From the IMG/VR virus record IMGVR_UViG_3300023371_000083: DNA of 64,000 bases. One strand, written 5' to 3'. The notes under the pieces were generated by a model. That model had not been told where the DNA came from, ran no database searches, and was given only the letters and a program-made list of their open reading frames with translations. This DNA comes from a virus. Taxonomy: Duplodnaviria > Heunggongvirae > Uroviricota > Caudoviricetes. Below, piece after piece: positions 1 through 64,000 of this stretch (positions are counted from its first letter, which is position 1; the number at the start of each line of letters is the position of its first letter). The position numbers and the translations under genes were made by a program.

Positions 1-41
1 GAAAAAGCATTGGGCATTATGGAAAAAATTCTAAAAAATAA

Positions 42-70
42 TTGACTAAATTTTTTATTATAAATATAAT
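42..70 (+). promoter_or_regulatory. sigma70-like promoter (TTGACT-17 nt-TATAAT) with upstream CTAAAAAATA motif
   Basis: Direct read: TTGACT at 42-47, TATAAT at 65-70, 17-nt spacer. Preceded by the A-tract motif shared with the other early promoters. Confidence 0.5.
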
Positions 71-117
71 AATGAAGAACAGTATTTTTTAGTTTAGGTA
101 TACGGAGAGGTGATCCT

Positions 118-1047
118 ATGTACTATAATGAATTGATAAAAAAGAAATATTTAGAAAATTCACAGGAAAATAACGCAAATTATGCAGATAAATTATTTTC
201 TTTTTATGCAAGAATAGAAGAAGAGTTCGGTAAAGATTTAGCTGTATTTTCCAAAGAAGAAATTATAGATACATATTCTAAAATTTCATCTTTAAGTACT
301 TTAAGGAGACACCAATCTGTTTTAAGAAATTATACATCTTTTTATTTATCTGAAACTCATAATCAGGAAAACCAGAATGAATATGATAATATATTGGACG
401 ATGAATTGGTACAGATAATCAAATCAAATGCAAATAATAGAATGTATATCTCTAAATGGCAGCTCATGGAAATTTTAGAAGATCTGCCAAACGCTGTAGA
501 TAAATTTCTTGTATTGGCACTATATGAAGGTATTAAAGGTGATAATTTTGAAGATATCATCATGATGAAAATGAGTGATATCAATGAAAGAAACAATACA
601 ATTAAACTTTATAGTGGTAACACTATTAAAGTTAGTAGCACATTGGTACTTTTAGCGCAAGAAGCTTACTCGCAGAAATACTATAAAGGGATGCAGTCTT
701 CATTTACTATCTCATCAAAACCAGTAACACTTGATAAGAATGAATATGTTTTTAGGGTTAGAGCAAATTCAAAACTTACAGATAATGATACAGAAAAGAA
801 ATCTGCAAGAGTATATCAGCGTTTGCTTGCAATTAAAAAATATTTGGGAAATAATGATTTTTCATTATCAAGGATCATGAAGAGTGGTTATGTATATGAA
901 TTAAAGAAAATAAAGAGTCAATTTCCGGAATGTGCATGGGAAGATATGTTAGAAAAACCAGGCGTATATGATTTAACAATCAGATTTGGTTTAAATGCGA
1001 AAAAATATTATAATACTATCTGGTTATTAAAAGAATATTTAGATTAA
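118..1047 (+). CDS. hypothetical protein (N-terminal part weakly resembles a phage-integrase SAM-like DNA-binding domain; no catalytic motifs seen)
   Basis: Intact 309-aa ORF downstream of a strong promoter with TAA stop. Similarity is by eye only. Confidence 0.45.
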   Translation: MYYNELIKKKYLENSQENNANYADKLFSFYARIEEEFGKDLAVFSKEEIIDTYSKISSLSTLRRHQSVLRNYTSFYLSETHNQENQNEYDNILDDELVQIIKSNANNRMYISKWQLMEILEDLPNAVDKFLVLALYEGIKGDNFEDIIMMKMSDINERNNTIKLYSGNTIKVSSTLVLLAQEAYSQKYYKGMQSSFTISSKPVTLDKNEYVFRVRANSKLTDNDTEKKSARVYQRLLAIKKYLGNNDFSLSRIMKSGYVYELKKIKSQFPECAWEDMLEKPGVYDLTIRFGLNAKKYYNTIWLLKEYLD

Positions 1048-1087
1048 TAATAGGTGTACCAGTAAAGGTACACCTTTTTATTTTCAC

Positions 1088-1235
1088 AGATTAAACTAAA
1101 AAATATTGTTGACAGATTTATACAAAAAGTTTATAATTAATTTAGACTAAAAAATCTTGTTAATTTGTTGTGAAAAAATAGTGTAAAATTTTCTAAAAAG
1201 ACTATTGCAAAGATTCCGGTAAATGTTATAATAAG
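1088..1235 (+). promoter_or_regulatory. three tandem promoter-like elements (TTGACA-17-TATAAT at 1109-1137; weaker extended -10 element near 1160-1189; TTGCAA-16-TATAAT at 1205-1232)
   Basis: Direct read of -35/-10 hexamers. Each is preceded by a variant of the CTAAAAA(A)TATTGTTGAC motif. Confidence 0.45.
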
Positions 1236-1250
1236 TGCGAAATAGAACAA

Positions 1251-1559
1251 GTGTTCGATAAGGGAGGGATGTTAATGAAAAAACATATGAAAGAAATGGT
1301 GAAAAACCTTCTTGAAGAATTTTCAGAAAATGGAATGTCGTTGATCATAAACGTATTTTCAGATTTAGTTAATTTCTCTTATAGTGGCGATATAGAGTTG
1401 ATTCAAGACTCTGAAGATATGCTTATGGTCAATACTGTAGAATCATGTTTAAGTTTGAATTTTACTGATAATATGACTATTGAAGAATATGAGACAGAAT
1501 ATTCAAAAGCTATTTTATTAAAAAATACATATTCTTCTATAGAAATTTCTGGGGTATAA
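1251..1559 (+). CDS. hypothetical acidic protein
   Basis: ORF with a GGGAGGG ribosome-binding site (RBS) upstream. Codon usage is consistent with neighbours. Confidence 0.4.
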   Translation: MFDKGGMLMKKHMKEMVKNLLEEFSENGMSLIINVFSDLVNFSYSGDIELIQDSEDMLMVNTVESCLSLNFTDNMTIEEYETEYSKAILLKNTYSSIEISGV

Positions 1560-1613
1560 TCCCCAATTTTTTTAAGAAATTCTAAAATAAAAAATATTGT
1601 TGGAGGTGATTGT

Positions 1614-2738
1614 ATGAAAAATTTTGATTATGCTGCCACGAATCCTAAAATAGACGATGAGATCATTGATATTATTTCTGAAGTATTAAAAACAAATAAT
1701 GGTAATCCATCTGCTGTTTATAAAATTGGCAGAAATGCAAAAGAGATTATGGAAAATGCGAGAAGAAATGTTGCGGATATATTCGGATGCCAGCCAGAGG
1801 AAATTATTTTTACATCAGGTGGATCTGAAGCAAACAATATGGCTATTAAGGGTGTTGTGTTTGCGTCTACAAACAAAAGAAAGCACATTATTACAACAAA
1901 AATGGAACATAAAGCTATTCTTGAAACATGTGAATTTCTTGAAAAACACGGTTTTGCAGAAGTTACATATCTCGAACCGGGCAATATGGAATATATTACT
2001 CCCTGCCAATTAGAAGATGCGATTACAGAAGATACAGTGCTGATTTCTATTATGAGTGTTAACAACGAAGTTGGTATTACAAATCCAATATATAGATTAT
2101 CAGAAGTTGCACACAAACACGGGATACTGTTTCACACAGATGCCGTACAATTTTCTCGTGTCGGTGTTCCTATAGTATGGAAATTAGGAGTAGATTTAAT
2201 GTCTATATCTGGTCATAAATTTGGAGCCCCAAAAGGTATTGGTGTTTTATATATAAAAACAGGAACACCTATTGAGCCATTAATTCATGGCGGCGGACAA
2301 GAGTTCGGTCTTAGGGCTGGCACAGAAAATATTGCTTATATTGTTGCGTTAGGTGAAGCAATAAAAAAATTACCCAAATATGATTTTGCAGAACAATTTA
2401 ACCAAACAATTCGTCTTCGCAGGAAATTAAAAGATGCGTTTAAAGATGATATTAAATTTGCCAGTGAAAATAGCGATATTGCTGGTATTTTAAATTTTGC
2501 GATCAAAGGTGTCCCGGCATCTGAATTACAGGCATTTCTTGATATGAATGATATCTGTACATCTATTGGATCTGCATGTAGTTCTGGCGACCCTAAAGCC
2601 TCTCATGTTTTAGAGGCATTAAACATTCCGGAAATAGAAATCCATAATTATATGAGAGTATCAATTTCTGAAACGACAACAGATGATGAGATTGAAGAAT
2701 TTATTTCGTTATTAAAATTTTACACATCTATGAGATAA
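1614..2738 (+). CDS. cysteine desulfurase (class V aminotransferase, NifS/IscS family)
   Basis: Motifs TSGGSEANNMAIKG and SGHKFGAPKGIGVLY (PLP-lysine SGHK), plus the C-terminal active-site Cys region SACSSG. RBS GGAGGTGA. Confidence 0.8.
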   Translation: MKNFDYAATNPKIDDEIIDIISEVLKTNNGNPSAVYKIGRNAKEIMENARRNVADIFGCQPEEIIFTSGGSEANNMAIKGVVFASTNKRKHIITTKMEHKAILETCEFLEKHGFAEVTYLEPGNMEYITPCQLEDAITEDTVLISIMSVNNEVGITNPIYRLSEVAHKHGILFHTDAVQFSRVGVPIVWKLGVDLMSISGHKFGAPKGIGVLYIKTGTPIEPLIHGGGQEFGLRAGTENIAYIVALGEAIKKLPKYDFAEQFNQTIRLRRKLKDAFKDDIKFASENSDIAGILNFAIKGVPASELQAFLDMNDICTSIGSACSSGDPKASHVLEALNIPEIEIHNYMRVSISETTTDDEIEEFISLLKFYTSMR

Positions 2739-2754
2739 CAAGGAGTATAGAACA

Positions 2755-3006
2755 ATGAAGAAAAAAGATATCGTAGCAATCAACAAAGCAAAACAGAAAA
2801 AATTAAGTGAAATGTCCACAAAAGCACTTGATGTAGTGACAGCGACCATTATGCAATTAACAGCTGTAAACGGAGAGATTGATGAAACAGTCAATGATAT
2901 TAATGCTACTGTTGACGACTTAACAAATACAAAAACTGAATTAACAAGTCAGAAATCTAAAAACGAAACAATCATTAGTAAGTTTAAAAATTTAATTGGT
3001 GAATAA
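2755..3006 (+). CDS. hypothetical coiled-coil protein
   Basis: ORF with RBS AAGGAG. Confidence 0.4.
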   Translation: MKKKDIVAINKAKQKKLSEMSTKALDVVTATIMQLTAVNGEIDETVNDINATVDDLTNTKTELTSQKSKNETIISKFKNLIGE

Positions 3007-3112
3007 GAGGGTGATATGAATGGCTGAAACATGTTATGTGGCAGTCGTTTGTATGGCTGTTATTGTTTCTATCACATTGGATTTATTGAAAAAGGTTATG
3101 AAGAGGTAAACA

Positions 3113-3394
3113 ATGAGGTACATAGAAAATATTGTAATCGGAACACCGGTCGCATCACCAGAGAGTATGTTTGCCATAGATGATGCCGACTGGAAAAATG
3201 TAGAAGAAGAAAAAACATATTTTACAGAAGACAGATTTTTACCCAAAATTCTTGTGGATCTTGGTATTTATCCTTCCATTAGCGAGATTAGAAGAAATAG
3301 AAAAGACTTAGTTGTAACACTAGATAATGTTTGCTTTATTGATAAATTAAAAGTGAGCAAAAAACGAACAGTTTACATTCTGGTAGGAAAGTGA
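3113..3394 (+). CDS. hypothetical protein
   Basis: ORF track only. Confidence 0.35.
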   Translation: MRYIENIVIGTPVASPESMFAIDDADWKNVEEEKTYFTEDRFLPKILVDLGIYPSISEIRRNRKDLVVTLDNVCFIDKLKVSKKRTVYILVGK

Positions 3395-3409
3395 AAAGAG
3401 GTATCATAG

Positions 3410-3640
3410 ATGAAATTTGTTAGACCTAATTGTGAGAAATGTGTACATTCAGAAGTTTGTGGCAAAAAAGTTGATGTTGATATTTTAAAAAATGATATGG
3501 AACAAATGAAATATTTTTCTAATAAAGAATATCTACAGAAGTTGTCAATTTTCAGCGTAAAAATTGAGTGTAGACATTATCTCGATGTCACAAAAGTTGC
3601 CACAGCTTTAACTTCTAAAGAAGGTGTTGCGAATGTCTGA
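3410..3640 (+). CDS. hypothetical protein
   Basis: ORF with RBS AAGAGGT. Confidence 0.35.
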   Translation: MKFVRPNCEKCVHSEVCGKKVDVDILKNDMEQMKYFSNKEYLQKLSIFSVKIECRHYLDVTKVATALTSKEGVANV

Positions 3641-3779
3641 GTTATGCAAAGAATGCTTCATTGATATTTGGCAACTTTCCGATGAAGAAATTAATCAAAT
3701 TGTAATGAGTGATGACATTTATTTGTGTGAAGGTTGTGGAGAAGTAAAAGAATATGTATTAGAAATGCGTGGTGATTAA
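3633..3779 (+). CDS. small CxxC...CxxC zinc-ribbon protein (48 aa; not in ORF track)
   Basis: ATG overlaps the previous stop (ATGTCTGA). The reading frame is clean up to a TAA that overlaps the next ATG. Confidence 0.3.
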   Translation: MSELCKECFIDIWQLSDEEINQIVMSDDIYLCEGCGEVKEYVLEMRGD

Positions 3780-4271
3780 ATGAAGGTTGTATTTTTAGAT
3801 GTTGATGGTGTTTTAAACTGTGGTGAATCAAAATCAAGATGTGGTTGTTTTATTGGTATTGACGATAGCAGGGTAAAGCTTTTAAAAGAAATTATAGAAA
3901 AGACTGATGCAAAAATTGTATTAGTGTCTACATGGAAATTTGGATGGGAACCCATTGATAAAGAGGCAATGGACAGAGGTGGTATATACCTTGACAAAAA
4001 AATGAAAAGACAAGGGTTAACAATTATAGATAAAACATACGACAGAGGATGGAATAGAGGTCAAGGTATCAATCAGTACCTCGAAAAACATCCAGGGATC
4101 ACCTCTTGGATTATTCTTGATGATGAAACTTTTGAATATGAAGAAGAGGGGGTAATCTCCCATCTTGTTAAAACAAGTTTTTATAATGATGGTTTACAAG
4201 AAACTCATGTAAAAGATGCTATCGCAAGGTTAAATGAAAGTGATGGCACAAAAATTGAAAAGGGAGCTTGA
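3780..4271 (+). CDS. HAD-superfamily hydrolase (DxDGVLN motif; possibly polynucleotide 3'-phosphatase-like)
   Basis: N-terminal FLDVDGVLN motif I, followed by a VSTW motif-II-like region. Confidence 0.5.
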   Translation: MKVVFLDVDGVLNCGESKSRCGCFIGIDDSRVKLLKEIIEKTDAKIVLVSTWKFGWEPIDKEAMDRGGIYLDKKMKRQGLTIIDKTYDRGWNRGQGINQYLEKHPGITSWIILDDETFEYEEEGVISHLVKTSFYNDGLQETHVKDAIARLNESDGTKIEKGA

Positions 4272-4528
4272 TAGATATGATAATTATTGAATTTATCACT
4301 AAATCTATTAAGATTGTGTGCTGGTGCATAGCTAGATTTATTGTATGGATTGTAACAGCAAGAGATTGTAGACACTGTAAATATGGCAAACTGGAATCTT
4401 GTTATGCAGATGATTATTATAAATGCAAAAAAGCAGATTCGGAAACAAATTCCATGTACGACTACACACAAAATGTTATGGACTGTAAAAATAGTATTCT
4501 GAGAAAAAATTTCGAAAGAAAAAATTGA
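4268..4528 (+). CDS. hypothetical Cys-rich protein
   Basis: ORF track; start overlaps the previous stop. Confidence 0.35.
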   Translation: MIDMIIIEFITKSIKIVCWCIARFIVWIVTARDCRHCKYGKLESCYADDYYKCKKADSETNSMYDYTQNVMDCKNSILRKNFERKN

Positions 4529-4566
4529 TATAACTCATAATTGCAATAACTGAGAGGAGGAATTAT

Positions 4567-4968
4567 ATGTTGACATTTCCGTTTTTCTTAATCGTTTGTA
4601 TGTTGTTTTTGCATGTGGTAGATGACTATTATCTTCAGGGTATTCTTGCAAGCATGAAGCAGCGTGATTGGTGGTTAAAAAATACACCGGAAGATAAACA
4701 ATGTCTTTATTGTAAAGATTATTTAATGGCATTAGGAATGCACAGTTTTAGTTGGACATTTATGATTATGTTACCATTAACTTTTTATTATCTGATCAAT
4801 GATGGCGTATGGTTTCCAATGCTATATGTAATCAACACTATTATCCATTTTATTGTTGATGATACAAAAGCAAATAAAAAACGCATTAATCTTATTGAAG
4901 ATCAGACAATACATATTGGTCAAATCTTATTAACTTGGATTTGGTGTTATGTGATGTATGGAATGTAA
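4567..4968 (+). CDS. hypothetical membrane protein
   Basis: Hydrophobic segments. RBS GAGGAGG. Confidence 0.4.
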   Translation: MLTFPFFLIVCMLFLHVVDDYYLQGILASMKQRDWWLKNTPEDKQCLYCKDYLMALGMHSFSWTFMIMLPLTFYYLINDGVWFPMLYVINTIIHFIVDDTKANKKRINLIEDQTIHIGQILLTWIWCYVMYGM

Positions 4969-4980
4969 GGAGATGGGCTG

Positions 4981-5268
4981 ATGAGTAAAATTAAACCTGT
5001 TGAGGGGTATATATACTTTACTGAAACACAGCTTGTTAAATTAGAACATGCAATTGGATTTGATTTTCAATTAGTTAAAAATAATAAATTTATTTCTACT
5101 AGAAATTATTTTTCTTGCGAAAGAGTGGACGAAGATTGGGAATACTTATCCGCTGTTGGATATGCAAAACGTATCAACAGAGGAAAAAGGTTCCCTATTT
5201 ATACAGTGACAAGAAAAGGGAAAAACTTTATACAGCGAGTGACAAATGTAAAAATTATTGATGCGTAA
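4981..5268 (+). CDS. hypothetical protein
   Basis: ORF track. Confidence 0.4.
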   Translation: MSKIKPVEGYIYFTETQLVKLEHAIGFDFQLVKNNKFISTRNYFSCERVDEDWEYLSAVGYAKRINRGKRFPIYTVTRKGKNFIQRVTNVKIIDA

Positions 5269-5282
5269 CTTGAGGTGTTTAT

Positions 5283-5705
5283 ATGGAAAAGTTTAGTTTT
5301 AAGCAAGAAATAACCGCAGAACAATTGTTGGACTCTATTAGATGTGTTCATTCAATGTCTACATGCAACATTAAAAAAGTGTTTGGTGTACATATTGATT
5401 TTTTAGATAAAGATAGTTACACAAAATATGTTGTAGATAATTTTTCCACAAAAGAAATTATAGAAAAGGTAACAAAATGGCAAGAAGATAGGGTTTTTAA
5501 TAAAGATGATATTGTGTTGAATTTCGCATCTCAAAAGCTCTATATAGTTACATATATCGATGATTATAAAATCAAATTGATTGGATCTGATGGTGATACT
5601 CAATCTCATGATGCAAAAACCTTTTCTAAATGGTTTACAAAAACAGGTAATAAATGTAAATTAGAAAAATTTTTAATGAAAACATTAAAGGAAGATGGTG
5701 AGTAA
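5283..5705 (+). CDS. hypothetical protein
   Basis: ORF track. Confidence 0.4.
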   Translation: MEKFSFKQEITAEQLLDSIRCVHSMSTCNIKKVFGVHIDFLDKDSYTKYVVDNFSTKEIIEKVTKWQEDRVFNKDDIVLNFASQKLYIVTYIDDYKIKLIGSDGDTQSHDAKTFSKWFTKTGNKCKLEKFLMKTLKEDGE

Positions 5706-5707
5706 AC

Positions 5708-6136
5708 ATGTATAAACAGATTATTATTGCCAGAAAAGATTTGAATATGTCGCCAGGAAAATTAGCAGCACAGGTTGCTCATGGTAGTATGGCGTTTTTA
5801 ACAAACAGAATCAAAGAGGTTGCAAGAAGAGATTATATGGATGGTTATTATCTTGCAACACTGGCTTTTAATGATGAATTGTTCGACAACTGGATTAATG
5901 CATCTTTCACCAAAACAGTATTAAAAGCAAAAAATAAAAATCAATTATTAAAAGCAAAAACAATGGCTGAAGAATTAGGCATGAAAGAAGGAATCGATTT
6001 TTTCTGTATTTATGATAATTGCCTAACAGAGCTTGAGCCAGAAGAAGATGGCAGGACGCTAACTGTTATCGGGTTTAAACCTATGGATATAGAAATCATT
6101 GATCAGATTGGTAAGAAATATCAGTTGTATATATAA
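5708..6136 (+). CDS. peptidyl-tRNA hydrolase, PTH2 family-like
   Basis: N-terminal IIARKDLNMSPGKLAAQVAHGS resembles the PTH2 signature (VVRxDLxMxxGKIAAQxxH). Length about 140 aa fits the family. Confidence 0.55.
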   Translation: MYKQIIIARKDLNMSPGKLAAQVAHGSMAFLTNRIKEVARRDYMDGYYLATLAFNDELFDNWINASFTKTVLKAKNKNQLLKAKTMAEELGMKEGIDFFCIYDNCLTELEPEEDGRTLTVIGFKPMDIEIIDQIGKKYQLYI

Positions 6137-6170
6137 GAAGTATTGGAACGGAATATTGGGGAGTGATTAA

Positions 6171-7385
6171 ATGTTTGAATTAACAGGAAAATATAATACG
6201 GCTAAAGTATTTACTAACAATATTGAGCCAGAAGCAATCTCTCAGATTATCGAACTCTGCAACCAGGAATTTGTAAAAGAAAGCAAAATAAGAATTATGC
6301 CAGATGTTCATGCTGGTGCTGGCTGTACTGTTGGCACCACAATGACAGTCAAAGATAAGGTTGTCCCTAATTTGGTTGGTGTAGATATAGGCTGTGGCAT
6401 GTTGACAACAGCGATTGCAGAAAAAGAAATTGACTTAGCAAAACTAGATAAGTTGATTCATGATAAGATTCCGGCAGGATTTAATATCAGAAAGAAAAAA
6501 CATGATTATTTACGATATACAGACCTCACAAATTTAAGATGTATCGACCATGTAGATATGACAAGAGCAGAGCTGAGTCTAGGAACGCTTGGGGGCGGTA
6601 ATCACTTTATTGAAGCAGATCGTGACGATGATGGAAATATCTATATTGTCATTCATTCTGGAAGCCGACGCCTTGGTCTTGAAGTTGCAAAGTATTATCA
6701 AGAAGAAGCGTATAGATACCTTAACGGCTCTACAAAAGAAGATGCTGAGAAATTAATTGCAAAACTGAAATCTGAAGGTAGACATAGAGAGATCGAATCC
6801 GAGTTGGCAAAATTAAAGAATGTTAAACGAACCAGCGTTCCAAAACACCTTGCTTATCTGGAAGGAAAGTTATTACAGGATTATATTTGGGATATGAACA
6901 TTGTTCAGAAATATGCAATGTGGAATCGCTGTGCAATGATGGATGAAATCATTGATGGCATGAATTTGACAGATATTGGTTCTTTTACAACTATTCACAA
7001 CTATATTGCACCTGAAGGCGGAGACAGAATTATCTTGCGTAAAGGCGCTGTGGCAGCGTATGAAGGTGAATGGTTATTAATTCCTATTAATATGAGAGAT
7101 GGTAGTTTGATTTGTGAAGGCAAAAGTAATCCAGAATGGAACTATTCTGCTCCTCATGGTGCTGGTCGTATTATGAGTAGAAGTCAAGCGAAATCTACTT
7201 TTAAAATGGATGATTACATTGCAGAAATGAAAGATGTATATACAACTTCTGTTTCTACAGACACTTTAGATGAATGTCCTATGGCATACAAGAATATGCA
7301 GGAAATCATTGATAATATCGGTGATACGGTAAATGTGTTGAAAGTAATTAAACCGATTTATAATTTCAAAGCTGGTGGAGAGTAA
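6171..7385 (+). CDS. rtcB: RtcB-family RNA ligase (3'-phosphate/5'-OH ligase)
   Basis: Motifs MPDVHAGAGCTVG, GGGNHFIE and APHGAGR match RtcB metal-binding and GMP-binding signatures. Confidence 0.85.
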   Translation: MFELTGKYNTAKVFTNNIEPEAISQIIELCNQEFVKESKIRIMPDVHAGAGCTVGTTMTVKDKVVPNLVGVDIGCGMLTTAIAEKEIDLAKLDKLIHDKIPAGFNIRKKKHDYLRYTDLTNLRCIDHVDMTRAELSLGTLGGGNHFIEADRDDDGNIYIVIHSGSRRLGLEVAKYYQEEAYRYLNGSTKEDAEKLIAKLKSEGRHREIESELAKLKNVKRTSVPKHLAYLEGKLLQDYIWDMNIVQKYAMWNRCAMMDEIIDGMNLTDIGSFTTIHNYIAPEGGDRIILRKGAVAAYEGEWLLIPINMRDGSLICEGKSNPEWNYSAPHGAGRIMSRSQAKSTFKMDDYIAEMKDVYTTSVSTDTLDECPMAYKNMQEIIDNIGDTVNVLKVIKPIYNFKAGGE

Positions 7386-7400
7386 AGGAAAGGTGTCTCA

Positions 7401-7754
7401 ATGTTTCGGAAAATATTTACAGGCAAAAACAGCAGCACAGTGGTAGTCGATGGCAAAACTTATGAAGTCGAAGGCAATAACATTATGATTCGCAACGGCA
7501 AAATTATTGTTGATGGTAAAGTAATCAATGATGAAAAAGTCGGTGTTTCTAAAGTGATTGTTACAGGAAATTGCGAAAGCATTAATTGCGATGGCTCTGT
7601 AGAAATAAACGGCGATTCTGGCAGGGTTAAATGTGGAGGTAGTTGTCATATTGGTGGAAATGTCACTGGTGGTGTTTTTGCTGGTGGATCTGTAACCTGT
7701 GGAAATATTGAAGGCGATGTTCTTTCCAGTGGAAGTGTAATAGCTAAAGGATGA
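7401..7754 (+). CDS. bactofilin-like / polymer-forming Gly-rich beta-helical protein
   Basis: Repetitive V/G-rich segments (GxVxGxV...), typical of a bactofilin domain. Confidence 0.4.
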   Translation: MFRKIFTGKNSSTVVVDGKTYEVEGNNIMIRNGKIIVDGKVINDEKVGVSKVIVTGNCESINCDGSVEINGDSGRVKCGGSCHIGGNVTGGVFAGGSVTCGNIEGDVLSSGSVIAKG

Positions 7755-7776
7755 TATAAATGAAAGAAGTGATATA

Positions 7777-8157
7777 ATGAAAAATTTTAGAGCATTTGCT
7801 GATGAAAATTATGATTATTATGAATTAACAGAAAACTTGGGTTACAACAATTCTGGATACGGCATTCATAAATATCTTCTTCCAAAAGGTGCAATTTTTG
7901 TACATGATAAGCACGATCAAGTACATGGTTCTATTGCAGATGGTTGTTTAACGCTTTGTTGGACTCCAGATGGTAATTGTTATGGATGTTTGGGAGGCGA
8001 AGGGTTACATTTACACGCAGCATTCAAGAGAACATCTATGTTTAAATTAGTAAAAAAAGGAAAAAGCGCAATGATTGCAGAGGTTGAACATGTAATCGAG
8101 GATTTAGAGAAAAAATTGGAAGAAGCAAAAGAGAAATTAAAAGAAATGAGGGAATAA
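7777..8157 (+). CDS. hypothetical protein with C-terminal coiled coil
   Basis: ORF track. Confidence 0.4.
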   Translation: MKNFRAFADENYDYYELTENLGYNNSGYGIHKYLLPKGAIFVHDKHDQVHGSIADGCLTLCWTPDGNCYGCLGGEGLHLHAAFKRTSMFKLVKKGKSAMIAEVEHVIEDLEKKLEEAKEKLKEMRE

Positions 8158-8158
8158 A

Positions 8159-9274
8159 ATGTCATACATTTATCAACGCCCTTTACATGGGAAAAGCATT
8201 GGAGTGGTTTTTGGCTCTTTTGCACCATTACATAAAGGTCATATTGATTTAATTATGAAGGCTAAAAAAGAAAATGATGGTGGATGTATCGTTATTGTAT
8301 GTGGTTATGATGGCGACAAAGGTGAACCTATCATTCCCCACAATAAAAGATACAGATATGTAAGAGAATATTTTAAAGACGATGAAATGGTTGCGGTGTT
8401 CCCTGTAAACGATACAAAAATTGGGGCAAATGCGTATCCAGATGGATGGGAAGTCTGGCTAAAAGAATTTTTTAATATCTGGAATGTTGCTGTGACACCG
8501 GTATCAAAAGAAGCAAAAAGAGTATGGTATGTCGGAGATCCTAATTATCATTTTGACCTTGAGAAACGTGGTGAATGTGCAATTCTCGTAAATAGAATGC
8601 TAAATCCAATTTCAGCAACAATGATTAGAGCTAATCCTTATAAATATTGGGATATGATGGCTTATACATTTCACGGAGCATTTAGTCACAACATTCTAAT
8701 TACTGGTACTGCAAGTGAAGGGAAAACAACATTAGTAAAAGATTTGGGTAAATATTTTAATACAACATATAGTCATGAGATGCCAAGAGATTATATGGAG
8801 GAAATGTGCGTTCATGATACCGAATTAGACGCAGTTGATTTTCTCTCTTTTCTTCAGGGGCAATACAATCTGAATCGTAAAATGATTAATTCCCCATTAA
8901 ATAAAGGCGTATTTTTTGCAGATACAGATGCTCTGGTAACGCAAATGTATGCAAAATATTATGCTATGGATGATACATGTAAAATGACAAAAGATGATTA
9001 TTATATGGTGGTCTCTCATGTCGCACATGCATTAACTAAACGCAGTAGATGGGACAAGATTTTTGTTTTAATTCCTCATGGTAATTTTGTGAATGATAAT
9101 TCACGCTATATGGAGCATAGCGGTATGAAAGAAAGGATGGAATTGTATAAAATTCTTGAATCTTTTCTTATTGCTCATGGGTTAATGGAAAAGGTAACAA
9201 TTTTAACAGGAGATTATTATGAGAACTATCTTGCAATTAAGGAATATACGGAAGGGGTGTTAAATCATGGGTAA
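8159..9274 (+). CDS. nadR: NadR-like bifunctional NMN adenylyltransferase / ribosylnicotinamide kinase
   Basis: N-terminal nucleotidyltransferase motif GSFAPLHKGH (HxGH), followed by the P-loop GTASEGKTT of the kinase domain. Confidence 0.65.
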   Translation: MSYIYQRPLHGKSIGVVFGSFAPLHKGHIDLIMKAKKENDGGCIVIVCGYDGDKGEPIIPHNKRYRYVREYFKDDEMVAVFPVNDTKIGANAYPDGWEVWLKEFFNIWNVAVTPVSKEAKRVWYVGDPNYHFDLEKRGECAILVNRMLNPISATMIRANPYKYWDMMAYTFHGAFSHNILITGTASEGKTTLVKDLGKYFNTTYSHEMPRDYMEEMCVHDTELDAVDFLSFLQGQYNLNRKMINSPLNKGVFFADTDALVTQMYAKYYAMDDTCKMTKDDYYMVVSHVAHALTKRSRWDKIFVLIPHGNFVNDNSRYMEHSGMKERMELYKILESFLIAHGLMEKVTILTGDYYENYLAIKEYTEGVLNHG

Positions 9275-9986
9275 AACAAAAGATATCTTAAAAAGTGAAT
9301 TTGTTAATGGTTATACAACCTTTGATAAATTATTTATGGGGATCATGGTATTAATGCAAATCATTGTTTTTGCAATTACTCCTGATTCGCCTATTGCGAT
9401 TATCGCCGGCATTAGTGGTGTGATTTCTGTTGTGCTTTGTGCTAAAGGAAAAATTTCCTTTTATTTTATTGGCTTCATTCAGACGATTACATATTTAATT
9501 CTGTCTTGGCAGAATCGATTTTATGGAGAAGTAATTGAAAATGTATTTTACCTTGTAACAATGGTGTGGGGAATTTTTATTTGGAAAAAACACTTGAATA
9601 CAGATGATAGTGGTTCTACACAGGTTGACGCTTTGAAATTTACACCAAATCAATGGATTGCATCTAGTGTATTAATTATTATTGCCACCATTGTTATGGG
9701 GTGGATGCTTACAAAGATTGGGAGCAATCAGGCATATACAGATGCAGCAACAAATGTAATTGCGATTTTTGCTCAATTATTAATGGTAAAAAGATATAGA
9801 GAGCAGTGGCTGTTCTGGATTGTAATTGATGTACTTTGCATTAAACTATGGGCTGTAGCAGGAAACTGGTCTATGGTAGCAATGTATATTGGATGGACGG
9901 CAAATTGTATTTATGGTTGGAAAAACTGGAGTGAATCTGTATCTTATAGAAACGATGAAAAACTAATGGTGATTAGGGAGGTATAA
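9267..9986 (+). CDS. pnuC: PnuC-like nicotinamide riboside transporter
   Basis: Multi-TM protein of 239 aa. Overlaps nadR by 8 nt, matching the classic nadR-pnuC pairing. Confidence 0.55.
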   Translation: MGKTKDILKSEFVNGYTTFDKLFMGIMVLMQIIVFAITPDSPIAIIAGISGVISVVLCAKGKISFYFIGFIQTITYLILSWQNRFYGEVIENVFYLVTMVWGIFIWKKHLNTDDSGSTQVDALKFTPNQWIASSVLIIIATIVMGWMLTKIGSNQAYTDAATNVIAIFAQLLMVKRYREQWLFWIVIDVLCIKLWAVAGNWSMVAMYIGWTANCIYGWKNWSESVSYRNDEKLMVIREV

Positions 9987-9987
9987 C

Positions 9988-10566
9988 ATGAAGCTAACTG
10001 TAAACTACATCAAAAATTGTAAGCCGGTAGATTCAAGATTACTGGAAAAGATTGATGAAATTTTAGATGAAATTTCAACATTAGATAATGAAACTAATCC
10101 AGAAGAATATTTTGGATTTGAATTAAATGGTATTAAATATGATGTATTTCAAATCGATCAAACAAGATGGAGTGATGAAGGAAAATATCAGTATAGACAG
10201 GATCTGTATCAGTTAGTGTCTTATGATGATTCTATCAGACCTTATGTTTGCGACAAAAGTATTGTAAACTGTTTTAATTGTTTCTTTGAAGTAGCTGTAA
10301 CACGGTCTGGATCGTACTTTAGCGACTATATGTATTGGTATGAGAAACCAGTTATGAAATTCGGTAAAATAAAACATATTCCTGAAGTAGTAATTCCTGA
10401 ACATGATGAATATGAACTAACAGAAACATACATTATTGATTGCAGAATGTGTGATAAATTAAATGAAACAGGTGATGCATGTAAAGTGTACGGAAGTGAT
10501 CCGAAAATTGCAACAGAAAAATGTACGACAGATGGCTTTAAAGAATACTATGTAAATATTGAATGA
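9988..10566 (+). CDS. hypothetical Cys-rich protein
   Basis: ORF track. Confidence 0.4.
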   Translation: MKLTVNYIKNCKPVDSRLLEKIDEILDEISTLDNETNPEEYFGFELNGIKYDVFQIDQTRWSDEGKYQYRQDLYQLVSYDDSIRPYVCDKSIVNCFNCFFEVAVTRSGSYFSDYMYWYEKPVMKFGKIKHIPEVVIPEHDEYELTETYIIDCRMCDKLNETGDACKVYGSDPKIATEKCTTDGFKEYYVNIE

Positions 10567-11281
10567 GGTGAAGCTATTGAAAAAAAGACCGTTAAATAAA
10601 GGGAACCGTGTTGTTGTAATCAGTGACTGTAATAGCTATGGTGAACATGGGAAAATTATTGATGATTCTTGCGCTTATAGCGGGCATCATTATAGGCATG
10701 TAAAAGTTCGCCTTGATAATGGTAAAAGCTCTAACTATAATATTGGATCTTTGATTCATGAAGATGAATACAATGATAAAGGATATATAAAAGCAGAGGG
10801 GGAAGATATTATGACAAATAATTACGAATATGTTGCTAGAGTACAGTTGATGGAAGATGCATATAAAAGGGATTATTACTTTGCATTGTATCCAGGAGAT
10901 GTAGAAAAGGTTTCTGAATATAAGCCCGGCGAAGAAATTGATACAATGGTAATTGTAAACGCTAGGGGAGAAAGCAAGAGACAGATTGCATTTGTAAAAG
11001 AGATTATCTCAGCCGCTGAATATGGTAAAGATGTAACAGCGCAGGTTGTAGGGGTTGTTAATATGCATCCTTATTACCATAGAAAACATACAGAAAGTGT
11101 TGTGGCAGCAATTGAAAAACAGAGAGCTGTTATTGAGGCTGCACTGCAGGCAGAAATTGCAAAAAGAAAAACGATTGAGTATTATGAAAAAATCGCAAAA
11201 GAATATCCTGAAATTGGTGATATGGTCAAAGATCTAAAAGCTCTGGAAGAACAAAAAGACAAGGTAATCACTAATGGTTAA
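10559..11281 (+). CDS. hypothetical protein
   Basis: ORF track. Confidence 0.4.
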   Translation: MNEVKLLKKRPLNKGNRVVVISDCNSYGEHGKIIDDSCAYSGHHYRHVKVRLDNGKSSNYNIGSLIHEDEYNDKGYIKAEGEDIMTNNYEYVARVQLMEDAYKRDYYFALYPGDVEKVSEYKPGEEIDTMVIVNARGESKRQIAFVKEIISAAEYGKDVTAQVVGVVNMHPYYHRKHTESVVAAIEKQRAVIEAALQAEIAKRKTIEYYEKIAKEYPEIGDMVKDLKALEEQKDKVITNG

Positions 11282-11513
11282 ATTGTTATATAAACCAACG
11301 GCTTTTAAATGTAGTTGTAGTAACTGCGGTGCGGTACTACAATTTGAATATACTGATGAAAAAAAGGTGTTTGATATGTATTCTGGAGAATATTATATAG
11401 TAACATGTCCAAACTGCTGCGCAGATGTGAAAACCAGAGATAATTCAGATGATTATAGAACACCAATTTTTCTAAAAGATTCTGATATTAAAAAGGAGGA
11501 AGAAAATGAATAA
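11274..11513 (+). CDS. small zinc-ribbon protein
   Basis: CxxC...CxxC pattern. Confidence 0.35.
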   Translation: MVKLLYKPTAFKCSCSNCGAVLQFEYTDEKKVFDMYSGEYYIVTCPNCCADVKTRDNSDDYRTPIFLKDSDIKKEEENE

Positions 11514-11736
11514 CCCTCTATTAAAAACAAAACTAACGGGAAAAGAAAAATCGAAATTGTATGATTGTATAGATAAGAACGGAAAATTATATATTTCCAT
11601 CAGCGAAGATGATGTATGTATGATTAATACGGATACGGATACAAGAGTAGTTTCATTTGGAGCATTAACACCTGAATTGATGCAGGATATTCTTAGATTT
11701 TGTGGTATATATTGCAAAGTTGATAATGCAACTTAA
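11506..11736 (+). CDS. hypothetical protein
   Basis: ORF track. Confidence 0.35.
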   Translation: MNNPLLKTKLTGKEKSKLYDCIDKNGKLYISISEDDVCMINTDTDTRVVSFGALTPELMQDILRFCGIYCKVDNAT

Positions 11737-11744
11737 AATAATTC

Positions 11745-11790
11745 TAAACTAAAAAATATTGTTGACCGTGGGACATACAAATGCTATAAT
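11745..11790 (+). promoter_or_regulatory. sigma70-like promoter (TTGACC-17-TATAAT) with AAACTAAAAAATATTGTTGAC motif
   Basis: Direct read: TTGACC at 11762-11767 and TATAAT at 11785-11790. Confidence 0.5.
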
Positions 11791-11831
11791 AAATATGTAA
11801 CCCAAACAAAACATTTTTTTTAATCACTATT

Positions 11832-11871
11832 AAACTAAAAAATATTGTCAGGGGGTAAAACTATTTATACT
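11832..11871 (+). promoter_or_regulatory. promoter-like element (TTGTCA ... TATACT) with the same upstream motif
   Basis: Direct read. Second copy of the motif, 87 nt downstream of the first. Confidence 0.4.
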
Positions 11872-12075
11872 CATGATGAACCTCCCCTGTGTTTTTTGAG
11901 AGAGTTTTCATGTGAGAAATGTAATGCATTTCAATCGTATGACTCAGATGAATGTAAATGGTTAGATTATGGCACTTATAGTGTGAAAGTCACAAAATGC
12001 AAGCAGTGCGGATGTGTGCATGTGATTCGCTATGAGGAGTCGTCAGGGTTATATGTAAACACAGATGGACGGTAG
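11845..12075 (+). CDS. questionable small Cys-rich ORF (TTG start inside the promoter; ends in TAG with in-frame continuation to TAA near 12111)
   Basis: ORF track only; start overlaps the promoter element. Confidence 0.2.
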   Translation: MSGGKTIYTHDEPPLCFLREFSCEKCNAFQSYDSDECKWLDYGTYSVKVTKCKQCGCVHVIRYEESSGLYVNTDGR

Positions 12076-12139
12076 TACGATTATTAGAAAGGAAGAAAAG
12101 GAAATGAGTAATTAGTTCAGCAGATTAAATGCAGTCGGA

Positions 12140-12700
12140 ATGAGTGAAAAAGAAAAGATTAAAAATAATCTAACTTATATCGACTGGGCTTCTGTTTGGG
12201 GTGAGATGAAAAAAATCTACCCAGACGCTAATTATGAAATTCACAGAAACCAAGATTTTAGACCTTGGTTTGATGATGGTAGATCCGGCTGGGTAACAGT
12301 TACTGTATCTGTACCTTACGAAGAAGGTAAAATTGTATCCCATACTGTTGATCTTCCAATCATGGACTTTAAAAACAAATCCATCGATGCAGAGAAAATT
12401 ACATCATTTGATGCAAATAAATCCTGGCAAAGATGTTTGGTAAAAGCGTGTGCAATGCATGGTTTAGGTCTGTATGTATACGCAAAACTGGAAGATACAG
12501 AAGAAAATATGGAAATTCTAAAACTTAGAAGTGAATGTATGCAACTGATTTCTGCAAAAGCAAAAGACTCAAAAGATGAAGTAGCAAGAATTTGTATTGA
12601 AGCAGATCCAGAGGCGAATGGCGACCCTAGATTAATGAATGATGTAGAAACTCTGAGAGCGCTAGCAAGAAGGCTAAAAGCAATCAGGGCAAAGAAATAA
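12140..12700 (+). CDS. Sak/Rad52-like single-strand annealing protein (DUF1071-like)
   Basis: YIDWASVWGEMKKIYPDANYEI and the C-terminal HGLGLYVYA resemble the Sak family. A better-RBS ATG at about 12104 is in frame but requires reading TAG at codon 4. Confidence 0.5.
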   Translation: MSEKEKIKNNLTYIDWASVWGEMKKIYPDANYEIHRNQDFRPWFDDGRSGWVTVTVSVPYEEGKIVSHTVDLPIMDFKNKSIDAEKITSFDANKSWQRCLVKACAMHGLGLYVYAKLEDTEENMEILKLRSECMQLISAKAKDSKDEVARICIEADPEANGDPRLMNDVETLRALARRLKAIRAKK

Positions 12701-12714
12701 TGGAGGTTTAATTT

Positions 12715-13080
12715 ATGTTTTCTAATGGAGCTTATGCAACAATTTGGGAAGTAAAAGAAGCGGAAAAATATTGCGATGTAAGAATTAGTACAAGCAAAAA
12801 AGTTGGAGATAAAAAATATGAACAGGATTTTTCTGCAAATGTAAGATTTGTCGGCAATGCCAAAGAAGTTGTTAGAGGCATGAAAGAAAAAGACAGAATT
12901 AAAATCATCAACTGTGGTGTAAGTAATCAGTATAACAAAGAGAAAAAACAGCTGTACACAAATTATGTTGTTTTTGAATGTGAGAATGTTACTGGTGGTA
13001 CAACAACACCAGCTGTAAAACCAGCAAAAGATGATTATAAGCCACTGGAACCTATTACAGATGAAGATCTGCCATTTTAA
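12715..13080 (+). CDS. ssb: single-stranded DNA-binding protein (short OB-fold SSB)
   Basis: C-terminal acidic tail DEDLPF is diagnostic of SSB. RBS GGAGG. Confidence 0.65.
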   Translation: MFSNGAYATIWEVKEAEKYCDVRISTSKKVGDKKYEQDFSANVRFVGNAKEVVRGMKEKDRIKIINCGVSNQYNKEKKQLYTNYVVFECENVTGGTTTPAVKPAKDDYKPLEPITDEDLPF

Positions 13081-13102
13081 TTGATGAAAGGGGGAAATTT
13101 GT

Positions 13103-13693
13103 GTGAGCGATATCGCTGCAAATTATGAAAGATACCTTAACCTTTGGCGTTCAGTAAAAAGAGACGGTATCAATGAGGTTATTAATTTTATTGAGAAATC
13201 AGATATGAAAACGGCTCCAGCAAGCACAAGATTTCACTCTGATTTCGAAGGCGGTTTACTTGAACATAGTTTAAATGTATATGACTGCTTGGTCGCAAAA
13301 AAAGAAGCCCCAATCTGGAAAGATAAATTAAAAGATGTTTCTGAAGAAGCAATGATTATCACTGCATTGGGTCATGATTTTTGTAAATTGTATTTTTACA
13401 AAGAAGGTACAAGAAATGTAAAAAATGAGGATACAGGAAAATGGGAAAAAGTACCTTTTTATTCCATTGAAGATAAGTATCCACTCGGTCATGGTTCTAA
13501 GAGTGTTATTTTCTTGCAGATGTTTATGAAATTAACAATGGAAGAAATCATGGCAATTAATTGGCATATGGGGTTCTCAGTTCCTAAAGAAGAATATTCA
13601 TCCGTTGGAAAAGCGTTTGAAAAATATCCTCTTGCTCTGGCACTGCACGAGGCGGATCTGGAAGCTACTAATCTGCTTGAAGCAGATGGCTAA
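13103..13693 (+). CDS. HD-domain phosphohydrolase
   Basis: H...HD motif (LEHSLNV ... ALGHDFCK). Confidence 0.55.
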   Translation: MSDIAANYERYLNLWRSVKRDGINEVINFIEKSDMKTAPASTRFHSDFEGGLLEHSLNVYDCLVAKKEAPIWKDKLKDVSEEAMIITALGHDFCKLYFYKEGTRNVKNEDTGKWEKVPFYSIEDKYPLGHGSKSVIFLQMFMKLTMEEIMAINWHMGFSVPKEEYSSVGKAFEKYPLALALHEADLEATNLLEADG

Positions 13694-14162
13694 AGAATAT
13701 ACATGTGGATTTAAATATTGCTCACATGAAAATAAAAAAGTGCCAGAGGGTGAGGCAATAAAGTCCGGTACAAGGTATTTCCATAAAGATTGTTTACGAG
13801 TAAGAGATAATATGGATGCTGTAAAACGTATTTATTATGAAAATATTAGTAATACGGTTGTTATAGCACAATTGGTAAAAGTCATTCAAACCATTGTAAT
13901 CAACAAAGGTGTTGATTCTGAATTTCTGTTATTTGCAATTAAATATGCAGTCGCAAAAAAAATGACAATTAGAAGCCCATACGGATTACATTATTTAATT
14001 GATAATGCAATGATAAAAAATGCGTGGAACGCAAAACAAGCAAAAGAAGAAAAACAGAAAATTACTGAATTAGCTAAGTTACAACCGAGAGAATCTGAAG
14101 TGACTTTTACAGTTGCAAAAAGAAAAAAAGAAGGTTTTGATAGTATTTTTGGAGGTGGTTAA
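13686..14162 (+). CDS. hypothetical protein
   Basis: In-frame ATG at 13686 overlapping the upstream stop (ATGGCTAA). The ORF track's 13605 start is probably too early. Confidence 0.4.
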   Translation: MAKEYTCGFKYCSHENKKVPEGEAIKSGTRYFHKDCLRVRDNMDAVKRIYYENISNTVVIAQLVKVIQTIVINKGVDSEFLLFAIKYAVAKKMTIRSPYGLHYLIDNAMIKNAWNAKQAKEEKQKITELAKLQPRESEVTFTVAKRKKEGFDSIFGGG

Positions 14163-15513
14163 TTTGGATACAAGAGAAATTTGTGATATTCAGGCGGAAA
14201 GCGGTGTCATTGCAACTTTGGTTTATCATCCAGAATATATCCTTCATTCAGAATATTTAAAAGCCGGGTATTTTTCAAGTAAGGATAATGGTTGTATCTA
14301 CTGGGCGATTAATGAACTGTTTAAAAGAGGCATTGATAATATTGATGCTTTCAACATTTCAAATATGATTGCCAGTCATCCTGCGGTGCAAAGAACAATT
14401 GATCAATATAATATGCCAGCAATTCAAGAATTTATTGATATGTGTGATGAAGTTGCTAGACACAGCATCGAAGAATACACAATGCTGGCAAAAGCTGTTA
14501 CAACATATGCTTTCAAAAGAGATTTGATGAAATTAACAACTGAAGTTGAAGCCAACTGCAGAAATAGGGCAATTGGTTTAGGAGAATTAAATGATGTTGT
14601 TTTTAAAAAATTAAATTCTCTAACAGAAAAATATATCGTATCAAGTGAAATTAAAATGTTTGGTGATTCTTCAGAATTCTTATGGGAAGAAATCTGCGAT
14701 AGAAGAAACGACAGTGGTACTTATGGTATACCTTCTAAGTATGAATCACTGAATGAATATTACACATATGAGCCTGGGGAGCTTGTTGTGGTACAGGCAA
14801 AGTATAAGCAAGGTAAAAGTGTTTTCCTGCTAAACGAAACTGTACATAAATTAAAAAACGGTGTGCCAACACTTGTTGTAGATACAGAAATGTCTGACAG
14901 ATTGTATATGGAACGTCTAGTGTCACATGTTTCTGGTATTGAAGTTAAGCGAATTAAAAATGGTAGATATACACCAGAAGAAGGAGAACGTATTAGAGAA
15001 GCGAGAGAATGGATTAAAAAACAGCCATTTGTTCATATCTACGATCCAGATATGACAGATGAAAAACTTTATTCTATTTGCAAAATTCTTAAATATAAAA
15101 TGGACTTACAGTTTGTTGTATATGATTACATCAAAAGTAACGAAACATCTTCTTCTGATAATTACAATATTCTTGGTGCGAAATGTGATTTTCTTAAAAA
15201 CAATATTGCCGGTGATTTAAACTTGGCTGTTTTATCTGCGTGCCAGCTAAACAGAAATGGTGAAGTTGCCGACTCTATGAAAATCAACAGATACCTTTCC
15301 GTTGGTATTAAATGGTTTATTAAAACACAAGAACAAATTATGCGTGATGGTTCTGACTGTGGTAATGCTGGATTAAAAATCTATGTAAATAGACTTGGAC
15401 AGCAGATGCCAGAGGATGACGAGTTTGTGTATATCGACTTCTTTTTTGAAGGAGACACGATGAATATTACAGAGGCAAAACAACATTTAGACGAAGAAAC
15501 TCCGTTTGATTAA
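14113..15513 (+). CDS. dnaB: DnaB-like replicative helicase
   Basis: DnaB N-terminal-like region followed by a RecA-like domain. A TTG at 14164 with RBS GGAGGTGG is a likelier start than the track's 14113. Confidence 0.6.
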   Translation: MQKEKKKVLIVFLEVVNLDTREICDIQAESGVIATLVYHPEYILHSEYLKAGYFSSKDNGCIYWAINELFKRGIDNIDAFNISNMIASHPAVQRTIDQYNMPAIQEFIDMCDEVARHSIEEYTMLAKAVTTYAFKRDLMKLTTEVEANCRNRAIGLGELNDVVFKKLNSLTEKYIVSSEIKMFGDSSEFLWEEICDRRNDSGTYGIPSKYESLNEYYTYEPGELVVVQAKYKQGKSVFLLNETVHKLKNGVPTLVVDTEMSDRLYMERLVSHVSGIEVKRIKNGRYTPEEGERIREAREWIKKQPFVHIYDPDMTDEKLYSICKILKYKMDLQFVVYDYIKSNETSSSDNYNILGAKCDFLKNNIAGDLNLAVLSACQLNRNGEVADSMKINRYLSVGIKWFIKTQEQIMRDGSDCGNAGLKIYVNRLGQQMPEDDEFVYIDFFFEGDTMNITEAKQHLDEETPFD

Positions 15514-16536
15514 TTGAGAGAGGGTGGTGAGATGACGGCGTATGATCCTAATGTATTAGAGGAAATTGAAAAAAATGTAGATTTACTTGAATATGTTTCC
15601 CGAAATATAGAAATGCGTCAGCAGGGGGCTGAGTATTTTGGAAGCTGTCCACTTCATGTTGATAAAACGCCGTCTTTCTCAATTACGCCATCTAAAAATA
15701 AATTTTATTGCTTTTCCTGTGGTAATGGTGGCGGAATTATATCTTTTTTGATGAAGTATGAGCAAATGTCTTTTGACGATGCGGTTCAAAAAGCAGCTAA
15801 ACTTGGAAACATTGATATGAGTAAAATGTGTCAATCACAGACAGTTGCATTCCTGAGAAACATCAAAAAACATAAAGCGAAAAAGACTTGTGTTACACAT
15901 GACGAAGTTGCAATTACCGAATGGAATAAATATATGGTCGGAGAAGTAACGGAATGGATTTCAGAGGGGATCAGACAAGAAGAGATTGATTATTTTGAAA
16001 TTAGAATTGACAACAAAACTAATCGTATTGTTTATCCTGTAAAAGATATTAATGGGAAATTAATAAACATTAAGGGCAGGACACGTTTTCCCAATTATAA
16101 ACTTTTTAATATTGCTAAATATATCAATTATTTTAAAGTTGGCTGTTTAGATTATTTTCAGTGTCTGGACAAGACAAAAGAGTTTGTTTACGAGAAAAAT
16201 GAAATTATTATTTTTGAATCAATCAAAAGTGTAATGAAGTGTTTCGGCTGGGGGTATAAAAACTGTGCATCTGCAGAAAACCATACAATGTCTGATGAGC
16301 AAATCAGATTATTGATTAGATTAAGAGTAGATGTTGTATTGGCATACGATAAAGACGTTGACTATTTTTCAAAAGAAGTTTGGAAGCAAATTGAAAAACT
16401 GAAAAAATTTACAAATGTTTATATCATTGAAGATAAAGGTAATTTATTGGGGAGTAAAGATGAAAAGAACTCTCCTGCAGATCTTGGGGAAGATGTGTGG
16501 GAAAAATTATATGAAAAGAAGCGAAGGATTATATGA
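15514..16536 (+). CDS. dnaG: DNA primase (DnaG-like, zinc-binding CHC2 + TOPRIM)
   Basis: CPLHVDKTPSFSI...FYCFSCG zinc ribbon, followed by a TOPRIM-like region. Confidence 0.75.
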   Translation: MREGGEMTAYDPNVLEEIEKNVDLLEYVSRNIEMRQQGAEYFGSCPLHVDKTPSFSITPSKNKFYCFSCGNGGGIISFLMKYEQMSFDDAVQKAAKLGNIDMSKMCQSQTVAFLRNIKKHKAKKTCVTHDEVAITEWNKYMVGEVTEWISEGIRQEEIDYFEIRIDNKTNRIVYPVKDINGKLINIKGRTRFPNYKLFNIAKYINYFKVGCLDYFQCLDKTKEFVYEKNEIIIFESIKSVMKCFGWGYKNCASAENHTMSDEQIRLLIRLRVDVVLAYDKDVDYFSKEVWKQIEKLKKFTNVYIIEDKGNLLGSKDEKNSPADLGEDVWEKLYEKKRRII

Positions 16537-17327
16537 GCAGATATAAAAATAAATTAGACGAAATGACATGGAGCTTTAGTAGAGTTCATTCATATGAAAC
16601 TTGCCCATATCAATTCTATCTGAACTATGTTGCCAAAAATAAGTACGGCATCAGTAATTTCTACGCTGAATTAGGGCATTTCATGCATGAAGTGTTAGAG
16701 AAGGTGTTACGAAAAGAGTTGAAGTTAGAAGATGCTGCGACATATTTTGTAAACAACTTGGATGCTAATATTTCTAATTTTGTAAAACAATCAACAATGG
16801 ATAGATCAATTGACGCCTGTATTGACTATCTGGCTGAAACAGATTTAGAAATGTTAGATGGTTTTGAAATAGTAGGGGTTGAACTTAAATGTCGTTACAG
16901 CCTTCAAGAAGAGATAGATTATATTGGGTTCATTGACTTATTAATTAAGCATAAAGAAGAAGGATATTATGTGATTGTCGATCATAAATCGTCTGGATAT
17001 CCACTTAAAAAGAATGGCGAAGTATTAAAAAACGAAGAAGAGAATTTTAAATCATATAAAAGACAAATTTATCTTTATAGTAAATACGTTTTTGAAAAAT
17101 ATGGCGAATATCCAAAAGAATTATGGTGGAATCATTTTAAGGTAAATAAAGTAGTAAAAATTCCATTTGACTTAGATGAATATCATGAAGCCCAGAATTG
17201 GTTTATGGAAACGATTGCAAATATTTATAAAGATGAAGACTTTTTGCCTAATATGAGTTATATGCAATGCAACGTGTTATGTGACTTCAGAGAGGAGTGT
17301 GAATATCAGTTATATGGTAATGATTAA
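16533..17327 (+). CDS. PD-(D/E)XK nuclease, Cas4/RecB-like with 4-Cys cluster
   Basis: N-terminal Cys (CPYQFYL), VIVDHKS (D-x-K motif), and a C-terminal CNVLCDFREEC cluster. Confidence 0.6.
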   Translation: MSRYKNKLDEMTWSFSRVHSYETCPYQFYLNYVAKNKYGISNFYAELGHFMHEVLEKVLRKELKLEDAATYFVNNLDANISNFVKQSTMDRSIDACIDYLAETDLEMLDGFEIVGVELKCRYSLQEEIDYIGFIDLLIKHKEEGYYVIVDHKSSGYPLKKNGEVLKNEEENFKSYKRQIYLYSKYVFEKYGEYPKELWWNHFKVNKVVKIPFDLDEYHEAQNWFMETIANIYKDEDFLPNMSYMQCNVLCDFREECEYQLYGND

Positions 17328-20300
17328 TCAAGAAATGGTCGGCAAAACTTATACACCATATCATGTTCACACAGACCTCTCTACCGGGGTCACTAATGTA
17401 GATAGTGTAACTAAATATAAAGATTACATTGCAAGAGCAAAAGAATTAGGCATGAAGGCATTTGCTTTTTCAGAACACGGATCTGTATTCGAGTGGCTCC
17501 ATAAAAAAGAAGCAATCGAGGAAGCTGGAATGAAATACATCCATGCTGCTGAGGTATATCTTACAGAAACATATGAAGAAAAAATTAGAGATAATTACCA
17601 TTGTGTTCTTATTGCAAAAAACTTTGATGGCTTCAAAGAAATTAATAAGTTAATTTCAAAATCTTTCTTAAAAGAACATTATTATTATTCTCCAAGAATT
17701 TTAATCGATGATGTTATTAATACATCTGAAAATGTAATTATTACATCTGCGTGTCTCGGCGGTGTTTTTGGAAAAGGTACAAGCAGTGCAAAAGAAAAAA
17801 TGCTTTGTTTTGCAATTGCGAATAAAGATAGATTTTTCTTAGAAGTACAGCATCACAACATTGATAAACAAAAAGAATATAATAAACTTCTGTATCAGAT
17901 CAGCAAAGAATATGGAATTAGATTAATTGCTGGCACTGATACACATTCTTTAGATGATAAACATGCAAGAGGCAGGGTAATTTTACAGAAAGCAACTGAT
18001 ACATTTTTCTCTGATGAAGAGGGTTGGGATTTAACTTTTAAAAGTTATGATGAGCTTGTTGAAGCATATTATAAACAAAATGTATTACCAGAAGATGTAT
18101 TTATGAAAGCCATTGAAAACACAAATGTTATGGCAGATATGGTAGAAGAATTTACATTGGACAGAAGCACGAAATATCCGAAAATTTATGAAAATTCAAA
18201 AGAGATATTTGAGCAAAAAGTCAGAGAAGCTTGTAAAAATCATAAATACATTCAACAGCGTTATACACAGGAAGAAATTGATAAGTTCATTAAAGAAGAG
18301 CTTGAAGTATATGAAAAAACAGAGTCTATCGACTTTATGCTTCTTGAAAACCATAAAAAAGAATGGGAAACAGAGAATGGTATCCAGAGAGGTTATGGTA
18401 GAGGTTCTGTATCTGGTAGCATGATTGCTTATGCGCTTGGTATTACAGAAATGGATTCCAAAAAATTTGGTCTTAACTTTTTCCGCTTCCAGAATCCAGA
18501 CCGTGTTACTAACTGTGATATTGATGTGGATTATAGTGAAAAAGATAGGGAAAAGGTAAAAACATTTATTCTTAGAGATCATATGAATCTGGATAATCTT
18601 CGTTCTTGCGACATTATCACATTTAACACAATTGCGCTCAAAGGTTCTATCAAATATGTTGGTAAAGCCCTTGATTATCCAATTGAAATTACACAGGCAC
18701 TATCAAATGGTGTGTATCTTGATGAAGAGGGTAAAGAAACAGTTGCACCTGAAATTAGAAAAGCATATCCCGATATTTTTGAGTATGTAGACATTGTAAA
18801 AGGCACAGTTATTTCTATTGGCACTCATGCAAGCGGCGTTGTAGTAAGTGACCTTGAAATTGACGAAATGTTTGGTACATGCAGTGTAAAAGATTCTGAA
18901 TATCCAGTCTCAATGATTAACATGAAAGAACTCGATGCTCTGATGTATGTTAAATTAGATATCCTTGGTCTTGATAACATCGGTGTAATTAATGAAACAT
19001 GTAGAATTCTTGGAATTGATCGTTTAAACCCAGATAATACTGACCTGAATGACGAAAATGTTTGGAAAAGTATCAGGGAAGATACGACGCTCATTTTTCA
19101 ATGGGAATCAGAGTCAGCACAATCTTATTTAAAAAGATTTATGTCTGATAAAACAATTCAAAAAGTAAAGAAACGAAATGAAGATTTTTCCTATATCAAA
19201 TGGTTTTCATTTGGTAATGGTCTACTGAGACCTGCGTGTGCCAGCTACAGAGATTCCGTTGCGAGTGGTGAGTTTTATCAGAATGGTTTAAAAGAGCTCG
19301 ATGATTTTCTTGCCCCAACTATGGGACATGTAACTATGCAGGAAGATATTATGCAATTTCTTGTAAGATTTTGTGAATACACTCAAGCAGAATCCGATAC
19401 AGTACGTCGAGGTATTGCAAAAAAATATGGTACTGAAAAGTTTCTACCTGAAATTGAAGAGCGATTTACGAGTCATGCGACAGACGCATATGAATTAAAA
19501 ACTGATGAATGTTCTGAAATTATCAAGCCGTTTTTGCAGGTAATTTTAGATGCATCAAAATATTCTTTTTCTTGGAATCACTCTGATGCATATAGCTGTG
19601 TAGGATATATTTGTGGATATTTAAGATATTATTATCCATTAGAATTTATTACTGCAGCGATGAATGTATTTAGATCAAAGGTAGAAAAAATCGGGAATAT
19701 CGTTAAATATTCAAAAAAATCAAATGTTGAATTAATGCCTATTCGATTCAGATATTCAAAATCAGATTATATGTTTGATAAAGATAACAACACAATTTAT
19801 AAAGGCGTATTTTCTGTAAAAAGTGTAAACGAACAAGTATCTGATGATTTATATGCTCTTCGTGATATGAAATTTGATAACTTTATGGAATTAATTACAT
19901 ATTGCAAAATGAATTTTCCCATTAAATTTAATCAGATTGAGGCATTAATTAAACTTGAGTATTTTAAAGAGTTTGGAGAAATTCCATATCTTTTAACATG
20001 TTTAAATGTTTTTAAAGTATACCACAAAAGATCTACATTAAAAAAAGAAGAAGTTCGGGATCTTGGTATCTCTTATGATGAAATCAAAAAGTTTTGCGGA
20101 AAAGAAACAGCGAAACAGTATTCACAAGTTGATATGAGTTGTTTTATGAATTTGGTTGTCCAAAAGCAATATACACACAGAGAAGTGACCATCGGTGAGA
20201 TTTTATCTTATCAAGATAAATATCTTGGATATATTGATTTTGCTGATTCCAAATATTCCAAATTCGTTCTTATCGAGAAAGTTGATACAAAATTTTCCCC

Positions 20301-20550
20301 TAAATTAACTGCGTATACATTATCTAAAGGTAAGAGGATTCCTTTAAAAATCAGTAAAACACAATTTAGAAAAAACCAGGTAAACGAGGGTGATGTTGTT
20401 CAGATTCTGAATTGGGAAAAGAATGTAAGACGAGTAAAAGATAGTAATGGAGAATGGTCTGCTATTCCGAATGAGTATGACTGGTGGCTTACAAACTACC
20501 GGATTGTTGATAACATCAAAAAATATGATTCAAAAGAAGAGGAGGTGTAA
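17281..20550 (+). CDS. dnaE: DNA polymerase III alpha-like (DnaE/PolC family, N-terminal PHP domain)
   Basis: PHP motifs YHVHTDLS and FAFSEHGS. 1089 aa with no internal stops. The likely true start is the ATG near 17314. Confidence 0.75.
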   Translation: MTSERSVNISYMVMINQEMVGKTYTPYHVHTDLSTGVTNVDSVTKYKDYIARAKELGMKAFAFSEHGSVFEWLHKKEAIEEAGMKYIHAAEVYLTETYEEKIRDNYHCVLIAKNFDGFKEINKLISKSFLKEHYYYSPRILIDDVINTSENVIITSACLGGVFGKGTSSAKEKMLCFAIANKDRFFLEVQHHNIDKQKEYNKLLYQISKEYGIRLIAGTDTHSLDDKHARGRVILQKATDTFFSDEEGWDLTFKSYDELVEAYYKQNVLPEDVFMKAIENTNVMADMVEEFTLDRSTKYPKIYENSKEIFEQKVREACKNHKYIQQRYTQEEIDKFIKEELEVYEKTESIDFMLLENHKKEWETENGIQRGYGRGSVSGSMIAYALGITEMDSKKFGLNFFRFQNPDRVTNCDIDVDYSEKDREKVKTFILRDHMNLDNLRSCDIITFNTIALKGSIKYVGKALDYPIEITQALSNGVYLDEEGKETVAPEIRKAYPDIFEYVDIVKGTVISIGTHASGVVVSDLEIDEMFGTCSVKDSEYPVSMINMKELDALMYVKLDILGLDNIGVINETCRILGIDRLNPDNTDLNDENVWKSIREDTTLIFQWESESAQSYLKRFMSDKTIQKVKKRNEDFSYIKWFSFGNGLLRPACASYRDSVASGEFYQNGLKELDDFLAPTMGHVTMQEDIMQFLVRFCEYTQAESDTVRRGIAKKYGTEKFLPEIEERFTSHATDAYELKTDECSEIIKPFLQVILDASKYSFSWNHSDAYSCVGYICGYLRYYYPLEFITAAMNVFRSKVEKIGNIVKYSKKSNVELMPIRFRYSKSDYMFDKDNNTIYKGVFSVKSVNEQVSDDLYALRDMKFDNFMELITYCKMNFPIKFNQIEALIKLEYFKEFGEIPYLLTCLNVFKVYHKRSTLKKEEVRDLGISYDEIKKFCGKETAKQYSQVDMSCFMNLVVQKQYTHREVTIGEILSYQDKYLGYIDFADSKYSKFVLIEKVDTKFSPKLTAYTLSKGKRIPLKISKTQFRKNQVNEGDVVQILNWEKNVRRVKDSNGEWSAIPNEYDWWLTNYRIVDNIKKYDSKEEEV

Positions 20551-21251
20551 TGGTGAATAAATACGTGATCACAGATGGTATTAGATATATTGCAAAAAAT
20601 AAAGCTGGTTCCTATGTTCCTGAACATGATGCAAGCAAAGCTTTAATTCTTTCTAAAGGTGATGCAGAAAAGATTTATTATAATAATTTAGCAAAACCCC
20701 TGAGAAAAGTTTTTAGATTGTCAAAAGACGCAGTTCCAACAATAAAATCTTCAGAAAGTACAAAAATTGAAGATACAGCGATTGAAGACAAAAAGGTTAT
20801 CGAATGTAAGCCAGATATAAAAACAACAGATGCAATCATTAAGCAGGATGCGAGTAAAAAAGAAATAAAATACACCAAGCATTATGATACAAAATGCGGG
20901 CTTGATGATGAATTAACAACACAGATTGTTCAGGTAGTAGAGATATTTAAGAGTGCTGCAACAAAAAAAGCTGATCTACAATCAAAATTAGATAAAGTAG
21001 AAAAAGAAATTGTTGATATCAACCATTACATTGAATTCAAATCTTTGAATGCATGTGATGGATATAATGCCTACAGAATGTTGCGGGACAGATTAACAAA
21101 ACGAAGAAAATTAAAAAATGAATTAAAGGTTGCAGAAATTCTTGCAAAAGGAATTTTCACAACTTCCGATATTACAGATATTGAGAAAGTTATTAGTTCT
21201 TTCGATAAAAATCAATATCGTCCTAGAGTTCTCAGTGATTTATTTGAATAA
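20550..21251 (+). CDS. hypothetical coiled-coil protein
   Basis: ORF track. Confidence 0.4.
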   Translation: MVNKYVITDGIRYIAKNKAGSYVPEHDASKALILSKGDAEKIYYNNLAKPLRKVFRLSKDAVPTIKSSESTKIEDTAIEDKKVIECKPDIKTTDAIIKQDASKKEIKYTKHYDTKCGLDDELTTQIVQVVEIFKSAATKKADLQSKLDKVEKEIVDINHYIEFKSLNACDGYNAYRMLRDRLTKRRKLKNELKVAEILAKGIFTTSDITDIEKVISSFDKNQYRPRVLSDLFE

Positions 21252-21262
21252 GGAGGATTATC

Positions 21263-21817
21263 ATGAGGGAAGTTTATAAAGTTAAAAAAGGTGACATTGT
21301 TCGACTGGTAAAAGCAAATACATTTGATTATGTGGAACATCCTTATATTGCACATTTTATCAATAAAAATTTTGAAGTCGTTGATGTAAATAAATATAGA
21401 ATTACTGTGCTAAGAGATAACACAAAAATCGAATGTTATGCCGAATATTTTTATGATTATTTTAAAGTAGTAAAACCTGCAAAAGTAAAAGAAGAAACCG
21501 AAACAAATAAAAAGCAAACCAAAGTATCCAACGAGAAACCCGTTGAAAAGAAAACAGAAAATAAAAAATGGACTGATTGGACAACAATTAAAATTTTCGG
21601 TGAGGATTATGCATATAAAACTGATGGTAAAACAGTTATTCTGCGTAATGGTGGTTGTAAGGGTGTAAGCAAATGCCATGATGAGGATGAATTTAATTTA
21701 ACAAAAGGTCTTGAAATTGCATTTAATAGGCTGGTAGCTATGAGAACAGAAAAAGCCATTAATGATGCAAGGGCGGATCTTGATAAAAAAGTAAAAGTAA
21801 AGAAGAGAACTGTATGA
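21263..21817 (+). CDS. hypothetical protein
   Basis: ORF with RBS AAGGAGG. This is the last TAG-free gene before the recoded block begins. Confidence 0.4.
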   Translation: MREVYKVKKGDIVRLVKANTFDYVEHPYIAHFINKNFEVVDVNKYRITVLRDNTKIECYAEYFYDYFKVVKPAKVKEETETNKKQTKVSNEKPVEKKTENKKWTDWTTIKIFGEDYAYKTDGKTVILRNGGCKGVSKCHDEDEFNLTKGLEIAFNRLVAMRTEKAINDARADLDKKVKVKKRTV

Positions 21818-22071
21818 GAAAAAACTTTACATGCTTAAATTGTTTTTCAGAATTTGATGATTGGGCGGAAGTCGTCGAGTCTCATGGCTTCGATACTCCG
21901 CCATATGAAACACAATAGGTTTGCCCATAGTGTCACGATAATAATATTGTTACAGCTGTATATTGTGATTTATGCTTACAGCCTATTCATGGCAAATACA
22001 TTGTCACAGTTGATGGTGATACAATTTGTGACAACTGTTTTGTAAAAAGGGATGTGGAAGATCTAATATGA
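21814..22071 (+). CDS. zinc-ribbon protein with two in-frame TAG codons (21916, 21928)
   Basis: ATG overlaps the previous TGA. CLNC...CP[TAG]C...CDLC...CDNC reads as a contiguous 4x CxxC protein only if TAG is translated. Ends with a TGA that overlaps the next ATG. Confidence 0.45.
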
Positions 22072-22643
22072 AAAATACATTGGTTGTAAATTTAGTTGGT
22101 GGACAAGGTTCTGGGAAATCTACAATGATGGCTCATTTATTTGCATAGTTAAAATGGAATAATATTGACTGTGAAATGTGCAGCGAATTTGCAAAGGAGC
22201 TTGTTTGGGAAAATCGACAAGAAACATTTAAAGATGAGCTTTATATCTTTGCAAAACAGAATCATAGATTATTTAGATGTAACGGAAAAGTAGATGTAAT
22301 TATCACCGATAGACCTTTAATCATGTCTATTGCGTATAACCGGTACTATGGAGACCAAACGGATTATTTTTGGAATGCAGCATACGAAAGTATTGTTTAT
22401 GAAACATTTAACAAATAGAAAAACCTCAACATTTTTTTGAATAGAGTAAAACCTTTTAATCCAAATGGAAGAAACGAAAATGAAGAGGATGCTAAAAAAT
22501 TTGATGAATATTTTAAAGCCTCTCTTGAAGACCTTCGGCTTCCGTACCATGAATTTGATGGTGATTCCAACAGCGTTGAGGAAATAGGCGAGATGATTAT
22601 TGGGTTAATAAAGAGAGGTGAAACAAATGATTCAGAACATTAA
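22068..22643 (+). CDS. P-loop deoxynucleoside/nucleotide kinase-like protein with in-frame TAGs (22146, 22416)
   Basis: Walker A GGQGSGKST, followed by TAG, then ORF 22176 (DRP motif) and ORF 22437, all in one frame. Final stop is TAA. Confidence 0.55.
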
Positions 22644-22768
22644 TTCATTAGAAAATAATGCTAAGTACATTTATATTGGCAACAATAAATTTGTGAAAAT
22701 CTAGTTTGATCGACAAATGGCTGAAAAACTCGCAAATGGCATTAAGGAGATTAAAGTTAATGCCGGAT
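22627..22768 (+). CDS. small ORF with in-frame TAG (overlaps end of previous gene)
   Basis: RBS AGAGAGGTGA + ATG; 43 codons; TAG at 22702. Confidence 0.2.
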
Positions 22769-22782
22769 AAGGGGTTGATTGA

Positions 22783-23259
22783 ATGAATAAAAAAATTATT
22801 TATTGTTTTATAGCCTTTACATTTGTATTAACTTATACAGTATATGGTTGGTCTAAAAGCAATAAAGAAAACCTAGAAGAAATAGATAGGTTAAGTGCTA
22901 TGGTGGCGATTCAGCAAGAAAAAATTGATGAGTTGGAAAAAGAATTAAATATCACAACAGAAAAAAAGCCACAGAAAAAACATTTAGGTAAGTTTGAATT
23001 ATCTTTTTATTCTAAGGAGCAGTTTCCAAATTCTCCGACTGCAACAGGTGTAATGCCAGTTGTTGGAAGAACAATTGCTGTTGATCCATCTGTGATTCCA
23101 TAGGGGACAGCAGTTGAAATTGATGGATTTGGTATTAGATATGCCGAAGATACTGGCGGGGCGATTAAAGGCAATAAAATTGATGTATTTGTACAGACAA
23201 CTGCAGAGGCTCGTCAGCTTGGCAGAAAATTTAATGTTGATGTATGGACAGTTGAATAA
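22783..23259 (+). CDS. membrane-anchored 3D-domain (MltA/YuiC-like) cell-wall protein with in-frame TAG at 23101
   Basis: IAVDPSVIP[TAG]GTAVEIDGFGIRYAEDTGGAIKGNKIDVFV matches the 3D-domain consensus across the TAG. Confidence 0.65.
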
Positions 23260-23279
23260 CAGAAAGGAAGAGCAACAGT

Positions 23280-24008
23280 ATGGGAAAGGTTTAGATTCAT
23301 CCATTTACAACAAAAAAACCAATCACAATGATTGGATATATGGCTGGTGTGTGTTATGGAACAGATGTATCTGACGATGAAAAGAATTACAAAAGAGGTA
23401 TTGATTGTCTAAAATCGCAGCATGGCAGAACATGGGAATTTCCAACAGTATAGATGACGATTGAAGGGTACTCTGCAAGAGTTATGAGAGAAATTTATAC
23501 TCATATTGGTGGATCTCCTTCTCGTCTGCAAGCAAGTACAAGATATATTAATTACTCTGATTTTGACTATTTTACCCCTCCTTCTATTGAAGCTAATCCA
23601 GTAGCAAAAATTATTTATGATTCAACAATTATGAATAATATTATGGCTGGATTAAACGAACTAGAAGAAATGGGTATCCCTAAAGAAGATTCTGCTAATG
23701 CACTACCTCTTGGTATGGAATCTGTTATGGTCGGCAAATATAATTTTAGAACGCTGGCGGATATGTCACATCAAAGAAAATGTGTAAGAGCGTACCATGA
23801 ATTCAGAGGATGGTTTAATGATTTAGAAAATTCTTTATCTGAATATTCTGAAGAGTGGGCATATCTTGTAAAAGAACATTTTATGCCTAAATGTGAACAT
23901 CTGTTACATTGTCCAGAAAGATTTTCTTGTGGTAAATATCCTCCTAAAAATGTTGTTATGGAACTGATTGCACAGTGGAAAAAACAACAGGAGGCAAAAT
24001 CAGAATGA
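23280..24008 (+). CDS. thyX: FAD-dependent thymidylate synthase ThyX with in-frame TAGs (23292, 23451)
   Basis: AGVCYGTD...QHGRTWEFPTV[TAG]MTIEGYSAR...THIGGSPSRLQASTRY matches ThyX blocks. RBS AAAGGAAGAG. Confidence 0.65.
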
Positions 24009-24526
24009 AAAAATCATTAATTTTACTTGTCGGAAAATCTGGTTCCGGTAAAACGACAATCGCAGAATAGCTTGAAAAGAATTATGGACTAACAATGCTT
24101 GAATCATATACAACAAGGCAACCCAGGTACGAGGGTGAAAGAGGACATATTTTTGTTACAAAAGAGGAATTTGAAAAAATGCCTAACAAAGTGGCGCACA
24201 CATTTTTTGATGGAAATGATTATTGGGCAACACAAGAACAATGTGATGAATCAGATGTCTATGTGATCGATCCTGATGGCATCAAAACATTTAAAAGAAT
24301 TTATAATAGCCCAAGACCATACAAAATTGTTTATTTAAAAATAAGTCCGATTGTTAGATTTTGGCGAATGACAAAACGTGGTGATGGCGTAATGAAATCA
24401 ATTAGACGTATTATGCATGACCATAAGAAATTTGGAAAATTTGAAAATGAGTTTGGCGTAAAAATTATTAAAAGAGACCCTGTTTGGAGCATTGCCAAAC
24501 AAATTCATGAAATGAGGTCATTATGA
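24005..24526 (+). CDS. guanylate kinase-like P-loop kinase with in-frame TAG at 24068
   Basis: LVGKSGSGKTTIAE[TAG]LEKNYGL...LESYTTRQPRYEGERGHIF: a guanylate-kinase-like P-loop plus the S-TTR-PR-GE-G motif. RBS GGAGG. Confidence 0.6.
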
Positions 24527-24978
24527 TGAAATATTCTACAGTTGTGTAGATTTCACATCCATATGGCGGATTAAAGGAAAACGAGGATATTGTGGCTGAG
24601 TTAATTATTGAACTCAGTCGCAAATTCCCGGAGTATTTATTTATCTCGCCAATCCACGCTTTTTCTTTCACATACAAAACAGAAAAGAAATATCAAGACG
24701 GTCTTGATAAATGTTTATGGTTGTTAGATCAGTGTGATGAAATGTGGGTTTTTGGCAAATATAGAGAAAGCATTGGATGTATGGCTGAAATCGAATATTG
24801 TAATGAGCATCATATTTATTATCAAGCAATCAATGACAATTGTTTAAAAATCATGGCAGAACCAAGAAAGTGCTGTGATTGTGGATTGATGGAAATAGAT
24901 GAGCAATATGCAATTTGCAATAAAAGTTTTGTAAGTCAGATTTATGAAAAGGTTTGTGGTAAACATGGACAAGAATAA
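24523..24978 (+). CDS. hypothetical protein (nucleoside 2-deoxyribosyltransferase-like/DUF4406-like?) with TAG at 24547
   Basis: ATG overlaps the previous TGA. The frame is continuous through the TAG into ORF 24592. Confidence 0.35.
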
Positions 24979-25129
24979 AAAATTATTGCTTGAGTTGATT
25001 TGTGATAGACAGATTGCATTATTATTACAAGACAGTACAAATTATGAATCTGCAAAATATAAGCAATTAGAGAAACTGAAAGTATATGTCAAAGATATTA
25101 AGGAGGGTGTTGCTATTGAAGGTAATTAA
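24944..25129 (+). CDS. hypothetical small protein
   Basis: ORF track; its 3' end overlaps the nrdD start. Confidence 0.3.
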   Translation: MKRFVVNMDKNKKLLLELICDRQIALLLQDSTNYESAKYKQLEKLKVYVKDIKEGVAIEGN

Positions 25130-27356
25130 AAGAAACGGTACAGAAATGTAGTTTGATTCAAATAAGATTAAAATAGCGATTTTAAAAGCATTTGTTGATG
25201 TAGATGGTGAAGAAAGCCAGTATGCAAAAGACAAGGCGAGAGATATTGCTAATTATATCGCATCTTTAAATAAAACAATGTCTGTAGAAGAAATCCAAAA
25301 TATCGTTGAAGAAAAACTGATGGCTAGCAATAGAAAAGATGTAGCCAGAGCATATGTTCGATACAGATAGATGAGAGATATGGCAAGATCCCAGTACGAT
25401 GGTTTTATGCAAGCCATTAGGGAAAAGGTTGAAGCTTCAAATGTTCAAAATCAAAACGCCAATGTAGATGAACATTCTTTTGGTGGCAGAACCGGCGAGG
25501 CAACAGACACAATGATGAAAAAGTATGCTCTTGACTATTGTGTGTCAAAAATGGCTAGAGACAACCATCTGAATAATATTATTTACATTCATGATCTGAA
25601 TTCTTATGCCGTAGGCATGCATAACTGCCTGTCAGTACCTTTAGATGATTTGCTGAAAAATGGGTTTAACACAAGACAGACTGATGTACGTCCTGCAAAT
25701 TCTGTTAATACAGCATTTCAGCTTGTAGCAGTGTTATTCCAGTTGCAATCACTAATGCAGTTTGGCGGCGTGTCCGCTACCCATATTGACCATACAATGG
25801 TTCCTTATGTGAGAAAGAGTTTTTATAAACATCTAATGGATGGTTTTAAGTATATTGAGGGCGTAGCAGAGCCTAGAAAATATATGTATCAAGAAAACGC
25901 TGATGAATTTTGGACTCAATACACTGATATTGATGACAAGGATTTAAAAGCAGCGCATCCTAAAGCATACCAATACGCAATGGATATGACGACAAAAGAG
26001 ACATATCAGGCAGTTGAAGGTATGTAGCATAACCTCAATACACTGCAGAGTAGATCTGGTAATCAGCTTCCATTTAGTTCTGTGAATTACGGCACGTGTA
26101 CTCTACCAGAAGGCAGAATGGTAACAAAAGCGTTGTTAGAAGTATCAATCAATGGTATCGGCAAACTACATAGAACGTCTGTGTTCCCTTGTGGTATTTT
26201 CCAGTGTATGAAAGGCGTAAATAGAAAACCTGGCGATCCTAACTACGATTTGTTCCAATTGGCATTAAAATCTACAGCACAGAGACTGTATCCCAATTAT
26301 GCCAATGTGGATTGGAGTAATAACGCAGGATACGATATTAATGACCCTAGAACATATTTTAGTACAATGGGTTGTCGTACAGCCAACCTGTTCGACATTA
26401 ATGGCTTAGGTCAGCTTAAAGATGGTAGAGGCAACATCTGTCCTGTAACAATCATTATGCCTACATTGGCTATGATGGCAAAAGAACTGTACGAAGACCA
26501 GACTTACGATACACATGCTAATATTGTAGATATTTTCTTATACATTCTCGACCAAAAAATTCATGAGGCAAAAGATATGCTTATTGAACGATTTGAGTGG
26601 ATTTGTAAACAGAATCCAAAATCTGCAAAATTCATGTATGAAAATAATCTAATGGCTGGTTATGTTCCAGAAGAAGGAATTAGAAGCGCTTTAAAACATG
26701 GCACCCTAGCTTTAGGTCAGTTAGGTCTTGCGGAAACACTGCAGATTCTAATTGGTTGTGACCATACAACAAAAGAAGGTATGGATTTGGCAAAACAGAT
26801 TGAGCAGTTATTCAAAGATAGATGTGCTGAGTTCAAACAAGAATATCAACTGAATTTTGGTGTTTATTATTCTCCAGCAGAAAATCTTTGTCATACAGCA
26901 ATGAGAAAATTCCAAGAACAATATGGCGTGATTGAAAAAGTATCTGATAAAGATTATTTTACAAACTCTATGCATATTCCTGTATGGCATAAAATGACAC
27001 CATTTGAAAAGATTGATTTAGAAGCGCAGTTAACAGGATACTCTAGTGCTGGATGTATTACATATGTAGAACTTGAATCTTCAGTAAAACATAACATCGA
27101 GGCACTTGAAACACTTGTTAATTATGCAATGGATCAGGATATTCCTTATTTTGCAATTAATGTTCCCAATGATACATGTTTAGATTGTGGTTATTGCGAT
27201 GAAATTAATGATGTTTGCCCCATGTGCGGAAGCAAAAGAATTCAGCGTTTACGTAGAGTAACTGGTTATTTAACAAATGATTACAAAACAGCATTTAATT
27301 ATGGCAAACAACAAGAAGTTGAAATGAGAGAAAAGCATAGTGGGGTATCCGTATGA
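25116..27356 (+). CDS. nrdD: anaerobic ribonucleoside-triphosphate reductase NrdD (class III) with three in-frame TAGs (25149, 25368, 26025)
   Basis: ATP-cone VIKRNGTEM[TAG]FDSNKIKI...AYVRYR[TAG]...; core ...EGM[TAG]HNLNTLQSRSGNQLPFSSVNYG; C-terminal Zn ribbon and glycyl-radical RVTGYL motif. TTG start follows RBS AGGAGG. Confidence 0.8.
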
Positions 27357-27898
27357 GAATTATAGATATTACAACATGCAGTGTTGCTGATGGTTTAGGG
27401 TTCCGTTTGGTAATTTGGTGTGCTGGATGTGAACATCATTGTGAAGGATGTCATAATCCTGAATCATGGGATTGTAACGCTGGACACAAACTAACAGATA
27501 AAGACCTTGATACAATATTTGATCAACTAGAATTTGATTATATTAAAGGAATCACATTTAGCGGAGGAGATCCTTTGCATCCACAAAATGTAGAGCAAGT
27601 TTATAGACTCTGCAGAGTGATTAAAGAAAATTATCCGGATAAAACAATTTGGATATATACAGGATATAAATTTGAGAACATTTATTACGAACCTGGTTGT
27701 TTTATGACTCAAGATTGTAATCCAGCAAGGGATCTTAGAAACGAAGTGCTGAAATATATCGATGTGCTTGTTGATGGCGAATTCGTTCACGACAGAAGAA
27801 ATGTAACAATTGCTTTTCGAGGTAGCGATAATCAAAGACTAATTGATGTTCCAAAATCATTAAAGGCGTGGAAAGCAGTTATTTATGAGCAGGAGTAA
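27353..27898 (+). CDS. nrdG: anaerobic RNR activating protein NrdG (radical SAM)
   Basis: Cys cluster CAGCEHHCEGCHN. Length and position immediately after nrdD fit NrdG. Confidence 0.75.
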   Translation: MRIIDITTCSVADGLGFRLVIWCAGCEHHCEGCHNPESWDCNAGHKLTDKDLDTIFDQLEFDYIKGITFSGGDPLHPQNVEQVYRLCRVIKENYPDKTIWIYTGYKFENIYYEPGCFMTQDCNPARDLRNEVLKYIDVLVDGEFVHDRRNVTIAFRGSDNQRLIDVPKSLKAWKAVIYEQE

Positions 27899-27929
27899 CA
27901 TCCTGCTCTCTATTAAAAGAGGTAGTCTT

Positions 27930-28547
27930 ATGGGAAAAGAATTGAGTTTAAGAAATTAGAATCTTGTTATCGGAGTGATGCTCCTTTGGGGTTTTATTGT
28001 AAATGTATTTACATGTGCATTTGGTGGAGAATATTTTGCTTCAATTAGTCCAGTGAAATTATTAATAGGGTATTTTATTACAGCCATTATTGGTATTTGT
28101 ATGAGCGCATTTTCAGAAAATCCGTTTGTAAGTTTCATTGGTTATAACTTGGTTGTATTACCTATCGGCGCTGTATTAAGTGTTACATTACAAGATGTTG
28201 CAAAACTAACAATCCTTATGGCGTTTGGTGCAACTGCGTGCATGACATGCTTAATGATGATAGCAGCAACATTGAAACCGCAATTGTTTTTATCAATGGG
28301 TAGAATTCTGTTTATGAGTTTGCTTTTTGTAATTATAATTGAGCTTCTAATGGTCGTGTTTTGCGGTGTATCTCCAACAATAATTGACTTTGTTGTGATT
28401 GCTTTGTTCTGTTTATATGTAGGATATGATTGGGCAAAGGCGCAAGAGATGCCAAAAACATTGGATAATGCGGTAGATAGTGTTGTTGGACTGTATTTGG
28501 ATATTGTAAATATTTTTATCAGACTCATTGATATTATGGAAGATTAA
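27930..28547 (+). CDS. BI-1/YccA-family (TMBIM) membrane protein with TAG at 27957
   Basis: Seven-TM-like hydrophobic profile. C-terminal GYDWAKAQEM...GLYLDIVNIFIRLI matches the Bax-inhibitor/YccA family. Confidence 0.5.
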
Positions 28548-28559
28548 GGAGTGCCTTGC

Positions 28560-28805
28560 ATGATAAACAAAAAAACTTGGGAAGAATTTAGAGATTCTGG
28601 AATGTTATGGTAGATCAATATGATTCTGCATATCTTTGGATGGTCAATTGTAGTTGAATTAGAAGATAAAAAAATAATAAATGCATATCCGGCAAGGGTA
28701 AAATTTAGGGGATTTTCCGAAGAGAATAATACAGAAGGATATAGAAAAGTAAGCAAATATATGTATGAAAACATTAATGAGATTTTAGAAGAAGCAGAAA
28801 ACTAA
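28560..28805 (+). CDS. hypothetical protein with TAG at 28611
   Basis: RBS AAGGAG + ATG at 28560, in frame with ORF 28620. Confidence 0.35.
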
Positions 28806-28816
28806 GGATTGATTAA

Positions 28817-30094
28817 ATGAAAACAGTAATCAAAATATTTGAGCAATTAAAAAACACCTCTGGCAAAAAAGATAAAGAGGCAATTATTGAAACCAATAAG
28901 GATAATGAATTATTCAAAGAATGTCTGGTATTTCTGTTAGACGATAATGTGACTACAGGTATCGCAAAAAAATCCTTGCAAAAGAACATCAAATGCGACG
29001 GCGACATTATGTTATTAGTATCTTGGCAAGATTGTATGTCTTATTTAAAAGAAAATAATACTGGTAAAGATTACGACATTTTAGTTGCACAAGGTTTTGT
29101 AAAATTCCAAGATGAAGCAGATAGATGGTTTTATGAAGGTATGATTACCAAAACACTTAAAATTGGTTGCGATAAAGCAATTGTCAATAAAGTGATTCCA
29201 CAATTAATTCCAGATTGGAAAGTTCAGCTAGGTTCTTCGTTTGAAAAATTGAGATTGAAAGATAACGAAAAATTCTTTTTAAGTAAAAAAATGAATGGAC
29301 ATAGAGGATCATTTTATGAAGGCAAATTTATTTCTCGCCAAGGTAAAGAAATATCTGGTTTACAACATATCATTGACGATATTGAAAAACTATATCTTAG
29401 TACATACTTTATCGACGGCGAATTGATAAGGAAAAATGTAGAGAATCTTGATGATAACGAGAATTTCAGAATCACATCGAGTATTTTAAATTCTGATACA
29501 GAAGATAAATCTGACATTGAGTTTGTAATTTTTGATATTTTTCCAGCAGATACAATTGTTGGCAATCATACTATCGAAAATTATAGTGAACGGAAAAAGC
29601 GGATGAAAGATTTAGAGTATCTTTTTCAACATAATAATATTCGTAACTTGAAAATTGTCGAAATGGTGTATGAAGGTACAGATCCTAATCAAATTCATAA
29701 ATGGCTAAAATATGCTGTAGATAATGACTGGGAAGGGATTATGCTAAACAAGGATGTTCCTTATGTGTTTAAACGCACAACGAATGTTATAAAAATCAAA
29801 CAGTTTTTATCCATAGATTTAAGAATCATCGGGTATGAAGAAGGTCAAGGAAAAAACGAAGGAAAGCTTGGAGCTTTTGTTGTTGATTATAAAGGCAATA
29901 AAGTTGAAATTGGCGGTGGATACTCAGATGAAGAGCGTGCAACCTTTTGGGAACACAGGGATGAGATGATTGGAAAAATCATAGAAATTAAATATAAAGG
30001 TGAATCCCAAAATAAAAGGAGTGGGTTAAAGAGTCTTCAGTTTGCAGATTTTGTCTGCATCAGAAACGATAAAAATGACCCTAGTTACAACTAA
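28817..30094 (+). CDS. ATP-dependent DNA (or RNA) ligase, nucleotidyltransferase superfamily
   Basis: KMNGHRG (KxDG-like motif I) ... EGIMLNK ... KIK (motif V-like). Confidence 0.55.
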   Translation: MKTVIKIFEQLKNTSGKKDKEAIIETNKDNELFKECLVFLLDDNVTTGIAKKSLQKNIKCDGDIMLLVSWQDCMSYLKENNTGKDYDILVAQGFVKFQDEADRWFYEGMITKTLKIGCDKAIVNKVIPQLIPDWKVQLGSSFEKLRLKDNEKFFLSKKMNGHRGSFYEGKFISRQGKEISGLQHIIDDIEKLYLSTYFIDGELIRKNVENLDDNENFRITSSILNSDTEDKSDIEFVIFDIFPADTIVGNHTIENYSERKKRMKDLEYLFQHNNIRNLKIVEMVYEGTDPNQIHKWLKYAVDNDWEGIMLNKDVPYVFKRTTNVIKIKQFLSIDLRIIGYEEGQGKNEGKLGAFVVDYKGNKVEIGGGYSDEERATFWEHRDEMIGKIIEIKYKGESQNKRSGLKSLQFADFVCIRNDKNDPSYN

Positions 30095-30108
30095 GAGGTG
30101 ATAGTTAT

Positions 30109-30816
30109 ATGAGTCGAATATTTGTGACGGGCGATACACACGGAGATTTTTTCCATATATAGAATTTCTGTCTTGATAATAATACTAGCATAGACGACAT
30201 TATGATTGTTTGTGGCGATGCTTGCATAAATTTTTATCTTGATAAAAGAGATGACAGACTTAAAGAAAGAATAGCTGGAATACCAATAACATTTCTAATT
30301 GTGCATGGAAACCATGAAGAACGAGCTTGGAATGTTAAGGGTTATAAACTGAAAGAACATAAAATTGGAACAGATAATTATGTGTATGGATATAGCGAAG
30401 AAAAATATCCAAATATAATTTTTGTTCAAGATTTTCATATTGAAACATTGAACGGAAAAAGATTTATGTTCCTTGGTGGTGCTTATTCTGTAGATAAATT
30501 CTATAGATTAGCAATGAACTGGTACTGGTTTGAATCTGAGCAAATGCCAGAAGAGGAAATGCTAGAGGTCTTAAAATTTGTCACAAGCGTAAGTAATTTC
30601 GATTATGTTGTGTCACATACATGTCCGTATAAATATATTCCAACAGAGGCGTTTTTGCCATCGATTAACCAGAATACAGTTGATCAGAGTACAGAATATT
30701 TCTTAGATGAAGTTGATGATTTAATTCAATACAAACAATGGTATTGTGGGCATTGGCATATCAAAAAAGAAATTCAAAAATTAAAATTCTTATTTGACGA
30801 TATTATTGAAATTTAA
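30109..30816 (+). CDS. calcineurin-like metallophosphoesterase with TAG at 30160
   Basis: VTGDTHGDFFHI[TAG]...CGDA...VHGNHEE phosphoesterase motifs. RBS AAGAGGTGA. Confidence 0.55.
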
Positions 30817-30825
30817 GGTGATTAC

Positions 30826-31191
30826 ATGGATAAGCAGGAAAGAATAACCCAGTTAAAACAAGAAATACGTGAAAAAGAAAAAGAATTACATAAACTCGAA
30901 AAAGAGATTAATACAGAATTTTTACCTCAATTCGTAGGAAAGTATTTCAAAAGTAAAAATGATTTTTATTACTTAAAAGTATGTGAATATGATGAAGAGT
31001 TAAATTTGCTAAAAGGTTGGGGAATAACGATAGATAAAGACTGGAATAAAAACAATTTATACACAGCAGAATATTTATCATTTATGCATTACCATCTTTT
31101 TGACGACAAAACTGAAATCAGCGAAAAAGATTTCGGTGTTGTTTTAAATATATACATCAATTCAATTAAAACAAGTATAGAAAAGGGGTGA
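30826..31191 (+). CDS. hypothetical protein
   Basis: ORF track. Confidence 0.4.
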   Translation: MDKQERITQLKQEIREKEKELHKLEKEINTEFLPQFVGKYFKSKNDFYYLKVCEYDEELNLLKGWGITIDKDWNKNNLYTAEYLSFMHYHLFDDKTEISEKDFGVVLNIYINSIKTSIEKG

Positions 31192-31195
31192 AAAT

Positions 31196-31393
31196 ATGGT
31201 TACGTTTTTAGGATTCATGGCTATCGCTAGTGGCATTGTTTTGAGGGCATAGCTCACAATCGATCATCATTGTTCTGACAGAGACAAACTAGAACTTAAA
31301 GACATTGCAGGTTATATGGTAATCGCAGGTGTCGCTATCATCTTAATTAATACATGGATTGCAAAGCCAGTGATAATTTGGTTGGGAGGTTAA
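31196..31393 (+). CDS. small membrane protein with TAG at 31250
   Basis: RBS AAGGGGTGA; two hydrophobic segments flank the TAG. Confidence 0.3.
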
Positions 31394-31394
31394 T

Positions 31395-31559
31395 ATGAAC
31401 CCGGTAGTTATTTTAATAGTTATATTAGTTGCTATTGTTATTTGGCTCTGTTTATCCAAAAAGTTTGTTTGGATTGGGGATAAATTATATAACATGTTTA
31501 GCGACACAAGAGATATTTTGAGCGAAGAGTTTGATAAAGAAAAGGAGAACAAAAAATGA
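31395..31559 (+). CDS. small single-TM protein
   Basis: RBS GGGAGGT + ATG; stop overlaps the next ATG. Confidence 0.3.
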   Translation: MNPVVILIVILVAIVIWLCLSKKFVWIGDKLYNMFSDTRDILSEEFDKEKENKK

Positions 31560-32467
31560 TGTATGATTACGAAGCGTATGAAAAAGAAAGAGAAGAAAAA
31601 CGAAAAAAAGTCAAAAAAGGTCTGATTGGTGGCGGTGTTGTTGCATTTGTTTTACTGATCGGTATTGGTTGTGCCGCTGCATGTATCGAAAAAATTCCAA
31701 ACGGCTATTGTGGTGTTCAGTACTCCATGAACGGTGGTATTAAAGATGAAGTTCTAACACAGGGTTGGCATTTCGTATCTCCTTTTGTGCATGTTAAAGA
31801 ATTTACAGTTGCCAATGAACAGCTGGTAATGTCTAAGGATGCGAGAGATGGCAGTGAATCTGATGATAGCTTTAATGTGGCAACAGCAGACGACGCAAGC
31901 ATTGCAATCAGCTTCAGAATGGAATATGCATTTATTCAGGATGAACTTCCTGATACATTCAAGAGATACCGTGGCATGAGTGGTGAAGATATTGTTAATA
32001 ACCGTGTAAGAGGTATTCTGAAATCTAAAATTTCTGAAGTAACAACTAACTATACAATGATGGATATTTACTCCGGCAATCGTAGTGAAATCAACAGAAA
32101 AATTCTGAATCATCTGAACGAAGAATTTAAAGATACATATGGTATTACAGTAATCAATGCAGATATTATTGATGTACATCCAGATGCACAGCTACAGCAG
32201 ACAATTGATAATCGTGTAAAAGCACTGCAGCAGAAACAAGAGGCTCAGGCTAAACAAGAAACAGCAAAAGTAGAAGCCGAAACAGAACTGATCAAAGCTA
32301 AGAATGCGGCTGATATTGAAATCACAAAAGCAAAGGCTGAAGCAGAAGCCAACAGAGTTATCTCTGAAAGTATTACACAGGGTCTGATTGATATGAAAAA
32401 TGCAGAAGCAAGAATGCAGCATGGCTGGGTAACAATTAAGGGCGCAAATACTGTTGTAACAAAATAA
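31556..32467 (+). CDS. SPFH/band-7 (stomatin/HflK/C-like) membrane protein with C-terminal coiled coil
   Basis: N-terminal TM, then a TQGWHFVSPF...SPFH-like core and an EA/K-rich coiled coil. Confidence 0.6.
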   Translation: MMYDYEAYEKEREEKRKKVKKGLIGGGVVAFVLLIGIGCAAACIEKIPNGYCGVQYSMNGGIKDEVLTQGWHFVSPFVHVKEFTVANEQLVMSKDARDGSESDDSFNVATADDASIAISFRMEYAFIQDELPDTFKRYRGMSGEDIVNNRVRGILKSKISEVTTNYTMMDIYSGNRSEINRKILNHLNEEFKDTYGITVINADIIDVHPDAQLQQTIDNRVKALQQKQEAQAKQETAKVEAETELIKAKNAADIEITKAKAEAEANRVISESITQGLIDMKNAEARMQHGWVTIKGANTVVTK

Positions 32468-32468
32468 A

Positions 32469-32798
32469 TTGGAACGAATGGGCGGGGTTCATTCTCCGCC
32501 CTATTGGAGAAGTAGTATGAAAAAAGAAGATTTTGAATTTATCAAACTGGATGAAAAATATAAAGACTATTGGTTCAAGGTAAAAGATAGATCTGTGTCT
32601 GAGGCAGTTTTAACTGAACGATATATGGAGCAATCTATGGTTTGTGTATCTGAGGTTGTTTATTCTGTTCACGATGATGTTTTAGGTGTAAAGCAGCTAT
32701 TTCCATTTAGCTTTTATGTATTACCAGTGCAAGATGAAGAATTGAAAAAAATAATTTTTTCTTTAATTGATGATATTAAAAAGGAAGAAGTGAAATAA
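32469..32798 (+). CDS. hypothetical protein
   Basis: ORF track. Confidence 0.35.
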   Translation: MERMGGVHSPPYWRSSMKKEDFEFIKLDEKYKDYWFKVKDRSVSEAVLTERYMEQSMVCVSEVVYSVHDDVLGVKQLFPFSFYVLPVQDEELKKIIFSLIDDIKKEEVK

Positions 32799-33713
32799 AT
32801 GCAATTTTGTAGCAAAGAAGATATTAAAGATTATATTGAAACAAGAAAAGCAGATATCAAAAAATCCGTTCAAAAAAATACCAGCATGGGATTTGATGTT
32901 CCCACACTGGCGATTATTCAAGTCGGTAGCAATCCTGCATCTAACAAATATGTAAATGGCAAAATTAAGGATTGCGAAGAAGTTGGAATGAAAGCTGTAT
33001 TACATAAATTTAATGAAGACATTGAACCTGTAGATTTTGGAACAGAGATTATTAAAATCATGCATGATGAAATGATTCATGGTGTAATTATCCAGAAACC
33101 ACTGCCCGAAAAATTAGAAAAATATTTTGATAAGTTTGTAAAAATGATTCCAAAGAAAAAGGATGTCGATGGATTTAGAAAAGATACTGAGTTCGATCCT
33201 TGTACTCCTAAAGGAGTGGTGGATTATATTGAAAGCAGACAGGGTAAAGACTGGCTGACAGGTAAAGATGTTGTCATTATCAATCGTACAGAATTGGTTG
33301 GTAGGCCACTTGCAAAAATGATGTTGGATAGAAATGCGACAGTTACTGTTTGTCATAGTAAAACAGAGCGTCTGCGGAATCATTGCCAGTATGCAGACAT
33401 TGTTGTGAGTGCTATTGGCAAACCTAAAATTTTAATTAGAGACTATGTTAAGCATGACAGTGTATGTTTTGATGTAGGAATTAGTTTTGATGAAAACGGA
33501 AAAATGTGTGGCGATTTTGACAGAGATAACGTAATGAAAATAACAGATTATTGCACACCTGTTCCTGGCGGCGTCGGTTTACTGACAAGAATTGCTCTTG
33601 TAGAAAATGTATTAAAAGCATATGAAAATCAGAAGTATAGAGCAAGTATGATTCCTAATGCAGAAAAGGATGAAAACAATGTGGGGAATTACAAGTCTTA
33701 TGAGAGAAAATAA
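32799..33713 (+). CDS. folD: bifunctional 5,10-methylene-THF dehydrogenase/cyclohydrolase FolD
   Basis: [18 protein letters not shown]...IIQKPLP...[14 protein letters not shown]...VPGGVGLLT are FolD signature blocks. Confidence 0.75.
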
Positions 33714-33960
33714 TCACACTGGAGCCAACGAAATTGATACATATATTTCAGAAGTAAATAGTCAGGATAACTTTATTGCTGAAGTTAATTCTTTGCCGAT
33801 GCCGGAAAGTTATCCTCACGAAAATGATAGATTTTACATTCCAGAAGAATATAAAAATATGACTAGCAAACAATTAAAAAATGCTAAAAAAGCATGGGAA
33901 AATTATTTTAAAGAAAGAGAAAAAATGAGGGAATCATTATTTGGAGAAGGAGCAACTACC

Positions 33961-34401
33961 ATGAATAAAAAAGAAATTAAAATTAAATATTTTACAGATG
34001 AAATCGAAAAGCTTCGCTATATTGATGGAAAATCTGATTGGATTGATCTTAGAGCAGCAGAAGATGTTTCAATTAGTGCTGGTGAATTTAAACTAATCCC
34101 TCTTGGTGTGGCAATGCAATTACCAGAAGGTTACGAAGCACATATTGTTCCTCGTAGTTCTACATTTAAAAATTTTGGCGTGATTCAGACAAATCACATG
34201 GGCGTTGTTGATGAAACATATTGCGGCGATAATGATCAGTGGTTTATGCCTGTATATGCGGCGAGAGATACTGTAATTAAAACAAACGACAGGGTTTGCC
34301 AGTTTAGAATTGTAGAACATCAGCCAGCGATTGATTTTATTGAAGTTGAAGAGCTGGGAAATGATGACAGAGGCGGTCATGGCAGTACAGGCAAGCAGTA
34401 A
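33961..34401 (+). CDS. dut: dUTP diphosphatase (trimeric dUTPase); possible N-terminal extension from the ATG at about 33700
   Basis: IVPRSS, YCGD and C-terminal RGGHGSTG motifs. Good RBS GGAGAAGGAG before MNKKEIK. Confidence 0.7.
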
Positions 34402-34413
34402 GAGGTGATATTG

Positions 34414-34707
34414 TTGATTAAAAGAGCATATGCAAGACATCTTGCTGATAAATATAATTAGAATATAGAGAGTCTGATTATCGAAGCAGCAAACATGGGT
34501 AAATATGAAATTGAGTATATTGTACCAATTCCTTCTGATAAACCTTGGTGTAAGTATGACTATCAAGATAAGGCATATCAATTAGCACACAATATTGAAA
34601 AAAATGGATATCAAGTTGAAGTGAGATGTGAAGAAATCGCCGCAACAAATACAATCGGTAAAAGTGTATACACATCCATATCATATATTTTAAAAATTAA
34701 ATGGTGA
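34414..34707 (+). CDS. hypothetical protein with TAG at 34459
   Basis: TTG start follows RBS GAGGTGA; in frame with ORF 34495. Confidence 0.3.
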
Positions 34708-34711
34708 TATT

Positions 34712-34846
34712 ATGAAAAAAGAATAGCCGGAAAAAGAAACATTAATAGAAGAATTCTTGCGTGTAAATAATATTACAACTCAGGAAGACTTGGAAGAATA
34801 GATCAAAAACCATAAAACTATAAATATAGCTTTGTTTACCAAATAA
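34712..34846 (+). CDS. small ORF with two in-frame TAGs, ending in TAA just before a terminator
   Basis: Direct read; 45 codons. Confidence 0.25.
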
Positions 34847-34851
34847 ATAAA

Positions 34852-34890
34852 AAGAGTGGCTATTTTTAGGTAGCCACTTTTTTTTATGCA
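34852..34890 (+). terminator. rho-independent terminator (GAGTGGCTA...TAGCCACTTTTTTTT)
   Basis: Perfect stem followed by a T-run; closes the plus-strand operon. Confidence 0.55.
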
Positions 34891-34941
34891 AAAAATATGT
34901 TATTATAAATGATAAATGTTTTTTTAGATAAGGAGTGAGTT

Positions 34942-35103
34942 ATGTTAAATAATAAAGATATGAACGAGCTAGAAAGACAGCGTTATTATATGAATATCGT
35001 TAAAGAGAAAGTGGCTCAAAAAAGTCGAGAACTTGGTAGACCACTTTTCATGACAGTTAAAACCTTCGGCTGTCAGATGAACAATACTAACATGATATTG
35101 TAA
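34942..35103 (+). pseudogene. miaB: 5' fragment (53 codons) of a miaB-like tRNA methylthiotransferase gene with its own promoter-like sequence and RBS AAGGAG
   Basis: ...GRPLFMTVKTFGCQMNNTN matches the MiaB N-terminal MTTase motif (TYGCQMNxxDSE region), then stops abruptly 12 nt from the recombinase stop codon. Confidence 0.5.
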
Positions 35104-35130
35104 ACCTTGATATATCAACGATATAAGAAG
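35090..35130. other. candidate attP/att core (perfect palindrome TTGATATATCAA overlapping the recombinase stop)
   Basis: Position lies between the miaB fragment and the serine recombinase; palindrome read directly. Confidence 0.25.
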
Positions 35131-36770
35131 TTCTGTGTTAAGCCATTCTTAAATTTAATTGCCAAAACTGTGCTGTTATCACCCACAGAAACATAATCAA
35201 TAACATTATTGAAGAAATCTTGTAGTTGTTTTTCATCAACATTCACGGCTAATTCTTGATAGGAAATTTCTTTTCCTCTGCCGAGTTCCCAGTCGATGAT
35301 ACATCTATCAAGTAATTTATTGTCAACCAGTGGAAGCATTGCATCTTTATTCTGATTTGCTGCATGTATCTGCTGGTTGATTTCATTTAATTCAGCAGTT
35401 AATTTTGTTCTTTTTTCGAGATAATCTCTTTCAGGCATACTGTCATCAGAAAACAGATATAAATCATCCAACCTTTTTAAAGCTCTCTCGATTTTTTCTT
35501 GACGCTGTTTAAATACTTCTGTGTCAGAATATTCAGTATTATGACTGACTGTGATAAGTTTATTCGGCTTGTAACCACATTTTAAAACTTCTTTTATATC
35601 CTCGATACTCTGTTGACTGATATATGCAACATCTTTGAAGGCTTTACCAGATAGTAATCTTTCTTCTAAGTTAGTAAAGTCTTTACTGTTTTGAATGGTA
35701 ATCATATTACTCATATAATTTAAAATGAAATTACCAAGATATGTATCCGTGATAGCGCCTTTACTCATACAGGTATTACCGTGCATTCTGTTAGAGCATC
35801 TATAAGAAGAAGGGTGGTATCCATTTTTTCTTTTAGTATCTTTGTGTGCAGATGTGCCTCCGCCACATAATCCACATTTTAATAAACCGCTAAAAGAATG
35901 TGTATGACCGCCCACAATTCTTCGTCTGCATGGTTCAGCTCTTTTTTGAAGAATTGCATTCACTTTATCAAACTGTTCTTGTGAAATAATTGCTTCATGA
36001 TTATTTGGTACAATGACCCATTCTTCTTCTGGTCTAATCTTACCTCTACCACTTTCTTGGTAGTTGTATCTTAGTGTACCAATGTAGAAGGGGTTTCTTA
36101 GCGTCTGTGTGATGGATTTAGCATACCAGTTACCATTTCTCTTGGTTGGAATCTTTCGTTCATTTAAGAGCCTTGCAATGCGTAATACGGATGGTTCTCT
36201 TTCGTATTCATCAAAAATCATTTGTACAATCTTCTTTTCATCTTCATCAACAACTGGATACATGCTTTCTGGATCAAATTTGTATCCTAATGGAGCCGCT
36301 GTGCCATTCCATTTACCTTCTTTGGCTCGTGAAATCATTGTTGCTCTTACTCTGACTGCAGTCATTTCTCGTTCCAACTGAGCAAATGTCATGATGATAT
36401 TCAACATTGCTCGACCCATAGGTGTGTCTGTCTGAAAATTATCAGTCTTACTTACAAACTGAATATCTAAATCTTCAAACTCATCCCACATTTTTGCGAA
36501 GTCACCAATGTTTCTAGAAATTCTATCTAGTTTCCAAACTACAACATGAGAAAATTCTTTATTTCTCAACCTTTGCATCATACTCTGAAAAGCGGGACGA
36601 TCTGTATTCTTAGCAGAATACCCAGCATCTTCAAAAATTTCATAATCTTTGACACCAAGAACAATCTCACAATAATTGATTAAATCTTTTTTCTGCATTG
36701 GAAGTGAATCTTTATCTGCTTGATAAATTGTACTTACTCGTACATAGATTGCTGCTTTACTGTTTTTAAT
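35115..36770 (-). CDS. large serine recombinase (integrase); N-terminus extends upstream of the track's M to include the catalytic YVRVST; probable non-ATG (ATT) start after RBS AAAGGAGGT
   Basis: Resolvase domain (AAIYVRVST found by extending the frame), recombinase domain, Cys-rich zinc ribbon, coiled coil. Stop is TGA. Confidence 0.85.
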   Translation of the reverse strand: MKNSKAAIYVRVSTIYQADKDSLPMQKKDLINYCEIVLGVKDYEIFEDAGYSAKNTDRPAFQSMMQRLRNKEFSHVVVWKLDRISRNIGDFAKMWDEFEDLDIQFVSKTDNFQTDTPMGRAMLNIIMTFAQLEREMTAVRVRATMISRAKEGKWNGTAAPLGYKFDPESMYPVVDEDEKKIVQMIFDEYEREPSVLRIARLLNERKIPTKRNGNWYAKSITQTLRNPFYIGTLRYNYQESGRGKIRPEEEWVIVPNNHEAIISQEQFDKVNAILQKRAEPCRRRIVGGHTHSFSGLLKCGLCGGGTSAHKDTKRKNGYHPSSYRCSNRMHGNTCMSKGAITDTYLGNFILNYMSNMITIQNSKDFTNLEERLLSGKAFKDVAYISQQSIEDIKEVLKCGYKPNKLITVSHNTEYSDTEVFKQRQEKIERALKRLDDLYLFSDDSMPERDYLEKRTKLTAELNEINQQIHAANQNKDAMLPLVDNKLLDRCIIDWELGRGKEISYQELAVNVDEKQLQDFFNNVIDYVSVGDNSTVLAIKFKNGLTQNFLYR

Positions 36771-37003
36771 AATAATACCTCCTTTTAATCGTCAGCAAAC
36801 AACATACCTTTTGCATTAATAAAAGCACTCCTTATACTTTCATTGTAACAAGATGGTGTTTTGCTGTATAGTACAAAATTTTTTGATAATAACATATTTT
36901 TTGCATAAAAAGTTTCTATAATGTAAATAAATATCCATATATTACCGCTTGTAAATTTAAGGAAGCCATACTACACTTATATTAAGAGAAAGGGGAGAGA
37001 ATA

Positions 37004-37228
37004 ATGGCTAGAAGACCTAAAGAATACAAAACGACTGAACAAAAAATTATGGATGTAGTAAATGAAATTCAGATAACTGAAGAACATTTAACTGAATTAA
37101 AAAATCAGAAAAAATTATTAGAAAGAGATTTAGAACAAGAAAAAATTGATGTACTATTAATGTCAATTAAAAATAAAAATATTTCTATTGACAAAGCAAA
37201 AGAAATTATTGATAATATGCAAGAGTAA
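37004..37228 (+). CDS. small coiled-coil protein (74 aa) between integrase and lysis genes
   Basis: RBS AAAGGGGAGAG; followed by a terminator. Confidence 0.4.
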   Translation: MARRPKEYKTTEQKIMDVVNEIQITEEHLTELKNQKKLLERDLEQEKIDVLLMSIKNKNISIDKAKEIIDNMQE

Positions 37229-37265
37229 CATCCACAGTTATTCCATCTTTCTAAATCCAAGAATT

Positions 37266-37292
37266 GCCCGCTATTTGCGGGCTTTTCTATTT
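37266..37292 (+). terminator. rho-independent terminator (GCCCGCTATTTGCGGGC + T-run)
   Basis: Direct read. Confidence 0.5.
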
Positions 37293-37294
37293 GT

Positions 37295-37328
37295 AAAAAA
37301 ATAGGGAGGCATAGATAATGCACTCCCT
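37295..37328 (-). terminator. rho-independent terminator closing the minus-strand late operon (AGGGAG...CTCCCT + T7)
   Basis: Direct read on the minus strand, immediately after the endolysin stop. Confidence 0.5.
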
Positions 37329-37340
37329 AAATTCTTTATA

Positions 37341-38063
37341 TTATTTCTTTTTATCTAAAATAGGTGTACCACCTTTATTAGAAATATTGTAACCGAATAT
37401 TGCACCAATGTCTCTGGTTTTAATATATGTATAACCATCTTTATTAATCATTTCGACAGTATACTCTTCGCCATCAACAATAATATTTTCTCTTACAATC
37501 ACTTCATCGTCCTCCTTATATTTTTCAGGAATTTCAATTTCCCAGTAATATTTTTGCTGTTTTATGAAGCGATCCCAAGGCATTTTAGAACAAATTTCTT
37601 TTTTATTATAAGGATCGTTAATAAGAACATTGTCACCATCCATTGCATAACAAAGAATATAATGTCCAGAAGATGTAAAATCGCCTTTTCCAGCAACTGC
37701 AATAATCCAATTGCCATTCTCTAACGATTTTCTAACTTCTTTGTGAACAGATGCGTTTGGTTTATTATAACAGTTAGCACTGTTCATCATTCTACATTTT
37801 ATTCCATACTCAGCCATCTGTGGTTTGAAATAAGCGTAGTATGTACCTTGTTTTAATGCTTTATATCCATGTGATTTAGACCATTCAGCAGTATCGATAG
37901 GTGTTACTGTTTTGCCGGTTATTGAAGAAATAACCATAGCAGAACAAGTAATCCCACATCCTTCTGCTTTAATGGTTGTCTGTTCTCCTTTGGTAGAGTA
38001 ATCATGGTTTGCCCATTTTGGATCTGTCTGATAATACATCACAGGTCTGCCTAATTTATTCAT
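37341..38063 (-). CDS. endolysin: C39-like/NlpC-type cysteine peptidase domain plus C-terminal cell-wall-binding repeat domain
   Basis: YQTDPKWANHDY...GCGITCSAMV...GHYIL peptidase signature. Start at MNKLGR follows RBS GGAGGTG. Sits last in the late operon. Confidence 0.6.
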   Translation of the reverse strand: MNKLGRPVMYYQTDPKWANHDYSTKGEQTTIKAEGCGITCSAMVISSITGKTVTPIDTAEWSKSHGYKALKQGTYYAYFKPQMAEYGIKCRMMNSANCYNKPNASVHKEVRKSLENGNWIIAVAGKGDFTSSGHYILCYAMDGDNVLINDPYNKKEICSKMPWDRFIKQQKYYWEIEIPEKYKEDDEVIVRENIIVDGEEYTVEMINKDGYTYIKTRDIGAIFGYNISNKGGTPILDKKK

Positions 38064-38101
38064 TGGTTTCACCTCCAAACAATAAAAAAAGAACAGGGGG
38101 G

Positions 38102-38428
38102 TTAACCCTGTTCAATAATGTCTGTTTTTAACTCGGCATCTGTATTAGAAATATCAATACGAAGTTCTGTGACAGCACGTTTAATATAAGCTTTAACTTC
38201 TTTTTCATCAAAAGTGATTTTATATTTATTCAGAAATTCCACCATTGCATCCCAAACCTACTGTGCTTTATCTTCTATTTCGCCAGTGATATGTAACTCA
38301 TTCGCTGCAGAAACCAGTGTTTTTGCAACTTTTAAAATTACTGTTCCTTTCAGCATAGGAATCCAATATTTCTTACTAAAGAATACAATACAAATAATTA
38401 ATAATTCAAAAATCCATGTAATATCCAT
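38102..38428 (-). CDS. holin-like small membrane protein with in-frame TAG at 38258
   Basis: RBS AAGGAGG; N-terminal TM; 108 codons ending TAA. Immediately upstream of the endolysin. Confidence 0.45.
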
Positions 38429-38446
38429 TTTCGATGCCTCCTTATA

Positions 38447-38788
38447 TTAGAAATTAGGGTAATCATTACTTACTTCTGCCATCTCTTCGTAAATAAAATC
38501 GTCACCATATTTCTTTTTCATTTCATTGATATTCTTCAGTCTTTCCATTTCAATATCCACTCTATCTTTCTGTTTACATCTAAAAGCATAGCACATTAAT
38601 GCAATTGCACCTAAAATACAAACATATTTAATGAGATCAGGAAGGGCAGAGTAGTCTCCAGATTCTGTCATTGCTCTCGTACACCAATGAATAAACCAAG
38701 CGACACCAATCATTACTCCGCCAACTAAAACTTTAGAATACTCTTTTTTTCTTTTTGGTTTAACTGCAGTAGTTTTTTTGGTAGCCAT
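38447..38788 (-). CDS. two-TM membrane protein (holin/antiholin candidate)
   Basis: Two hydrophobic helices and a charged C-terminus. RBS GGTGGTGAAAC. Confidence 0.45.
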   Translation of the reverse strand: MATKKTTAVKPKRKKEYSKVLVGGVMIGVAWFIHWCTRAMTESGDYSALPDLIKYVCILGAIALMCYAFRCKQKDRVDIEMERLKNINEMKKKYGDDFIYEEMAEVSNDYPNF

Positions 38789-38802
38789 GTTTCACCACCT
38801 CA

Positions 38803-39378
38803 TTCTTCAAATTCATCAACTACAGACCATGTATAAATTTCTGGCTGAACAATGTTTTGAACAAAACTATTGCCATTGACCGCAAACTATTCTTCAACCA
38901 ATCCTTCCAAAGCATCCAGCTCCATAGCTGTAATCTTTTTAGTTTTATGATGCAAACGATATGCTCTCATTATTTTATCTTTTAATTCTGCACGAATTCT
39001 TTTTTGATTGCGTTCTTCACTTTCTGCAAAACGCTGGTCTGTTTTTCTTTGATTTTCTTGCATCATCCTAGACAATTCTGTAAGCTGTGTGGCTAATTGA
39101 GTATTAGCATCAATAAGTTGTTTTTGAATTTCAAATGATTGCTCACGGTCATGTTTACGATTATCTTCATATGCACAAATTCTGTCATGATCCGATAACA
39201 ACATATTCAGTAACTCATCTTTCCGTTTTCTCGTCTGATACCAAGAATCCCAAAGACCTTTGATATCTTTTCTGTTTGATAAAAACCACCCAATCACAAC
39301 TCCTAAAATAATCAAACTAACAAGAAGAGTAGAAGAGGGGATTCTATCTATATAATCAATTAATTCGGTAAGTGTCAT
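38803..39378 (-). CDS. membrane-anchored coiled-coil protein; ORF-track stop at 38887 is TAG with a 28-codon in-frame extension to TGA
   Basis: Direct read of the extension ...LVEE[TAG]FAVNGNSFVQNIVQPEIYTWSVVDEFEE*. Confidence 0.35.
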
Positions 39379-39443
39379 TTTCTCACCGCCTTTTCCTCCG
39401 AAAGTGTTGCAATCATATAAAGCCTCGCTTTCTACAAAATTAC

Positions 39444-40265
39444 TTATTGTTTTCTAAGCTTATCTCGAATCTTTTTTTCAGAATCATATATGTTAATATA
39501 ATGTGTGCCAAGAATTTTAGGGATACGATTTATTTGAGAAATCAGTTCTTCTAATTCAGCGATATCCAGACTACATTTATGATCTGTACCTTCCATAGTT
39601 TTGTCTAATGTAATATGTCTTTCAATAATATCTGCACCTTTAATAACAGAAATCAGAGTAGGCAGCGTATCAATTTCATGACCGCTATATCCAATTGCTA
39701 AAGTGGGGTACATGTTTTTTAATCTTGTAATAACATTTAAATCCAACTCATCGTCAGCACATGGGTAAGTACTATTACAATGTAAAATACCAAGTAAATT
39801 ATCTAAGTTATATATTGCATTTAAAACTTCTGGTTCAGTGCTCATCCCATCAGAAATAATAACAGGAATACCCCAATCATTAATGGCATGGATTAATTCC
39901 ATGTCTGTAATACATGCACTTGGAATCTTGATAAAAGGTATATCATAACTATATTGCTTCATAAATTCAACACTATTTACATCCCATACACTAACAGTCC
40001 ACTTAATACCAATTTTTTGACAAAACTGATTAATAATATCGTATTCTGTTTTACCAAATTCAATTGACTTTTTATATTCAAGATAAGTCATTTCTTCACC
40101 TTTCCAGATGCGTTTAACATTTTTTTGATGTTCAGGAACACAAAAGTCTGGATCACGCTTCTGAAACTTTACAACATCAACACCACATCGTTTTGCTTCT
40201 TGAATTAACTGTAGTGCTGTGTATAATTCTCCGTTATGATTAATTCCAATTTCTCCAATAAACAT
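39444..40265 (-). CDS. NeuB-family nonulosonic-acid (Neu5Ac/KDN-9-phosphate-type) synthase, lacking C-terminal SAF domain
   Basis: FIGEIGINHNGEL...GVDVVKFQ is the NeuB/SpsE signature. Confidence 0.65.
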   Translation of the reverse strand: MFIGEIGINHNGELYTALQLIQEAKRCGVDVVKFQKRDPDFCVPEHQKNVKRIWKGEEMTYLEYKKSIEFGKTEYDIINQFCQKIGIKWTVSVWDVNSVEFMKQYSYDIPFIKIPSACITDMELIHAINDWGIPVIISDGMSTEPEVLNAIYNLDNLLGILHCNSTYPCADDELDLNVITRLKNMYPTLAIGYSGHEIDTLPTLISVIKGADIIERHITLDKTMEGTDHKCSLDIAELEELISQINRIPKILGTHYINIYDSEKKIRDKLRKQ

Positions 40266-40267
40266 AT

Positions 40268-40915
40268 TTAAAACTCCTCTTTAATCCTTACAATATCGTC
40301 TAGTTCAATTGTAGAACTTTCAATAATGACTAAATCTGTAATGGCTTTTACTTGATGAATTGTGCCAGCCGGAATTCTGATAGTGTCACCAATATTTATA
40401 CGAAACTCTTTTCCGTCTACTTTGGCAATCCCAACACCTTCAACAACATGCCATGTCTCATGTTTTTTAACATGATATTGTAGAGATATATTTAATCCTG
40501 CATCAATATGCAATCTTTTCATTGCATAGTTTTTAGTGATGTCCAGTAAATACTCTTTACCCCAACGCTTGTTGATTACAGTTAAACTTTCGGCATCATC
40601 TTTAGATATCAAATAATTTGCATTACAACCCTTATCATCTATGTAAACATCTGCAGCGGGTTTGCCAAATCTCAGTTCATGCTATTTTACACCCCAATCA
40701 GATAATTGTTGCGTTGTAAGATCGAACCAATCAATTCCAGTTTCTGTGCCACGAGCAGTATAATAAACCACTTTATTTCCGTTATCATACAAAGTGTTTG
40801 CCATTTGTATCATATCCATATATGGTTTTGCGTCCGCATAATTTTCTTCTTGACTACAGATAGTTCCATCAATATCAAAAATGTACTTTAGAGGTTTCGT
40901 ATTTGAATTTTGCAT
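40268..40915 (-). CDS. HAD-IIIA phosphatase (KdsC/nonulosonate-9-P phosphatase-like) fused to a C-terminal cupin domain; in-frame TAG at 40682
   Basis: FDIDGTI (motif I) ... YYTAR ... [TAG]HELRFGKPAADVYIDDK (motifs III/IV) span the TAG, followed by a small cupin beta-barrel. RBS AAGGAGG before M19. Confidence 0.6.
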
Positions 40916-41543
40916 ATTCGTAATCCTCCTTTGTATCAATATCGATGGTTTGTTCTTCGGGAATTTCAATCAGTGCCAAATCGTCTTTCAGCATATATCC
41001 ATCTAATTTAAATAATTCTTTATTAAAAATATGGAAGCAATGTGCGGCTTGATATAATGGATCAATTTCTTTTGTGGTTAATTTTTGATAATCAATATCC
41101 GTTTTAACATTGATATCTTTATCCCAAAGCCAGTTTTGAAATCTTTTAACGCTTGTGCCATATTCTTTTTTGCTCGCTAAGAATTGGCCGATTGATGAAA
41201 TAATAGTTTGTGGTGTTAGAAAAATGAGGCATGGATTTAGAAACATTAAGTATTTTTCTGGTACGCCAAGAATGTCTTTAAAAATAAATCGTAATGGAGT
41301 TTCTGCTTCTGCTGTAGCAGGGTGACGAATAATAATTTGTACATTTGGATATTTTTTAGCAATATCAATTAACTCTTTGTCACAAACCAAGACATATGTA
41401 TTTAGACCATAATAACTTTTAATATAATCCAGTTTCTTACAACAGATTTCAAACATACAAGTATCACCAATTGGTAAAGTCTGTTTGTTTGGTAATCTCT
41501 GACTACTCAATCTTGCTGGCACAAAAATTCCTACATGTTTCAA
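40875..41543 (-). CDS. CMP-sugar synthetase (acylneuraminate/KDO cytidylyltransferase family)
   Basis: N-terminal PARLSSQRLPNKQ matches the NeuA/KdsB signature. Confidence 0.6.
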   Translation of the reverse strand: MKHVGIFVPARLSSQRLPNKQTLPIGDTCMFEICCKKLDYIKSYYGLNTYVLVCDKELIDIAKKYPNVQIIIRHPATAEAETPLRFIFKDILGVPEKYLMFLNPCLIFLTPQTIISSIGQFLASKKEYGTSVKRFQNWLWDKDINVKTDIDYQKLTTKEIDPLYQAAHCFHIFNKELFKLDGYMLKDDLALIEIPEEQTIDIDTKEDYEYAKFKYETSKVHF

Positions 41544-42358
41544 TATAAAATACCTCCTTTTTCTCGTGTGTATCTCCCGCCACTATTATTGCAATAAAAA
41601 CACGGCATATCAGATGTAAACTCTGCAGAAGTTACACTTTTTACAAAATCTAAATATTTTTTAGATGATAGCATTTCGGATAATTTGCTTTCTTTTAAAT
41701 CACCTAAAATATATTTTTTTTGATTTTCACAATCGTTTCTCACATTACAGCATGGGCTAACTGTCCCATCATAATTAATTCCAATAAAATAAATAGGCTC
41801 ATAACACGGAGCCTCTCTTTTTATCTTAGAATATTCTGTTAAATTACCTCCACGATCAGAAATATTTGCTGTTTCTAACCATGAGTAATAATAGAGAATT
41901 GTTTTCTCATTGTATCTACCTACAAAATAATGGTCATATTCAATGATATCTGAAACATTCCATTTTTGTAATTGTTGCAAAACAAAATCTCTGCCTTTAT
42001 AATCGTAATCCATAATAGTTAATTCATCGACTAACATTGTTTGAAGAATTTGCTCATTAATATAATCGCCATTCGTGTTTGACACAATTGTTGTATCAGG
42101 AAAATAATGTTTTATTAATTGCATTGCATCACGCAATTCTTCGTGATTTGAAAATGGCTCATTATAACGTGAAAATGAAAATTTTCCTTCATATCCATTA
42201 ACTTTTAATTCTTGGAGGAGAGTGGTAAACACATTATAATTAAGCCATTCAATTTTACTTTTGCGGTCTATATAACTATTTGGACACCAGTTGCATTTGC
42301 GATTGCAATAAGAAAATAATTCTATTTCCACCAATCTAAGTTTTGAAATAATATCCAT
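41540..42358 (-). CDS. radical SAM protein (CxxxCxxC: CNRKCNWC) with C-terminal Cys-rich (SPASM-like) region
   Basis: Direct motif read. The true start MDIISK follows the upstream TAA by 1 nt. Confidence 0.6.
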   Translation of the reverse strand: MDIISKLRLVEIELFSYCNRKCNWCPNSYIDRKSKIEWLNYNVFTTLLQELKVNGYEGKFSFSRYNEPFSNHEELRDAMQLIKHYFPDTTIVSNTNGDYINEQILQTMLVDELTIMDYDYKGRDFVLQQLQKWNVSDIIEYDHYFVGRYNEKTILYYYSWLETANISDRGGNLTEYSKIKREAPCYEPIYFIGINYDGTVSPCCNVRNDCENQKKYILGDLKESKLSEMLSSKKYLDFVKSVTSAEFTSDMPCFYCNNSGGRYTREKGGILY

Positions 42359-42359
42359 T

Positions 42360-43055
42360 TTATTCAAATCCTTTTATCCATTGATTAAATGCTGTTTCAT
42401 CGTTAATATATTTACTAGGTGTAACATCTTGATAATTATAAAAATTTTCAGATAATTGACGTTGATAATTCATGGTTGCATTTATCAATTCACCTACATA
42501 CTAAGTTGTATATTGTATAGTATATTTATCTACTAACAAACACCCTATATTTTTAGGCGGGATATAATTCACTACAGAATCAAGATATAAATAGCGATAT
42601 GATAATGGCGAAGATAATTTTAAAGATTGATAATAATCCATAAGATTCTATACACAGTCATTAGATATGATACATAAAACTTTATAGTCAGGAGATAATT
42701 CGCCATCATCCATTAAAAACCTTAAAGCAGCAACACGATGTCTACCTTCATACACATAAAAACATCCTTTATTTTCTATAGGGTAAACACAAAGAGGGAA
42801 GTACATTCCTTTAGATAGTATCTCTTCACCAAAAGCTTTTTGCTTTTCTTTATATTTTTTTATAAACGGATTATCAATATTTTGGCTCCATATATCTTTG
42901 TCATTGTCAAGAGGGTCTGGAAATAAATATTGGATACTTATAAACTTGAAATCTAATATATTGCTGCGTATAAGGGGGCGTAAGGCATAATATATATAAT
43001 CCGAATGATATATTTTAGAAAATTGCTCTACAGAACAATTAATTCTAGTCAACAA
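42360..43055 (-). CDS. ParB/sulfiredoxin-like nuclease-domain protein; 135-aa ORF-track part ends in TAG (42648) and continues in frame through a second TAG (42501) to TAA at 42360
   Basis: YEGRHRVAALR ParB motif. The extension has no RBS of its own and ends exactly at the next gene's start. Confidence 0.45.
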
Positions 43056-43069
43056 AATATCATCTCCTA

Positions 43070-43225
43070 TTATACTATTTTATTACCATTAGAGTCATAC
43101 CCTAACGCCGTTAAAAGATGTAGTACATCTAATAAAAACTCATCAGGCACTAATTTCACTTCAGTATTATTTTTATCACAAGTTCTCAGTCCTGCTTTTA
43201 CTAATCTAAAATATAATTCTGCCAT
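43070..43225 (-). CDS. small protein (51 aa), TAATG-coupled to upstream gene
   Basis: Direct read; RBS GGAGGT. Confidence 0.3.
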   Translation of the reverse strand: MAELYFRLVKAGLRTCDKNNTEVKLVPDEFLLDVLHLLTALGYDSNGNKIV

Positions 43226-43557
43226 TATTCATTACCTCCAGACTTATTTATAAATGCTTCATAAATAGTAGCTTGAGCTTCCATAATAATTAAATTGTCT
43301 GCTTTTTGAGACTCATATTGTTCTGCTATAGCCTCCATGATAACTAAAATGTTTGAGGGTTCTTGAAGTAAAGATTCAATACTAGATAATTTATCTAATA
43401 CAGTATTATCTTCGCTCTTTAATCCAATATCTATAAATTCACCTTCTACATATTTTTTATGAAGAACATCAAGTCCTGTTTCTACTACATTCTCGTGGAA
43501 TCCAGGATCACTAGCTATAAGAACACAGATATCATTTTCATCTAATATAGCATACAT
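43225..43557 (-). CDS. hypothetical acidic protein (tail-fiber chaperone candidate)
   Basis: ORF track; sits downstream of a tail fiber gene. Confidence 0.35.
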   Translation of the reverse strand: MYAILDENDICVLIASDPGFHENVVETGLDVLHKKYVEGEFIDIGLKSEDNTVLDKLSSIESLLQEPSNILVIMEAIAEQYESQKADNLIIMEAQATIYEAFINKSGGNE

Positions 43558-43604
43558 AATTCATGATACCTCCTTTAATAATATATACGATAAGAACTAT
43601 TACT

Positions 43605-44474
43605 CTATAGTTTCACAATATAAGGTATACCATCCACAGTTCTAATACATCCTTGACTAACTAAATAATTATAAAGATAGTAGTCATTCTGTGTCCATAG
43701 TTCAGTTCTATCTAATCTAGGAGCTGGATTTAATTCTGCAGCATCTCCGTAACCATAAGACTTCAAAGAATTTGCTATATATAACTCTGTAGTTACAGTT
43801 CTTTTGAAACCCATAATTCTGCAACGAACATTCTGTATATCGAAGTCAGCTCCACTCGATGGCGTACCATAAGTGTTTACTATCATCGCAAGCTTGAAAG
43901 TTTGACCCGCATAACTGTTACCAAGCCCATAATTAGTATATATTTTATCATATGTTTTTGAAGTACCGGCGGCTATATTACTCAAACTTTCCAATGAAAA
44001 CATAGGGGAAAAATTCCCAGCACTATCTACTGTACCAGCATGAAATCTGAGAACTCCAGGGTTACTTCCTACATGAGTGTACTTACAGTCAACTCTTATT
44101 CCGCAAGTATCTGCAAGTATTTGAATGTCACCCAATACGACATATCCAGTATCTTGATTACATCTTGTGGCGGTAGATAAAAAATTAAATGTCTGACTTG
44201 CAGTTTTCACCAAATAATCATCAGCTCTCTTTAGTGGAGCAACATTTGCAGATATATTATTAATTAAAGTGTTTGCAGCCTCTACTTTAGTTTTTACAGT
44301 TGCCAAATCATTTTTAACACTAGATATATCATTTTTAACTCCAGATACATCAGTTCTCACATTAGACACATCAGTTTTAACTCCTGATACATTTGTGTTA
44401 ACTTCTTGTAATGTAGTTTGTTTCGCCATATCCATACTAGGATCTAAATCAAACTCATTTATTTTAGAAGACAT
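43605..44474 (-). CDS. tail fiber-like protein with N-terminal heptad (T-D-V-S-x-V-K/R) repeats
   Basis: Six or more heptads VSGVKTDVSNVRTDVSGVKNDISSVKNDLATVKTKV, then a beta-rich C-terminal domain. Confidence 0.5.
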   Translation of the reverse strand: MSSKINEFDLDPSMDMAKQTTLQEVNTNVSGVKTDVSNVRTDVSGVKNDISSVKNDLATVKTKVEAANTLINNISANVAPLKRADDYLVKTASQTFNFLSTATRCNQDTGYVVLGDIQILADTCGIRVDCKYTHVGSNPGVLRFHAGTVDSAGNFSPMFSLESLSNIAAGTSKTYDKIYTNYGLGNSYAGQTFKLAMIVNTYGTPSSGADFDIQNVRCRIMGFKRTVTTELYIANSLKSYGYGDAAELNPAPRLDRTELWTQNDYYLYNYLVSQGCIRTVDGIPYIVKL

Positions 44475-44544
44475 TTTTCATTCCTCCTTTTTAAAATAAA
44501 AGAGGGTAGTTAACCCTCATGAAATTTTATTGTGTTTAGTTAAA

Positions 44545-44697
44545 TCACTCAGCGTAATCTTCGCCAGTGATTTCTTTGTATTCTTTTTTTGTCAGAGAAT
44601 TCTTTTCGCCATTTTCAACTCTGATTACAAACTCATCTTTTGTTTTTACTCCTGCTTCATACAGGCGTTTCATACTCTCAATGATTTTAGTATTCAT
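44545..44697 (-). CDS. XkdX-like small phage protein (50 aa)
   Basis: KRLYEAGVKTKDEFVIRVENGEKNSLTKKEYKEITGEDY resembles the PBSX XkdX family. Confidence 0.5.
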   Translation of the reverse strand: MNTKIIESMKRLYEAGVKTKDEFVIRVENGEKNSLTKKEYKEITGEDYAE

Positions 44698-44882
44698 TAC
44701 AGAACACCTTCTTCCATTAACATTGCTGTATATTCATCAATTGCAGCATTTGCGATTTCTTCGTTTGTCTTTGACACCATAGCCTCGATACGATCTAACT
44801 GAGAAAGCTCAATAACTATTTCTTGTTTTACATCCACCCATTCTCCATTTTCATACTTTTTACCAAGTGGATTGAAATTCAC
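44697..44882 (-). CDS. hypothetical protein (XkdW-position)
   Basis: ORF track. Confidence 0.35.
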   Translation of the reverse strand: MNFNPLGKKYENGEWVDVKQEIVIELSQLDRIEAMVSKTNEEIANAAIDEYTAMLMEEGVL

Positions 44883-45100
44883 ATCAACGCAGAAAGTGCA
44901 CAGGTAGTTGTTGTGCTGTCGGAAGTAAGTGTTGTGATAATCCGCTGGACGGATTTAATGCAGGTTGCTGTAACTCCTACATTAAGAGTATTATTTAAAT
45001 TATTGACCTTTCCTAAAATTTCTTCAGATGTACTCTGCATAGCAACTCCATCAAAAACAGAATCATCAAGAGATCCAGCCATAATTTTTGAAGAACCCAT
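44879..45100 (-). CDS. hypothetical Ser/Thr-rich protein
   Basis: RBS AAAGGAG. Confidence 0.35.
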   Translation of the reverse strand: MGSSKIMAGSLDDSVFDGVAMQSTSEEILGKVNNLNNTLNVGVTATCIKSVQRIITTLTSDSTTTTCALSALM

Positions 45101-45185
45101 ATCAATTCTCCTTTCTTAATATAAAAAAGAGGGATTGATATTAATCAACCACCTCTAAAATATTATAAATGTTCATTTATTGTAA

Positions 45186-45287
45186 TTATTTATCCAGTTC
45201 GCTTTGAACTGTTTCTCTCCACTTTGCAGGCACATCATTAATGGTTTTAAGACCTTTTTTAATTAAATTAACATATAGTTTTACCAT
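45186..45287 (-). CDS. XkdX-like small protein (33 aa), TAATG-coupled
   Basis: MVKLYVNLIKKGLKTINDVPAKWRETVQSEL; RBS AGGAGGTG. Confidence 0.4.
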   Translation of the reverse strand: MVKLYVNLIKKGLKTINDVPAKWRETVQSELDK

Positions 45288-45706
45288 TATTCTGCACCTC
45301 CTAAAATAATTTCTGCTAATTCAGCAACAGCTAACTGTGTGTCAACAGACTCCTGTGCGATACTGGCAAGTTTTGTTTCAGAATATGTTCTCTGTGCCAT
45401 AGAAACAAAAATTCTTTTTTCAACAACAGCTTCTGTTTTCTCTGTAGCTTTTTGGATTTCTACTTCTTTTTTTACTAACTCAGCACGAATTGTATAACCT
45501 GTATGAATTGCTTTACTACCATCATCGCCAATAATAACAATAGATCCACAATTATCTTCTGTAAATACTGAATCAAGTTCATCCATACTAAAACTGTCAT
45601 TAAAAATAAAAGTTAATGTATCACGATTAATACCTTGTATATATTTTAATTCACCTGTCACTAAGATAGGTGTTAATTCTACTGCATTTGTTAATACAAT
45701 TTTCAT
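45287..45706 (-). CDS. hypothetical structural protein
   Basis: ORF track. Confidence 0.4.
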   Translation of the reverse strand: MKIVLTNAVELTPILVTGELKYIQGINRDTLTFIFNDSFSMDELDSVFTEDNCGSIVIIGDDGSKAIHTGYTIRAELVKKEVEIQKATEKTEAVVEKRIFVSMAQRTYSETKLASIAQESVDTQLAVAELAEIILGGAE

Positions 45707-45725
45707 GTTTGTTTACCTCCTTTTA

Positions 45726-46952
45726 TTAACCTAAGAATTTAATGATAACTGCACCAGGTTGTCCATTTGCACCATGACTTGAACCAGAAGCATTACCAGA
45801 ACCGCCATTGCCACCTGTACCATAAGAACCAATAGAACAGCCACCAGATTGTCCAGATGCTAAATTTCCGTATGATGTACCTACAGCACTACCTCTATTG
45901 AGACGCGTACCTACAAACTGAGCACCTGTGCCACCCTTACCACCTGCAACGGAGTATAAATTACCAAAAGATGTAGTTCCTCCTTGTTCGCCATTATAGC
46001 CACTTATATAAGTCGCAGATGAAACTTGTACATCTTTTTTCATACCTCTTACCCCTGCGGCGCCTATAGTAATTGTATATGATGCACCTTTTGATAAAGT
46101 TGTAGTATATAAAGCACCAGAACCACCACCAGCACCACCATTTGCGCCTGCATATGTGGATTTATCAGAAGTTACTCTAATACCACCAGCACCGCCTCCA
46201 CCACCACCATGTAATTCGATGGAGTACTGACCATCATCTGGTACAGTGAATGTGCCATTGGAAGTAAAAGTCCATGTATACCCAACAGGGGTGTCCGCAG
46301 ATGAGAAAAACTTCCTTGCTACATTATCTACACCAACATGACTAACTTTTATTTTTCTAGAAACATTGTTTATACCTGTCTATTTTTTTTTAACTTTTCT
46401 AGACACACCAGTTGATGTATGTACAGTGATTGTTGTGCTATTTAAAAAATATGGTATATTAGCATCACACCATTCCTTTGTTGGTTCATTCCCAGAACCG
46501 AAACAAGCAGTTAAATCAATCAACATTGGCTCTTTTCTATAAGTAACTGCAGAAGTATTTACTACGAAGTTTCTAAACACCCATGTTCCACTCACATCTG
46601 TAAATGCTTTTGTGTTTGATGTCATTTCCCAATTGTCGGTTTTCTAATGATATGCCCATACTGACAGACAATTTGCGTCAGAAGCCCAGTATTCAAATCT
46701 ACCATCGCTAAATGTTGAGTTTACTGGTGCTTTAACCATACATCGAATGTAATAAATATGGTTAACAACAGGTGCATTTAACATAACAGTGAAATGAGAG
46801 TCGCCACTAGCAACCGGAAATACAAACTCTTCATATGCATTCACAGATGGTAAAGTCGCACCACTTTTAGTCCAAGCAGAAGGTTGGGGAAGTAAATTGG
46901 TGAGTCCAATTTGAATCTCTGATGTACTACTAACATACATTCCTTTAGCCAT
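45726..46952 (-). CDS. glycine-rich tail fiber/structural protein (about 408 aa) with in-frame TAGs at 46380 and 46644
   Basis: ORFs 46644..46952, 46380..46625 and 45726..46043 are all in one frame, joined by TAGs. C-terminal GGGGGAGG / GTGGNGGSGNASGSS runs. RBS AAGGCGGTGAG. Confidence 0.5.
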
Positions 46953-46964
46953 GTTCTCACCGCC

Positions 46965-48302
46965 TTATTCGTACACCAGATGGATACAACCGTTGGCAAG
47001 GGCAGAGCCTGCACCGATATCTGTTGTGCCTTTGGTGATGTTGTGTTCACCGTAGATGTTGTAACTTTTTGCACTTCCATCAATAACATCATATAAAAAC
47101 ATAGAATTTTCTAACTAACCAGAAGCGTGATTGGTCAGAACCAAAGAACGTCTGTTATTATTATCGAATTTTACATCATATGCAACGGCATAAGTCTGTC
47201 CATTGTAACTACCGAACAAACCTAAACCATCAGATACAAATAAATCCCCGCCTCTCAGCGTTCCGCCTTCGGTTGTAAAGATTTCTTTCCAACCTGTCCA
47301 TGTAATATTACCATTTGCTGTGTAGTGTTCAGCGAACCATCTTCTGCTAGTGTTTGCCGCTTCTAATGTTAAAGATGTTCTGCTATCCATAGACTTATAA
47401 ATAATACAAGTTGCTGTTGTTGTGGGATATTGACTCGCATTATTGGAAGATGTAACATGAAACATTAACATTGAATTGTTCGGTAAAGACGCCATAATAC
47501 CATCAATTGTTTCTTCACCTACAGTAATACCAATCTGCTCAAGGGATGTGTATGTTTTTAAATTTGAATCCATCACTCTATCTAATGGCAAACTATCTTT
47601 TCTAATACTGCGACCAGACATATACTCTTCTGTTTCATTAGTTTCAATTTGTTTAAACACTTCCATTGTAATTGTTGTTCCAATAGAAACACCTTCAGTT
47701 AAAACAACTTTCATACCAGAAACCACAAAGTCAGAATTTTTATGTAATACCAGTTGACCTTGATATACTTTTAATACATCAATTGCATCATCAAATGTAT
47801 CAAAGGGAACAATAAATTCTCTTTGTCCATCTTCTACTGCAACTAAAGTATCAATCATATATACCATTTTGCCATTAATGGGAATTTTATTAATTTCATT
47901 ATCAACATACTCTTTGGTAGTTACAGTTTCTGCTAATCTATCTAATGGCATTGTGCCAACGCCAATATTAACACCAGATAATGCTGATTCTTCATCTGCA
48001 CTAACTACGGCTTTAAACACAATGATATCAATTGTTCTGCCCGCAGGAACACCTTCAAGCAAAATAACTTTTGTACCATCGATAATCTAATCATCTACAG
48101 CAGATAATTTCATACGACCTGAAAAAACCATAACTGTGTCTTTTGAGTAGTCAAATGTCTGCATTGGAATTATAAATTCTGTTTGACCATTGAATTCTGC
48201 GGTGTGTCGAAAATCGTATTTTACTAAGTTACCACTGGTAGCAAGAATTTGTTTTTTAATTTTTTGAATCTCAACGAGATTCTTAAAAGCATCAATACTC
48301 AC
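46965..48302 (-). CDS. tail fiber-like protein with tandem about 60-aa repeats and in-frame TAGs at 47115 and 48087
   Basis: The repeat ...GQLVLHKNSDFVVSGMKVVLTEG aligns with ...GRMKLSAVDD[TAG]IIDGTKVILLEG across the TAG. RBS AAAGGAGGT. Confidence 0.5.
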
Positions 48303-48334
48303 ATTAACTTACCTCCTTTATAAATAAAAAAGAC

Positions 48335-49558
48335 TCAAATAATCATTTCTGAGCCATACTCAAAGTTTTGGTTATTAAAACGTGTTTCAGTATCTTTTCT
48401 CTTGTATAAAACATAAATACCACTTTCATCATATACAGTAAACTCAGATGTGATCACGCCATTAATGTGAGAATTGTCAGTTAAAACATATTTAGCAACT
48501 ACAATAGATTCATCGGAGGCTAAATGTGCTTGCAAAGTATATACAGGTTCAATATCAGTAAATACAACAACCACATCTTCTCTTTCAAAATAATGTTGAT
48601 AAATCCATTGTTGAACACTCTTGCCAGTAGCATCTTTTACATAAGCAGCTCTTGTTTCTGGGTACATGGGAGTGTATTCGCCATCACTGTTTTTTGTTTT
48701 CATTAAAATTCTACCATCTTCTTGTAGGTGTAACCATAAGCCGCCTTCTTCTAAGTTTGACATAGGGTTTTCGCCATAAGAAACTTGTAGTAAAATTTTC
48801 ATTTTAACCCAATATGTAGATCCATCAATAGGGCGAGTATTAATATTGGGCTGCAAACAATACCACATAAAACCATCACAGGAAACCATATGATATTGTT
48901 CGTATTCAATATTATTTACCCATTCACCTCTAGGGGATAAGCCTAAACCAGTGTCACCAGTATCACCTTTGTCACCTTTATCGCCTTTTAATGCGGCAAG
49001 CTGTTCAGGTGTAAAGTCTTCATATCTAAAAGGTTCACCTTTATCGCCTTTATCACCTTTGTCACCTTTATCGCCTTTCATGGAGATTTGAAGATATTTG
49101 TCTGGTGTTTCAATAGGTGTTTCTCCGGCAACAATACCATCACCATATACTAAAAAGTATTGTCTGATTCCATCTACAGGATATCTCACAACATCAAATT
49201 TATTTAATAAATCATCACCATTAGCAGTAGAGGACATTGTAGGAGTCCAGTCGCCTTTCAGATTACCAATTCTGAAAATTTTGTCTTGGATATTATCATA
49301 AAAATATCTTTCTACAGCTACGATTGAGTGATACATTGTCATTAGTTTATCTGCATTAATAATGCATTCCATTAAACTGGGGTTTGCATTTAGCAGTTCA
49401 ATTGCTGAAGCTGTTTGCCCACCAGCAATTAATGAATTATACTGAGCAATCAGATTTACTTCAGATGCAGAGGGATCTCTCCAAGCAACATTTTTACTGA
49501 CTTGCTCTGGAAATTGCGTATGCGTTAAATCAGGATAAGTTACGCTCAATTCCGTCAA
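48335..49558 (-). CDS. collagen-like repeat (GDKGDKGDKGDKGE, Gly-X-Y) tail fiber protein
   Basis: Two blocks of G-D-K triplets. Start TTG/TTG after RBS AAAGGAG. Confidence 0.55.
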   Translation of the reverse strand: MTELSVTYPDLTHTQFPEQVSKNVAWRDPSASEVNLIAQYNSLIAGGQTASAIELLNANPSLMECIINADKLMTMYHSIVAVERYFYDNIQDKIFRIGNLKGDWTPTMSSTANGDDLLNKFDVVRYPVDGIRQYFLVYGDGIVAGETPIETPDKYLQISMKGDKGDKGDKGDKGEPFRYEDFTPEQLAALKGDKGDKGDTGDTGLGLSPRGEWVNNIEYEQYHMVSCDGFMWYCLQPNINTRPIDGSTYWVKMKILLQVSYGENPMSNLEEGGLWLHLQEDGRILMKTKNSDGEYTPMYPETRAAYVKDATGKSVQQWIYQHYFEREDVVVVFTDIEPVYTLQAHLASDESIVVAKYVLTDNSHINGVITSEFTVYDESGIYVLYKRKDTETRFNNQNFEYGSEMII

Positions 49559-49560
49559 CT

Positions 49561-49597
49561 CCTTTATATAAAAATACCCAGCAGTTTTTTCTGCTGG
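49561..49597 (-). terminator. intra-operon rho-independent terminator (CCCAGCAG-A6-CTGCTGGG + T-run) after the Tal/RBP gene
   Basis: Direct read on the minus strand. Confidence 0.45.
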
Positions 49598-49609
49598 GAT
49601 GTATTAATA

Positions 49610-51500
49610 TTAAATAGTCGCAAATTTACCAGTGCCATTATTATAATAATATCGTTGTTCAACACGATCATATAAACAAGCAATACCACGATAATCAATC
49701 ATTGGTAAATAATCTCTAATTAAAATGTCATTATCATATATTTTACAAGAATATAGTCTGCCAACAAATCCATGACCATCACCACCATCAGGTTGATTGT
49801 CTCTAAACAATCGTAATTCACATGTTGCATCAAATGGGATGTATTGATGTTCTCCGATAACAATATTGTCAAAACTAATTTGATTTTTATTAGCATCCAC
49901 AATATGCCGCCCAATCATATTATATTGGAATGTGATATCTGATTGTTCGCCATAAGATGATAGCATTGAATGTGGTGCTATATTTACATTTTGAGAATAT
50001 ATACAGAACGCTTGTCTGCATTCATTATTTCGTGATGAAAATAATGTATAATAGCCAATAGCGTCTTGTTGTAAAATTTCATAGTTAAATACAACTCGAG
50101 TATTTTCGTCTGGTACAAATCCAGTATTGATATATTGATTACCATCACACGTTAAATAATTTACTGGAATCGAATCAGATTGGTTTGAATAAAAACTTCC
50201 TGTGCCTTGATTATAATAATACTGTTTTGTTACACAATCATATAAACAAACAATTCCATTTCCATCTTGAGCAGGAATATAATCTCTTACAAGGGTACTA
50301 TTATGGTCATAAATTGCCATATTGTATAATTTTGCTGGTAAAAACTCACCAGCACGACCATTATTATTTAGTGCAAAAATATAAAGTGGATTTGCAGTTC
50401 TTACGCCAGTATCATTAGTGCCAGTTTGACCAGAACATATTATATTATTATTGATAATTAATGTAATATTATTTGCAAATGTTTGTAGTGCAATACAATA
50501 TTTCGTATCAATAGTTTCGCCATTAGATGGTATATTTAAATATCCGCCATCGCCAAGTCCAAATTGATATAAATAGTTATACTGATTGTATTGATAAGGA
50601 AATCCCCAAAAGAACTGTTGTCCAAATTGCTCTGCATCTCTTGCACCAACAATCATACCTTGATATAGGCTAGGGTATTCAATATTTAACCTTGCCATAT
50701 ACCCATTTGGAACGGAAAGGTTAGTATTAATATATTGTGTTCCAGTTGAACCAATATATTTTAATGATTGCATACCAATTGGCGCTGCAACAAACTTTCC
50801 AGATCCTTGGTTATAGTAATATTTTTGTTCAACACGGTCATACACACAAGCAACATCATTTTCATCTAATGCTGGAATGAAATCACGAATTAAGACATTT
50901 TTATTATATAGTTTACAACCAAAAAATCTGATTTTTGAAAACTCGTTAACAGAACCATTATCATTGTCTGCAAAAATAACAATATTGTGTGGGCAAGTAA
51001 ATTGAGTTGCTGTGCTGGTAAAAGCAACAGTATCATTAAAATACACATTATTGTTATCTAAATTTAATGCAACATTATATCGTGTATTAACACCTGTATA
51101 ACATGCTGCAGCTGTAGGTTCTAGTTTGTTTGAACCACGGCAACAATAATATTTGCCATCATTACTAAATCCGACATACAATGCATTTTCATTATGTACA
51201 ACTCTAGAACCAAGAACCATATTATATTTGCTAATACATTCAATTGGTGTGAAATCAATGTTGTATGTAATATTTTCACTTGGTTTAACGCCAGTATCAA
51301 TCTATTGTTGACCAGTTGATTCGATAAATGCAATTTGTCTGACTTTTGCATCTTGGTATACAAATTGTCCGTTGCCTTTATTATAATGAAATTTTCTATT
51401 TACCTTGTCATATAAACATGGAATATTATTTATATCTAACACTGGAATAAAATCACGAACTAAAATATCATTATCATAAATTTGACAACCAAATAATCTC
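49610..51500 (-). repeat. four diverged tandem DNA/protein repeats (about 450-600 nt each) inside the Tal/RBP gene
   Basis: Nucleotide blocks near 49610-49680, 50180-50250, 50795-50860 and 51360-51425 are about 70% identical (...attataataatactgtt...catataaacaa...). Confidence 0.5.
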
Positions 51501-53449
51501 ATAGTAGAGAACAAACTAGCAGTACCATTCAAAACTTCTGCAAATAAAATTAGTGGTGCTACGCCATCAAATGTAACATATTCATGTGTAATTTTCTTAT
51601 CGTTGAATAAAACTACATTTTTGTTGTGGTCTACAATATGTCGATTATGTGGAACAGTATCAATAAAAATACCGGTATCATTATAAAAATTACTACGAAA
51701 TTGACCATTTGGATTTCTCCATAAGGCGAACTCATTTGTATGTGGAGATGAAGTACGAGATGAATAAACAGCACCCCAAGAACTAGGATCAACCGTATAT
51801 TGAAAATCTATTACAACTCTTGTATTAGAATTTGGAGTATACTCTGTATCAATATATTGACTGCCAGTAGACTCGATAAATGGTATCTCTTCATAAATAC
51901 CAATAATTTCATTTGTACTTAAACTATAATAAGGATAAAATTCTTCCATAGTAACATTCATTGTGCCATTTGGATGATCAGAAGAAATATTTTTAATAAT
52001 CCAATCTTTAATTTCGCCAGATTCACTATATTTAAATCTCACTTTTTCATTTCCTTGTAACCAAGGGATATACACCATATCTAAAGTAACTGTACAACCA
52101 ATACGAGATGATAAATATGTTTCATGTTCAGCTCTTGCGACACAATCATCTACAGCTTGAATATCATCGTACTCTCCGCCCTGAAATGATTTTAATCGTT
52201 CTCCAATTTTTTCAATCGCAAAAGGGGAATCTGGTGCTATTGTATATGAAATATGATCACAATGATGTTTTTTCACATCTGCTTTTTTTTCGTCAAGAGT
52301 AGGTTTTGTATTTCTTAATTTATTAACAGCCTGAATTTGCCATTGTCCTAAAGCATACATAGAATTTCTTCTGTATCTGAAAACAAAAGTAGAATTTGCA
52401 ACAAAGAAATTTGCTTCAATTGCTTCTTCTAGGCTATTTGTAATATTATATAAACCAACCAACACTTCTTCAGATGATTCGTCTTTTTTATTCTAAATCG
52501 CAATTTTTGATCCAGCGTTTGAATTAATGAATGGCATTTTAACTGCAAATTTTGTGCTTGTAGGTAAACTACCATCATCATTTAAAGCGAGTCCTTTGAA
52601 ATGTGCGGAGTATGTGTTTAAAGTAACATCATACTCACAAATTTCTGTATGATAATCTGTATCTAAGCATTTACCCCAAACCTTACTTACATTTCTAATG
52701 TCTTTCAAAACGCCATTATCAACTTCAGAAACATATAAATTTTGCAAAATATTGTTGTCTAAAACAATAGGATCGGACTCTTCCATAGGAATTTGTTTAC
52801 AAATAAATGTACCATCGGTATCAAAATACATTTCATAAGAAGGGTAAAGGTCTCTGAGTTTTGTTAAAATTGTCCACACAGTATCTGTCGCACTAAATTC
52901 TAAATCATAAGGAACAAGTTGTGGCATGTCTGCAATATTATATCTCGTAAAAGGAGAGAAGGTTGTTAATACATAAATCATTGCATCACGTACACTAACA
53001 TTTTCCTCAGCCTTAATTACAACCTCTAAATCTTCTAAACTGCCATCAACATCACCATTTAATTTACAGACCAAATCAGAGCAATTTACTTGTAGAATTC
53101 TTGTTTGTGGATTATAAGAATAATCTGTCATAACAAAAATACCTTTGTCATACCATAAAACATCCTCGTGAAAAGGTACTTGTACACCAAAGAAAATTTT
53201 TACATATTGATCAATCCAAAGCAATCTGTCTTCTGAAATGCCAACATTTTTATTGATAACACCTAATGTCATACTCAATGTATTTCTAATATCAGAATCA
53301 ACATTAGTTGAAATACTTCCAGATATATATTCATGCTTCATCTCATAAATTGTTTGAAATTTATCATTCAATAATAAAATCTTTACATGCAATATTTTTT
53401 GCGGAAATTTTAAAGCATCAATATCAATTTGGGTAGGGTAATAAGCCAT
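49610..53449 (-). CDS. giant tail-associated protein (Tal N-domain + tandem-repeat receptor-binding region, about 1280 codons) with in-frame TAGs at 52493 and 51302
   Basis: ORFs 52493..53449, 51302..52465 and 49610..51220 share one frame and are joined by TAGs. About 150-aa modules repeat four or more times (FIESTGSQYIDT...CLYDxVxxKYYYNxGxGxF). Confidence 0.55.
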
Positions 53450-54348
53450 TAATTACCCACCTCCAAAAATTCAACAAATCCATTATAATATAGATCTTCA
53501 TTACTATTTACATCGCCAACTTCAACGAAATTTACTGTTGTATGCACTAAGTCGGGATGACCATTTGTTGCTTCATTAATAGTATCAATTGCAGATGCTA
53601 GATAGATTCGACCATCATAGAATTTAACAATTTTAGTTCTTTGATTGTCAATGAAATCTCTAAACGCTTTTCTATATCTCCATCCATTATCGACATCCCA
53701 TTGACATGTATTTCTATTTAATTCAATCATAGCACCAGTCACAGAGAATTTATCATATCTTGACTGACCATAATAATAAACATAAGGGTATTTAGAATTC
53801 ACTGGTTCAATCATTGTAGATTTAATTTGTCTAGTCAGATTATCACTAGCGAAATCCAAAATTACTTGATATGTATTTGTTTTATCTACAATAAAGCAAC
53901 CATCAAATTCTACATCAACACTAATTGTTTGATAAGAACCTTCAACGCCATTAACAATAGGGACAGCAGCATACTCATATGTTGTATTTGATGCTACAAC
54001 CACATCATTAAAGAAGAAATCAAAGTCAGCTTCTGTTTTTACAGGGAATGTGTAAAGAGTAGACCATTTATAATCATCAACTTTTCTCTTTTTAATTACC
54101 ATGTCACTAATAGAAGCGAGTGTAAAACCAACATTACCAGCTAAAATATTGTTTTGGAATTTCGCATTCATTAATGTTGTATGACCCCATGTTGGAATAT
54201 TTGTGTCTGCCGGAGCAGAAACATCTGAATCCATCTACACTTCATCAAACACGGCATTAGTAATTTCTACATATTCCGTAGATTGTGGGGAAATAGGTGT
54301 TGCGTCTAAAGATGAGGCATAACTAACAAATCCTCCTAAAAACATCAT
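53449..54348 (-). CDS. siphovirus tail family protein (Dit-like) with in-frame TAG at 54235
   Basis: MMFLGGFVSYASS... runs in frame through the TAG into MDSDVS.... The ATGATG overlaps the upstream TGA. Confidence 0.45.
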
Positions 54349-55508
54349 TCTACATCACTTCCTTCCACAATTTCTTCAATGAGTTCTTCAGGATTAGATG
54401 GTTCTGGTATATTAACATCATTATTTTCTGGAATTTCTAATGGTGTAATAACTAAATCAAATAAACCATTTACATGTCGAACATAAATATGAACCTGCTG
54501 ATCCCCAATTAAAGGGGAAATACGATTACTTACTTGTCTATATTTTAACTGCTCAGAACCAACATAATGGAATGTAGTTAACTCCGCATAATATTTTACT
54601 TCTCCAGAATCATCAAAAGTCCCATAATTCCATGTAATTATTGCTTTTACTGATTTCATATTAAATGTAATCATTTTTGTGAAGTCTGGAATATTGCTTA
54701 ACCTCATATCCCATGTGAAATTTTTAGCAGAAAAACCAGAATCCCAATATACTGTCTCTCCATTTAAAAGACTAATTTTTTCATCATCAATATAAACCAA
54801 TTCTGATTCATCAATATTAGAATCGCCTTCTACTAAAACATAATGTGCAGACAGTCTGACACTACCTTCTTCTGCAATATTATCTGCTCTAAATGCTAAG
54901 AACATGTCTGGCTTTAAATAATCACACAGTACTTCAATAAAACCAGTATCAATCTCCATACCATGAACTGTTTCGCCAGTTGCACGAAGATAAAATGTAT
55001 TATCATCCACCAAACCTGTCACTCTTGTTATCATAGAGTCGCCAGAATATTTATAACCAGAATTATAAACAACGGTTGTTTGATTTGAAGCATAAAGGGT
55101 GACAATATATTCGTTTAGCAGCTCTCCATTTTCTTGAGAGTAATGTAATTCTGCATCAATATATGAACTTCTAATAGTTAATCCGTTTGTCACATTTGAA
55201 AAAGTAAATATTGGTGTCGCAAGACACTGAACGATAATAATATTACTCAATGGACTTTCAATATTTTCGTGATCAAACACAGATACTTGAACATTATAAG
55301 TAACACCATTTTGCAAAGTATTTGCGGGGATTGTCACATATGTTGTCATCGCATCATTTTTTTGATCATATACGATTGCATTAGTCGTGTTGTTTTTTAC
55401 AATAACTCTATTTGCAAAAATCTGAGAACCGTTATATGTGAACTGCAGTATATGGTTAAGTGTTGCATCAAAAGGTACTGAGTTTAATAAAATAGGGGAG
55501 ACCGCCAT
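54345..55508 (-). CDS. tail structural protein (387 aa)
   Basis: ORF with RBS AAGGCGGTGA. Confidence 0.4.
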   Translation of the reverse strand: MAVSPILLNSVPFDATLNHILQFTYNGSQIFANRVIVKNNTTNAIVYDQKNDAMTTYVTIPANTLQNGVTYNVQVSVFDHENIESPLSNIIIVQCLATPIFTFSNVTNGLTIRSSYIDAELHYSQENGELLNEYIVTLYASNQTTVVYNSGYKYSGDSMITRVTGLVDDNTFYLRATGETVHGMEIDTGFIEVLCDYLKPDMFLAFRADNIAEEGSVRLSAHYVLVEGDSNIDESELVYIDDEKISLLNGETVYWDSGFSAKNFTWDMRLSNIPDFTKMITFNMKSVKAIITWNYGTFDDSGEVKYYAELTTFHYVGSEQLKYRQVSNRISPLIGDQQVHIYVRHVNGLFDLVITPLEIPENNDVNIPEPSNPEELIEEIVEGSDVE

Positions 55509-55541
55509 TTAATAATCACCGCCTTATCTGTTTGGATATAT

Positions 55542-55775
55542 CTATAAATCATCTGGGTTTGTTTTGCCTTGTGGAAACAATACATGTACTGTTTCATTTA
55601 TTGCAAATGTAAATCCAGATTTAATTTCGTAATTTGCATCATAAATTTGAACTTTATATTTACCATTTGGTAAAACTCCAATGATTCGACCACGTTTTGT
55701 TATATCAAAGTTAAATTTTGTTTCTTGAATAATAATATTAAACGCATCAATCACTTTTTGTGTTTCAGGAGACAT
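55542..55775 (-). CDS. small structural-region protein; ends in TAG followed by 5 codons and TAA
   Basis: RBS GGAGGTGG before MSPETQ. Confidence 0.35.
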   Translation of the reverse strand: MSPETQKVIDAFNIIIQETKFNFDITKRGRIIGVLPNGKYKVQIYDANYEIKSGFTFAINETVHVLFPQGKTNPDDL

Positions 55776-55784
55776 AATCCACCT

Positions 55785-55817
55785 CCATATAAAAAGGAGA
55801 GGGGTCAACCTCTCCTT
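55785..55817 (-). terminator. rho-independent terminator (AAGGAGAGG-loop-CCTCTCCTT + T-run)
   Basis: Direct read on the minus strand. Confidence 0.4.
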
Positions 55818-57576
55818 ATCGTGTACTCATATACTGTTTGGCTAAATTAGGCAGATTCTGAATATCTCTAATAAAGCCACTTACATCTTGAACATTAGGT
55901 AATGCAATAGAATCAATATGATAAGAGTTCTGAATTGTACTAGATGGTCTAGGCACAATTGCACCACCGATTGTTTCCATAACAACTTTTTTAATATTTT
56001 CAGCAGGATTTATACCAAAATTCCAAAGATTTTTGGTAACATCTGCTGGTATTACAGAGCCGCCTTTGGCAATACGAACATACCTACCTTCATCTGGCTC
56101 AATGACAAATTCTGCACCTTTTTCATCGATATTATAAATATCAGATTTAAGATTTAAACCGCCTTTGGCTTTTTTCTTTTTCTTATCATCAGTTTTAATA
56201 ACCTGAGACCCATCAGTGCCACCAGAATATCCGTTTTGATTACGAATACTTTCAGCTTGACTGTGAGCTGCTGCCATGCCAGCTGTATCACCTTTAGCTT
56301 TTGCATCATTATATGCCTTTTGTGCAGCTTTAATTCCGTCAGAGTCTGACTGAGAGATTGTTGTAGAAACGCCGTTGCTACCATTAACGGTAACAGAGCC
56401 GCCTCCGCCACCGCCACCACTGCTAGGTCGACCGCCATTTCCACTACCACCAGATGATCCAGAACCACTAACGCTGATATTGACATTCATTCCTTCTTGG
56501 AATTCACTTTTTAATCCATTTGTAGCATCTGTTAATTCTCCAGTAGCATCTGTGTTGTCTTCAAGATTATCACTATTACCATGGATAGCATCTGTGTTTC
56601 CAGTTAAATTGGTTGAGTTTTTGTCTATATTTTTACTAGATTCTCTTAACTCTCTAACTTGTTCTTCGGTATACGCATTCGCTTCTTGTTTAGTAATAGT
56701 TTTACCAGTGTTGGGGTCAGTGTATTTTATTGTTGTCCAATAAGTTTCCCCACTATCACTATAACCATCGCTGACTACTTGCTTATTCCACCCAGACAAG
56801 TCTTCCCCTTTAGAAGATACTGATTTTTTAGTTCCATCAGGGTCGTAATGACCTCCACCAGATAATTGAACAAGTTTTTTCGCTTCTTCTGCTGTTAGTA
56901 CACCACTATCAATAAGTTTTTGTACCTCTTTTTGGTTTGAAGCATCTAGACCCCAAATAGATTTTGTTGTACCAATAATACCAGCTACAGGGGCTCCACC
57001 ATAAGCATCACTACGACTGTTTTCGTGGAATACAGTGCTATATCCATCAGCACCAATTCTATTGTAATCCTTGCCATCAACTAAAGGTCTTAATGTGCCA
57101 TCCAGATATTGTGCTCGTACAGCATCAGCCAATTCATGAAGGCGATCCATTAGTTCTGTATTGCCTTGTGCTTTTGCTGTATTCCAAGCTGCTTGTAGTT
57201 GTTTAACATAAGCCTGATCTTCAGGAGACATCATACTGTCATTGAAGTTTTCTAGTGTTCCAGAGACTATGCCTTCTATAATCTCTTCTTGCTCTAGAAT
57301 AGGTACTTCAAAATTACTAATTGCGTACGCCAAATCATCTAAAGCGTAAATCATATTACCAATTTTAACAGTATTTTCATCAACGCTGACGCTATTGCCA
57401 TCTAAAGAATCAATATTTTCAAATATTGAACCAAGCTGATCAGATGTTAAAGTATTGTTTTCGCCAATTGCTTTGGCAAGATACTCATCACCAATAATAC
57501 TGCGGATTAGTATCGATATGTTTCTCTGCAGTATCAATAATGTCTTGAGTTTTTTTGCTATTGTTATATAATGCAC
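55816..57576 (-). CDS. tail protein (586-aa frame) with Gly-rich linker; 5' end overlaps the TMP 3' end in another frame, so the start is uncertain
   Basis: Coding-like sequence begins right at the TMP stop (IIGDEYLAKAIGENN...) with no canonical start until MIYALDD. Confidence 0.4.
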   Translation of the reverse strand: MHYITIAKKLKTLLILQRNISILIRSIIGDEYLAKAIGENNTLTSDQLGSIFENIDSLDGNSVSVDENTVKIGNMIYALDDLAYAISNFEVPILEQEEIIEGIVSGTLENFNDSMMSPEDQAYVKQLQAAWNTAKAQGNTELMDRLHELADAVRAQYLDGTLRPLVDGKDYNRIGADGYSTVFHENSRSDAYGGAPVAGIIGTTKSIWGLDASNQKEVQKLIDSGVLTAEEAKKLVQLSGGGHYDPDGTKKSVSSKGEDLSGWNKQVVSDGYSDSGETYWTTIKYTDPNTGKTITKQEANAYTEEQVRELRESSKNIDKNSTNLTGNTDAIHGNSDNLEDNTDATGELTDATNGLKSEFQEGMNVNISVSGSGSSGGSGNGGRPSSGGGGGGGSVTVNGSNGVSTTISQSDSDGIKAAQKAYNDAKAKGDTAGMAAAHSQAESIRNQNGYSGGTDGSQVIKTDDKKKKKAKGGLNLKSDIYNIDEKGAEFVIEPDEGRYVRIAKGGSVIPADVTKNLWNFGINPAENIKKVVMETIGGAIVPRPSSTIQNSYHIDSIALPNVQDVSGFIRDIQNLPNLAKQYMSTR

Positions 57577-60500
57577 CAGTTAATTCAACTGTTTCAGTTT
57601 TAAATGCTGTGCCCCATAAATTATCTGAAGGAGGAGTAGTATATTTATTATCAATTTTTGTGCTAGTAAACTTACCGTTTTCATCTTTCGCATCAATACG
57701 ATAAGTGCCACCTTTAGTATAAATATAGTCTCCTACCTGGGCTTGAGAGGGTGCTTTGCCATCTCGCTGAACATACCAATGTTTTCTTGTTGTTTGTCCG
57801 CTTTGACCAGCATGTAGTGCTGCATCATCCATAGCAATGTACATCTGCATCATTGCTTGGAATAATTTCATTGTTTGCTGATAACTCTCATTAGTCTTCT
57901 TGTTTAACTCTTCTGTTAAATCAAAAATATCTTGTTGGATATCAAAATAATTATCTTTGAAATCTTTATAAACATCGATACGGTCATTTAAGATATCAGA
58001 TTCCCAATCTGCGCCTAAAAGTTGTTCTGCAATTAAGGCATTTTGATATTTTTCAAATAACTCAGGAATTTCAGACCATTTTTCCTGTAATTTCTCTAAT
58101 GCTTCTTTTTGCTCTTCAAGTTTAGAAATAGTTTCTTCATATCTTAAATCAGATAAAGCCTCTTCTGCTTCACGAATTGCGTCCTCATCAGCCTCATAAA
58201 TAAAGCCTAAACCTTTTCTCAATACTCTACGAGTCTTTTGAGAATTAGCTTTATCCAATGCGGCTTGGGCTTTTTGCAGGTCTAACGCTTCTCTGCGTTC
58301 TTCGTTAGCTTTGTTTAAAGCATCAATTTCTTCATCAATTTTTTTCGCTCTTTCATCAAGCAAATCATTGATTGCAGATAAAACAGAATCTTGATCTTCT
58401 TGCTCAAGTTCTTTGATTTCGATTTCTTTTTCAATACGAGCTTCATAATAAGACATGTATGCCTTCATTAGCGCTTTGATTTCATCTTTTTTGCCTTCAA
58501 AATCATCTTTTGCAAGTTGTCCAAGACGTTTTAGTGAACGAATCATTAAATCCTCATAATGAGCAATAGAGTCGCCCATAGTAGATTCGCTATCATTTAA
58601 AAGATCAATTAATATTTCAATATCATCAATTGTTGAATCAAAGTGTTTTTTCTCCAACTCTTCTATGGATTTCTTTGTTTCAAGAATAGAGTAGGAGAGC
58701 TCCGTCCATTGTTCGGCAGAATCTTTATTAGCATCATTTAATTCATAAGTTTCATCAATGATTTTTTCATACTTTTTAATCTGATCCTCAGACAAAGTAT
58801 TTAAACGCTCAATGTTATTGATTTTTAGATGGTCTGTTTTTGGGTCATATGTAACATTAAATCCGCCAGCTCGCAATTCAGCAACTTTATTTGCAATTTC
58901 CTTGTCTCTTGCATTATTTAATGCGTCTAGGGCATCTTTTTGCTCTTGATATAAACCAATCAGCTTGTCTTGTAACGCTATTTGCTCTGAAATATCGTCT
59001 GTATGCTCATATGCCTGATTTAGGTGTGTAATTTTTAATTCAACATCTTCTACAGCGTCAGATAAATCTTTAAATTTATCAATATCTGCTTGATAAGGAT
59101 CTGAAGACGAACCGCCTCCAGATTTACCACCGCCAACAGGAGCAGCATAATCTACCTTTGTTACAGCATTATTAATAGCACTACTAATATTTTGTGCTAA
59201 ATAATCCACAGTAGACATTCCAGACCTTTCTGCTTGTCTGGCAACTTTTCTTTGATTTGCTTTGCTAACAAGTTCTGCAGCAACACCAGCATTTACAGCA
59301 AGAGTTTTTAGTGCAGTTATTTGTTGGCTAAAATCTAAGCCTTGATTATTGGTTTGAATCATCTGAATCTGTAATTGATATAACATATCTCTTGTTACAC
59401 CAATCGCAGAATTTTCTTGAGCAAATTTTACAATTGATTCATCTGTTATTTTTGTTAGGTCTTGTGATGCTAACCATGCACTAGCTTTTGCTTGTGCTAA
59501 AGCATAATTCGCAACTTCAACGGCGTTTAATGCACCTTCTTGTTCTAACCAAGCAACTGTTGCATCATAATTATCTTCTGTGATATTTTTTAATGCTTCT
59601 GAATCATAAAAATATGCTGTGGCAAGATCATTAAATGCTTGTTGACATTTATTTATATCATTAGGAGAATTTGATATTACTTTTAAGAAATTATCATACT
59701 CTTTTGTGTAGCCTTTAAATTTTTCCGCAAATCCAGCATCAATTAAAGAGTTATAATCAAAACCTTCTCCATCTGCAACATCTTTGTAAATAGCATGGAA
59801 TGCTTTTAATTCATCAGATGCTGTGCTTAGATTTTTGATATCTCCTTCAACGCTAATTTCAATAGGGCTGCTTTCAATATCATCTTTTAACTCATAATAG
59901 TTTTCGTGTAGATTATGAGTTTCATTAGCTACAGACTCTGCGTCAATAATAGCATTTTCGCCTTCAAATACCGCACCAATTTGTAAGTTTCTATAATCAT
60001 CAGCGCCGTTTAATACTTCATTAGCATAATTCTCTAATTCTTCTGGTGTTAAAACGCCAACATAATTACCATTTTTATCAACAATGATAGGTGTGAAGTT
60101 AATTGCTTTTGTTCCATCTTTATTGCTATATGTAGATGTATATACAGTAGCAGATCCTTCTCCGGCATCTGTCCAACCTTTTTTAGCCAATTCTTTAGCA
60201 TCAATAACAGGTCGATTTGTTAAGTCAACATTTCCGCCTTGACCAATTTGTGATAATCTTTCTTCAATTGCAGCGGTAGAATCACCCAATGCTGCATCAT
60301 AAGACACAATAGATTTATCTAAAGTATCCATGCCAGATTCATAAATTGCCTGAAGTTCTTTTAATACTCTTTCATACGCAGTTCCTTCAAAAGCCCCGCT
60401 TTCAAGGGCGTTTGTTACCATTTCGTAAGAACTAGCATATTTAGTATATTGTTGAATTGCACTATCACGATAAGAACCCATTGAAGCCATATAATCAGCT

Positions 60501-61333
60501 TCTTGTTGTACCAATTTAATATATTCAGAACTATTTTTATCTGTGTCAGCAATTTGTTTACGAAGATCATTCAAATATTGAATATCATTTTTTGCGGTTT
60601 GTGCAATGCCTTCAATATTACTTTTAGCAGTATCTGCGTCACCGCCATAAACTAAATCACCGTCTGAAAGAGCATCGCCAACACCAAATAATTGGCTTAA
60701 CACAAGTCTCTGCTGTTCAATTTTTAGTAAGCGCTCTTGATAATCAAGTTGACGTTCTAAATATCCAAGATGTTTATTTTCAGCACTTGTACGATTTGAT
60801 TTTCCATTTAATTCATCGTACTCATTTTTCAGTGATTCTACTTTTCCAGTTAATTCATCTACAATTTCTTGCTGTTCTTCTGCTGTGATATTAACTTTAT
60901 CAAAGATGTAAATTGCACCTTCAATAGCAAGAGACGCTGCAAGCATAACACCCATATTTCCGGCAGCCTTTAAAATATTCTTTCCGAAATTTTTCAGCGT
61001 TACATTGGCACCATTAACAGAATTCATTAATTTTGAATCTGATAACGACTTACGATTTGTTGATGTTAAATATTTTTCAATTGATTTAGATGCGTCCCCA
61101 AACTCTGAGGCAATCTTAGATGGATCTTCGCCACCAAGATATCTTGTAATAATACCATTTGCAACATCTTTGCTAATTGTTGTTTTTCCACCAGTGAAAA
61201 AGCCTTTTAGGTCTTTTACCGAACAATTGACTTTTATATTATTGTCAAGATATAATATAAAATAGAGAGTAGGTGGAATTATGAAAAAAGATATATTTTT
61301 AAATACACAAATTTGCACCGTATGCGGATGCAT
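57488..61333 (-). CDS. tape measure protein, C-terminal 1281-aa part (long coiled-coil region)
   Basis: Very long alpha-helical/coiled-coil ORF typical of a TMP; stop TGA. Confidence 0.7.
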   Translation of the reverse strand: MHPHTVQICVFKNISFFIIPPTLYFILYLDNNIKVNCSVKDLKGFFTGGKTTISKDVANGIITRYLGGEDPSKIASEFGDASKSIEKYLTSTNRKSLSDSKLMNSVNGANVTLKNFGKNILKAAGNMGVMLAASLAIEGAIYIFDKVNITAEEQQEIVDELTGKVESLKNEYDELNGKSNRTSAENKHLGYLERQLDYQERLLKIEQQRLVLSQLFGVGDALSDGDLVYGGDADTAKSNIEGIAQTAKNDIQYLNDLRKQIADTDKNSSEYIKLVQQEADYMASMGSYRDSAIQQYTKYASSYEMVTNALESGAFEGTAYERVLKELQAIYESGMDTLDKSIVSYDAALGDSTAAIEERLSQIGQGGNVDLTNRPVIDAKELAKKGWTDAGEGSATVYTSTYSNKDGTKAINFTPIIVDKNGNYVGVLTPEELENYANEVLNGADDYRNLQIGAVFEGENAIIDAESVANETHNLHENYYELKDDIESSPIEISVEGDIKNLSTASDELKAFHAIYKDVADGEGFDYNSLIDAGFAEKFKGYTKEYDNFLKVISNSPNDINKCQQAFNDLATAYFYDSEALKNITEDNYDATVAWLEQEGALNAVEVANYALAQAKASAWLASQDLTKITDESIVKFAQENSAIGVTRDMLYQLQIQMIQTNNQGLDFSQQITALKTLAVNAGVAAELVSKANQRKVARQAERSGMSTVDYLAQNISSAINNAVTKVDYAAPVGGGKSGGGSSSDPYQADIDKFKDLSDAVEDVELKITHLNQAYEHTDDISEQIALQDKLIGLYQEQKDALDALNNARDKEIANKVAELRAGGFNVTYDPKTDHLKINNIERLNTLSEDQIKKYEKIIDETYELNDANKDSAEQWTELSYSILETKKSIEELEKKHFDSTIDDIEILIDLLNDSESTMGDSIAHYEDLMIRSLKRLGQLAKDDFEGKKDEIKALMKAYMSYYEARIEKEIEIKELEQEDQDSVLSAINDLLDERAKKIDEEIDALNKANEERREALDLQKAQAALDKANSQKTRRVLRKGLGFIYEADEDAIREAEEALSDLRYEETISKLEEQKEALEKLQEKWSEIPELFEKYQNALIAEQLLGADWESDILNDRIDVYKDFKDNYFDIQQDIFDLTEELNKKTNESYQQTMKLFQAMMQMYIAMDDAALHAGQSGQTTRKHWYVQRDGKAPSQAQVGDYIYTKGGTYRIDAKDENGKFTSTKIDNKYTTPPSDNLWGTAFKTETVELTGALYNNSKKTQDIIDTAEKHIDTNPQYYW

Positions 61334-61766
61334 ATCCGAAGGGGCTGGCGACAGGCAATGTTATTATTGCAATGGCAAAACAGCCGTGTTAGAAGGAATT
61401 AATTTCTGGAATTTTGATGGTCATCGTGGAGATCTTGTTTTAACAACACAAGAAGATAGAGATAAAATTAGATTAAATTTCCAGCCAAAAGAAATGTATG
61501 ACCAAAGGGCATGGTTATGTCGTGAACACTATGAAGAATCTTGGCATAAGTTTGGAATTCCAGATGATATTTGGGGTACAAAATATCAAAATATAATAAC
61601 CGAATATAATCCAGATGTAATTCCTGCTCAATGTCCTCATTGCACCAGCTACTTCACAACAAAAATATCAACTGGTAGTAAACTATTCTCTGTTGGCTTA
61701 TTTGGTCTTGCATCAAATAAAGTAGGGAAACAATGGTATTGCCACACTTGTAAAACTTATTTCTAA
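61281..61766 (+). CDS. zinc-ribbon (N- and C-terminal CxxC pairs) protein on the opposite strand, inside the TMP interruption
   Basis: ORF with RBS GAGAGTAGGTGGA. Confidence 0.4.
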   Translation: MKKDIFLNTQICTVCGCISEGAGDRQCYYCNGKTAVLEGINFWNFDGHRGDLVLTTQEDRDKIRLNFQPKEMYDQRAWLCREHYEESWHKFGIPDDIWGTKYQNIITEYNPDVIPAQCPHCTSYFTTKISTGSKLFSVGLFGLASNKVGKQWYCHTCKTYF

Positions 61767-61824
61767 GGTGATGACCAATGAAATTGAATCAGAATATAGC
61801 AAATTTAATCTATGAATATGTTTC

Positions 61825-61974
61825 GCAAAGTTAAAGAATTTTTTAATAATATAACAGAAAAACAACAAAATATTATTTGTGGTGTTTCTGGTGTTATATT
61901 TGCCTTAATTATGGCAAAACTTTGTGAGATTATAGGTATTTGGATGTCTGAAATTTTCTTTTTATAAAATAGTG
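61825..61974 (+). CDS. small single-TM protein (49 aa)
   Basis: Direct read; followed by the hairpin GCAGGGGAGCAATCCTCTGC and a T-run. Confidence 0.3.
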
Positions 61975-62047
61975 CAGGGGAGCAATCCTCTGCTTTTGCT
62001 TTTCTTGACAATTTGTAGAAGCAAACTACAATTATTTTTTTTATCAA

Positions 62048-62399
62048 TTCTATACTACTTCTGTGATCGGATTCACTTGCTTAATTAGGCGAGTATAGAA
62101 CCATACACATCAAAAATAAAAATCTATGTATGGCAGTCCCGACTGTACCTCATACTCTTTCGAGCAAACTCCCATGCAGTCTGTGTGCCTTCCCGTTTAA
62201 CATATTTTCCGACATGTTACAACTACAAAAATGCAGAAGGGGCTTGGTGGCGGACTAGCGTATTATTCCAGCTTTTAGCATTATTTTTTAGCATGAGCCA
62301 AACACTTTGCTTTTTTCTGTGTTTCCACGACATTCACACTTACCCGTTAAGATTATGTTGTAGTGAAAGTGTTGTTAACGCCTCCCCGCAGTTTGAGAG
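62048..62399. other. 350-nt non-coding, GC-richer structured region between TMP segments (possible ncRNA/intron-like element)
   Basis: No ORF of any size; base composition differs from the flanking DNA; several local hairpins. Confidence 0.25.
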
Positions 62400-64000
62400 T
62401 TAATACGACATGGAGTTACCCCCATGAAGGGCATATACGATTGTAATACCAATACCTTTATAGGCTAGGAAAGAACCAGCAGCGGCAGACATTACTGTAG
62501 GCAATAAGCCTGCAGTTTTTACTAACGCTGTTAATAATTCTAACATTGTTGTTAATCCAGAAATAATTGTTTTAACACTATCTGAATTAACTGTTTCTGC
62601 CCAGAATTCTTCCATTGTTGCTCTTAGAATTTGGACTCTACCATTGATGGAATCTACAATTGCTTCGTTTTCACGCATAGCAGATCCTTCATCATCAGCA
62701 ATAGTTTCTAAAACTTCATCAATTGTTTCCCAGTTTTGTAGTAAGGAAGCAACTGCGTTAGCTCTGTTCTTACCAGCAATTAATTCTAGTAATCCGGCAC
62801 GATCAATGTCACTCATTTTCTCAAATGCTTGACCTAATCCTTTAGCAATTTCAGCTGTTGATTTAAAATCGCCAGAACTTGTTAAGATATCAAAGCCACC
62901 CAAACCATCAACATTTGTTAATGCTTTAATTTGAGCTCTCATTTTTGCAGTGGATGTAACCATACCATCTGTAGATTCACCCATCTGTTCAATTTCAGAT
63001 TTAACACCACGAATACGCAGTGAGAAAATTTTCAATGCAGAACCAGTTACTTCTGTGTCCTGTAATGCTTCATTCATTGCAGTACCCAGAGCGATAGATT
63101 CGGCAAATGTATTATTTGCTACGGCTAATGCTGAAGCGGAACGCTCCAGAACCTCACCAATACCCGCAGAGCTGATGGAGAAGTTATTACCAACTTCATT
63201 ATATGCGTCAATGATACTGATAGAGTCTTTTGCCTCAATATCAAAAGCCCTCATTGCAGTAATCATATCTTTGGTAGCGGTATTAATATCAATACCATCA
63301 CCAACATTTACATATACTGCAGCATTTTTTGCTAATTCGCCAGCGTATTCAATACTTTCACCTAATCTTAACCAGTCGGCTGCAGAATTTCTTAATTCTA
63401 CATTTGTGCTAGCAATTTCTTTTGCAGTTTGGGCTGTTTCTAATCTAAAAGATTCGTATGTTGATTCAGTTTCATCAGATACTTTACGAACTTCAACCAT
63501 TGCAGCATCCATGCTTCTCAATGCTTCAAATCCGTATCTGCCGATGTTAATAACTTCATATAAACTACCGAAGGACAGTAAGTATCTTAATACTTCACGC
63601 CATTTGCCAGCCAAGTTATCAACAAATTGACTTAAACGATTGATGGATTGACCTGTTGCTCTTGTTGTAGCAGTAACTGTTTTTGTTAACTTGCCCATTG
63701 ATGCTGTTAACTGAATTACTTCATTGTTCGCATCTTTAATTTGAGCAGTCCATTTCATAGTGCCAGAAGCTTTGCTTCCAGAAAAACCAGTAGACAGGAT
63801 TTCACCATATTGATTTGCTAAAGCCTTTAATTCATTTTCGGCTTCATCTAAAGTGTCTACGTTGACATCTAAAATTACTGTATCTTTTCTTTCTAGTAAT
63901 TCTAAAATTTCAACAATTTCTTTAACTCTACTTTCTACATAGAATTTCGCTTCATCAAGTTCTTGTTTATTAACATATCCACCTGAAAGTGTATTTTTTA
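62400..64000 (-). CDS. tape measure protein, N-terminal part (TP901-family core region); frame is open to the window edge, so the gene is partial
   Basis: ...GIGEVLERSASALAVANNTFAESIALGTAMNEALQ matches the TP901 TMP core. The frame is open from 63998 down to TAA at 62400. Confidence 0.7.
   Translation of the reverse strand, partial: KNTLSGGYVNKQELDEAKFYVESRVKEIVEILELLERKDTVILDVNVDTLDEAENELKALANQYGEILSTGFSGSKASGTMKWTAQIKDANNEVIQLTASMGKLTKTVTATTRATGQSINRLSQFVDNLAGKWREVLRYLLSFGSLYEVINIGRYGFEALRSMDAAMVEVRKVSDETESTYESFRLETAQTAKEIASTNVELRNSAADWLRLGESIEYAGELAKNAAVYVNVGDGIDINTATKDMITAMRAFDIEAKDSISIIDAYNEVGNNFSISSAGIGEVLERSASALAVANNTFAESIALGTAMNEALQDTEVTGSALKIFSLRIRGVKSEIEQMGESTDGMVTSTAKMRAQIKALTNVDGLGGFDILTSSGDFKSTAEIAKGLGQAFEKMSDIDRAGLLELIAGKNRANAVASLLQNWETIDEVLETIADDEGSAMRENEAIVDSINGRVQILRATMEEFWAETVNSDSVKTIISGLTTMLELLTALVKTAGLLPTVMSAAAGSFLAYKGIGITIVYALHGGNSMSY

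Follow-up and report, generated by a model that had tools for sequence, protein, structure and literature searches.

A TAG codon within a phage holin-family gene belongs to a genome-wide late-gene pattern in which TAG apparently specifies tyrosine

The small membrane-protein gene that lies directly upstream of the putative endolysin gene in the phage described here is, judging by its sequence and its relatives, a genuine and probably functional LL-H-type holin-family gene, where 'holin' stands for a family annotation and hence for a predicted activity, and the TAG at its codon 57 is part of a genome-wide late-gene gate, with no dedicated lysis switch in sight. In the recoded blocks of this phage, TAG is apparently read as tyrosine and not as glutamine. 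It is probable that production of full-length holin requires UAG to be decoded as Tyr and that its gene is a functional member of a late block obeying this assignment. A TAG-bearing holin and the hypothesis that recoding gates lysis were both known before; what appears to be new is the apparent assignment of TAG to Tyr combined with a missing suppressor gene.

The window, by which we mean the whole analysed stretch of 64,000 nucleotides (IMG/VR record IMGVR_UViG_3300023371_000083), represents half of a phage of ~129 kb that has been assembled repeatedly, with exact-protein look-ups returning contigs of 129,321-129,329 bp. Walking outward from the window through overlapping contigs closed a circle of 129,192 bp with matching junctions, the last 13.7 kb of which came from cluster-member contigs. 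The GC content is 33%. Pfam matches to YonB, YomW, YomV, YomU, YonJ and YonG in neighbouring genes mark a temperate, SPbeta-like phage of gut or rumen Firmicutes, and the host is probably a member of the Oscillospiraceae, a hint derived from the endolysin, whose relatives (41-61% identity) occur in Oscillospiraceae MAGs. A search of GenBank returned no similar phage, and IMG/VR searches found this one only as a fragment of 23.6 kb.

Table 1. Coordinates of the features discussed, given in window positions unless a contig or the closed genome is named
Feature	Position	Strand	Remarks
LL-H-family holin gene, 108 sense codons + TAA	38428..38102	minus	divergent family member; ATG 38428-38426, TAA 38104-38102
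Holin codon 57, TAG	38260-38258	minus	sole internal stop of the ORF
Shine-Dalgarno sequence AAGGAGG	38443-38437	minus	8 nt 5' of the holin ATG, read from the sequence
Terminator-like hairpin	38091..38113	minus	overlaps the holin stop, between the holin and endolysin genes
Putative endolysin, 240 aa, Peptidase_C39_2	38063..37341	minus	Pfam E=8.6e-13
TAG-free 113-aa protein	38788..38447	minus	two hydrophobic segments (~19-36, ~51-69); charged C-terminal tail
192-codon protein, N-terminal TM + coiled coil	38800..39378	minus	opens the putative lysis cassette; carries TAG in frame at codon 164 (38887-38889)
Block A	98.0 kb through the origin to 21.8 kb (closed genome); window part 118..21817	plus	TAG 0 vs TAT/TAC 747
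Block B, nucleotide metabolism	21.8-30.9 kb; window 21814..30816	plus	TAG 7 vs TAT/TAC 137; ThyX 23280-24008, NrdD 25107-27356
Block C (FolD, dUTPase, serine recombinase)	30.9-37.4 kb		TAG 0 vs TAT/TAC 77
Block D, leftward late block	37.3-97 kb; window part 37341..64000	minus	TAG 42 vs TAT/TAC 835
YonO-like gene, 916 codons	L057:9686-12436 (~93.3-96.1 kb, outside the window)		DHDGD motif; heads late block D
AT-rich split tRNA-like gene	L014:508-1049 (= L054:9831-10372)		8 nt after the tRNA-Tyr gene
RNA-repair/translation genes (Pth2, RtcB, Thg1-like, RlaP, ArfA-like)	window 5708-7385; L167:5548-6417; L054:11048-11182

The original prediction of a 108-codon membrane protein with a strong ribosome-binding site, a TAG at codon 57 and the position typical of a holin was borne out in every respect, the minus strand, which had been left unstated, being the only detail to add (Table 1). 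The reading frame contains no internal TAA, no TGA and no frameshift. Its product matches PHROG 6918 ('holin') with E=1.4e-15 in an alignment of residues 1-102 that spans the TAG, whatever residue is placed at codon 57, while Pfam PF09682 (Holin_LLH / Phage_holin_6_1) is matched with 21.3 bits for Gln57 and 22.1 bits for Tyr57, just below the gathering cut-off of 24.9; a search of NCBIfam with this product gave no match. Twenty uninterrupted homologues of 100-123 aa, the nearest of which is 87% identical, were used to build a profile that retrieved 213 representatives from 1.8 billion proteins, and 59 of the 60 scanned homologues matched PF09682 (best 1.3e-20).

Members of the LL-H family (PF09682 / PHROG 6918) are ~100-130 aa long, start with a hydrophobic helix followed by a charged helical remainder, carry a conserved 'K-x-x-Y' motif and are encoded directly upstream of the lysin gene, and the window holin resembles them in all of these features. 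With its 108 aa it combines an N-terminal TM helix at residues ~4-20, the hydropathy maximum falling over residues 1-26, with a charged, helical and soluble C-terminal part. An AF2 model of a homologue that is 76% identical (pLDDT 90) consists of one long N-terminal helix (residues 4-47), comprising the TM segment and a linker, and three more helices (54-68, 75-94 and 97-107); among viral structures it comes closest to proteins annotated as holins or LL-H holins, though with weak E-values. The gene ends 38 nt upstream of the Peptidase_C39_2 gene, an order that is kept in relatives L001-L006 and L172-L176. What sets it apart from the family is the score just short of the Pfam cut-off and the TAG that occupies a conserved tyrosine. 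A comparison with holin homologues, proposed together with the original prediction, supported family membership and placed the TAG on the family's conserved aromatic residue: the column contains Tyr in 127, Trp in 11 and Phe in 7 of 161 homologues, the orthologous codon being TAT in L001 and L003 and TGG in L172, and the closest homologue having Trp. By this comparison, codon 57 must be read through if a holin of the length predicted from the family is to be made.

The holin is embedded in a putative lysis cassette. The putative endolysin gene, which has GGAGGTG 5' of its ATG, uses TAG at none of its 19 Tyr sites, and the 113-aa protein encoded next to the holin uses it at none of seven; this two-TM protein has a syntenic, 89% identical counterpart in L001, found no significant family match in Pfam, PHROG and NCBIfam searches, and is possibly a second holin or a partner that could form the pore. 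The first gene of the cassette bears a TAG of its own, with Tyr as the aligned residue in four different relatives. The hairpin between the holin and endolysin genes (GAACAGGG...CCCTGTTC) has a stem of 8 bp followed by T7, and a consensus scan found five terminator-like sites in 3 kb versus 1.2 expected. The segment 39444-43055 (minus strand) is conserved in L003 and L005, and two of its genes contain TAG. Elsewhere in the window there are genes for a Bax1-I (BI-1/YccA-like) membrane protein (27975-28547) and an SPFH/Band-7 protein (31556-32467), two families linked to membrane-integrity control that could bear on the regulation of lysis.

How is TAG distributed over the rest of the genome? 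Counted in genes of at least 100 aa of the closed circle, 49 in-frame TAGs fall in 32 of the 59 genes of blocks B and D, with TAG in 27 of the 48 genes of block D alone (~59 kb), whereas blocks A and C have TAG at 0 of 824 Tyr sites (Fisher P=1.4e-12 for TAG versus TAY across the four blocks). Block A, which encodes recombinases, a methylase, RtcB, Pth2, a Thg1-like protein, Sak, DnaB, DnaG and DNA Pol III alpha, lacks TAG even as a terminator; at the 4.8% rate of blocks B and D, the chance of finding no TAG at its Tyr codons would be 1e-16. Block D, at the 3' end of which the holin sits, carries the YonO-like gene, the tRNA array, virion genes (tail, baseplate), the NeuB, CTP-transferase and SPASM glycan genes and the lysis cassette. 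The genes that bear TAG include those for the YonO-like polymerase, NrdD (three TAGs), ThyX, tail and baseplate proteins and a homing endonuclease. Nine of 68 long ORFs seem to end in TAG under the standard code, yet all nine continue in frame, and bypassing TAG restores full-length NrdD, YonO-like polymerase, tail proteins and holin. By these counts TAG is a sense codon in the two blocks and never a terminator.

The gene richest in TAG is the YonO-like one, with eight TAGs versus 45 TAT/TAC codons (P=0.004), and standard-code gene callers reduce it to a fragment of 257 aa. The protein itself has no direct Pfam or PDB match; its homologues match PF05183 (RdRP-family), and from these matches, from PHROG 8308 and from the DHDGD motif of the 916-codon gene we infer that this gene encodes a YonO-like single-subunit late RNA polymerase. 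Just upstream of the tRNA array, the contig stretch L054:6892-9067 contains a Ro60/TROVE (Rsr-like) gene, and 3' of it there are two matches to Y-RNA-like (YrlA) RNAs (L054 8793-8897 and 8941-9067) that score 30-34 bits, below the gathering score.

If TAG specifies Tyr, it follows that a full-length holin would be obtained only in a cell in which UAG means Tyr: there, a 108-aa protein with Tyr57 at the start of soluble-domain helix 2 would be made, whereas in an ordinary cell translation would stop and leave a 56-residue stub consisting of the TM helix and the linker. The same dependence on UAG would hold for ~31 other genes, so that the holin would be gated together with the whole late programme, and such gating might serve to time lysis or to separate lysogeny from lytic growth. 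Lysis-specific control is not indicated, since the holin is not enriched in TAG: it has TAG at one of its four Tyr sites, compared with a block average of 4.8% (P(>=1) = 0.18). With the gate being genome-wide and the lysis cassette at the block average, the original suggestion that lysis is coupled to the availability of a suppressor is plausible as an instance of the Borges et al. hypothesis in which the holin is one of many genes concerned, but not as a property specific to the holin.

Could the TAG nevertheless do more in the holin than in other late genes? Partial suppression would generate two products, a 56-aa peptide with the TM segment only and the 108-aa protein, and their ratio could tune lysis in the manner of a holin/antiholin pair. 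Two observations make this scheme possible. The codon separates the TM and linker helix (residues 4-47 of the model) from the soluble helices (54-107), and a distant lineage, represented by a 52% identical holin homologue (L173:448-771; JGI 3300029305) that is open in frame to its TAA, has retained TAG at the same codon despite saturated synonymous sites (dS 0.6-2.3), which is not expected of a Tyr codon used at a rate of 4.8%. The TAG of L173 could have been inherited, together with a Tyr-type code, from a common ancestor, or it could have been favoured at this site by selection. However, L173 is the only second lineage with TAG at this codon; the holin is not enriched in TAG, as just noted, and genes with three to eight TAGs need nearly complete suppression. 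We therefore regard the two-product scheme as improbable and retain the reading in which the holin TAG is one element of the late-gene gate.

Which amino acid is inserted? Among ~20 informative TAG sites, Tyr is the commonest aligned residue and Gln is so at none, although some TAGs fall at variable positions or align with Trp or Phe. The homing-endonuclease TAG aligns with Tyr in all 114 homologues, and the eight sites of the YonO-like gene do so in 119/119, 116/119, 114/117, 94/100, 89/113, 21/21, 3/3 and 48/104. For NrdD, 80 IMG/VR relatives have Tyr opposite codon 314 in 80/80 and opposite codon 95 in 52/80, codon 22 lying at a variable position; alignments of NrdD with PDB entries were too distant to inform the TAG sites. 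In a GIY-YIG-like nuclease, TAG replaces the Tyr of the 'KxYIG' motif (5/5), the TAG sites of ThyX and of a cupin fusion also align with Tyr, and in a tail-fibre repeat, 'GxQYI[DN]T', TAG stands at the Tyr that paralogous copies in the same protein spell out as GSQYID, GTQYIN and GNQYIN. Under TAG = Tyr, the predicted Tyr-containing peptides would include AQYVWDAMVEFLNK for the holin and AVEGMYHNLNTLQSR for NrdD. No read-through motif was found in the context of the TAGs, where A is mildly in excess at +1.

A control is provided by the relatives themselves. In the same 80 relatives (L060-L139), whose NrdD proteins are 66-86% identical, 34 of 49 in-frame NrdD TAGs align with Gln of the window phage, and none aligns with Tyr; as one and the same alignment method yields Gln for them and Tyr here, the sister phages would use code 15 and the present lineage TAG = Tyr. 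The clade thus apparently holds standard-code members, members with TAG = Gln and members with TAG = Tyr. That the last of these lineages extends beyond a single phage is hinted at by the holin TAG of L173 and by L176 (IMGVR_UViG_3300045988_185107, ~2665), which is 57% identical and shares its TAG with codon 319 of the 1279-codon baseplate/tail-fibre gene at 49610-53449, the homology continuing past the shared TAG. As an aside, an ORF starting at 2819 in a distant relative, L039, has in-frame TAGs that align mostly with Trp or Phe, and this contig encodes a CUA tRNA of 95 nt with a long variable arm (L039:4543-4637); L039 may hold another non-Gln assignment of TAG, one that is seen in this single ORF.

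The obvious expectation would have been ordinary code 15, in which TAG means Gln as in the crAss-like, Lak, Garnet/Topaz and phAss-1 phages. It is the sole reassignment of TAG in phages described in the literature searched, and relatives of the present phage have both CUA tRNAs and TAGs that align with Gln. Nonetheless, the ~20 informative sites are mostly and often invariantly Tyr, Gln would be disruptive at the Tyr of 'YIG' and at the invariant Tyr residues of NrdD and the YonO-like protein, and the genome encodes no CUA tRNA of any type. All this makes code 15 very unlikely for this phage and leaves Tyr as the favoured assignment.

Is the holin frame alive beyond its TAG? The original prediction had allowed for the ORF being non-functional and for the adjacent two-TM protein being the only holin, and a nonsense mutation that killed the gene has something to recommend it: the neighbour has a class-II-holin-like topology, lies within the cassette and is conserved, and TAG is one step away from the TGG of the closest homologue. 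What argues against it is, first, that the TAG is fixed. Gene callers report the truncated 56-aa ORF for independent samples, on at least 24 contigs (31 index blocks) of the JGI, ENA and Logan assemblies, and three copies that were compared are base-identical over all 327 nt, TAG included. Second, selection does not stop at the TAG: comparison with three homologues gave dN/dS values of 0.07, 0.06 and 0.20 before it (codons 1-56) and of 0.18, 0.07 and 0.19 after it (codons 58-108). At the DNA level, a degenerate pattern spanning the TAG site retrieved only three IMG/VR homologues, all with TAT. Third, L173, at 52% identity, has kept its frame open past a TAG at the same codon. Furthermore, the window frame has acquired no other stop or shift, 48 other in-frame TAGs, nearly all of them at Tyr positions, reside in genes that are clearly essential, and random nonsense mutation would be expected to yield TAA and TGA as well and to favour CAG and TGG as origins. 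With the TAG fixed, selection downstream equal to that upstream and the same codon affected in L173, a pseudogene is hardly credible, and the scenario set out in the original prediction is not supported. That the TAGs are sequencing or assembly artefacts, for instance a mis-called modified base, can practically be dismissed: although the phage encodes a DNA methylase and modification of phage DNA is common, the same TAGs emerge from three assembly pipelines and many samples, they occur in certain gene blocks only and affect a single position within Tyr codons, and we know of no modification that makes T or C read as G.

The reading of TAG as Tyr raises the question of the decoder. This would be a supF-like tRNA-Tyr(CUA) or its equivalent, supplied from outside the genome or made in an unconventional way. 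The phage has 13 tRNA genes in one array, including those for Tyr(GUA), Gln(UUG) and Trp(CCA), and no tRNA with a CUA anticodon was detected in the complete 129,192-bp genome by ARAGORN, by Rfam/Infernal at E<=1 or by an anticodon-loop scan that recovers five of five control CUA tRNAs from more distant relatives. The only tRNA-Tyr(GUA), L054:9740-9823 (ARAGORN), escaped the Rfam tRNA model at E<=1, and shifting its register by one base (G1-C72, A73) also gives a fold; the eight copies taken from different contigs all have GTA as the anticodon, without G/C polymorphism at position 34. An aminoacyl-tRNA synthetase, a release factor and TGT are all absent from the Pfam tables of the genome. The literature already describes recoded phages that lack suppressor genes.

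Immediately beyond the tRNA-Tyr gene, a split tRNA-like gene (Table 1) is interrupted by a 146-codon ORF for a PD-(D/E)XK (PF11645) homing endonuclease, itself with a TAG at an invariant Tyr; the insert is flanked by a 13-bp inverted repeat (537-549 / 1007-1019 in L014) and leaves no space for a group I core. Splicing of this gene to a CUA suppressor was considered and rejected: ARAGORN with introns allowed returned an AAU anticodon, and 3,900 combinations were inconsistent, no register placing CTA at 34-36 with a paired stem. The TAG-free early block and the tRNA region harbour an unusual set of RNA-repair and translation genes, namely Pth2, an RtcB ligase, a Thg1-like 3'-5' nucleotidyltransferase and an RlaP nucleotidyltransferase, as well as a 44-aa ORF with a weak match to ArfA.

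Where, then, might the decoding capacity come from? A Tyr-type tRNA(CUA) provided by the host or by a co-resident element is a serious candidate, to which we would give slightly less than even credence. An unconventional route driven by the phage, e.g. tRNA-Tyr(GUA) combined with interference with RF1, or enzymatic re-tooling of a tRNA, seems doubtful. That the phage itself switches the cell to TAG = Tyr without any CUA tRNA, with tRNA-Tyr being re-tooled enzymatically (the RtcB, Thg1-like, Pth2 and other RNA-repair genes of the early block come to mind) or with RF1 being neutralised so that the atypical tRNA-Tyr(GUA) reads UAG, is a long shot; if true, it would amount to a new kind of code-switch mechanism that gates the YonO-like polymerase, the virion genes and the holin. 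Block A is strictly free of TAG, which argues against suppression of UAG in uninfected cells, and a complete genome that lacks a suppressor gene makes it more pressing to ask who changes the code, and when.

In E. coli, supF (su3) reads UAG as Tyr by means of a tRNA-Tyr in which a single change of the wild type, G34C, creates the anticodon CUA, and C34 is tolerated by bacterial TyrRS. The supF model would be the simplest mechanism for TAG = Tyr here too, but the phage has no such tRNA gene; if the assignment is true, a supF-like Tyr suppression system would await discovery in nature. SPbeta-type Bacillus phages encode the YonO single-subunit late RNA polymerase and a bhlA/bhlB/blyA lysis cassette. 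The phage described here resembles them in its Yon and Yom families, in the YonO-like gene that heads the late block and in having several small membrane proteins ahead of the lysin; unlike SPbeta, it is recoded, its host probably belongs to the Oscillospiraceae, and its YonO-like label comes by way of homologues and not from a direct Pfam match.

The closest parallels are the code 15 gut phages, i.e. the crAss-like, Lak, Garnet, Topaz and phAss-1 phages (Borges et al. 2021/2022; Babkin et al. 2023), among which phAss-1 is on record with a holin whose in-frame TAG is read as Gln. That recoded stops gate late and lysis genes is a published hypothesis (Borges et al., 10.1101/2021.08.26.457843), put forward with a description of phages in which late and lysis genes are recoded and replication genes and integrases are not, and since the holin TAG belongs to a genome-wide late-gene gate, the lysis-timing part of this hypothesis would be directly testable with TAG and TAT alleles of the holin. 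In the literature searched, no phage with TAG assigned to Tyr was found, and TAG or TAA as Tyr turned up there only for Mesodinium and in a preprint on bivalve mitochondria. Recoded phages are routinely annotated with code 15; if TAG = Tyr is true, such automated annotation misplaces a residue at conserved sites.

Like the code 15 gut phages, the present one concentrates its TAGs in structural, lysis and other late genes, keeps replication genes and integrases TAG-free, avoids TAG as a terminator, has a low GC content and is temperate with standard-code recombinases. Unlike them, it has TAGs that align with Tyr and a complete genome without a CUA tRNA, and its close relatives are Gln-type or not recoded, so that the assignment differs within the clade; if TAG = Tyr is true, closely related phages have turned one and the same stop codon over to different amino acids.

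Follow-up and report, generated by a model that had tools for sequence, protein, structure and literature searches.

The window, a 64,000-nucleotide stretch of DNA, covers half of the genome of an SPbeta-like phage, which is circular and 129,192 bp long and whose host is probably a member of the gut Clostridia. Part of the early arm occupies the plus strand at 1..21813 and encodes an MrpR-like recombinase, RtcB, PTH2, NadR/PnuC, DnaB, a primase, and Pol III alpha, without any internal TAG codon. Its sole TAGs (12073, 12085, and 12113) lie at a gene end and start, with TAA as a backup. A middle block that contains ThyX and NrdD follows on the same strand (21814..31393). The genes of 35115–64000 are on the minus strand, as shown by GC skew and ORF maps, and include a serine recombinase (35115–36698) and a peptidase_C39-type lysin (37341–38063), both of which are TAG-free. 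SPbeta-like virion genes are present in the genome (Pfam matches to YonB, YonG_N, and YonJ_CC), and an 828-aa YonO homologue with a DHDGD motif matches the yonO-annotated genes of SPbeta-group phages at 25% identity, and phage c-st and Enterocloster phages at 40% identity. The phage also carries an unusually large RNA toolkit consisting of RtcB, a Thg1-like enzyme, RlaP, PTH2, Ro60 with two Y-RNA-like genes, and an ArfA-like peptide.

Ten minus-strand genes between 38102 and 55808 contain 14 in-frame TAG codons. The holin (108 aa, 38102..38428) has a TAG at 38260–38258 (residue 57), and Pfam Phage_holin_6_1 covers residues 6–89 across it, with a weak score (E = 5e-4, 20.8 bits versus a cut-off of 24.9). 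A 192-aa protein (38800..39378) has a TAG at 38889–38887, after which the frame runs for 28 codons and stops at a TGA 11 nt ahead of the next start. The HAD phosphatase–cupin fusion (215 aa, 40268..40915; TAG 40684–40682) is split into 77-aa and 114-aa fragments under the standard code, and its cupin/MannoseP_isomer domains are located downstream of the TAG. In a 231-aa protein (42360..43055), the TAG at 42650–42648 is followed by 95 codons, including one more TAG (42503–42501), to a TAA 1 nt ahead of the radical-SAM/SPASM start ATG at 42358. The TAG of a 299-aa late protein (43575..44474) at 43607–43605 is nine codons ahead of the TAA, and a glycine-rich tail-fibre protein (408 aa, 45726..46952) has TAGs at 46646–46644 and 46382–46380. 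A 445-aa late protein (46965..48302) has TAGs at 48089–48087, which lies opposite F in its own internal duplicate (DD#IIDGTKVILLEG versus SDFVVSGMKVVLTEG), and at 47117–47115, from which 49 codons lead to a TAA 12 nt ahead of the next start. The 1279-aa tail protein or repeat tail fibre (49610..53449; TAGs 52495–52493 and 51304–51302), which has a PHROG tail protein match, appears as three adjacent same-frame ORFs under the standard code. The baseplate-module protein (299 aa, PHROG 27355, 53449..54348; TAG 54237–54235, residue 38) is split into 37 aa and 261 aa by standard-code callers. Positions 6–302 of the PHROG 27355 profile correspond to its residues 6–297 across the TAG (E = 2.8e-83), and cultured Enterocloster phages encode the homologue without interruption, in one gene; opposite the TAG, a fecal phage scaffold has Y and phage PMBT24 has H. 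In the last gene, a 94-aa late ORF (55524..55808), the TAG at 55544–55542 precedes five codons to a TAA (55526–55524) 15 nt ahead of the next ATG.

A preliminary description had held that TAG appears never to function as a terminator in 38803–55542, each one being followed by an in-frame extension to a TAA or TGA near the next gene. The systematic scan confirmed this observation: all 14 TAGs are followed by open frames of 5–960 codons, and the terminal TAA or TGA lies between a 1-nt overlap with and 60 nt ahead of the next gene's start. Because the genes are on the minus strand, the positions quoted as examples (38887, 42648, 47115, and 55542) are the low ends of the TAG codons, and all four extensions were found as claimed. 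Off-frame TAA/TGA codons occur in these genes at 0.077 per codon, which corresponds to a mean run of 13 codons. If the downstream frame were noncoding, the ten final extensions, 5 to 563 codons in length, would thus have a joint probability of ~1e-47; the two shortest, of 5 and 9 codons, do not separate sense from stop by length alone. The late region as the location stood in part. TAG extension does occur there, but it is not confined to that region, as plus-strand genes of the middle block are also affected. That description did not include the gene strand, the amino acid (for which Tyr is proposed below), the recoded plus-strand middle genes, or the avoidance of TAG by the early genes, integrase, and lysin.

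Recoding differs between modules. The early genes, about 74 in number, have essentially no TAG and the integrase has none, whereas TAG is used by middle genes, by late genes, and by those for the holin and the YonO-like late RNA polymerase. In-frame TAGs of the middle block were found at 21916, 21928, 22146, 22416, 23101, 23292, 23451 (ThyX), 24068, 24547, 25149, 25368, 26025 (NrdD), 27957, 28611, 30160, and 31250. A comparison of TAG usage between modules gave shares among Tyr-like codons of 0.7% in early, 8.4% in middle, and 4.9% in late genes (Fisher p = 3e-9). The first 30 codons hold 15 of 54 TAGs compared with 50 of 585 TAT/TAC codons (p = 1e-4). TAG hardly serves as a terminator at all. 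In the reconstructed genome, the 189 called ORFs end with TAA (121) or TGA (68), a count that took these two as the only stops and cannot alone reveal TAG terminators; possible TAG ends were found in three early-arm genes only, each with a backup TAA/TGA within 1–12 codons.

The reading of the pattern as reassignment rather than occasional leaky read-through is supported by several lines of evidence. Homology extends across in-frame TAGs in NrdD, ThyX, the holin, PHROG 27355, the YonO homologue, and the HAD–cupin fusion. Standard-code calling truncates ThyX and cuts NrdD in two, both fragments of which match the Pfam NRDD family, and the fragments of split genes are always contiguous and in the same frame. 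Essential genes contain up to seven TAGs, for which leaky read-through would be insufficient. The near absence of TAG terminators, the continuity of the ORFs with close gene spacing, and the tRNA with a CUA anticodon encoded by this genome point the same way. Two TAG-rich late-arm genes have identical sequences in an ENA and a Logan contig, and the candidate tRNA(CUA) described below is identical in a JGI and an ENA contig; such identity between independent assemblies argues against sequencing error. Every gene looked up was found on 23–24 contigs of the collection. No release-factor or synthetase gene that would explain how the phage copes with competition from the host RF1 was seen.

The protein alignments point to tyrosine, not glutamine, as the best-fitting residue at TAG. 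Opposite the phage's own TAGs in structural genes, the alignments have Y 85 times, TAG 15 times, S 12 times, and any other residue at most 4 times. Two or more relatives align at 23 TAG sites; Y is in the majority, or ties for it, at ~12 of these, a figure that rises to ~16 for aromatic residues or His taken together. Four of the five highly conserved sites are Y (17/17, 15/15, 78/80, and 13/16) and one is T (8/9); the site with Y in 78 of 80 relatives is the NrdD TAG at 26025, although more distant NrdD homologues are uninformative at TAG sites. Relatives have Y47, N17, F7, and H4 opposite the middle-block TAG at 25368, and both solved homologues of the HAD–cupin protein (9iqw and 1xpj) have Tyr opposite its TAG. 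The tail-fibre TAG at 51304 is within the repeat motif STGxQ[Y]IDT, which has Y in three paralogous repeats, and in homologues P0030–P0034 this position is Y13, W2, A1, and F1 (Y in 13 of 17 copies). Further Y residues opposite TAG were found in MAG-borne relatives. A few contrary sites lie opposite moderately conserved nonaromatic residues (T 8/9, E 9/14, and S 9/15). Most TAG sites in 38803–55542 are without close homologues, and Tyr is directly supported there at only three to four sites. In the same search, more distant phages placed TAG opposite a conserved Q in 44 of 64 cases, which serves as a positive control of the alignment method and agrees with published phAss-1 (PMC10607447).

A candidate decoder is an 84-nt tRNA(CUA) at the start of the late arm, beyond the window (L069:2551–2634), which was identified through a stem-loop scan and its orthology to L156:6811–6897. 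It has the architecture of tRNA-Tyr, with a long variable arm, G1–C72, and A73. The acceptor stem is GGGUUAU/AUAACCC followed by A73, the 7-nt anticodon loop is CUCUAAA (U33 and a purine at 37), and the MFE prediction is a cloverleaf whose variable arm has 4 bp. The acceptor stem and A73 are identical to those of the relative's orthologue, and the RNAalifold table gives compensatory changes in the anticodon, acceptor, and T stems; read by eye from the two sequences, the D-stem differs as G13–C25 versus U13–A25. The T-loop (GGCAGUA) is noncanonical, having neither T54–Psi55 nor A58, whereas that of the relative is canonical (UUCGAUU). Because of this T-loop, the tRNA escaped ARAGORN, also when its settings were relaxed, and was not reported by the Rfam tRNA model at E ≤ 1. 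The relative (L017/L156), which also puts TAG at Tyr sites, has a canonical 87-nt tRNA(CUA), and no tRNA-Tyr(GUA) was seen in its observed tRNA cluster. The CUA tRNAs (84–87 nt, 4-bp variable arm) align with relatives' tRNA-Tyr(GUA), and the identity of the phage's tRNA(CUA) to tRNA-Tyr (0.65) is marginally higher than that to tRNA-Leu or tRNA-Ser (0.61–0.64). The phage also carries tRNA-Tyr(GUA) and a 72-nt tRNA-Gln(UUG). No theta or HDV-like ribozyme adjoining the tRNAs was detected. The decoder is most likely this candidate amber suppressor derived from tRNA-Tyr.

Ordinary code 15, in which TAG is glutamine as in crAss-like, Lak, and phAss-1 phages, would be in line with other large gut phages whose NrdD is 67–70% identical and places TAG at Gln sites. 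In the present phage, however, Q is rare opposite TAG and never the conserved residue, the conserved sites are Tyr, and the CUA tRNA with its long variable arm is unlike the phage's own tRNA-Gln(UUG), which makes glutamine very improbable. An assignment to leucine or another residue through a type-II suppressor would suit the tRNA itself, since A73 and a long variable arm also fit tRNA-Leu identity, LeuRS ignores the anticodon, and the tRNA(CUA) resembles the phages' tRNA-Leu almost as closely as it does their tRNA-Tyr. It appears extremely improbable from the alignments, in which L is essentially absent at the conserved sites and Y dominates.

Near-cognate decoding without a dedicated suppressor, for example by tRNA-Tyr(GUA) through a G34:G mismatch and perhaps with RF1 inhibited, would leave the tRNA(CUA) as a relic. 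The phage encodes the required tRNA-Tyr(GUA), and the T-loop of the tRNA(CUA) looks defective. UAG is partly read as Tyr in RF1-deficient E. coli, and plant tRNA-Tyr(G-Psi-A) is a UAG suppressor. Such decoding is inefficient, however, and could not yield an 828-aa polymerase with seven TAGs or the virion proteins. All four stems of the tRNA(CUA) are intact and show compensatory changes relative to the canonical orthologue, which argues for selection, and its sequence is the same in the compared assemblies; we regard this explanation as quite improbable. Genuine stops arising from pseudogenes, split genes, or assembly errors would account for the fragmented genes in standard-code pipelines, and pyrrolysine is suggested by the label "tRNA-Pyl" that ARAGORN gives to CUA tRNAs. 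Both have next to no probability and are already contradicted: the former by the agreement of independent assemblies, the 23–24 contigs per gene looked up, the contiguous same-frame fragments with single-gene homologues, and the chance probability of the extension lengths; the latter by Tyr rather than Lys opposite TAG, by the long variable arm in place of the short variable loop of tRNA-Pyl, and by the lack of any match to Pyl-synthesis or PylRS Pfam families (pylS/pylBCD) on any called gene of the genome.

Here, we propose that this is very probably a two-code phage, in which the early genes use the standard code and TAG specifies Tyr in the middle and late genes, with the phage suppressor as the decoder. 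The early genes would be readable by the host's standard code, and TAG would be a Tyr sense codon in the middle genes for nucleotide metabolism and in the late genes for the late RNA polymerase, packaging, head, tail, sugar modification, and holin. Like E. coli supF, the suppressor would presumably receive its tyrosine from the tyrosyl-tRNA synthetase of the host, as suggested by the Tyr signal in the protein alignments, and it may be functional with its aberrant T-loop. Ribosomes would stop at TAG until the suppressor builds up, and the many TAGs inside the first 30 codons would mean little waste on termination. The YonO-like late RNA polymerase (seven TAGs), the holin, and the virion genes would thereby be held back, and the code switch may act as a translational timer above transcriptional control. 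A more far-reaching version, rather unlikely in our estimate, regards TAG-to-Tyr as a second, independent amber reassignment in phages, in this lineage with a phage-private decoding channel, a tRNA dependent on the RNA toolkit, and a timer based on N-terminal TAGs and YonO. Without the universal T-Psi-C/A58, the tRNA(CUA) may need, or be protected by, the RNA toolkit, and the ArfA-like peptide would recruit RF2. If this version is true, the N-terminal TAGs and the seven-TAG polymerase would constitute a translational timer of the lytic program.

E. coli supF (tyrT amber suppressor) is a tRNA-Tyr with a CUA anticodon and inserts Tyr at UAG. Like supF, the phage tRNA(CUA) has a bacterial-type tRNA-Tyr frame, with G34 changed to C, a long variable arm, A73, and G1–C72, but the canonical T-loop (T54–Psi55–C56 ... 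A58) is absent in this phage. supF is a laboratory or spontaneous suppressor with partial read-through, whereas here the suppressor appears to be a fixed component of a viral code in which more than 50 TAGs are sense codons. TAG is also Tyr in NCBI genetic code 29 (Mesodinium nuclear, TAA and TAG to Tyr); in the present phage, TAA is the main terminator (121/189 ORFs) and so is not a sense codon, and the reassignment is viral, partial, and switchable rather than organism-wide. Among theta-ribozyme-associated phage tRNA-Sup genes (PMC10879173), 1.1% of 180 scored as Tyr isotype, "code 29" in tRNAscan-SE, which is an isotype prediction only, with no protein alignments and no genome described. 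No published hints of Tyr amber suppressors in phages were found beyond that study, and in the recoded phages whose descriptions we found, TAG stands for glutamine.

Genome size and two-arm architecture are common to SPbeta and its relatives, Clostridium phage c-st, and Enterocloster phages PMBT24 and CB457P1, as are a YonO-type late RNA polymerase with a DxDGD motif, structural gene families (YonB, YonG, and YonJ), and a serine recombinase, although the protein identities are only 25–40%. The PMBT24 homologue of the baseplate-module protein is one uninterrupted gene, unlike here, and published work on Enterocloster phage OQ326496 found no stop-codon recoding. The code-15 gut phages (crAss-like, Lak, "gemstone" clades such as Agate, and phAss-1/Phassvirus), for which a timing or lysis-control role of recoding has been proposed, resemble the present phage in low GC content and a size of ~130 kb. 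As here, they have dropped TAG as a terminator, carry it within the reading frames of structural, lysis, and some DNA-metabolism genes, keep the early genes and integrase TAG-free, and encode their own CUA suppressor tRNA with no dedicated synthetase. Like a recoded phage, this one concentrates its recoding outside the early genes. It differs from code 15 in that TAG is not at conserved glutamines and appears to specify Tyr, and in that the candidate suppressor is a type-II tRNA-Tyr derivative with a noncanonical T-loop, not a class I tRNA-Gln derivative with a short variable loop. Borges et al. observed only TAG-to-Gln and TGA-to-Trp in phages with a code unlike that of the host.

The G+C content of the window is 33%. 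The GC and AT skews change sign near 35 kb, and the long ORFs in the ORF map occupy the plus strand as far as ~34.7 kb and, from 35.1 kb, the minus strand; the late region (38803–55542) is therefore read on the minus strand. On that strand, the TAG coordinates in the preliminary description mark the lower-numbered end of each TAG codon. If TAG is read as sense, adjacent ORFs in the same frame merge, as do 49610–51301, 51302–52492, and 52493–53452 into one frame of 1281 codons. Genes were called with TAA and TGA as the sole stops, and all in-frame TAGs were then listed. This gave 14 TAGs in 10 genes on the minus strand of 38102–55808, each followed by 5 to 960 open codons until a TAA or TGA. 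The terminating codon is placed anywhere from a 1-nt overlap with the next gene's start to 60 nt ahead of it. The claim that late-region TAGs are followed by an in-frame extension to a TAA or TGA at the next gene was borne out for all 14, and the four lengths cited for it (28, 95, 5, and 49 codons) are exact. In the two noncoding frames of the ten late genes, the mean spacing of TAA and TGA is 13 codons. The ten terminal extensions, if not coding, would have a joint probability of ~1e-47, with the lengths of the two shortest (5 and 9 codons) uninformative by themselves.

In public gene calls made for this phage under the standard code, the genes are broken at the TAG positions. NrdD is split in two pieces that both match Pfam NRDD, the N-terminus of ThyX is missing, the HAD-cupin gene becomes 77 aa and 114 aa, and the tail fiber becomes 318, 387, and 536 aa. 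Profile matches run across the TAGs. PHROG 27355 aligned to residues 6–297 of a 299-aa protein with the TAG at residue 38 inside the match (E = 2.8e-83), and this protein is one gene in cultured Enterocloster phages. The holin TAG is spanned by a weak holin profile match. The fragmented calls and the spanning profiles support the earlier reading of TAG as reassigned, not occasionally read through, and it is virtually certain that TAG is a sense codon in this phage. Apparent TAG-free variants of the late genes among Logan gene calls were rejected, as they are identical DNA called under another code.

The genome was rebuilt by looking up the window proteins in public assemblies and extending outward through overlapping contigs, which close into a circle of 129,192 bp with the window at positions 38831–102830. 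Each gene looked up was found in 23–24 contigs of the collection, several of them ~129 kb long. Two arms diverge from a noncoding region of ~2 kb and converge at ~34.9 kb of the window. One is the early/replication arm, and the late arm carries, in order, an 828-aa YonO-type RNA polymerase, ClpP, the tRNA cluster, terminase, head, tail, sugar genes, holin, lysin, and integrase. Because the Pfam families YonB, YonG, and YonJ are present and tblastn gave matches to yonO of SPbeta-group phages, Clostridium phage c-st, and Enterocloster phages, the phage was placed among the SPbeta-like phages of Firmicutes. The MAG labels of the two closest genome matches, Christensenella and Lachnospiraceae, are a weak hint of the host. 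No GenBank phage matched 17 kb of the window in a Megablast search, and a scan of metagenome contigs yielded only relatives at 54–60% identity, not this phage itself; these relatives carry ~20 tRNAs apiece, and a CUA anticodon is absent from all of them. All 13 conventional tRNAs of the genome, including tRNA-Tyr(GUA), are at the start of the late arm, upstream of the YonJ-like phosphoesterase gene, unlike the arrays of 16–22 tRNAs directly after this gene in distant gut-metagenome relatives of 120–230 kb (loci L030–L062). Two related phages have a 72-nt tRNA with an ochre-suppressor-like UUA anticodon near NrdD (L087:15076–15147 and L088:9263–9334).

The first hint of the amino acid came from the tail fiber's own repeats, three of which have Tyr opposite TAG 51304 (ESTGQQ#IDTG, where # is TAG, versus ESTGSQYIDTE, STGTQYINTN, and CDGNQYINTG). 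This phage and 21 related IMG/VR loci were translated with TAG written as X and compared by BLASTP. Opposite the phage's own structural-gene TAGs, Y occurred 85 times, TAG 15 times, S 12 times, and any other residue at most 4 times. In a comparison of 80 loci around NrdD, TAG 26025 in this gene was opposite Y in 78 and F in 2, and TAG 25368 was opposite Y (47), N (17), F (7), and H (4). The per-site summary covers 23 sites with at least two aligned relatives: at ~12 of them Y is the majority residue or ties for it, and ~16 are aromatic or His positions. An apparent Tyr site, 27338, was dropped from it as an out-of-frame TAG within the end of NrdD. Five sites are highly conserved, four with Y (17/17, 15/15, 78/80, and 13/16) and one with T (8/9), and the others are variable positions. 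Four sites inside the late region itself could be compared as well. Both solved homologues of the HAD protein (9iqw and 1xpj) have Tyr at site 40684. Site 54237, in the PHROG 27355 protein, is opposite Y and H, and site 48089, in a 445-aa late protein, is opposite F in the protein's own internal duplicate. Five homologous proteins, the sole return from a 1550-aa concatenated protein query, contain 17 copies of the tail-fiber motif S-T-G-x-Q-[Y]-I-D-T, and 13 of these have Y. In the comparison of NrdD with the PDB, the TAG sites fall at variable positions of distant homologues.

In the known code 15, published for the phAss-1 group (PMC10607447), TAG is Gln. Other large gut phages with 67–70% identical NrdD served as a control, and their TAG stands at a conserved Gln, as in code 15 (44 Q of 64; e.g., NTRQTDVRPA versus NTRXTDVRPA). 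Some of the TAG-versus-Gln matches were antisense-frame alignments, so the matches were restricted to sense frames; the Gln signal stayed, in these other phages. As the same pipeline gives Gln for them, the method separates Gln from Tyr. The Gln-type phages are more distant, because only 3–4 genes are common to both in the fetched flanks. At the TAG sites of this phage, its closest relatives by NrdD (79–86% identity, 8 genes in common) carry ordinary Tyr codons, which suggests that the recoding arose recently. We consider it highly probable that TAG encodes Tyr in this phage.

Only one other phage, IMG/VR contig 3300045988_185107 (loci L017 and L156), shares the use of TAG at Tyr sites. L156 contains a canonical 87-nt tRNA(CUA) with A73 and a long variable arm, and its anticodon arm is similar to that of tRNA-Tyr(GUA) of relatives. 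The tRNA cluster of this contig, as far as seen, has no tRNA-Tyr(GUA), and a pattern search of viral contigs for a CUA tRNA matched only this already known relative. For the phage itself, ARAGORN and Rfam found no tRNA in the window and flanks, and this empty result at first suggested the absence of any suppressor. Permissive ARAGORN (introns allowed, low threshold) gave no CUA anticodon in the reconstructed genome, only spurious intron calls. A mis-registered anticodon in the tRNA-Tyr(GUA) or tRNA-Leu(UAG) call was rejected, as the sequence has a normal GUA loop. The tRNA-Tyr(GUA) of the phage (L069:7267–7350, at a locus of this phage outside the window) is atypical in having C at position 8; ARAGORN calls it a tRNA, and the Rfam model is silent at E ≤ 1.

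Absence of a suppressor was discarded when the genome was scanned for a stem-loop of the form 5 bp–YUCUARN–5 bp. There was one perfect match, directly 3′ of tRNA-Gln(UUG), and it belongs to a candidate tRNA of 84 nt (L069:2551–2634). The acceptor stem is that of the L156 tRNA (GGGUUAU/AUAACCC, followed by A73), and the anticodon loop is CUCUAAA. Without constraints, the MFE structure is a cloverleaf in which the D stem has 3 bp and the variable arm 4 bp. A compensatory pair, G13–C25 here versus U13–A25 in L156, sets the two D stems apart, as read by eye from the two sequences. RNAalifold of both CUA tRNAs with six tRNA-Tyr(GUA) retained three stems (acceptor, anticodon, and T), which show many double changes. 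The T-loop is GGCAGUA in place of UUCRANY, and it is because of this noncanonical loop that ARAGORN and the Rfam tRNA model miss the gene. No second canonical T-arm was found downstream, and the tRNA is therefore not a split gene. Its sequence is identical between the assemblies compared. A sigma-70 promoter scan of the tRNA region gave no excess over shuffled controls. In sequence, this tRNA resembles tRNA-Tyr only a little more than it does tRNA-Leu or tRNA-Ser, and it is the protein alignments, not the tRNA itself, from which we infer charging with Tyr. L069:2551–2634 is probably the decoder of TAG. Immediately 3′ of it lies a GIY-YIG-type homing-endonuclease-like ORF (L069:2700–3000) with an in-frame TAG of its own, as judged by eye; in L156, a tRNA-Ser directly follows the CUA tRNA in place of this ORF.

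The use of TAG is modular among ORFs of at least 80 codons. The early arm (74 genes, 13,883 codons) has 6 TAGs and 812 TAT/TAC codons, the middle block (window 21814–31393; 12 genes, 2,805 codons) has 13 and 141, and the late arm (50 genes, 15,635 codons) has 41 and 802 (early versus middle plus late, Fisher p = 3e-9). All six early-arm TAGs are at gene ends with a nearby backup TAA or TGA, or in doubtful ORFs. TAG is absent from the integrase, lysin, and tape-measure genes inside the window. It occurs once in the holin and seven times in the YonO-like polymerase. The first 30 codons hold 15 of 54 TAGs versus 50 of 585 TAT/TAC codons in the same genes (p = 1e-4, a value that depends on start-codon choices). 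TAGs near gene starts in the window include 23292, 24547, 25149, 27957, 28611, 30160, and 31250. Early "gatekeeper" stops would look like this enrichment. The model put forward for code-15 phages would keep late functions from being made until the suppressor accumulates; gating of the late RNA polymerase itself by TAGs would be an addition to that model. Code switching as a timer would fit both the modular use of TAG and the start bias.

Several other features of the genome concern RNA and translation. A Ro60/TROVE-like gene (L069:4419–6050) is followed by two candidate YrlA-type Y RNAs (6320–6424 and 6468–6594), which score 30–34 bits against Rfam RF02553, under its gathering score of 69. RtcB, PTH2, a Thg1-like enzyme, and RlaP are also encoded, and the coordinates listed for this RNA toolkit further include window 6171–7385 and 5708–6136 and, at another locus of this phage, L063:5548–6417 and 3188–4216. 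The RNA-repair and tRNA toolkit is unusually complete for a phage. Just past the tRNA cluster, a 44-aa peptide, MFKMDKDELQEYLTYRKRGFVVKNKKGKGSYKRKEKHKNKRYEE (L069:8575–8709), matches Pfam ArfA at 28.1 bits (curated cut-off, 25.5) and shares the motif KNKKGKGSY.RK.KH with E. coli ArfA. Such a putative RF2-recruiting ribosome-rescue factor is unexpected in a TAG-recoded phage of Firmicutes.

Within the window, 2 nt (TG) are missing at 57505–57515 relative to three other contigs of the same phage, either as a strain variant or as an assembly error, and because of this the gene for a 1839-aa tape-measure-like protein is split into ORFs 57488–61360 and 55816–57579. Between the tape-measure genes, ~1 kb (61361–62399) has two small ORFs on the opposite strand, flanked by a PhageMin_Tail tape-measure gene that ends at 62400 and a second tape-measure-like gene that starts near 61335. 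A nonulosonic-acid-type sugar cluster (39444–42358, minus strand) lies between the tail fibers and the lysis genes and encodes NeuB, the HAD-cupin fusion, a CMP-transferase-like CTP_transf_3 protein, and a radical-SAM/SPASM enzyme, with glycosylation of the virion or of the host surface as a possible function.

Stop-codon recoding is well documented in phages. According to the preprint of Borges et al., phages that differ from the code of their host show only TAG-to-Gln and TGA-to-Trp. An intrinsic ease of hijacking GlnRS and TrpRS has been offered as the explanation of this pattern. The only hint of Tyr found was among theta-ribozyme-associated suppressor tRNAs, of which 1.1% have the Tyr isotype by tRNAscan score (PMC10879173). 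Full-text searches of open-access papers and preprints turned up no TAG-to-Tyr phage, and an earlier description may exist elsewhere. A TAG-to-Tyr phage would mean that TyrRS is exploitable too and that gut phages have assigned one and the same codon to more than one amino acid. An annotation pipeline that applies table 15 would place Gln at over 50 Tyr positions of this phage and of its relatives; under the standard code the genes come out fragmented, as seen in the public calls, and tRNA finders miss the suppressor. As an amber-suppressor part for bacteria, the suppressor with its aberrant T-loop is an obvious candidate, and the N-terminal TAGs with the heavily recoded late RNA polymerase provide a model, directly open to test, in which code switching times development. 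Among known systems, this phage does not fit pyrrolysine decoding, and it differs from code 29 in that TAA is still a stop. Its mode of working can be likened to that of E. coli supF and to that of code-15 phages, with the difference from code 15 that TAG most likely does not stand for Gln.

Follow-up and report, generated by a model that had tools for sequence, protein, structure and literature searches.

A cassette in the late region of a large, SPbeta-like phage with a tRNA array appears, on balance, to make a CMP-activated KDN-type nonulosonic acid via a phosphorylated route. The cassette is a five-gene minus-strand unit, encoding protein X, a radical SAM enzyme (rSAM), a cytidylyltransferase (CT), a HAD–cupin fusion and a NeuB-family synthase, and lies in a 64,000-nucleotide stretch of DNA (hereafter, the window). 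Modules of this kind recur, mostly next to tail-fibre genes, in 24 or more viral loci of IMG/VR. Recognition between hosts and microbes, and between phages and hosts, depends on nonulosonic acids as key surface signals, and, to our knowledge, complete nonulosonic acid pathways encoded by phages are essentially uncharacterised. An earlier note on this DNA had called the NeuB, HAD, cupin, cytidylyltransferase and radical SAM/SPASM functions, and all have family-level support on the minus strand (PF03102, phrog_1238, PF01050, PF02348 and BtrN, respectively). The four genes that it named stand, but the unit extends further, since a conserved fifth gene, X (42360–43055), belongs to it.

Gene families of the cassette

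The NeuB-family nonulosonate(-9-phosphate) synthase (39444–40265, minus strand; 273 aa) matches PF03102 with an E value of 2.3e-62 (211 bits; gathering score, 22.1). It aligns to TIGR03569 over profile positions 3–278 of 329 (210 bits; equivalog cut-off, 399.65) and scores 153 bits against the PseI equivalog TIGR03586 (cut-off, 340.25). The protein ends where the TIGR03569 match ends, at position 278, and does not have the C-terminal SAF/antifreeze-like domain with the R314 substrate contact; its top PDB match, 6NCS, is likewise SAF-less. Compared with N. meningitidis NeuB, residues E25, K53, Q55, K129, S132, Y186, H215, E234, H236 and D247 are kept, E134 is replaced by Cys and N184 by Ser, and the residue beside the sugar C6 (phosphate) position is altered (PMC8208679). 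The metal ligands and catalytic residues (E25, H215, E234, H236, K53, Q55, K129 and D247) are intact, and the enzyme resembles phosphate-route synthases. It shares 34% identity with a provisional human NANS sequence (169 bits), compared with 77–118 bits for solved bacterial NeuB/PseI. Relatives were detected in 3 of 50,697 deposited phage records, and SAF-less NeuB proteins in bacteria (80 loci, ≤49% identity) included no close host homologue and had neighbourhoods without HAD, cupin, rSAM or X.

The adjacent gene (40268–40915, minus strand; 215 aa if TAG is translated) encodes a HAD phosphatase of ~100 aa at the N terminus and a type II phosphomannose isomerase (PMI)-like cupin of ~110 aa at the C terminus. 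The cupin part (40268–40612, minus strand) matches PF01050 (MannoseP_isomer) at E values of 3.7e-14 and 2e-13 (53.3 bits; gathering score, 23.6; profile positions 9–115 of 116), and domain membership places it in the type II PMI family, with putative isomerase activity. The HAD part belongs to a small, ~100-aa, phage-typical family (phrog_1238; 1e-28), has 9IQW (7e-12) and 1XPJ as its top PDB matches and carries motifs DIDGT (I), TARG (II), GKP (III) and IDDK (IV). The profile matches expected by the earlier note were recovered above cut-offs for NeuB, CTP_transf_3 and the PMI cupin but not for a KdsC-like HAD: NCBIfam and Pfam matches included no KdsC-type (C0) model, only HAD-IIIA and HAD_PNKP, weakly. 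The fusion was also only partly as described; both domains are present, but under the standard code the gene is not an open frame, and a TAG (40682–40684, minus strand) falls in frame between HAD motifs II and III. The DIDGT-bearing HAD reading after this TAG in coordinate order occupies 40685–40915 (minus strand). Motifs III and IV come after the TAG in translation, so the four-motif HAD set is complete only with readthrough, and the phrog_1238 alignment spans the TAG. Uninterrupted 215-aa HAD–cupin fusions are found in loci L108, L201, L202 and L203, and a PMI-type cupin is joined to a phosphatase in at least five lineages.

CT (40875–41543, minus strand; 222 aa) belongs to the CMP-ulosonate synthetase family, with 30.8 bits against PF02348 (CTP_transf_3; cut-off, 22.6). 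The model that aligns best to it, PseF TIGR03584, matches over the full length at 1.9e-11 and 44 bits, below the equivalog cut-off of 205.7. Its N-terminal CTP-binding motif (PAR..S.RLPNK; PARLSSQRLPNK) was read straight from the sequence. CT adjoins rSAM in 24/24 related viral loci.

The rSAM gene (41540–42358, minus strand; 272 aa) encodes a BtrN-like enzyme with the cluster motif CNRKCNWC and SPASM/twitch-type C-terminal cysteines (C..CC..C...CxxC). It matches PF13186 at 5e-10 and PF04055 at 2.7e-5, and phmmer aligns it with PDB BtrN at 1.1e-17 over residues 11–263 (full length). BtrN is the 2-deoxy-scyllo-inosamine dehydrogenase of the butirosin pathway (PDB 4M7T); the phage enzyme is similar in length and auxiliary-cluster cysteine pattern, but the similarity is distant and the context of rSAM is a CMP-sugar pathway in phages. 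Relatives comprise 298 clusters, mostly from phage-sized contigs. Used alone as a query against viral sequences, the rSAM protein returned no matches, and related loci were obtained by an alignment-based viral scan.

Protein X (42360–43055, minus strand; 231 aa) is a predicted ParB/sulfiredoxin (Srx)-fold protein of NTP-binding type with a helical C-terminal domain, and its gene holds two in-frame TAGs (42648–42650 and 42501–42503, minus strand). An AF2 model from a 3-sequence alignment was unusable (pLDDT 32) and a 68-sequence alignment was used instead; X matches ParB/sulfiredoxin domains in fold and carries a phosphate-binding motif of the GxxR type. Its profile gave marginal matches to PDB sequences (E values of 0.07–1.5), every one with a ParB/Srx fold, and a Pfam scan over 68 family members recovered no consistent family. 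A different C-terminal domain and the absence of a Pfam ParBc match set X apart from ParB/KorB/Noc CTP switches, sulfiredoxin and SerK/SbnI serine kinases. X forms a new family, with 336 representatives tied to rSAM, CT and NeuB cassettes. PHROG families are lacking for four of the five cassette proteins.

TAG as a sense codon

In-frame TAGs extend well beyond the cassette. The window holds 24 of them, spread over 16 genes such as those for NrdD (three), ThyX, holin and baseplate proteins. They are sparse (24/~18,900 codons), and none occurs in the recombinase or in any of the first 26 genes. The majority residue in relatives is Tyr at nine sites, Phe at two and Gln at none; at NrdD-314, for example, 78/80 relatives have Tyr. 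The TAG of the HAD–cupin gene, identical in four independent assemblies, pairs with Tyr (GVK-Y-H) in L001/L108, L002, L114, L201, L202, PDB 9IQW and 1XPJ. The holin (38102–38428, minus strand; 108 aa) contains one in-frame TAG (38258–38260), which is Tyr in L108 (80% identity alignment), and Holin_LLH (PF09682) covers residues 6–89, spanning the site. As a control, TAGs of related phages aligned with Gln in 34 of ~49 cases. Global recoding of TAG to Gln in the window phage was ruled out by the alignments. As judged from these alignments, TAG is translated in this phage, apparently as Tyr, and we know of no report of an amber-to-tyrosine code in phages. Two of the five cassette genes are translated only because the phage reads TAG as sense, and the HAD–cupin gene would be functional for that reason alone.

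No suppressor tRNA with a CUA anticodon was found between window coordinates ~−9.9 kb and 86.7 kb, including by permissive ARAGORN and Rfam searches, or among the 13 tRNAs of a variant contig. A contig end truncates the tRNA array, and the sequence upstream of it had no matches in two metagenome scans. Flanks were followed ~23 kb past the window through IMG/VR, which leaves 60 kb or more of the genome outside the accessible part. Two contigs, ENA ERZ27248436 k141_1105663 (107,635 bp) and JGI Ga0216341_10001710, reach well past the window, and samples with this phage include JGI 3300022753. Code-15 (TAG to Gln) gut phages likewise have large genomes, tRNA arrays and TAG in middle and late genes but not in early genes or the recombinase (bioRxiv 10.1101/2021.08.26.457843; PMC9523058; PMC10607447). 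In contrast to those phages, TAGs in the window pair with Tyr or Phe and never Gln, are sparse, and come with no CUA tRNA in the accessible sequence.

Genomic setting and recurrence

The location between tail and lysis genes, as proposed in the earlier note, was confirmed: upstream are genes for tail, baseplate and Gly-rich proteins, and the holin lies with an endolysin-like Peptidase_C39_2 protein (37341–38078, minus strand; PF13529 at 8.6e-13) downstream. Non-coding parts of the minus strand from 44502 to 38113 contain no terminator-like site, so the cassette likely shares a transcript with late genes. A promoter-like site lies directly upstream of gene X (43069–43098, minus strand; ATGACT-18-TATAAT, 10/12 positions), as a consensus match only. 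Searches for relatives of the phage as a whole gave no nucleotide-level matches in 50,697 phage records, and a viral scan with a 387-aa tail protein recovered relatives at 29% identity only.

Across the 24 IMG/VR loci, CT is present in all 24, NeuB in 21, HAD in 15 and X in 14. Gene order is identical in independent viral contigs, and the cassette arrangement is not due to chance. NeuB is paired with a dedicated small HAD phosphatase in 12/19 viral loci versus 0/80 bacterial loci. Related loci repeatedly place the module beside tail-fibre genes, and the L202 cassette adjoins a GT8 gene.

Proposed pathway and alternative readings

In the favoured KDN-type route, the cupin domain would convert fructose-6-P to mannose-6-P, NeuB would form KDN-9-P from mannose-6-P and PEP, the HAD domain would remove the phosphate to yield KDN, and CT would activate KDN to CMP-KDN. 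The dedicated phosphatase implies a sugar-phosphate substrate, and, given the PMI-type cupin, KDN is the most economical choice of product. The BtrN-like rSAM, of a type that oxidises or epimerises sugar C–H positions, and X would probably act as tailoring enzymes on the sugar or on its precursor; as both are conserved members of the module, a modified nonulosonate is the probable end product. No cassette enzyme has an equivalog-level match among NCBIfam models. The sequence of synthase, phosphatase and CMP-activation put forward in the earlier note appears sound, and phosphate-route KDN pathways need exactly a synthase, a phosphatase and a CMP-synthetase (PMC6200933).

Among the closest known systems is the pathway to CMP-KDN in Bacteroides thetaiotaomicron and Prymnesium parvum, which consists of KDN-9-P synthase, KDN-9-P phosphatase and CMP-KDN synthetase (PMC6200933). 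The window module follows the same logic, with a NeuB-family synthase predicted to use a sugar phosphate, a HAD phosphatase dedicated to the pathway and a cytidylyltransferase of PF02348. However, it is phage-encoded, its NeuB has no SAF domain, its small phrog_1238 HAD is not KdsC-like and is joined to a PMI cupin, and two conserved genes (BtrN-like rSAM and ParB/Srx-fold X) are added. The animal-type sialic acid route (NANS, NANP and CMAS) similarly uses a phosphorylated substrate that is then dephosphorylated, and the provisional human NANS sequence has FQK, GYSGHE and ERHITLDKT blocks in common with the window NeuB. Unlike the animal route, the module has neither a SAF/AFP domain nor a GNE-type epimerase/kinase, and its likely substrate is Man-6-P rather than ManNAc-6-P.

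Because two genes need TAG as sense, the module would be produced in active infection, while suppression operates. Glycosyltransferases, flippases and Maf-type transferases were not found in ~96 kb of phage genome, with at least 60 kb more beyond. As acceptor we suggest, with low confidence, a tail or fibre protein of the virion in preference to the host surface.

The acceptor and timing would both differ if this were a lysogenic-conversion (moron) cassette, a possible though not probable alternative in which prophage-expressed enzymes supply CMP-sugar that host transferases put on capsule, wall polymer, S-layer or flagellin, and the altered glycans change phage receptors or immune recognition. 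The phage is temperate, with a serine recombinase at 35115–36698, and in L201 an integrase directly follows the cassette; the promoter-like site upstream of X and the failure to find a phage glycosyltransferase in ~96 kb are also consistent with this alternative. A precedent exists in the Acinetobacter baumannii prophage genes epaA/epaB, which remodel host nonulosonic acid (PMC12053666); like the window module, EpaA/EpaB are phage-carried nonulosonic acid enzymes that include a CTP_transf_3 domain and involve oxidation/reduction chemistry on the sugar. They differ in that their action is limited to epimerising a pseudaminic acid that the host makes, with domains of the SDR/aldo-keto reductase type, whereas the window encodes a putatively complete de novo route and a radical SAM enzyme, probably with lytic-phase expression. 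The cassette TAG codons make expression in an ordinary lysogen less likely: two of its genes, with three in-frame TAGs between them, require suppression, and the recombinase and first 26 genes are TAG-free, as expected if TAG genes go unread in lysogens or before infection. The cassette also has no terminator of its own and shares the late strand with the tail and lysis genes that flank it.

It is rather unlikely that the product is instead a different activated ulosonic acid (Neu5Ac, a legionaminic/pseudaminic-type sugar, Kdo or a new radical-SAM-derived nonulosonate) and that the cupin is not a phosphomannose isomerase. NeuB and CT both fall under every equivalog cut-off, CT aligns best with PseF, the conserved rSAM and ParB/Srx protein have no role in plain KDN synthesis, and the L202 cassette carries an extra KdsA-like synthase. 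However, no aminotransferase, acetyltransferase, dehydratase, UDP-GlcNAc 2-epimerase or ManNAc kinase is present in or near the cassette, the cupin passes the PF01050 cut-off, and the phosphatase points to a phosphorylated substrate.

Improbable, too, is a role outside glycan synthesis, with CT, rSAM and X making a modified cytidine nucleotide or small molecule for DNA modification or anti-host-defence. ParB/Srx domains bind CTP or ATP, X is weakly similar to the ParB-like portion of the defence protein PD-Lambda-5_A, and NeuB is absent from 3/24 related cassettes, which shows that its loss need not remove CT, HAD, cupin and rSAM. PADLOC did not recognise the cassette as a known defence system. 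Against such a role, NeuB is retained in 21/24 loci with its active site intact, ulosonic acids are what PF02348 enzymes activate, DNA-modification genes are absent nearby, and rSAM resembles sugar-oxidising BtrN rather than viperin. Finally, the view that the cassette is a decaying remnant, with nonsense mutations making pseudogenes of HAD–cupin and X, is close to refuted: the standard code does give three in-frame stops in 1.35 kb, and gene callers split both genes, but the interruptions are all TAG with no TAA, TGA or frameshift, HAD motifs III and IV are intact past the TAG, similar TAGs occur across 16 genes (three in NrdD) and at conserved Tyr sites such as NrdD-314, and several samples yield the identical assembled sequence.

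An extension of the KDN-type reading is speculative and, taken as a whole, doubtful: an undescribed CMP-nonulosonate, tailored by the radical SAM enzyme, could decorate tail fibres across a widespread set of large phages from the gut, with X as a new nucleotide-dependent sugar enzyme, conceivably a kinase or non-canonical transferase recognising the CMP moiety, and with an amber-to-tyrosine code in the window phage itself.

Reading TAG as Tyr here and as Gln in sister phages would widen the known code changes of phages, and it bears on the annotation of such genomes, as the cassette is correctly readable only with TAG translated. Because the five-gene module is conserved, mobile and present in many large phages that are uncultured, it offers a concrete, testable route to whether phages use sialic-acid-like sugars to glycosylate virions or to alter the glycans of their hosts, and to what the orphan families of the BtrN-like rSAM and of the ParB/Srx-fold protein do.

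A probable nonulosonate module on the minus strand between tail and lysis genes

Every gene from 39.4 to 43.1 kb lies on the minus strand. These genes encode a 273-amino-acid NeuB synthase (39444-40265; PF03102, E = 2.3e-62), a cupin (40268-40612; PF01050, the mannose-6-phosphate isomerase C-terminal domain, and Cupin_2, both above Pfam cut-offs), a 77-amino-acid HAD open reading frame (ORF; 40685-40915, beginning MQNSNTKPLKYIFDIDGT), a cytidylyltransferase (CT; 40875-41543; PF02348 above cut-off and PseF aligned full length but sub-threshold), a radical SAM/SPASM protein (rSAM; 41540-42358) with a CxxxCxxC motif and BtrN as closest solved relative (E = 1e-17, full length), and protein X (42360-43055). 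The family matches bear out the CMP-nonulosonate cassette that the earlier note had placed here, as do the neighbouring genes for its proposed tail and lysis flanks: baseplate (DUF5048), Gly-rich and XkdX-like tail genes upstream, and two small membrane proteins, a Holin_LLH-like gene, a Peptidase_C39_2 endolysin and then a large serine recombinase downstream. The HAD-cupin fusion also claimed there stands in part. The two ORFs share one frame, with HAD motifs I and II before a single TAG (40682-40684) and intact motifs III (GKP) and IV (IDDK) after it, and the related loci L108, L201, L202 and L203 encode an uninterrupted 215-amino-acid fusion, but in the window this TAG separates the ORFs; in L002, a 140-kb phage, they are two separate genes.

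X unites orf135 (42648-43055) and two tiny downstream ORFs into a single gene of 231 codons with two in-frame TAGs. Uninterrupted ORFs of L001 and L002 match it over its whole length, down to a conserved PSK-IN-E motif at the C terminus. X matched nothing in Pfam, PHROG or NCBIfam; a profile search recovered 336 representative relatives. An AlphaFold2 model of the homologue in L001/L108, built from a 68-relative alignment, has pLDDT 93 and pTM 0.90, and its top 46 Foldseek matches all share the ParB/sulfiredoxin fold, whose phosphate-binding motif, G-x-H-R, is among the only invariant residues of the X family. X is therefore a predicted NTP-binding-type protein; within this fold, ParB-like members use CTP, and sulfiredoxin and serine kinase use ATP. 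The cassette is a conserved five-gene phage module of known pathway type, including two conserved enzymes of unassigned role.

Contigs bearing this phage are up to 107 kb long and reach window coordinate ~152 kb. Just outside the window, matches to the Pfam families YonB, YomW, YomV and YomU identify an SPbeta-like phage. Genes of the early region (5708-9986) specify PTH2 and RtcB (RNA repair) together with a PnuC-type NMN transporter and a NadR-like NMN adenylyltransferase/kinase; sets like this one, for NAD salvage and tRNA repair, have been linked to counter-defence. Nucleotide metabolism occupies 32799-34401 and 23280-27898 (FolD, a THF dehydrogenase/cyclohydrolase; dCTP deaminase/dUTPase; ThyX; NrdD; NrdG), with a Bax1-I membrane protein alongside (27975-28547). 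GC content is 28-37%. Only one cellular relative with a name was found for a structural-region protein: P0328, a YonJ-like protein homologue from Anaerovoracaceae bacterium 41-7 (53% identity), which hints at a Clostridia (Peptostreptococcales) host.

Translation of TAG codons

TAG is translated in this phage. Read as sense, it occurs in-frame 24 times in 16 of the 64 window genes, over 22068-57576: the 22-34.5 kb block has 10 of these codons and the late block 14. The serine recombinase has none, nor do the first 26 genes, which total 6,504 codons. With this reading every window gene terminates with TAA or TGA. Readthrough makes NrdD (25086-27356; TAGs at 25149, 25368 and 26025) alignable over residues 10-753 with solved structure 8P23 (E = 7e-123), and restores ThyX (23451), a P-loop kinase, the holin (38260), and baseplate (52495, 51304) and fibre proteins. 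The 408-amino-acid Gly-rich tail protein (45726-46952; TAGs at 46646 and 46382) is restored only by reading both codons, and beyond the second lie 112 open codons with no possible start codon, which is independent evidence for readthrough. These genes are interrupted by no TAA, TGA or frameshift, and gene decay is therefore rejected. Independent assemblies from JGI, ENA and Logan samples gave the same sequence, with the same TAGs. Intact HAD-cupin and X proteins would consequently be made only in a TAG-suppressing cell.

The conservation of Tyr or Phe, never Gln, opposite TAG sites suggests amber-to-tyrosine decoding. In 80 related IMG/VR phages with 75-86% NrdD identity, TAG-314 faces Tyr 78 times and Phe twice, and TAG-95 faces Tyr 46 times, Asn 18 times and Phe 7 times. 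Where alignments around a TAG are locally reliable, Tyr is the majority residue at nine sites and Phe at two; Gln is so at none. Holin, baseplate, orf192 and HAD sites provide further Tyr matches, and at the HAD site 9IQW and 1XPJ, solved homologues though distant, also have Tyr. On these alignments, TAG is apparently decoded as tyrosine in this phage. A reciprocal control was clean: of ~49 in-frame TAGs in relatives' NrdD, 34 matched a Gln in the window protein, and many sister phages (L118-L197, 110-217 kb contigs) with NrdD TAGs aligned to window Gln represent classical code 15 (TAG read as Gln). Two different amber reassignments thus seem to coexist in one phage family. A survey of phages with a code unlike their host's observed only TAG-to-Gln and TGA-to-Trp changes (bioRxiv 10.1101/2021.08.26.457843), and in the phage recoding literature examined, Gln alone is named for TAG and amber-to-tyrosine is not reported.

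A tRNA array outside the window, at window coordinate ~85-90 kb (L116:50-1687, L117:100-5294), has 8 to 13 genes, including Met (two), Trp, Tyr-GTA, Ile-TAT, Ser, Gly and Leu. The tRNA-Tyr, called by ARAGORN, falls below the Rfam gathering score and is therefore atypical. The array, which is cut by a contig end, includes no CUA anticodon, and at ~85-86.7 kb its anticodons are all standard. No tRNA with a CUA anticodon was found in the window or its accessible flanks either, so we infer the mechanism of TAG translation. Nearby in L117 are an ArfA-like ORF (weak match) and a TROVE-like ORF (faint match).

Conservation and mobility of the module

The module is conserved and mobile, recurring in the order X, rSAM (one to three copies), CT, HAD(-cupin) and NeuB in several settings. 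The 179-kb standard-code contig of L001/L108 shares the tail-cassette-lysis synteny of the window; L002 carries the module, with X and rSAM duplicated, between two fibre genes, L201 between a fibre gene and an integrase, and L114 after a 2,049-amino-acid YomF-like protein, and it is also present in L111. In the 190-kb code-15 phage L202 (7188-12908), a KdsA/DAHP-synthase-like gene and a GT8 glycosyltransferase (Glyco_transf_8) precede the module, the latter being the only recognised glycosyltransferase found beside any cassette copy. Downstream of the L002 cassette (11374-16368) are two additional large radical SAM/SPASM proteins (459 and 449 amino acids), a subtilisin-like protein and a 634-amino-acid fibre-like protein with the motif TSTxTTKDKHVSxALAKGWEDHKN repeated three times.

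Across 24 IMG/VR loci with rSAM at least 34% identical to that of the window, CT is adjacent in all 24. NeuB is present in 21 of these loci, HAD in 15, X in 14 and the cupin in 7. The three loci lacking NeuB (L203, L206 and L208) show that a CT/HAD/cupin/rSAM set need not have a synthase of its own in order to persist, and models centred on NeuB must allow for this. These loci are close relatives of the window cassette (in L203, 8390-9886, rSAM is 69% and CT 79% identical), and in them HAD-cupin directly precedes the orf192 homologue. At 90% identity the rSAM family falls into 298 clusters, most of them from metagenomic contigs (up to 192 kb). Relatives of the window NeuB occur in only 3 of 50,697 deposited phage records. 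The closest cellular NeuBs without a SAF domain are at most 49% identical (80 bacterial loci; Chlorobi, Ignavibacteria, Anaerolineae, Streptomyces and others), and none has HAD, cupin, rSAM or X beside NeuB.

Proposed pathway and acceptor

The metal ligands and catalytic residues known from the Neisseria meningitidis enzyme are conserved in NeuB, which lacks the SAF domain and has Cys at E134, a residue placed next to the expected sugar 6-phosphate position (PMC8208679). It matches human NANS (34% identity, 169 bits; approximate values) better than solved bacterial NeuB, PseI and SpsE (77-118 bits). Characterised phosphate-route pathways in B. thetaiotaomicron, P. parvum and animals require a synthase, a phosphatase and a CMP-synthetase, and free-sugar routes need no phosphatase (PMC6200933). 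A dedicated HAD fused to a phosphomannose isomerase-type cupin therefore fits a chain in which the cupin domain would convert fructose-6-P to mannose-6-P, NeuB would form KDN-9-P, the HAD domain would release KDN, a sialic-acid-like sugar, and CT would yield CMP-KDN. Neu5Ac, Leg or Pse would be alternative products, and the lack of amino or acetamido sugar precursor genes argues against them. The BtrN-like rSAM may oxidise or epimerise a sugar carbon, and X may perform a nucleotide-dependent step. We infer both the product and the target of the module.

Between the cassette and the late genes around it there is no terminator-like site, and directly upstream of X there is a promoter-like one. 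These features and the TAG codons suggest that the module is expressed during productive infection. No Pfam glycosyltransferase was found in the ~96 kb annotated part of the phage (at least 60 kb more exists). Recurrent placement beside fibre genes and lytic-phase expression tip the balance slightly, at low confidence, towards virion decoration over host-surface conversion. The prophage epaA/epaB genes illustrate that nonulosonate enzymes carried by phages can instead act on the host, by remodelling its capsule (PMC12053666). Correct reading of the cassette requires an unusual translation of TAG.

Follow-up and report, generated by a model that had tools for sequence, protein, structure and literature searches.

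The interrupted tape measure gene

The tape measure protein (TMP) gene of the virus lies on the minus strand of the window, i.e., the whole 64,000-nt stretch of DNA that was analysed, and is split by exactly 1,228 nt (62447..61220). Its N-terminal ORF (63758..62400, 452 aa) matches the Pfam family PhageMin_Tail (PF10145, E 1.6e-17), and the downstream TMP frame (1281 aa) is open from 61333 to 57488. The break falls exactly where two related phages (L012 and L013), whose N-terminal TMP part is 75% identical to that of the window, keep a continuous ORF. With splice borders written as hyphens, their junction is ...RLAYKGMG-(I/V)KDVGHT..., and that of the window without 62447..61220 is ...AYKGIG-VKDLKG.... 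Together, the two alleles read AYKGMG-VKDVGH in an uninterrupted TMP, which fixes the junction in the window. In-frame junctions at the same site, directly after GGU, are also found in L003, L061, and L064. The borders are U-A...G-G, with U as the terminal base of exon 1 and G as the terminal base of the intron in all four copies (window, L003, L061, and L064).

Exon 1 (62448..64000, minus strand) covers the ORF with the PF10145 match, and its homology to L012 and L013 is continuous only up to ...AYKGIG. The frame has no stop before the window edge, also upstream of the annotated ATG at 63758, and the final codon is GGU (62450..62448). Exon 2 (57488..61219, minus strand) comprises 1243 codons and a stop and begins with GUA AAA GAC (VKD). 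Joined from the ATG at 63758, the exons encode a 1680-aa protein. Intron sequence is read through at the end of the 452-aa ORF (its last 15 codons) and at the beginning of the 1281-aa ORF (its first 38 codons). An in-frame TAA (62400..62402, minus strand) lies 15 codons into the intron and stops translation of the unspliced RNA, which would yield only the 452-aa truncated TMP fragment. No start codon or ribosome-binding site (Shine-Dalgarno) was found near 61219 in the window, nor at the corresponding place in L003. Since a start codon is missing there, exon 2 is not translatable alone. The L003 frame is closed six codons upstream of exon 2, with no start codon in between.

An earlier note on this DNA had described an interrupted TMP gene, and the in-frame break and the uninterrupted alleles bear it out. 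The TP901-type N-terminal part does end at the TAA at 62402..62400. The proposed limits (about 1.1 kb, from 62400 to 61333) had to be moved to 62447..61220 (1228 nt). A frame indeed opens near 61333, but the true start of exon 2 is 61219, and the "implausible hydrophobic N-terminus" of the downstream part is the 38 codons of intron read-through. The note had also pointed to related TMPs for comparison, where the same two-gene arrangement and no spliced transcript would speak against an insertion. Both states occur, the two-gene arrangement in L003, L061, and L064 and the intron-less one in L012 and L013.

Predicted ribozyme fold

The insert (61220..62447, minus strand; intron position i is window coordinate 62448 - i) is likely a group I intron within the TMP gene of an SPbeta-like gut Firmicutes phage. 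The assignment of the host to the gut Firmicutes is tentative and is based on two related prophage loci (Butyribacter and Kineothrix). A putative ribozyme of about 445 nt (62003..62447, minus strand; P1-P9.2 in a manual model) adjoins the exon border and shares its beginning with the end of the annotated N-terminal ORF. A stretch between the two TMP ORFs has a GC content of 0.39-0.46, compared with about 0.33 nearby. The note had likewise reported a GC-richer, structured non-coding segment; the structured RNA stands, its length is about 445 nt (62447..62003) and not 350 nt.

The manual model places P1 at 62450-62446 with 62434-62430, P2 at 62426-62409 with a GUAA loop, P3 at 62401-62394 with 62174-62167, P4 at 62389-62385 with 62254-62250, and P5 at 62382-62378 with 62261-62257, followed by a P5 extension at 62377-62262. 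The P6 domain is located at 62243-62187, P7 at 62183-62177 with 62145-62140, and P8 at 62166-62153 with a GAAA loop. P9 (62133-62101), P9.1 (62100-62048), and P9.2 (62033-62010) complete the fold. P3, J3-4, and P4 read AACUCUCA-AAC-UGCGGG, and P7 is formed by C-A(bulge)-GACUG paired with CAGUC-G. The model thus shows the P3-P8 pseudoknot, the P4-P6 domain, and the P7 bulge beside the G-binding G-C pair of a group I core. We take the P, Q, R, and S elements, including P7, to be Tetrahymena-like. No group I hallmarks had been seen by eye before; a P1 U.G pair, a terminal G, the P3-P8 core, a P7 with a bulged A, and GNRA loops are present.

The internal guide sequence, read from the sequence, would be 5'-UAUGCC-3' (62430..62435, minus strand; intron 13-18). 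G16 (62432) pairs with the last base of exon 1, U62448, to give the U.G wobble at the 5' splice site, which is unchanged across the four sequences. P1 further comprises two G-C pairs with exon bases and two A-U pairs with intron +1/+2. U13-U15 have alternative partners, either intron +1/+2 as a P1 extension or the exon-2 GUA (61219-61217) as a 3-bp P10. Both helices are short in the window (3 exon bp plus 2 in P1, only 3 bp in P10), and other G positions score equally well in a naive P1 and P10 scan. The corresponding G is the best guide candidate in L003, where P1 and P10 have 3 and 4 bp. Other ribozyme classes, located in the same short TMP stretch, use one guide sequence to form both a P1 of 5-7 bp and a P10 of 7-12 bp, have closing helices that match, and show covariation of exon and guide (GUCGGU/GCCGAC versus GUUGGU/GCCAAC).

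Conservation and model scans

The manual model has 113 pairs, and 99.8% of its cells are paired across the four sequences. Five pairs (in P7 and P8 and in the peripheral helices P5b, P6b, and P9.2) changed on both sides; this number was matched in 0 of 500 shuffles and compares with 0-1 in slid controls, a comparison that favours the helices, as they were derived from the same sequences, and the covariation comes from essentially two divergent lineages, the window-like one and L003. Between the window and L003, 10 of 11 changed pairs still pair. The remaining one, a P9.2 cell scored as unpaired, we ascribe to the way gaps were set in the alignment. These two share 91.9% identity in the ribozyme, compared with 67.3% for exon 1, 54.3% for exon 2, and 56% for the rest of the intron. 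Compared with L064, the ribozyme has 2 changes in 480 nt and the cargo gene 95 in 483 nt.

Rfam detected nothing in the window at the gathering score, and a scan of 2.7 kb gave no match at E<=10. A scan of 361 nt matched Intron_gpI (RF00028) at 62455..62121 on the minus strand (E 0.023) with 17.9 bits, a sub-threshold score from a pre-chosen region, as the gathering cut-off is 50 bits. The alignment spans the whole model in the same register as the manual one. The T4-type control introns td and nrdB reached 39.3 and 35.6 bits, both above the window and both below the cut-off, and the sensitivity of the gathering test is limited. The minimum free energy z-score is not significant on either strand (-0.92 sense, -0.72 antisense). 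The self-splicing intron that the note had ventured as a guess is the best-supported reading, in view of the P1 U.G pair, the terminal G, the core, and the sub-threshold RF00028 match.

A naturally bipartite TMP, also proposed in the note, would consist of two separate proteins assembling non-covalently, with an ordinary moron between their genes and an RNA that is an intron relic or unrelated. A layout of two ORFs is standard in this family, as 118 of the 118 closest N-part homologues end at most 35 aa from the same motif. The inserts of the relatives (2-7 kb, several genes on both strands) look hard to transcribe and splice through, and functioning genes split by mobile elements are known. 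The nrdA gene of Aeh1, for instance, is divided by a mobile element and still functional. Nevertheless, this reading is unlikely. Exon 2 has neither a start codon nor a Shine-Dalgarno sequence of its own at its beginning in the window and L003, and the in-frame break coincides to the base with the point at which the intron-less alleles run on. A relic would not hold 92% identity and compensatory changes next to coding DNA of 54-67% identity, and even in divergent classes the guide has kept its complementarity to the ends of both exons.

The opposite-strand cassette and the closing helix

The remainder of the intron carries, in this order on the plus strand, a promoter-like site, a 161-aa gene, a 51-aa gene, and a terminator-like hairpin. 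The putative promoter (61227..61256; TTGACT, 18-nt spacer, TATAAT) is proposed from 11 of 12 consensus matches only; its hexamers are kept in L003, L061, and L064, and AGGTGG follows at 61271-61276. The 161-aa ORF (61281..61766), the plus-strand zinc-ribbon gene of the note, contains four CxxC motifs. The C-terminal 46 aa constitute a zinc-ribbon module of wide occurrence (CPxC...GLFGLAS.K.GKQW.C..C..F), by which most of the 595 matching proteins of the representative library are recognized. Differences to L064 fall 29/11/55 on the three codon positions. The tiny membrane protein gene with a terminator, described in the note as well, is an ORF for a 51-aa hydrophobic protein (61812..61967), conserved at the protein level in L061, L064, and L003, and is followed by a hairpin with a T-run (61974..61993; intron 455-474 on the minus strand) that ends the cassette.

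The intron ORFs gave nothing above the cut-off in Pfam and nothing in PHROGs or PADLOC, and these searches revealed no homing endonuclease (LAGLIDADG, GIY-YIG, HNH, His-Cys box, or PD-(D/E)xK) among them. A single-sequence AlphaFold2 model of an intron ORF was unusable (pLDDT 31). The function of the cargo, like the activity of the promoter, is proposed from sequence. The content of the cassette varies among the window, L061, and L003. The moron suggested in the note as an explanation of the insert would be one component of it, with a putative promoter-gene-gene-terminator layout, looped out of the likely intron.

A long-range closing helix of 10 bp makes a loop of the cargo. Its 5' strand, AUUGUCAAGA, lies at 62003..62012 (minus strand; intron 436-445) and its 3' strand, UCUUGACAAU, at 61241..61250 (minus strand; intron 1198-1207), 21 nt before the 3' splice site. 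All four relatives have this helix; L003 shows two compensatory changes in it, and L061 and L064 have a single G.U each. Ribozymes of the other class (class B) have a helix at a matching distance, its 3' strand being placed from 34 to 20 nt ahead of the splice site.

Proposed splicing pathway

From these features we infer catalysis and splicing in vivo. The intron would be transcribed as part of the late TMP transcript, and its first ~445 nt would fold into the ribozyme (P1-P9.2). The closing helix (intron 436-445 with 1198-1207) would loop out the middle ~750 nt and bring the 3' end near the core. A guanosine cofactor would then attack after U62448, held in the U.G pair with G16 of the guide. 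Exon 1, aligned by the short P10, would in turn attack after the terminal G61220. Ligation of the exons would give ...AAAGGUAUUGGU-GUAAAAGACC..., i.e., ...AYKGIG-VKDLKG..., and a TMP of at least 1680 aa. The looped-out part would be moron-like cargo, housed in an intron so that the essential gene is not destroyed. Transcripts of the cassette would run towards that of the TMP gene, and such convergence could interfere with the latter.

A genuine group I intron that has lost splicing, e.g., crippled by insertion of the cargo, in a defective prophage, is improbable. The short P1 and P10, the missing homing endonuclease, the sub-threshold Rfam score, and the antisense promoter-like site inside the intron are what such a remnant might look like. 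On the other hand, the same sequence was assembled from several samples, on at least 21 contigs of which some measure ~130 kb, four diverged copies keep both exons open with an almost invariant ribozyme, and the closing helix covaries.

Another element, such as a group II intron, an IStron, or a plus-strand non-coding RNA, is highly improbable: the segment holds a GUGUG pentamer and a plus-strand promoter-like match at 62005..62032, but the latter is simply the P9.2 hairpin sequence, the 15 G.U pairs are compatible with the minus (TMP-sense) strand only and become A.C mismatches on the plus strand, the borders are U-A...G-G rather than GUGYG...AY, neither IS, transposase, nor reverse transcriptase is present among the window ORFs, and Rfam gives no match to group II introns or other families, which also speaks against the IStron option of the note.

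Comparison with known systems

In the Bacillus cereus group, prophage TMP genes are documented to contain group I introns, named TMP-IVS1/2/3 (Tourasse and Kolsto 2008, PMC2504315). As in the present case, these are in-frame introns in a TMP gene of Firmicutes prophages, several related introns occupy defined sites of the same gene, and intron-bearing and intron-less alleles coexist (PMC2504315). In contrast, the phages and sequences described here are unrelated to them, the ORFs run antisense to the TMP gene and do not encode homing endonucleases, and the introns of relatives reach 2-7 kb with multi-gene cargo. A DNA search of the phage collection gave no match to the window sequence.

The T4 nrdD (sunY) intron lies in an essential phage gene and has its catalytic core 5' of a looped-out ORF region. 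Short terminal pairings of the P9.0/P10 type recruit its 3' splice site from a distance of hundreds of nt. The window intron is similar, with its core wholly 5' of the loop, a distant 3' splice site, and an essential phage gene as host. T4 introns differ by their sense-strand homing endonuclease, compared with antisense cargo in the window that has a promoter-like site and a terminator-like hairpin to itself, and by higher RF00028 scores (36-39 versus 17.9 bits). Phage group I introns, T4 nrdD (sunY) among them, were reportedly treated by Michel et al. in 1992. No homing endonuclease that would account for mobility was recognized in the window intron.

Phage morons, reportedly described by Juhala et al. 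in 2000, are promoter-gene-terminator cassettes between late genes. The unit at 61227..61993 resembles them, as its two small genes are flanked by a promoter-like site and a terminator-like hairpin, its place is among the late structural genes, and close relatives differ in it. Unlike morons, it is located inside a gene, within an intron loop.

The giant group I intron ND5-717 of hexacoral mitochondria contains several unrelated functional genes and is removed by back-splicing (PMC6545197). The likeness, i.e., splice sites many kb apart and gene cargo, applies to L007, L024, L071, L085, L086, L119, and L131, with introns of 3.5-6.8 kb. ND5-717 is mitochondrial and carries conventional mitochondrial genes; here, the host is a phage, the cargo is of the accessory or defence type, splicing is predicted, and the window intron measures only 1.2 kb. 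If splicing does take place in the relatives of 2-7 kb, phages would have, to our knowledge, their first counterparts of the giant group I introns with gene cargo in coral mitochondria.

Relatives and implications

The TMP of this phage family is routinely called as at least two ORFs, and standard Rfam screening misses the intron. Unjoined exons give a wrong TMP length, so inferences on tail length are wrong as well. A self-splicing intron in which a cassette on the opposite strand, transcribed independently, finds a safe harbour would be unusual for phages, and introns of related gut phages swollen to 2-7 kb with defence-type genes are unusual for bacterial viruses.

Outside the window, most relatives examined have an intron in the same short TMP stretch, at two nearby sites. 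These introns measure 2.2-6.8 kb and show long P1 and P10 pairing. The window intron is possibly the smallest member of a family of TMP group I introns acting as cargo platforms in SPbeta-like gut phages, with the antisense zinc-ribbon gene or its transcript coupled to the intron in maintenance, mobility, or splicing control rather than being arbitrary cargo. Its members would share a 5' ribozyme, a covarying closing helix with its 3' strand ~20-35 nt before the 3' splice site, and a loop of 0.75 kb to more than 6 kb. We hold this wider reading tentatively, and the coupling is its speculative part. If true, accessory and defence-type genes (ToxN-like, GmrSD-like, DUF559 nuclease) would be carried with the essential gene unbroken. 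Splicing of the 2-7 kb relatives, if real, would add the inside of an intron in an essential late gene to the known prophage hot spots for such genes. The antisense zinc-ribbon module gains a reproducible genomic context and becomes testable.

A gene with this module is present in almost every member examined and usually abuts the 3' splice site. The cargo of the relatives outside the window includes ToxN-like and GmrSD-like genes and, as a rule, this antisense module, and a DUF559-like candidate nuclease of 541 aa occurs only in some of the giant ones.

Interruption of the tape-measure gene

The tail tape-measure gene (TMP), on the minus strand, is interrupted by what is probably a group I intron with unusual cargo, and we infer that this intron is spliced. 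Group I introns have been described in prophage TMP genes of the Bacillus cereus group (PMC2504315), and gene-carrying giant group I introns are known from coral mitochondria (PMC6545197). Searches of the open-access literature turned up no description of a group I intron in a phage that houses a self-contained cassette in antisense orientation or a cargo of several genes. A search for known phages by DNA similarity in distant mode gave no match to the window.

The TMP is read as an N-terminal ORF of 452 aa (63758..62400; PhageMin_Tail PF10145, E 1.6e-17), closed by a TAA at 62402..62400, and a downstream frame of 1281 aa open from 61333 to 57488. An earlier note had described an insert of about 1.1 kb with opposite-strand genes and a structured RNA. 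Its account was substantially right: the ORFs, the opposite-strand genes, the hairpin and the higher-G+C stretch were all found again. The insertion is real, but its size and borders had to be revised, as it spans 1228 nt at 62447..61220. The comparison with uninterrupted alleles that the note had proposed was informative here. In the related loci L012 and L013, whose N-part is 75% identical to that of the window, one ORF runs across the site (...RLAYKGMG(I/V)KDVGHTFKE...). The downstream frame of the window reads ...NCS|VKDLKGFFTGG... at the start of exon 2, and the insertion is therefore placed exactly.

Exon 1 ends in ...AAA GGU AUU GGU (62448), exon 2 begins with GUA AAA GAC (61219), and removal of the 1228 nt joins them in frame. 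The predicted ligated junction is AAAGGTATTGGT|GTAAAAGACC, encoding ...AYKGIG-VKDLK.... The last 15 residues of the "452-aa protein" and the first 38, hydrophobic, residues of the "1281-aa protein" are intron read-through, which bears out the suspicion that the latter N-terminus was implausible. No start codon lies at the beginning of exon 2 in the window. In L003, a locus with the window-type layout, the frame is shut 6 codons before exon 2 begins, and that interval contains no start codon; the intron's 3' border in this locus is at 12670 (locus coordinates), and 12688 was ruled out.

Six of 31 IMG/VR loci are uninterrupted at the TMP site (L012, L013, L032, L033, L034, L040). The window layout of N-part, structured segment, opposite-strand genes and C-part is common to L003, L061 and L064. 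A fused N-part/C-part query found 438 N-part homologues, and none of the best 120 of these covers both parts. Among the matches listed, all 118 alignable homologues end 0-35 residues past one motif, FKNVG or YKGIG. Their tails vary by class and by frameshifts, a pattern that looks like read-through into non-coding sequence.

Nothing pointed to recoding of the stop codon as the cause of the split: the intron stop is a TAA, the window holds no tRNAs, and read-through brings no clear gain. Upstream of the annotated ATG at 63758, the N-part frame is still open (63759-64000). A single in-frame TAG at about 64176, beyond the window edge (3581-3583 in the related locus L062), divides it from a 785-aa upstream ORF; the homologous region of L003 is a single 1092-aa ORF. 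The TAG could mark the boundary between two genes, be a recoded stop or one that is read through, or be a variant in the sequence; no clear recoding signal was found for it, nor any tRNA in the window. At the other end of the gene, the last 89 nt of exon 2 are also covered, in a different frame, by the next ORF (55816..57576, minus strand; 586 aa, Gly/Ser-rich in the middle).

Proposed ribozyme structure and covariation

On the TMP-sense strand, the last base of exon 1 is U and that of the insert is G. A manual model, in which intron position i is window coordinate 62448 - i, accommodates the leading ~445 nt of the intron as a full group I ribozyme. P1 pairs GGU|AU with AUGCC, with U(-1).G16. 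P2 (intron 22-39) has a GUAA loop; AACUCCAUG, rejected as a P3 strand, is the 3' strand of P2. P3 (47-54 with 274-281), J3/4 (AAC), P4 (59-63 with 194-198) and P5 (66-70 with 187-191) follow, along with a 116-nt P5 extension with a GAAA loop and an A-rich bulge, and a branched P6 domain. P7 consists of C265-G308, a bulged A266, and G267-C307 to G271-C303 (CAGACUG with CAGUCG). It is close to the Tetrahymena P7 (CAGACU with AGUCG). P8 has a GAAA loop, and P9, P9.1 and P9.2 come after it.

Across four copies (window, L003, L061, L064), the 113 model pairs are 99.8% paired. Double-sided changes occur in five pairs (P5b A-U to G-C, P6b U-A to C-G, P7 C-G to G-C, P8 U-A to C-G and P9.2 U-A to C-G), a number matched by none of 500 shuffles, with slid controls giving 0-1. 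One P9.2 cell scored as unpaired, which is attributed to gap placement in the alignment; the remaining substitutions in paired columns all preserve pairing, and 15 G.U pairs are sensible on the minus strand only. Between the window and L003, the ribozyme is 91.9% identical, compared to 67.3% for exon 1, 54.3% for exon 2 and 56% for the rest of the intron. Searches for more window-type ribozymes gave 18 matches to a 16-mer in IMG/VR, all unrelated chance matches, and none in two pattern scans of metagenomes; the covariation evidence is thus four sequences. Thermodynamic stability relative to shuffles (MFE z-score) was not significant on either strand.

Rfam gave no match at the gathering score in the window and five related loci, nor at E<=10 in a 2.7-kb scan around the insert. 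When the scan was restricted to 62100..62460, Intron_gpI (RF00028) ranked first of 4227 families (62455..62121, minus strand; full model 1-253; 17.9 bits, E 0.023). The check suggested in the earlier note thus found Intron_gpI in register, P1 to P9 landing on the same bases as in the manual model, but below threshold, so that the intron formally lies outside curated RF00028 membership (gathering score). In the control, a T4-type td/nrdB region, the scores of the two classical introns are 39.3 and 35.6 bits, which also fall short of the 50-bit gathering cut-off. The sub-threshold match is supportive of the group I reading.

Closing helix and 3' splice site

Directly after P9.2, AUUGUCAAGA (62012..62003, intron 436-445) forms a long-range pairing with UCUUGACAAU (61250..61241, intron 1198-1207). 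This pairing makes the ~750-nt middle of the intron the loop of a peripheral helix, which is where intron ORFs usually sit. This closing helix is UUGUUGAG with CUCAACAA in L003, with two compensatory changes relative to the window. L061 and L064 have one G.U change each, which preserves pairing in the sense RNA only. The 3' splice site lies 21 nt past the helix, and P10 is just 3 bp in the window (GUA with UAU) and 4 bp in L003.

Exon 2 could pair through its first 7-10 bases (61210-61219) with the U-rich loop region of P9, L9 (62101-62133), in the window, L061 and L064, and in a shifted register in L003. Such pairing may be a further docking contact for the 3' exon or a chance match between A/U-rich stretches, and this base composition led to its being judged uninterpretable.

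Opposite-strand cassette

In the loop, the plus strand of the intron carries a promoter-like site (TTGACT-18-TATAAT, 61227..61256; 11/12 consensus matches), an AGGTGG, an ORF of 161 aa containing four CxxC motifs (61281..61766), a second, hydrophobic ORF of 51 aa (61812..61967) and a hairpin resembling a terminator (61974..61993), beyond which the higher-G+C stretch adjoins the cassette. The promoter-like hexamers are retained, and the 51-aa protein conserved, in L003, L061 and L064. What the cassette contains differs from copy to copy. The L061 cassette holds a zinc-ribbon gene, a 116-aa ORF and a 49-aa version of the small protein; that of L003 holds a zinc-ribbon gene (called 122 aa) and a 116-aa ORF, together with a homologue of the small protein that was not called as a gene. 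No homing endonuclease was found in the window intron. A second strong promoter-like match (TTGACA-16-TACAAT, 62005-62032, plus strand) lies just past the cassette terminator, aims into the ribozyme antisense and coincides with the P9.2 hairpin; it may be fortuitous.

Judged by its differences from L064 (29/11/55 by codon position), the 161-aa ORF appears to be a genuine coding sequence on which selection acts. This gene differs from its L064 counterpart at 95 of 483 nt and 33 of 161 aa, whereas the two ribozymes have only 2 differences in 480 nt and the phages are otherwise near-identical. This contrast points either to exchange of the cassette or to a fast-evolving cargo protein. The C-terminal 46 residues (61626-61766) form a zinc-ribbon module (CPxC..G.FG..S.K.GK.W.C..C), widespread as the C-terminus of small variable proteins. 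The full-length query matched 595 representative-library proteins, mainly via this module; a word search found only two close homologues. The protein had no Pfam family above cut-off and no PHROGs or PADLOC match, and a single-sequence AlphaFold2 model gave no usable structure.

Related putative introns

A second ribozyme class, class B, occupies the same GGU| site (62450..62448 in the window) in L004, L005, L007, L024 and ~30 IMG/VR loci. Several members have a long-range helix, its 3' strand lying 34 to 20 nt upstream of the 3' splice site, which covaries (GUUGUUUGA/UCAAACAGC vs GUUGUGGAG/CUCCACAAU). When Rfam was run on just the class B ribozyme of L005 and of L007, it gave no Intron_gpI match. 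A third class lies at a nearby exon-1-side site (...KNFD|QLKTVG...) in L008, L016, L018, L022, L025, L030, L036 and L042 (~8970-14270, locus coordinates). Its borders are ..UUUUGAU|UGGG (5') and ..ACG|CAAUUAAAG (3'), with a P1 of 5 bp, a P10 of 8-12 bp and a length of 2.2-4.1 kb.

Every class has a single guide sequence that matches the ends of both exons by complementarity, and exon and guide covary (GUCGGU/GCCGAC vs GUUGGU/GCCAAC). L007 has a P1 of 7 bp and a P10 of 10 bp; P10 is at least 12 bp in L071, L085, L086 and L119. The implied lengths of related introns are 2.2-6.8 kb. Because of G.U pairs, an exact-match search missed P10 in the giant relatives, where it was found with wobble allowed. 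At this same codon of the TMP, seven inserts measuring 3.5-6.8 kb (L007 10577-16185; L024 8967-14918; L071, reverse, 4236-7690; L085 2021-8700; L086 1069-7638; L119 1343-8175; L131, reverse, 3400-8147) all have a P10 of 7-12 bp, and P1 is ~7 bp in L007 and L024. They resemble giant group I introns that carry several cargo genes, on both strands. A covarying helix shortly before the 3' splice site is present in several of them, and Rfam does not recognise their catalytic core.

Cargo in related introns includes a toxin of the ToxN family (E 1.4e-34), GmrSD_N proteins, a DUF559-like nuclease of 541 aa, a GNAT acetyltransferase and HTH proteins. The ToxN-family, GmrSD_N and 541-aa proteins are encoded at L071 intron 1242-1835, L086 intron 2099-3097, L005 11530-12504 and L007 intron 1611-3236. 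No ToxI-like tandem repeats were found beside the ToxN-like gene of L071. The 541-aa protein has zinc ribbons, matches the DUF559 nuclease family weakly and could be the homing endonuclease. An antisense ORF with the window-type zinc-ribbon module is present in 17 of 19 introns, across all three classes, and in 14 of these 17 it adjoins the 3' splice site (<= 54 nt).
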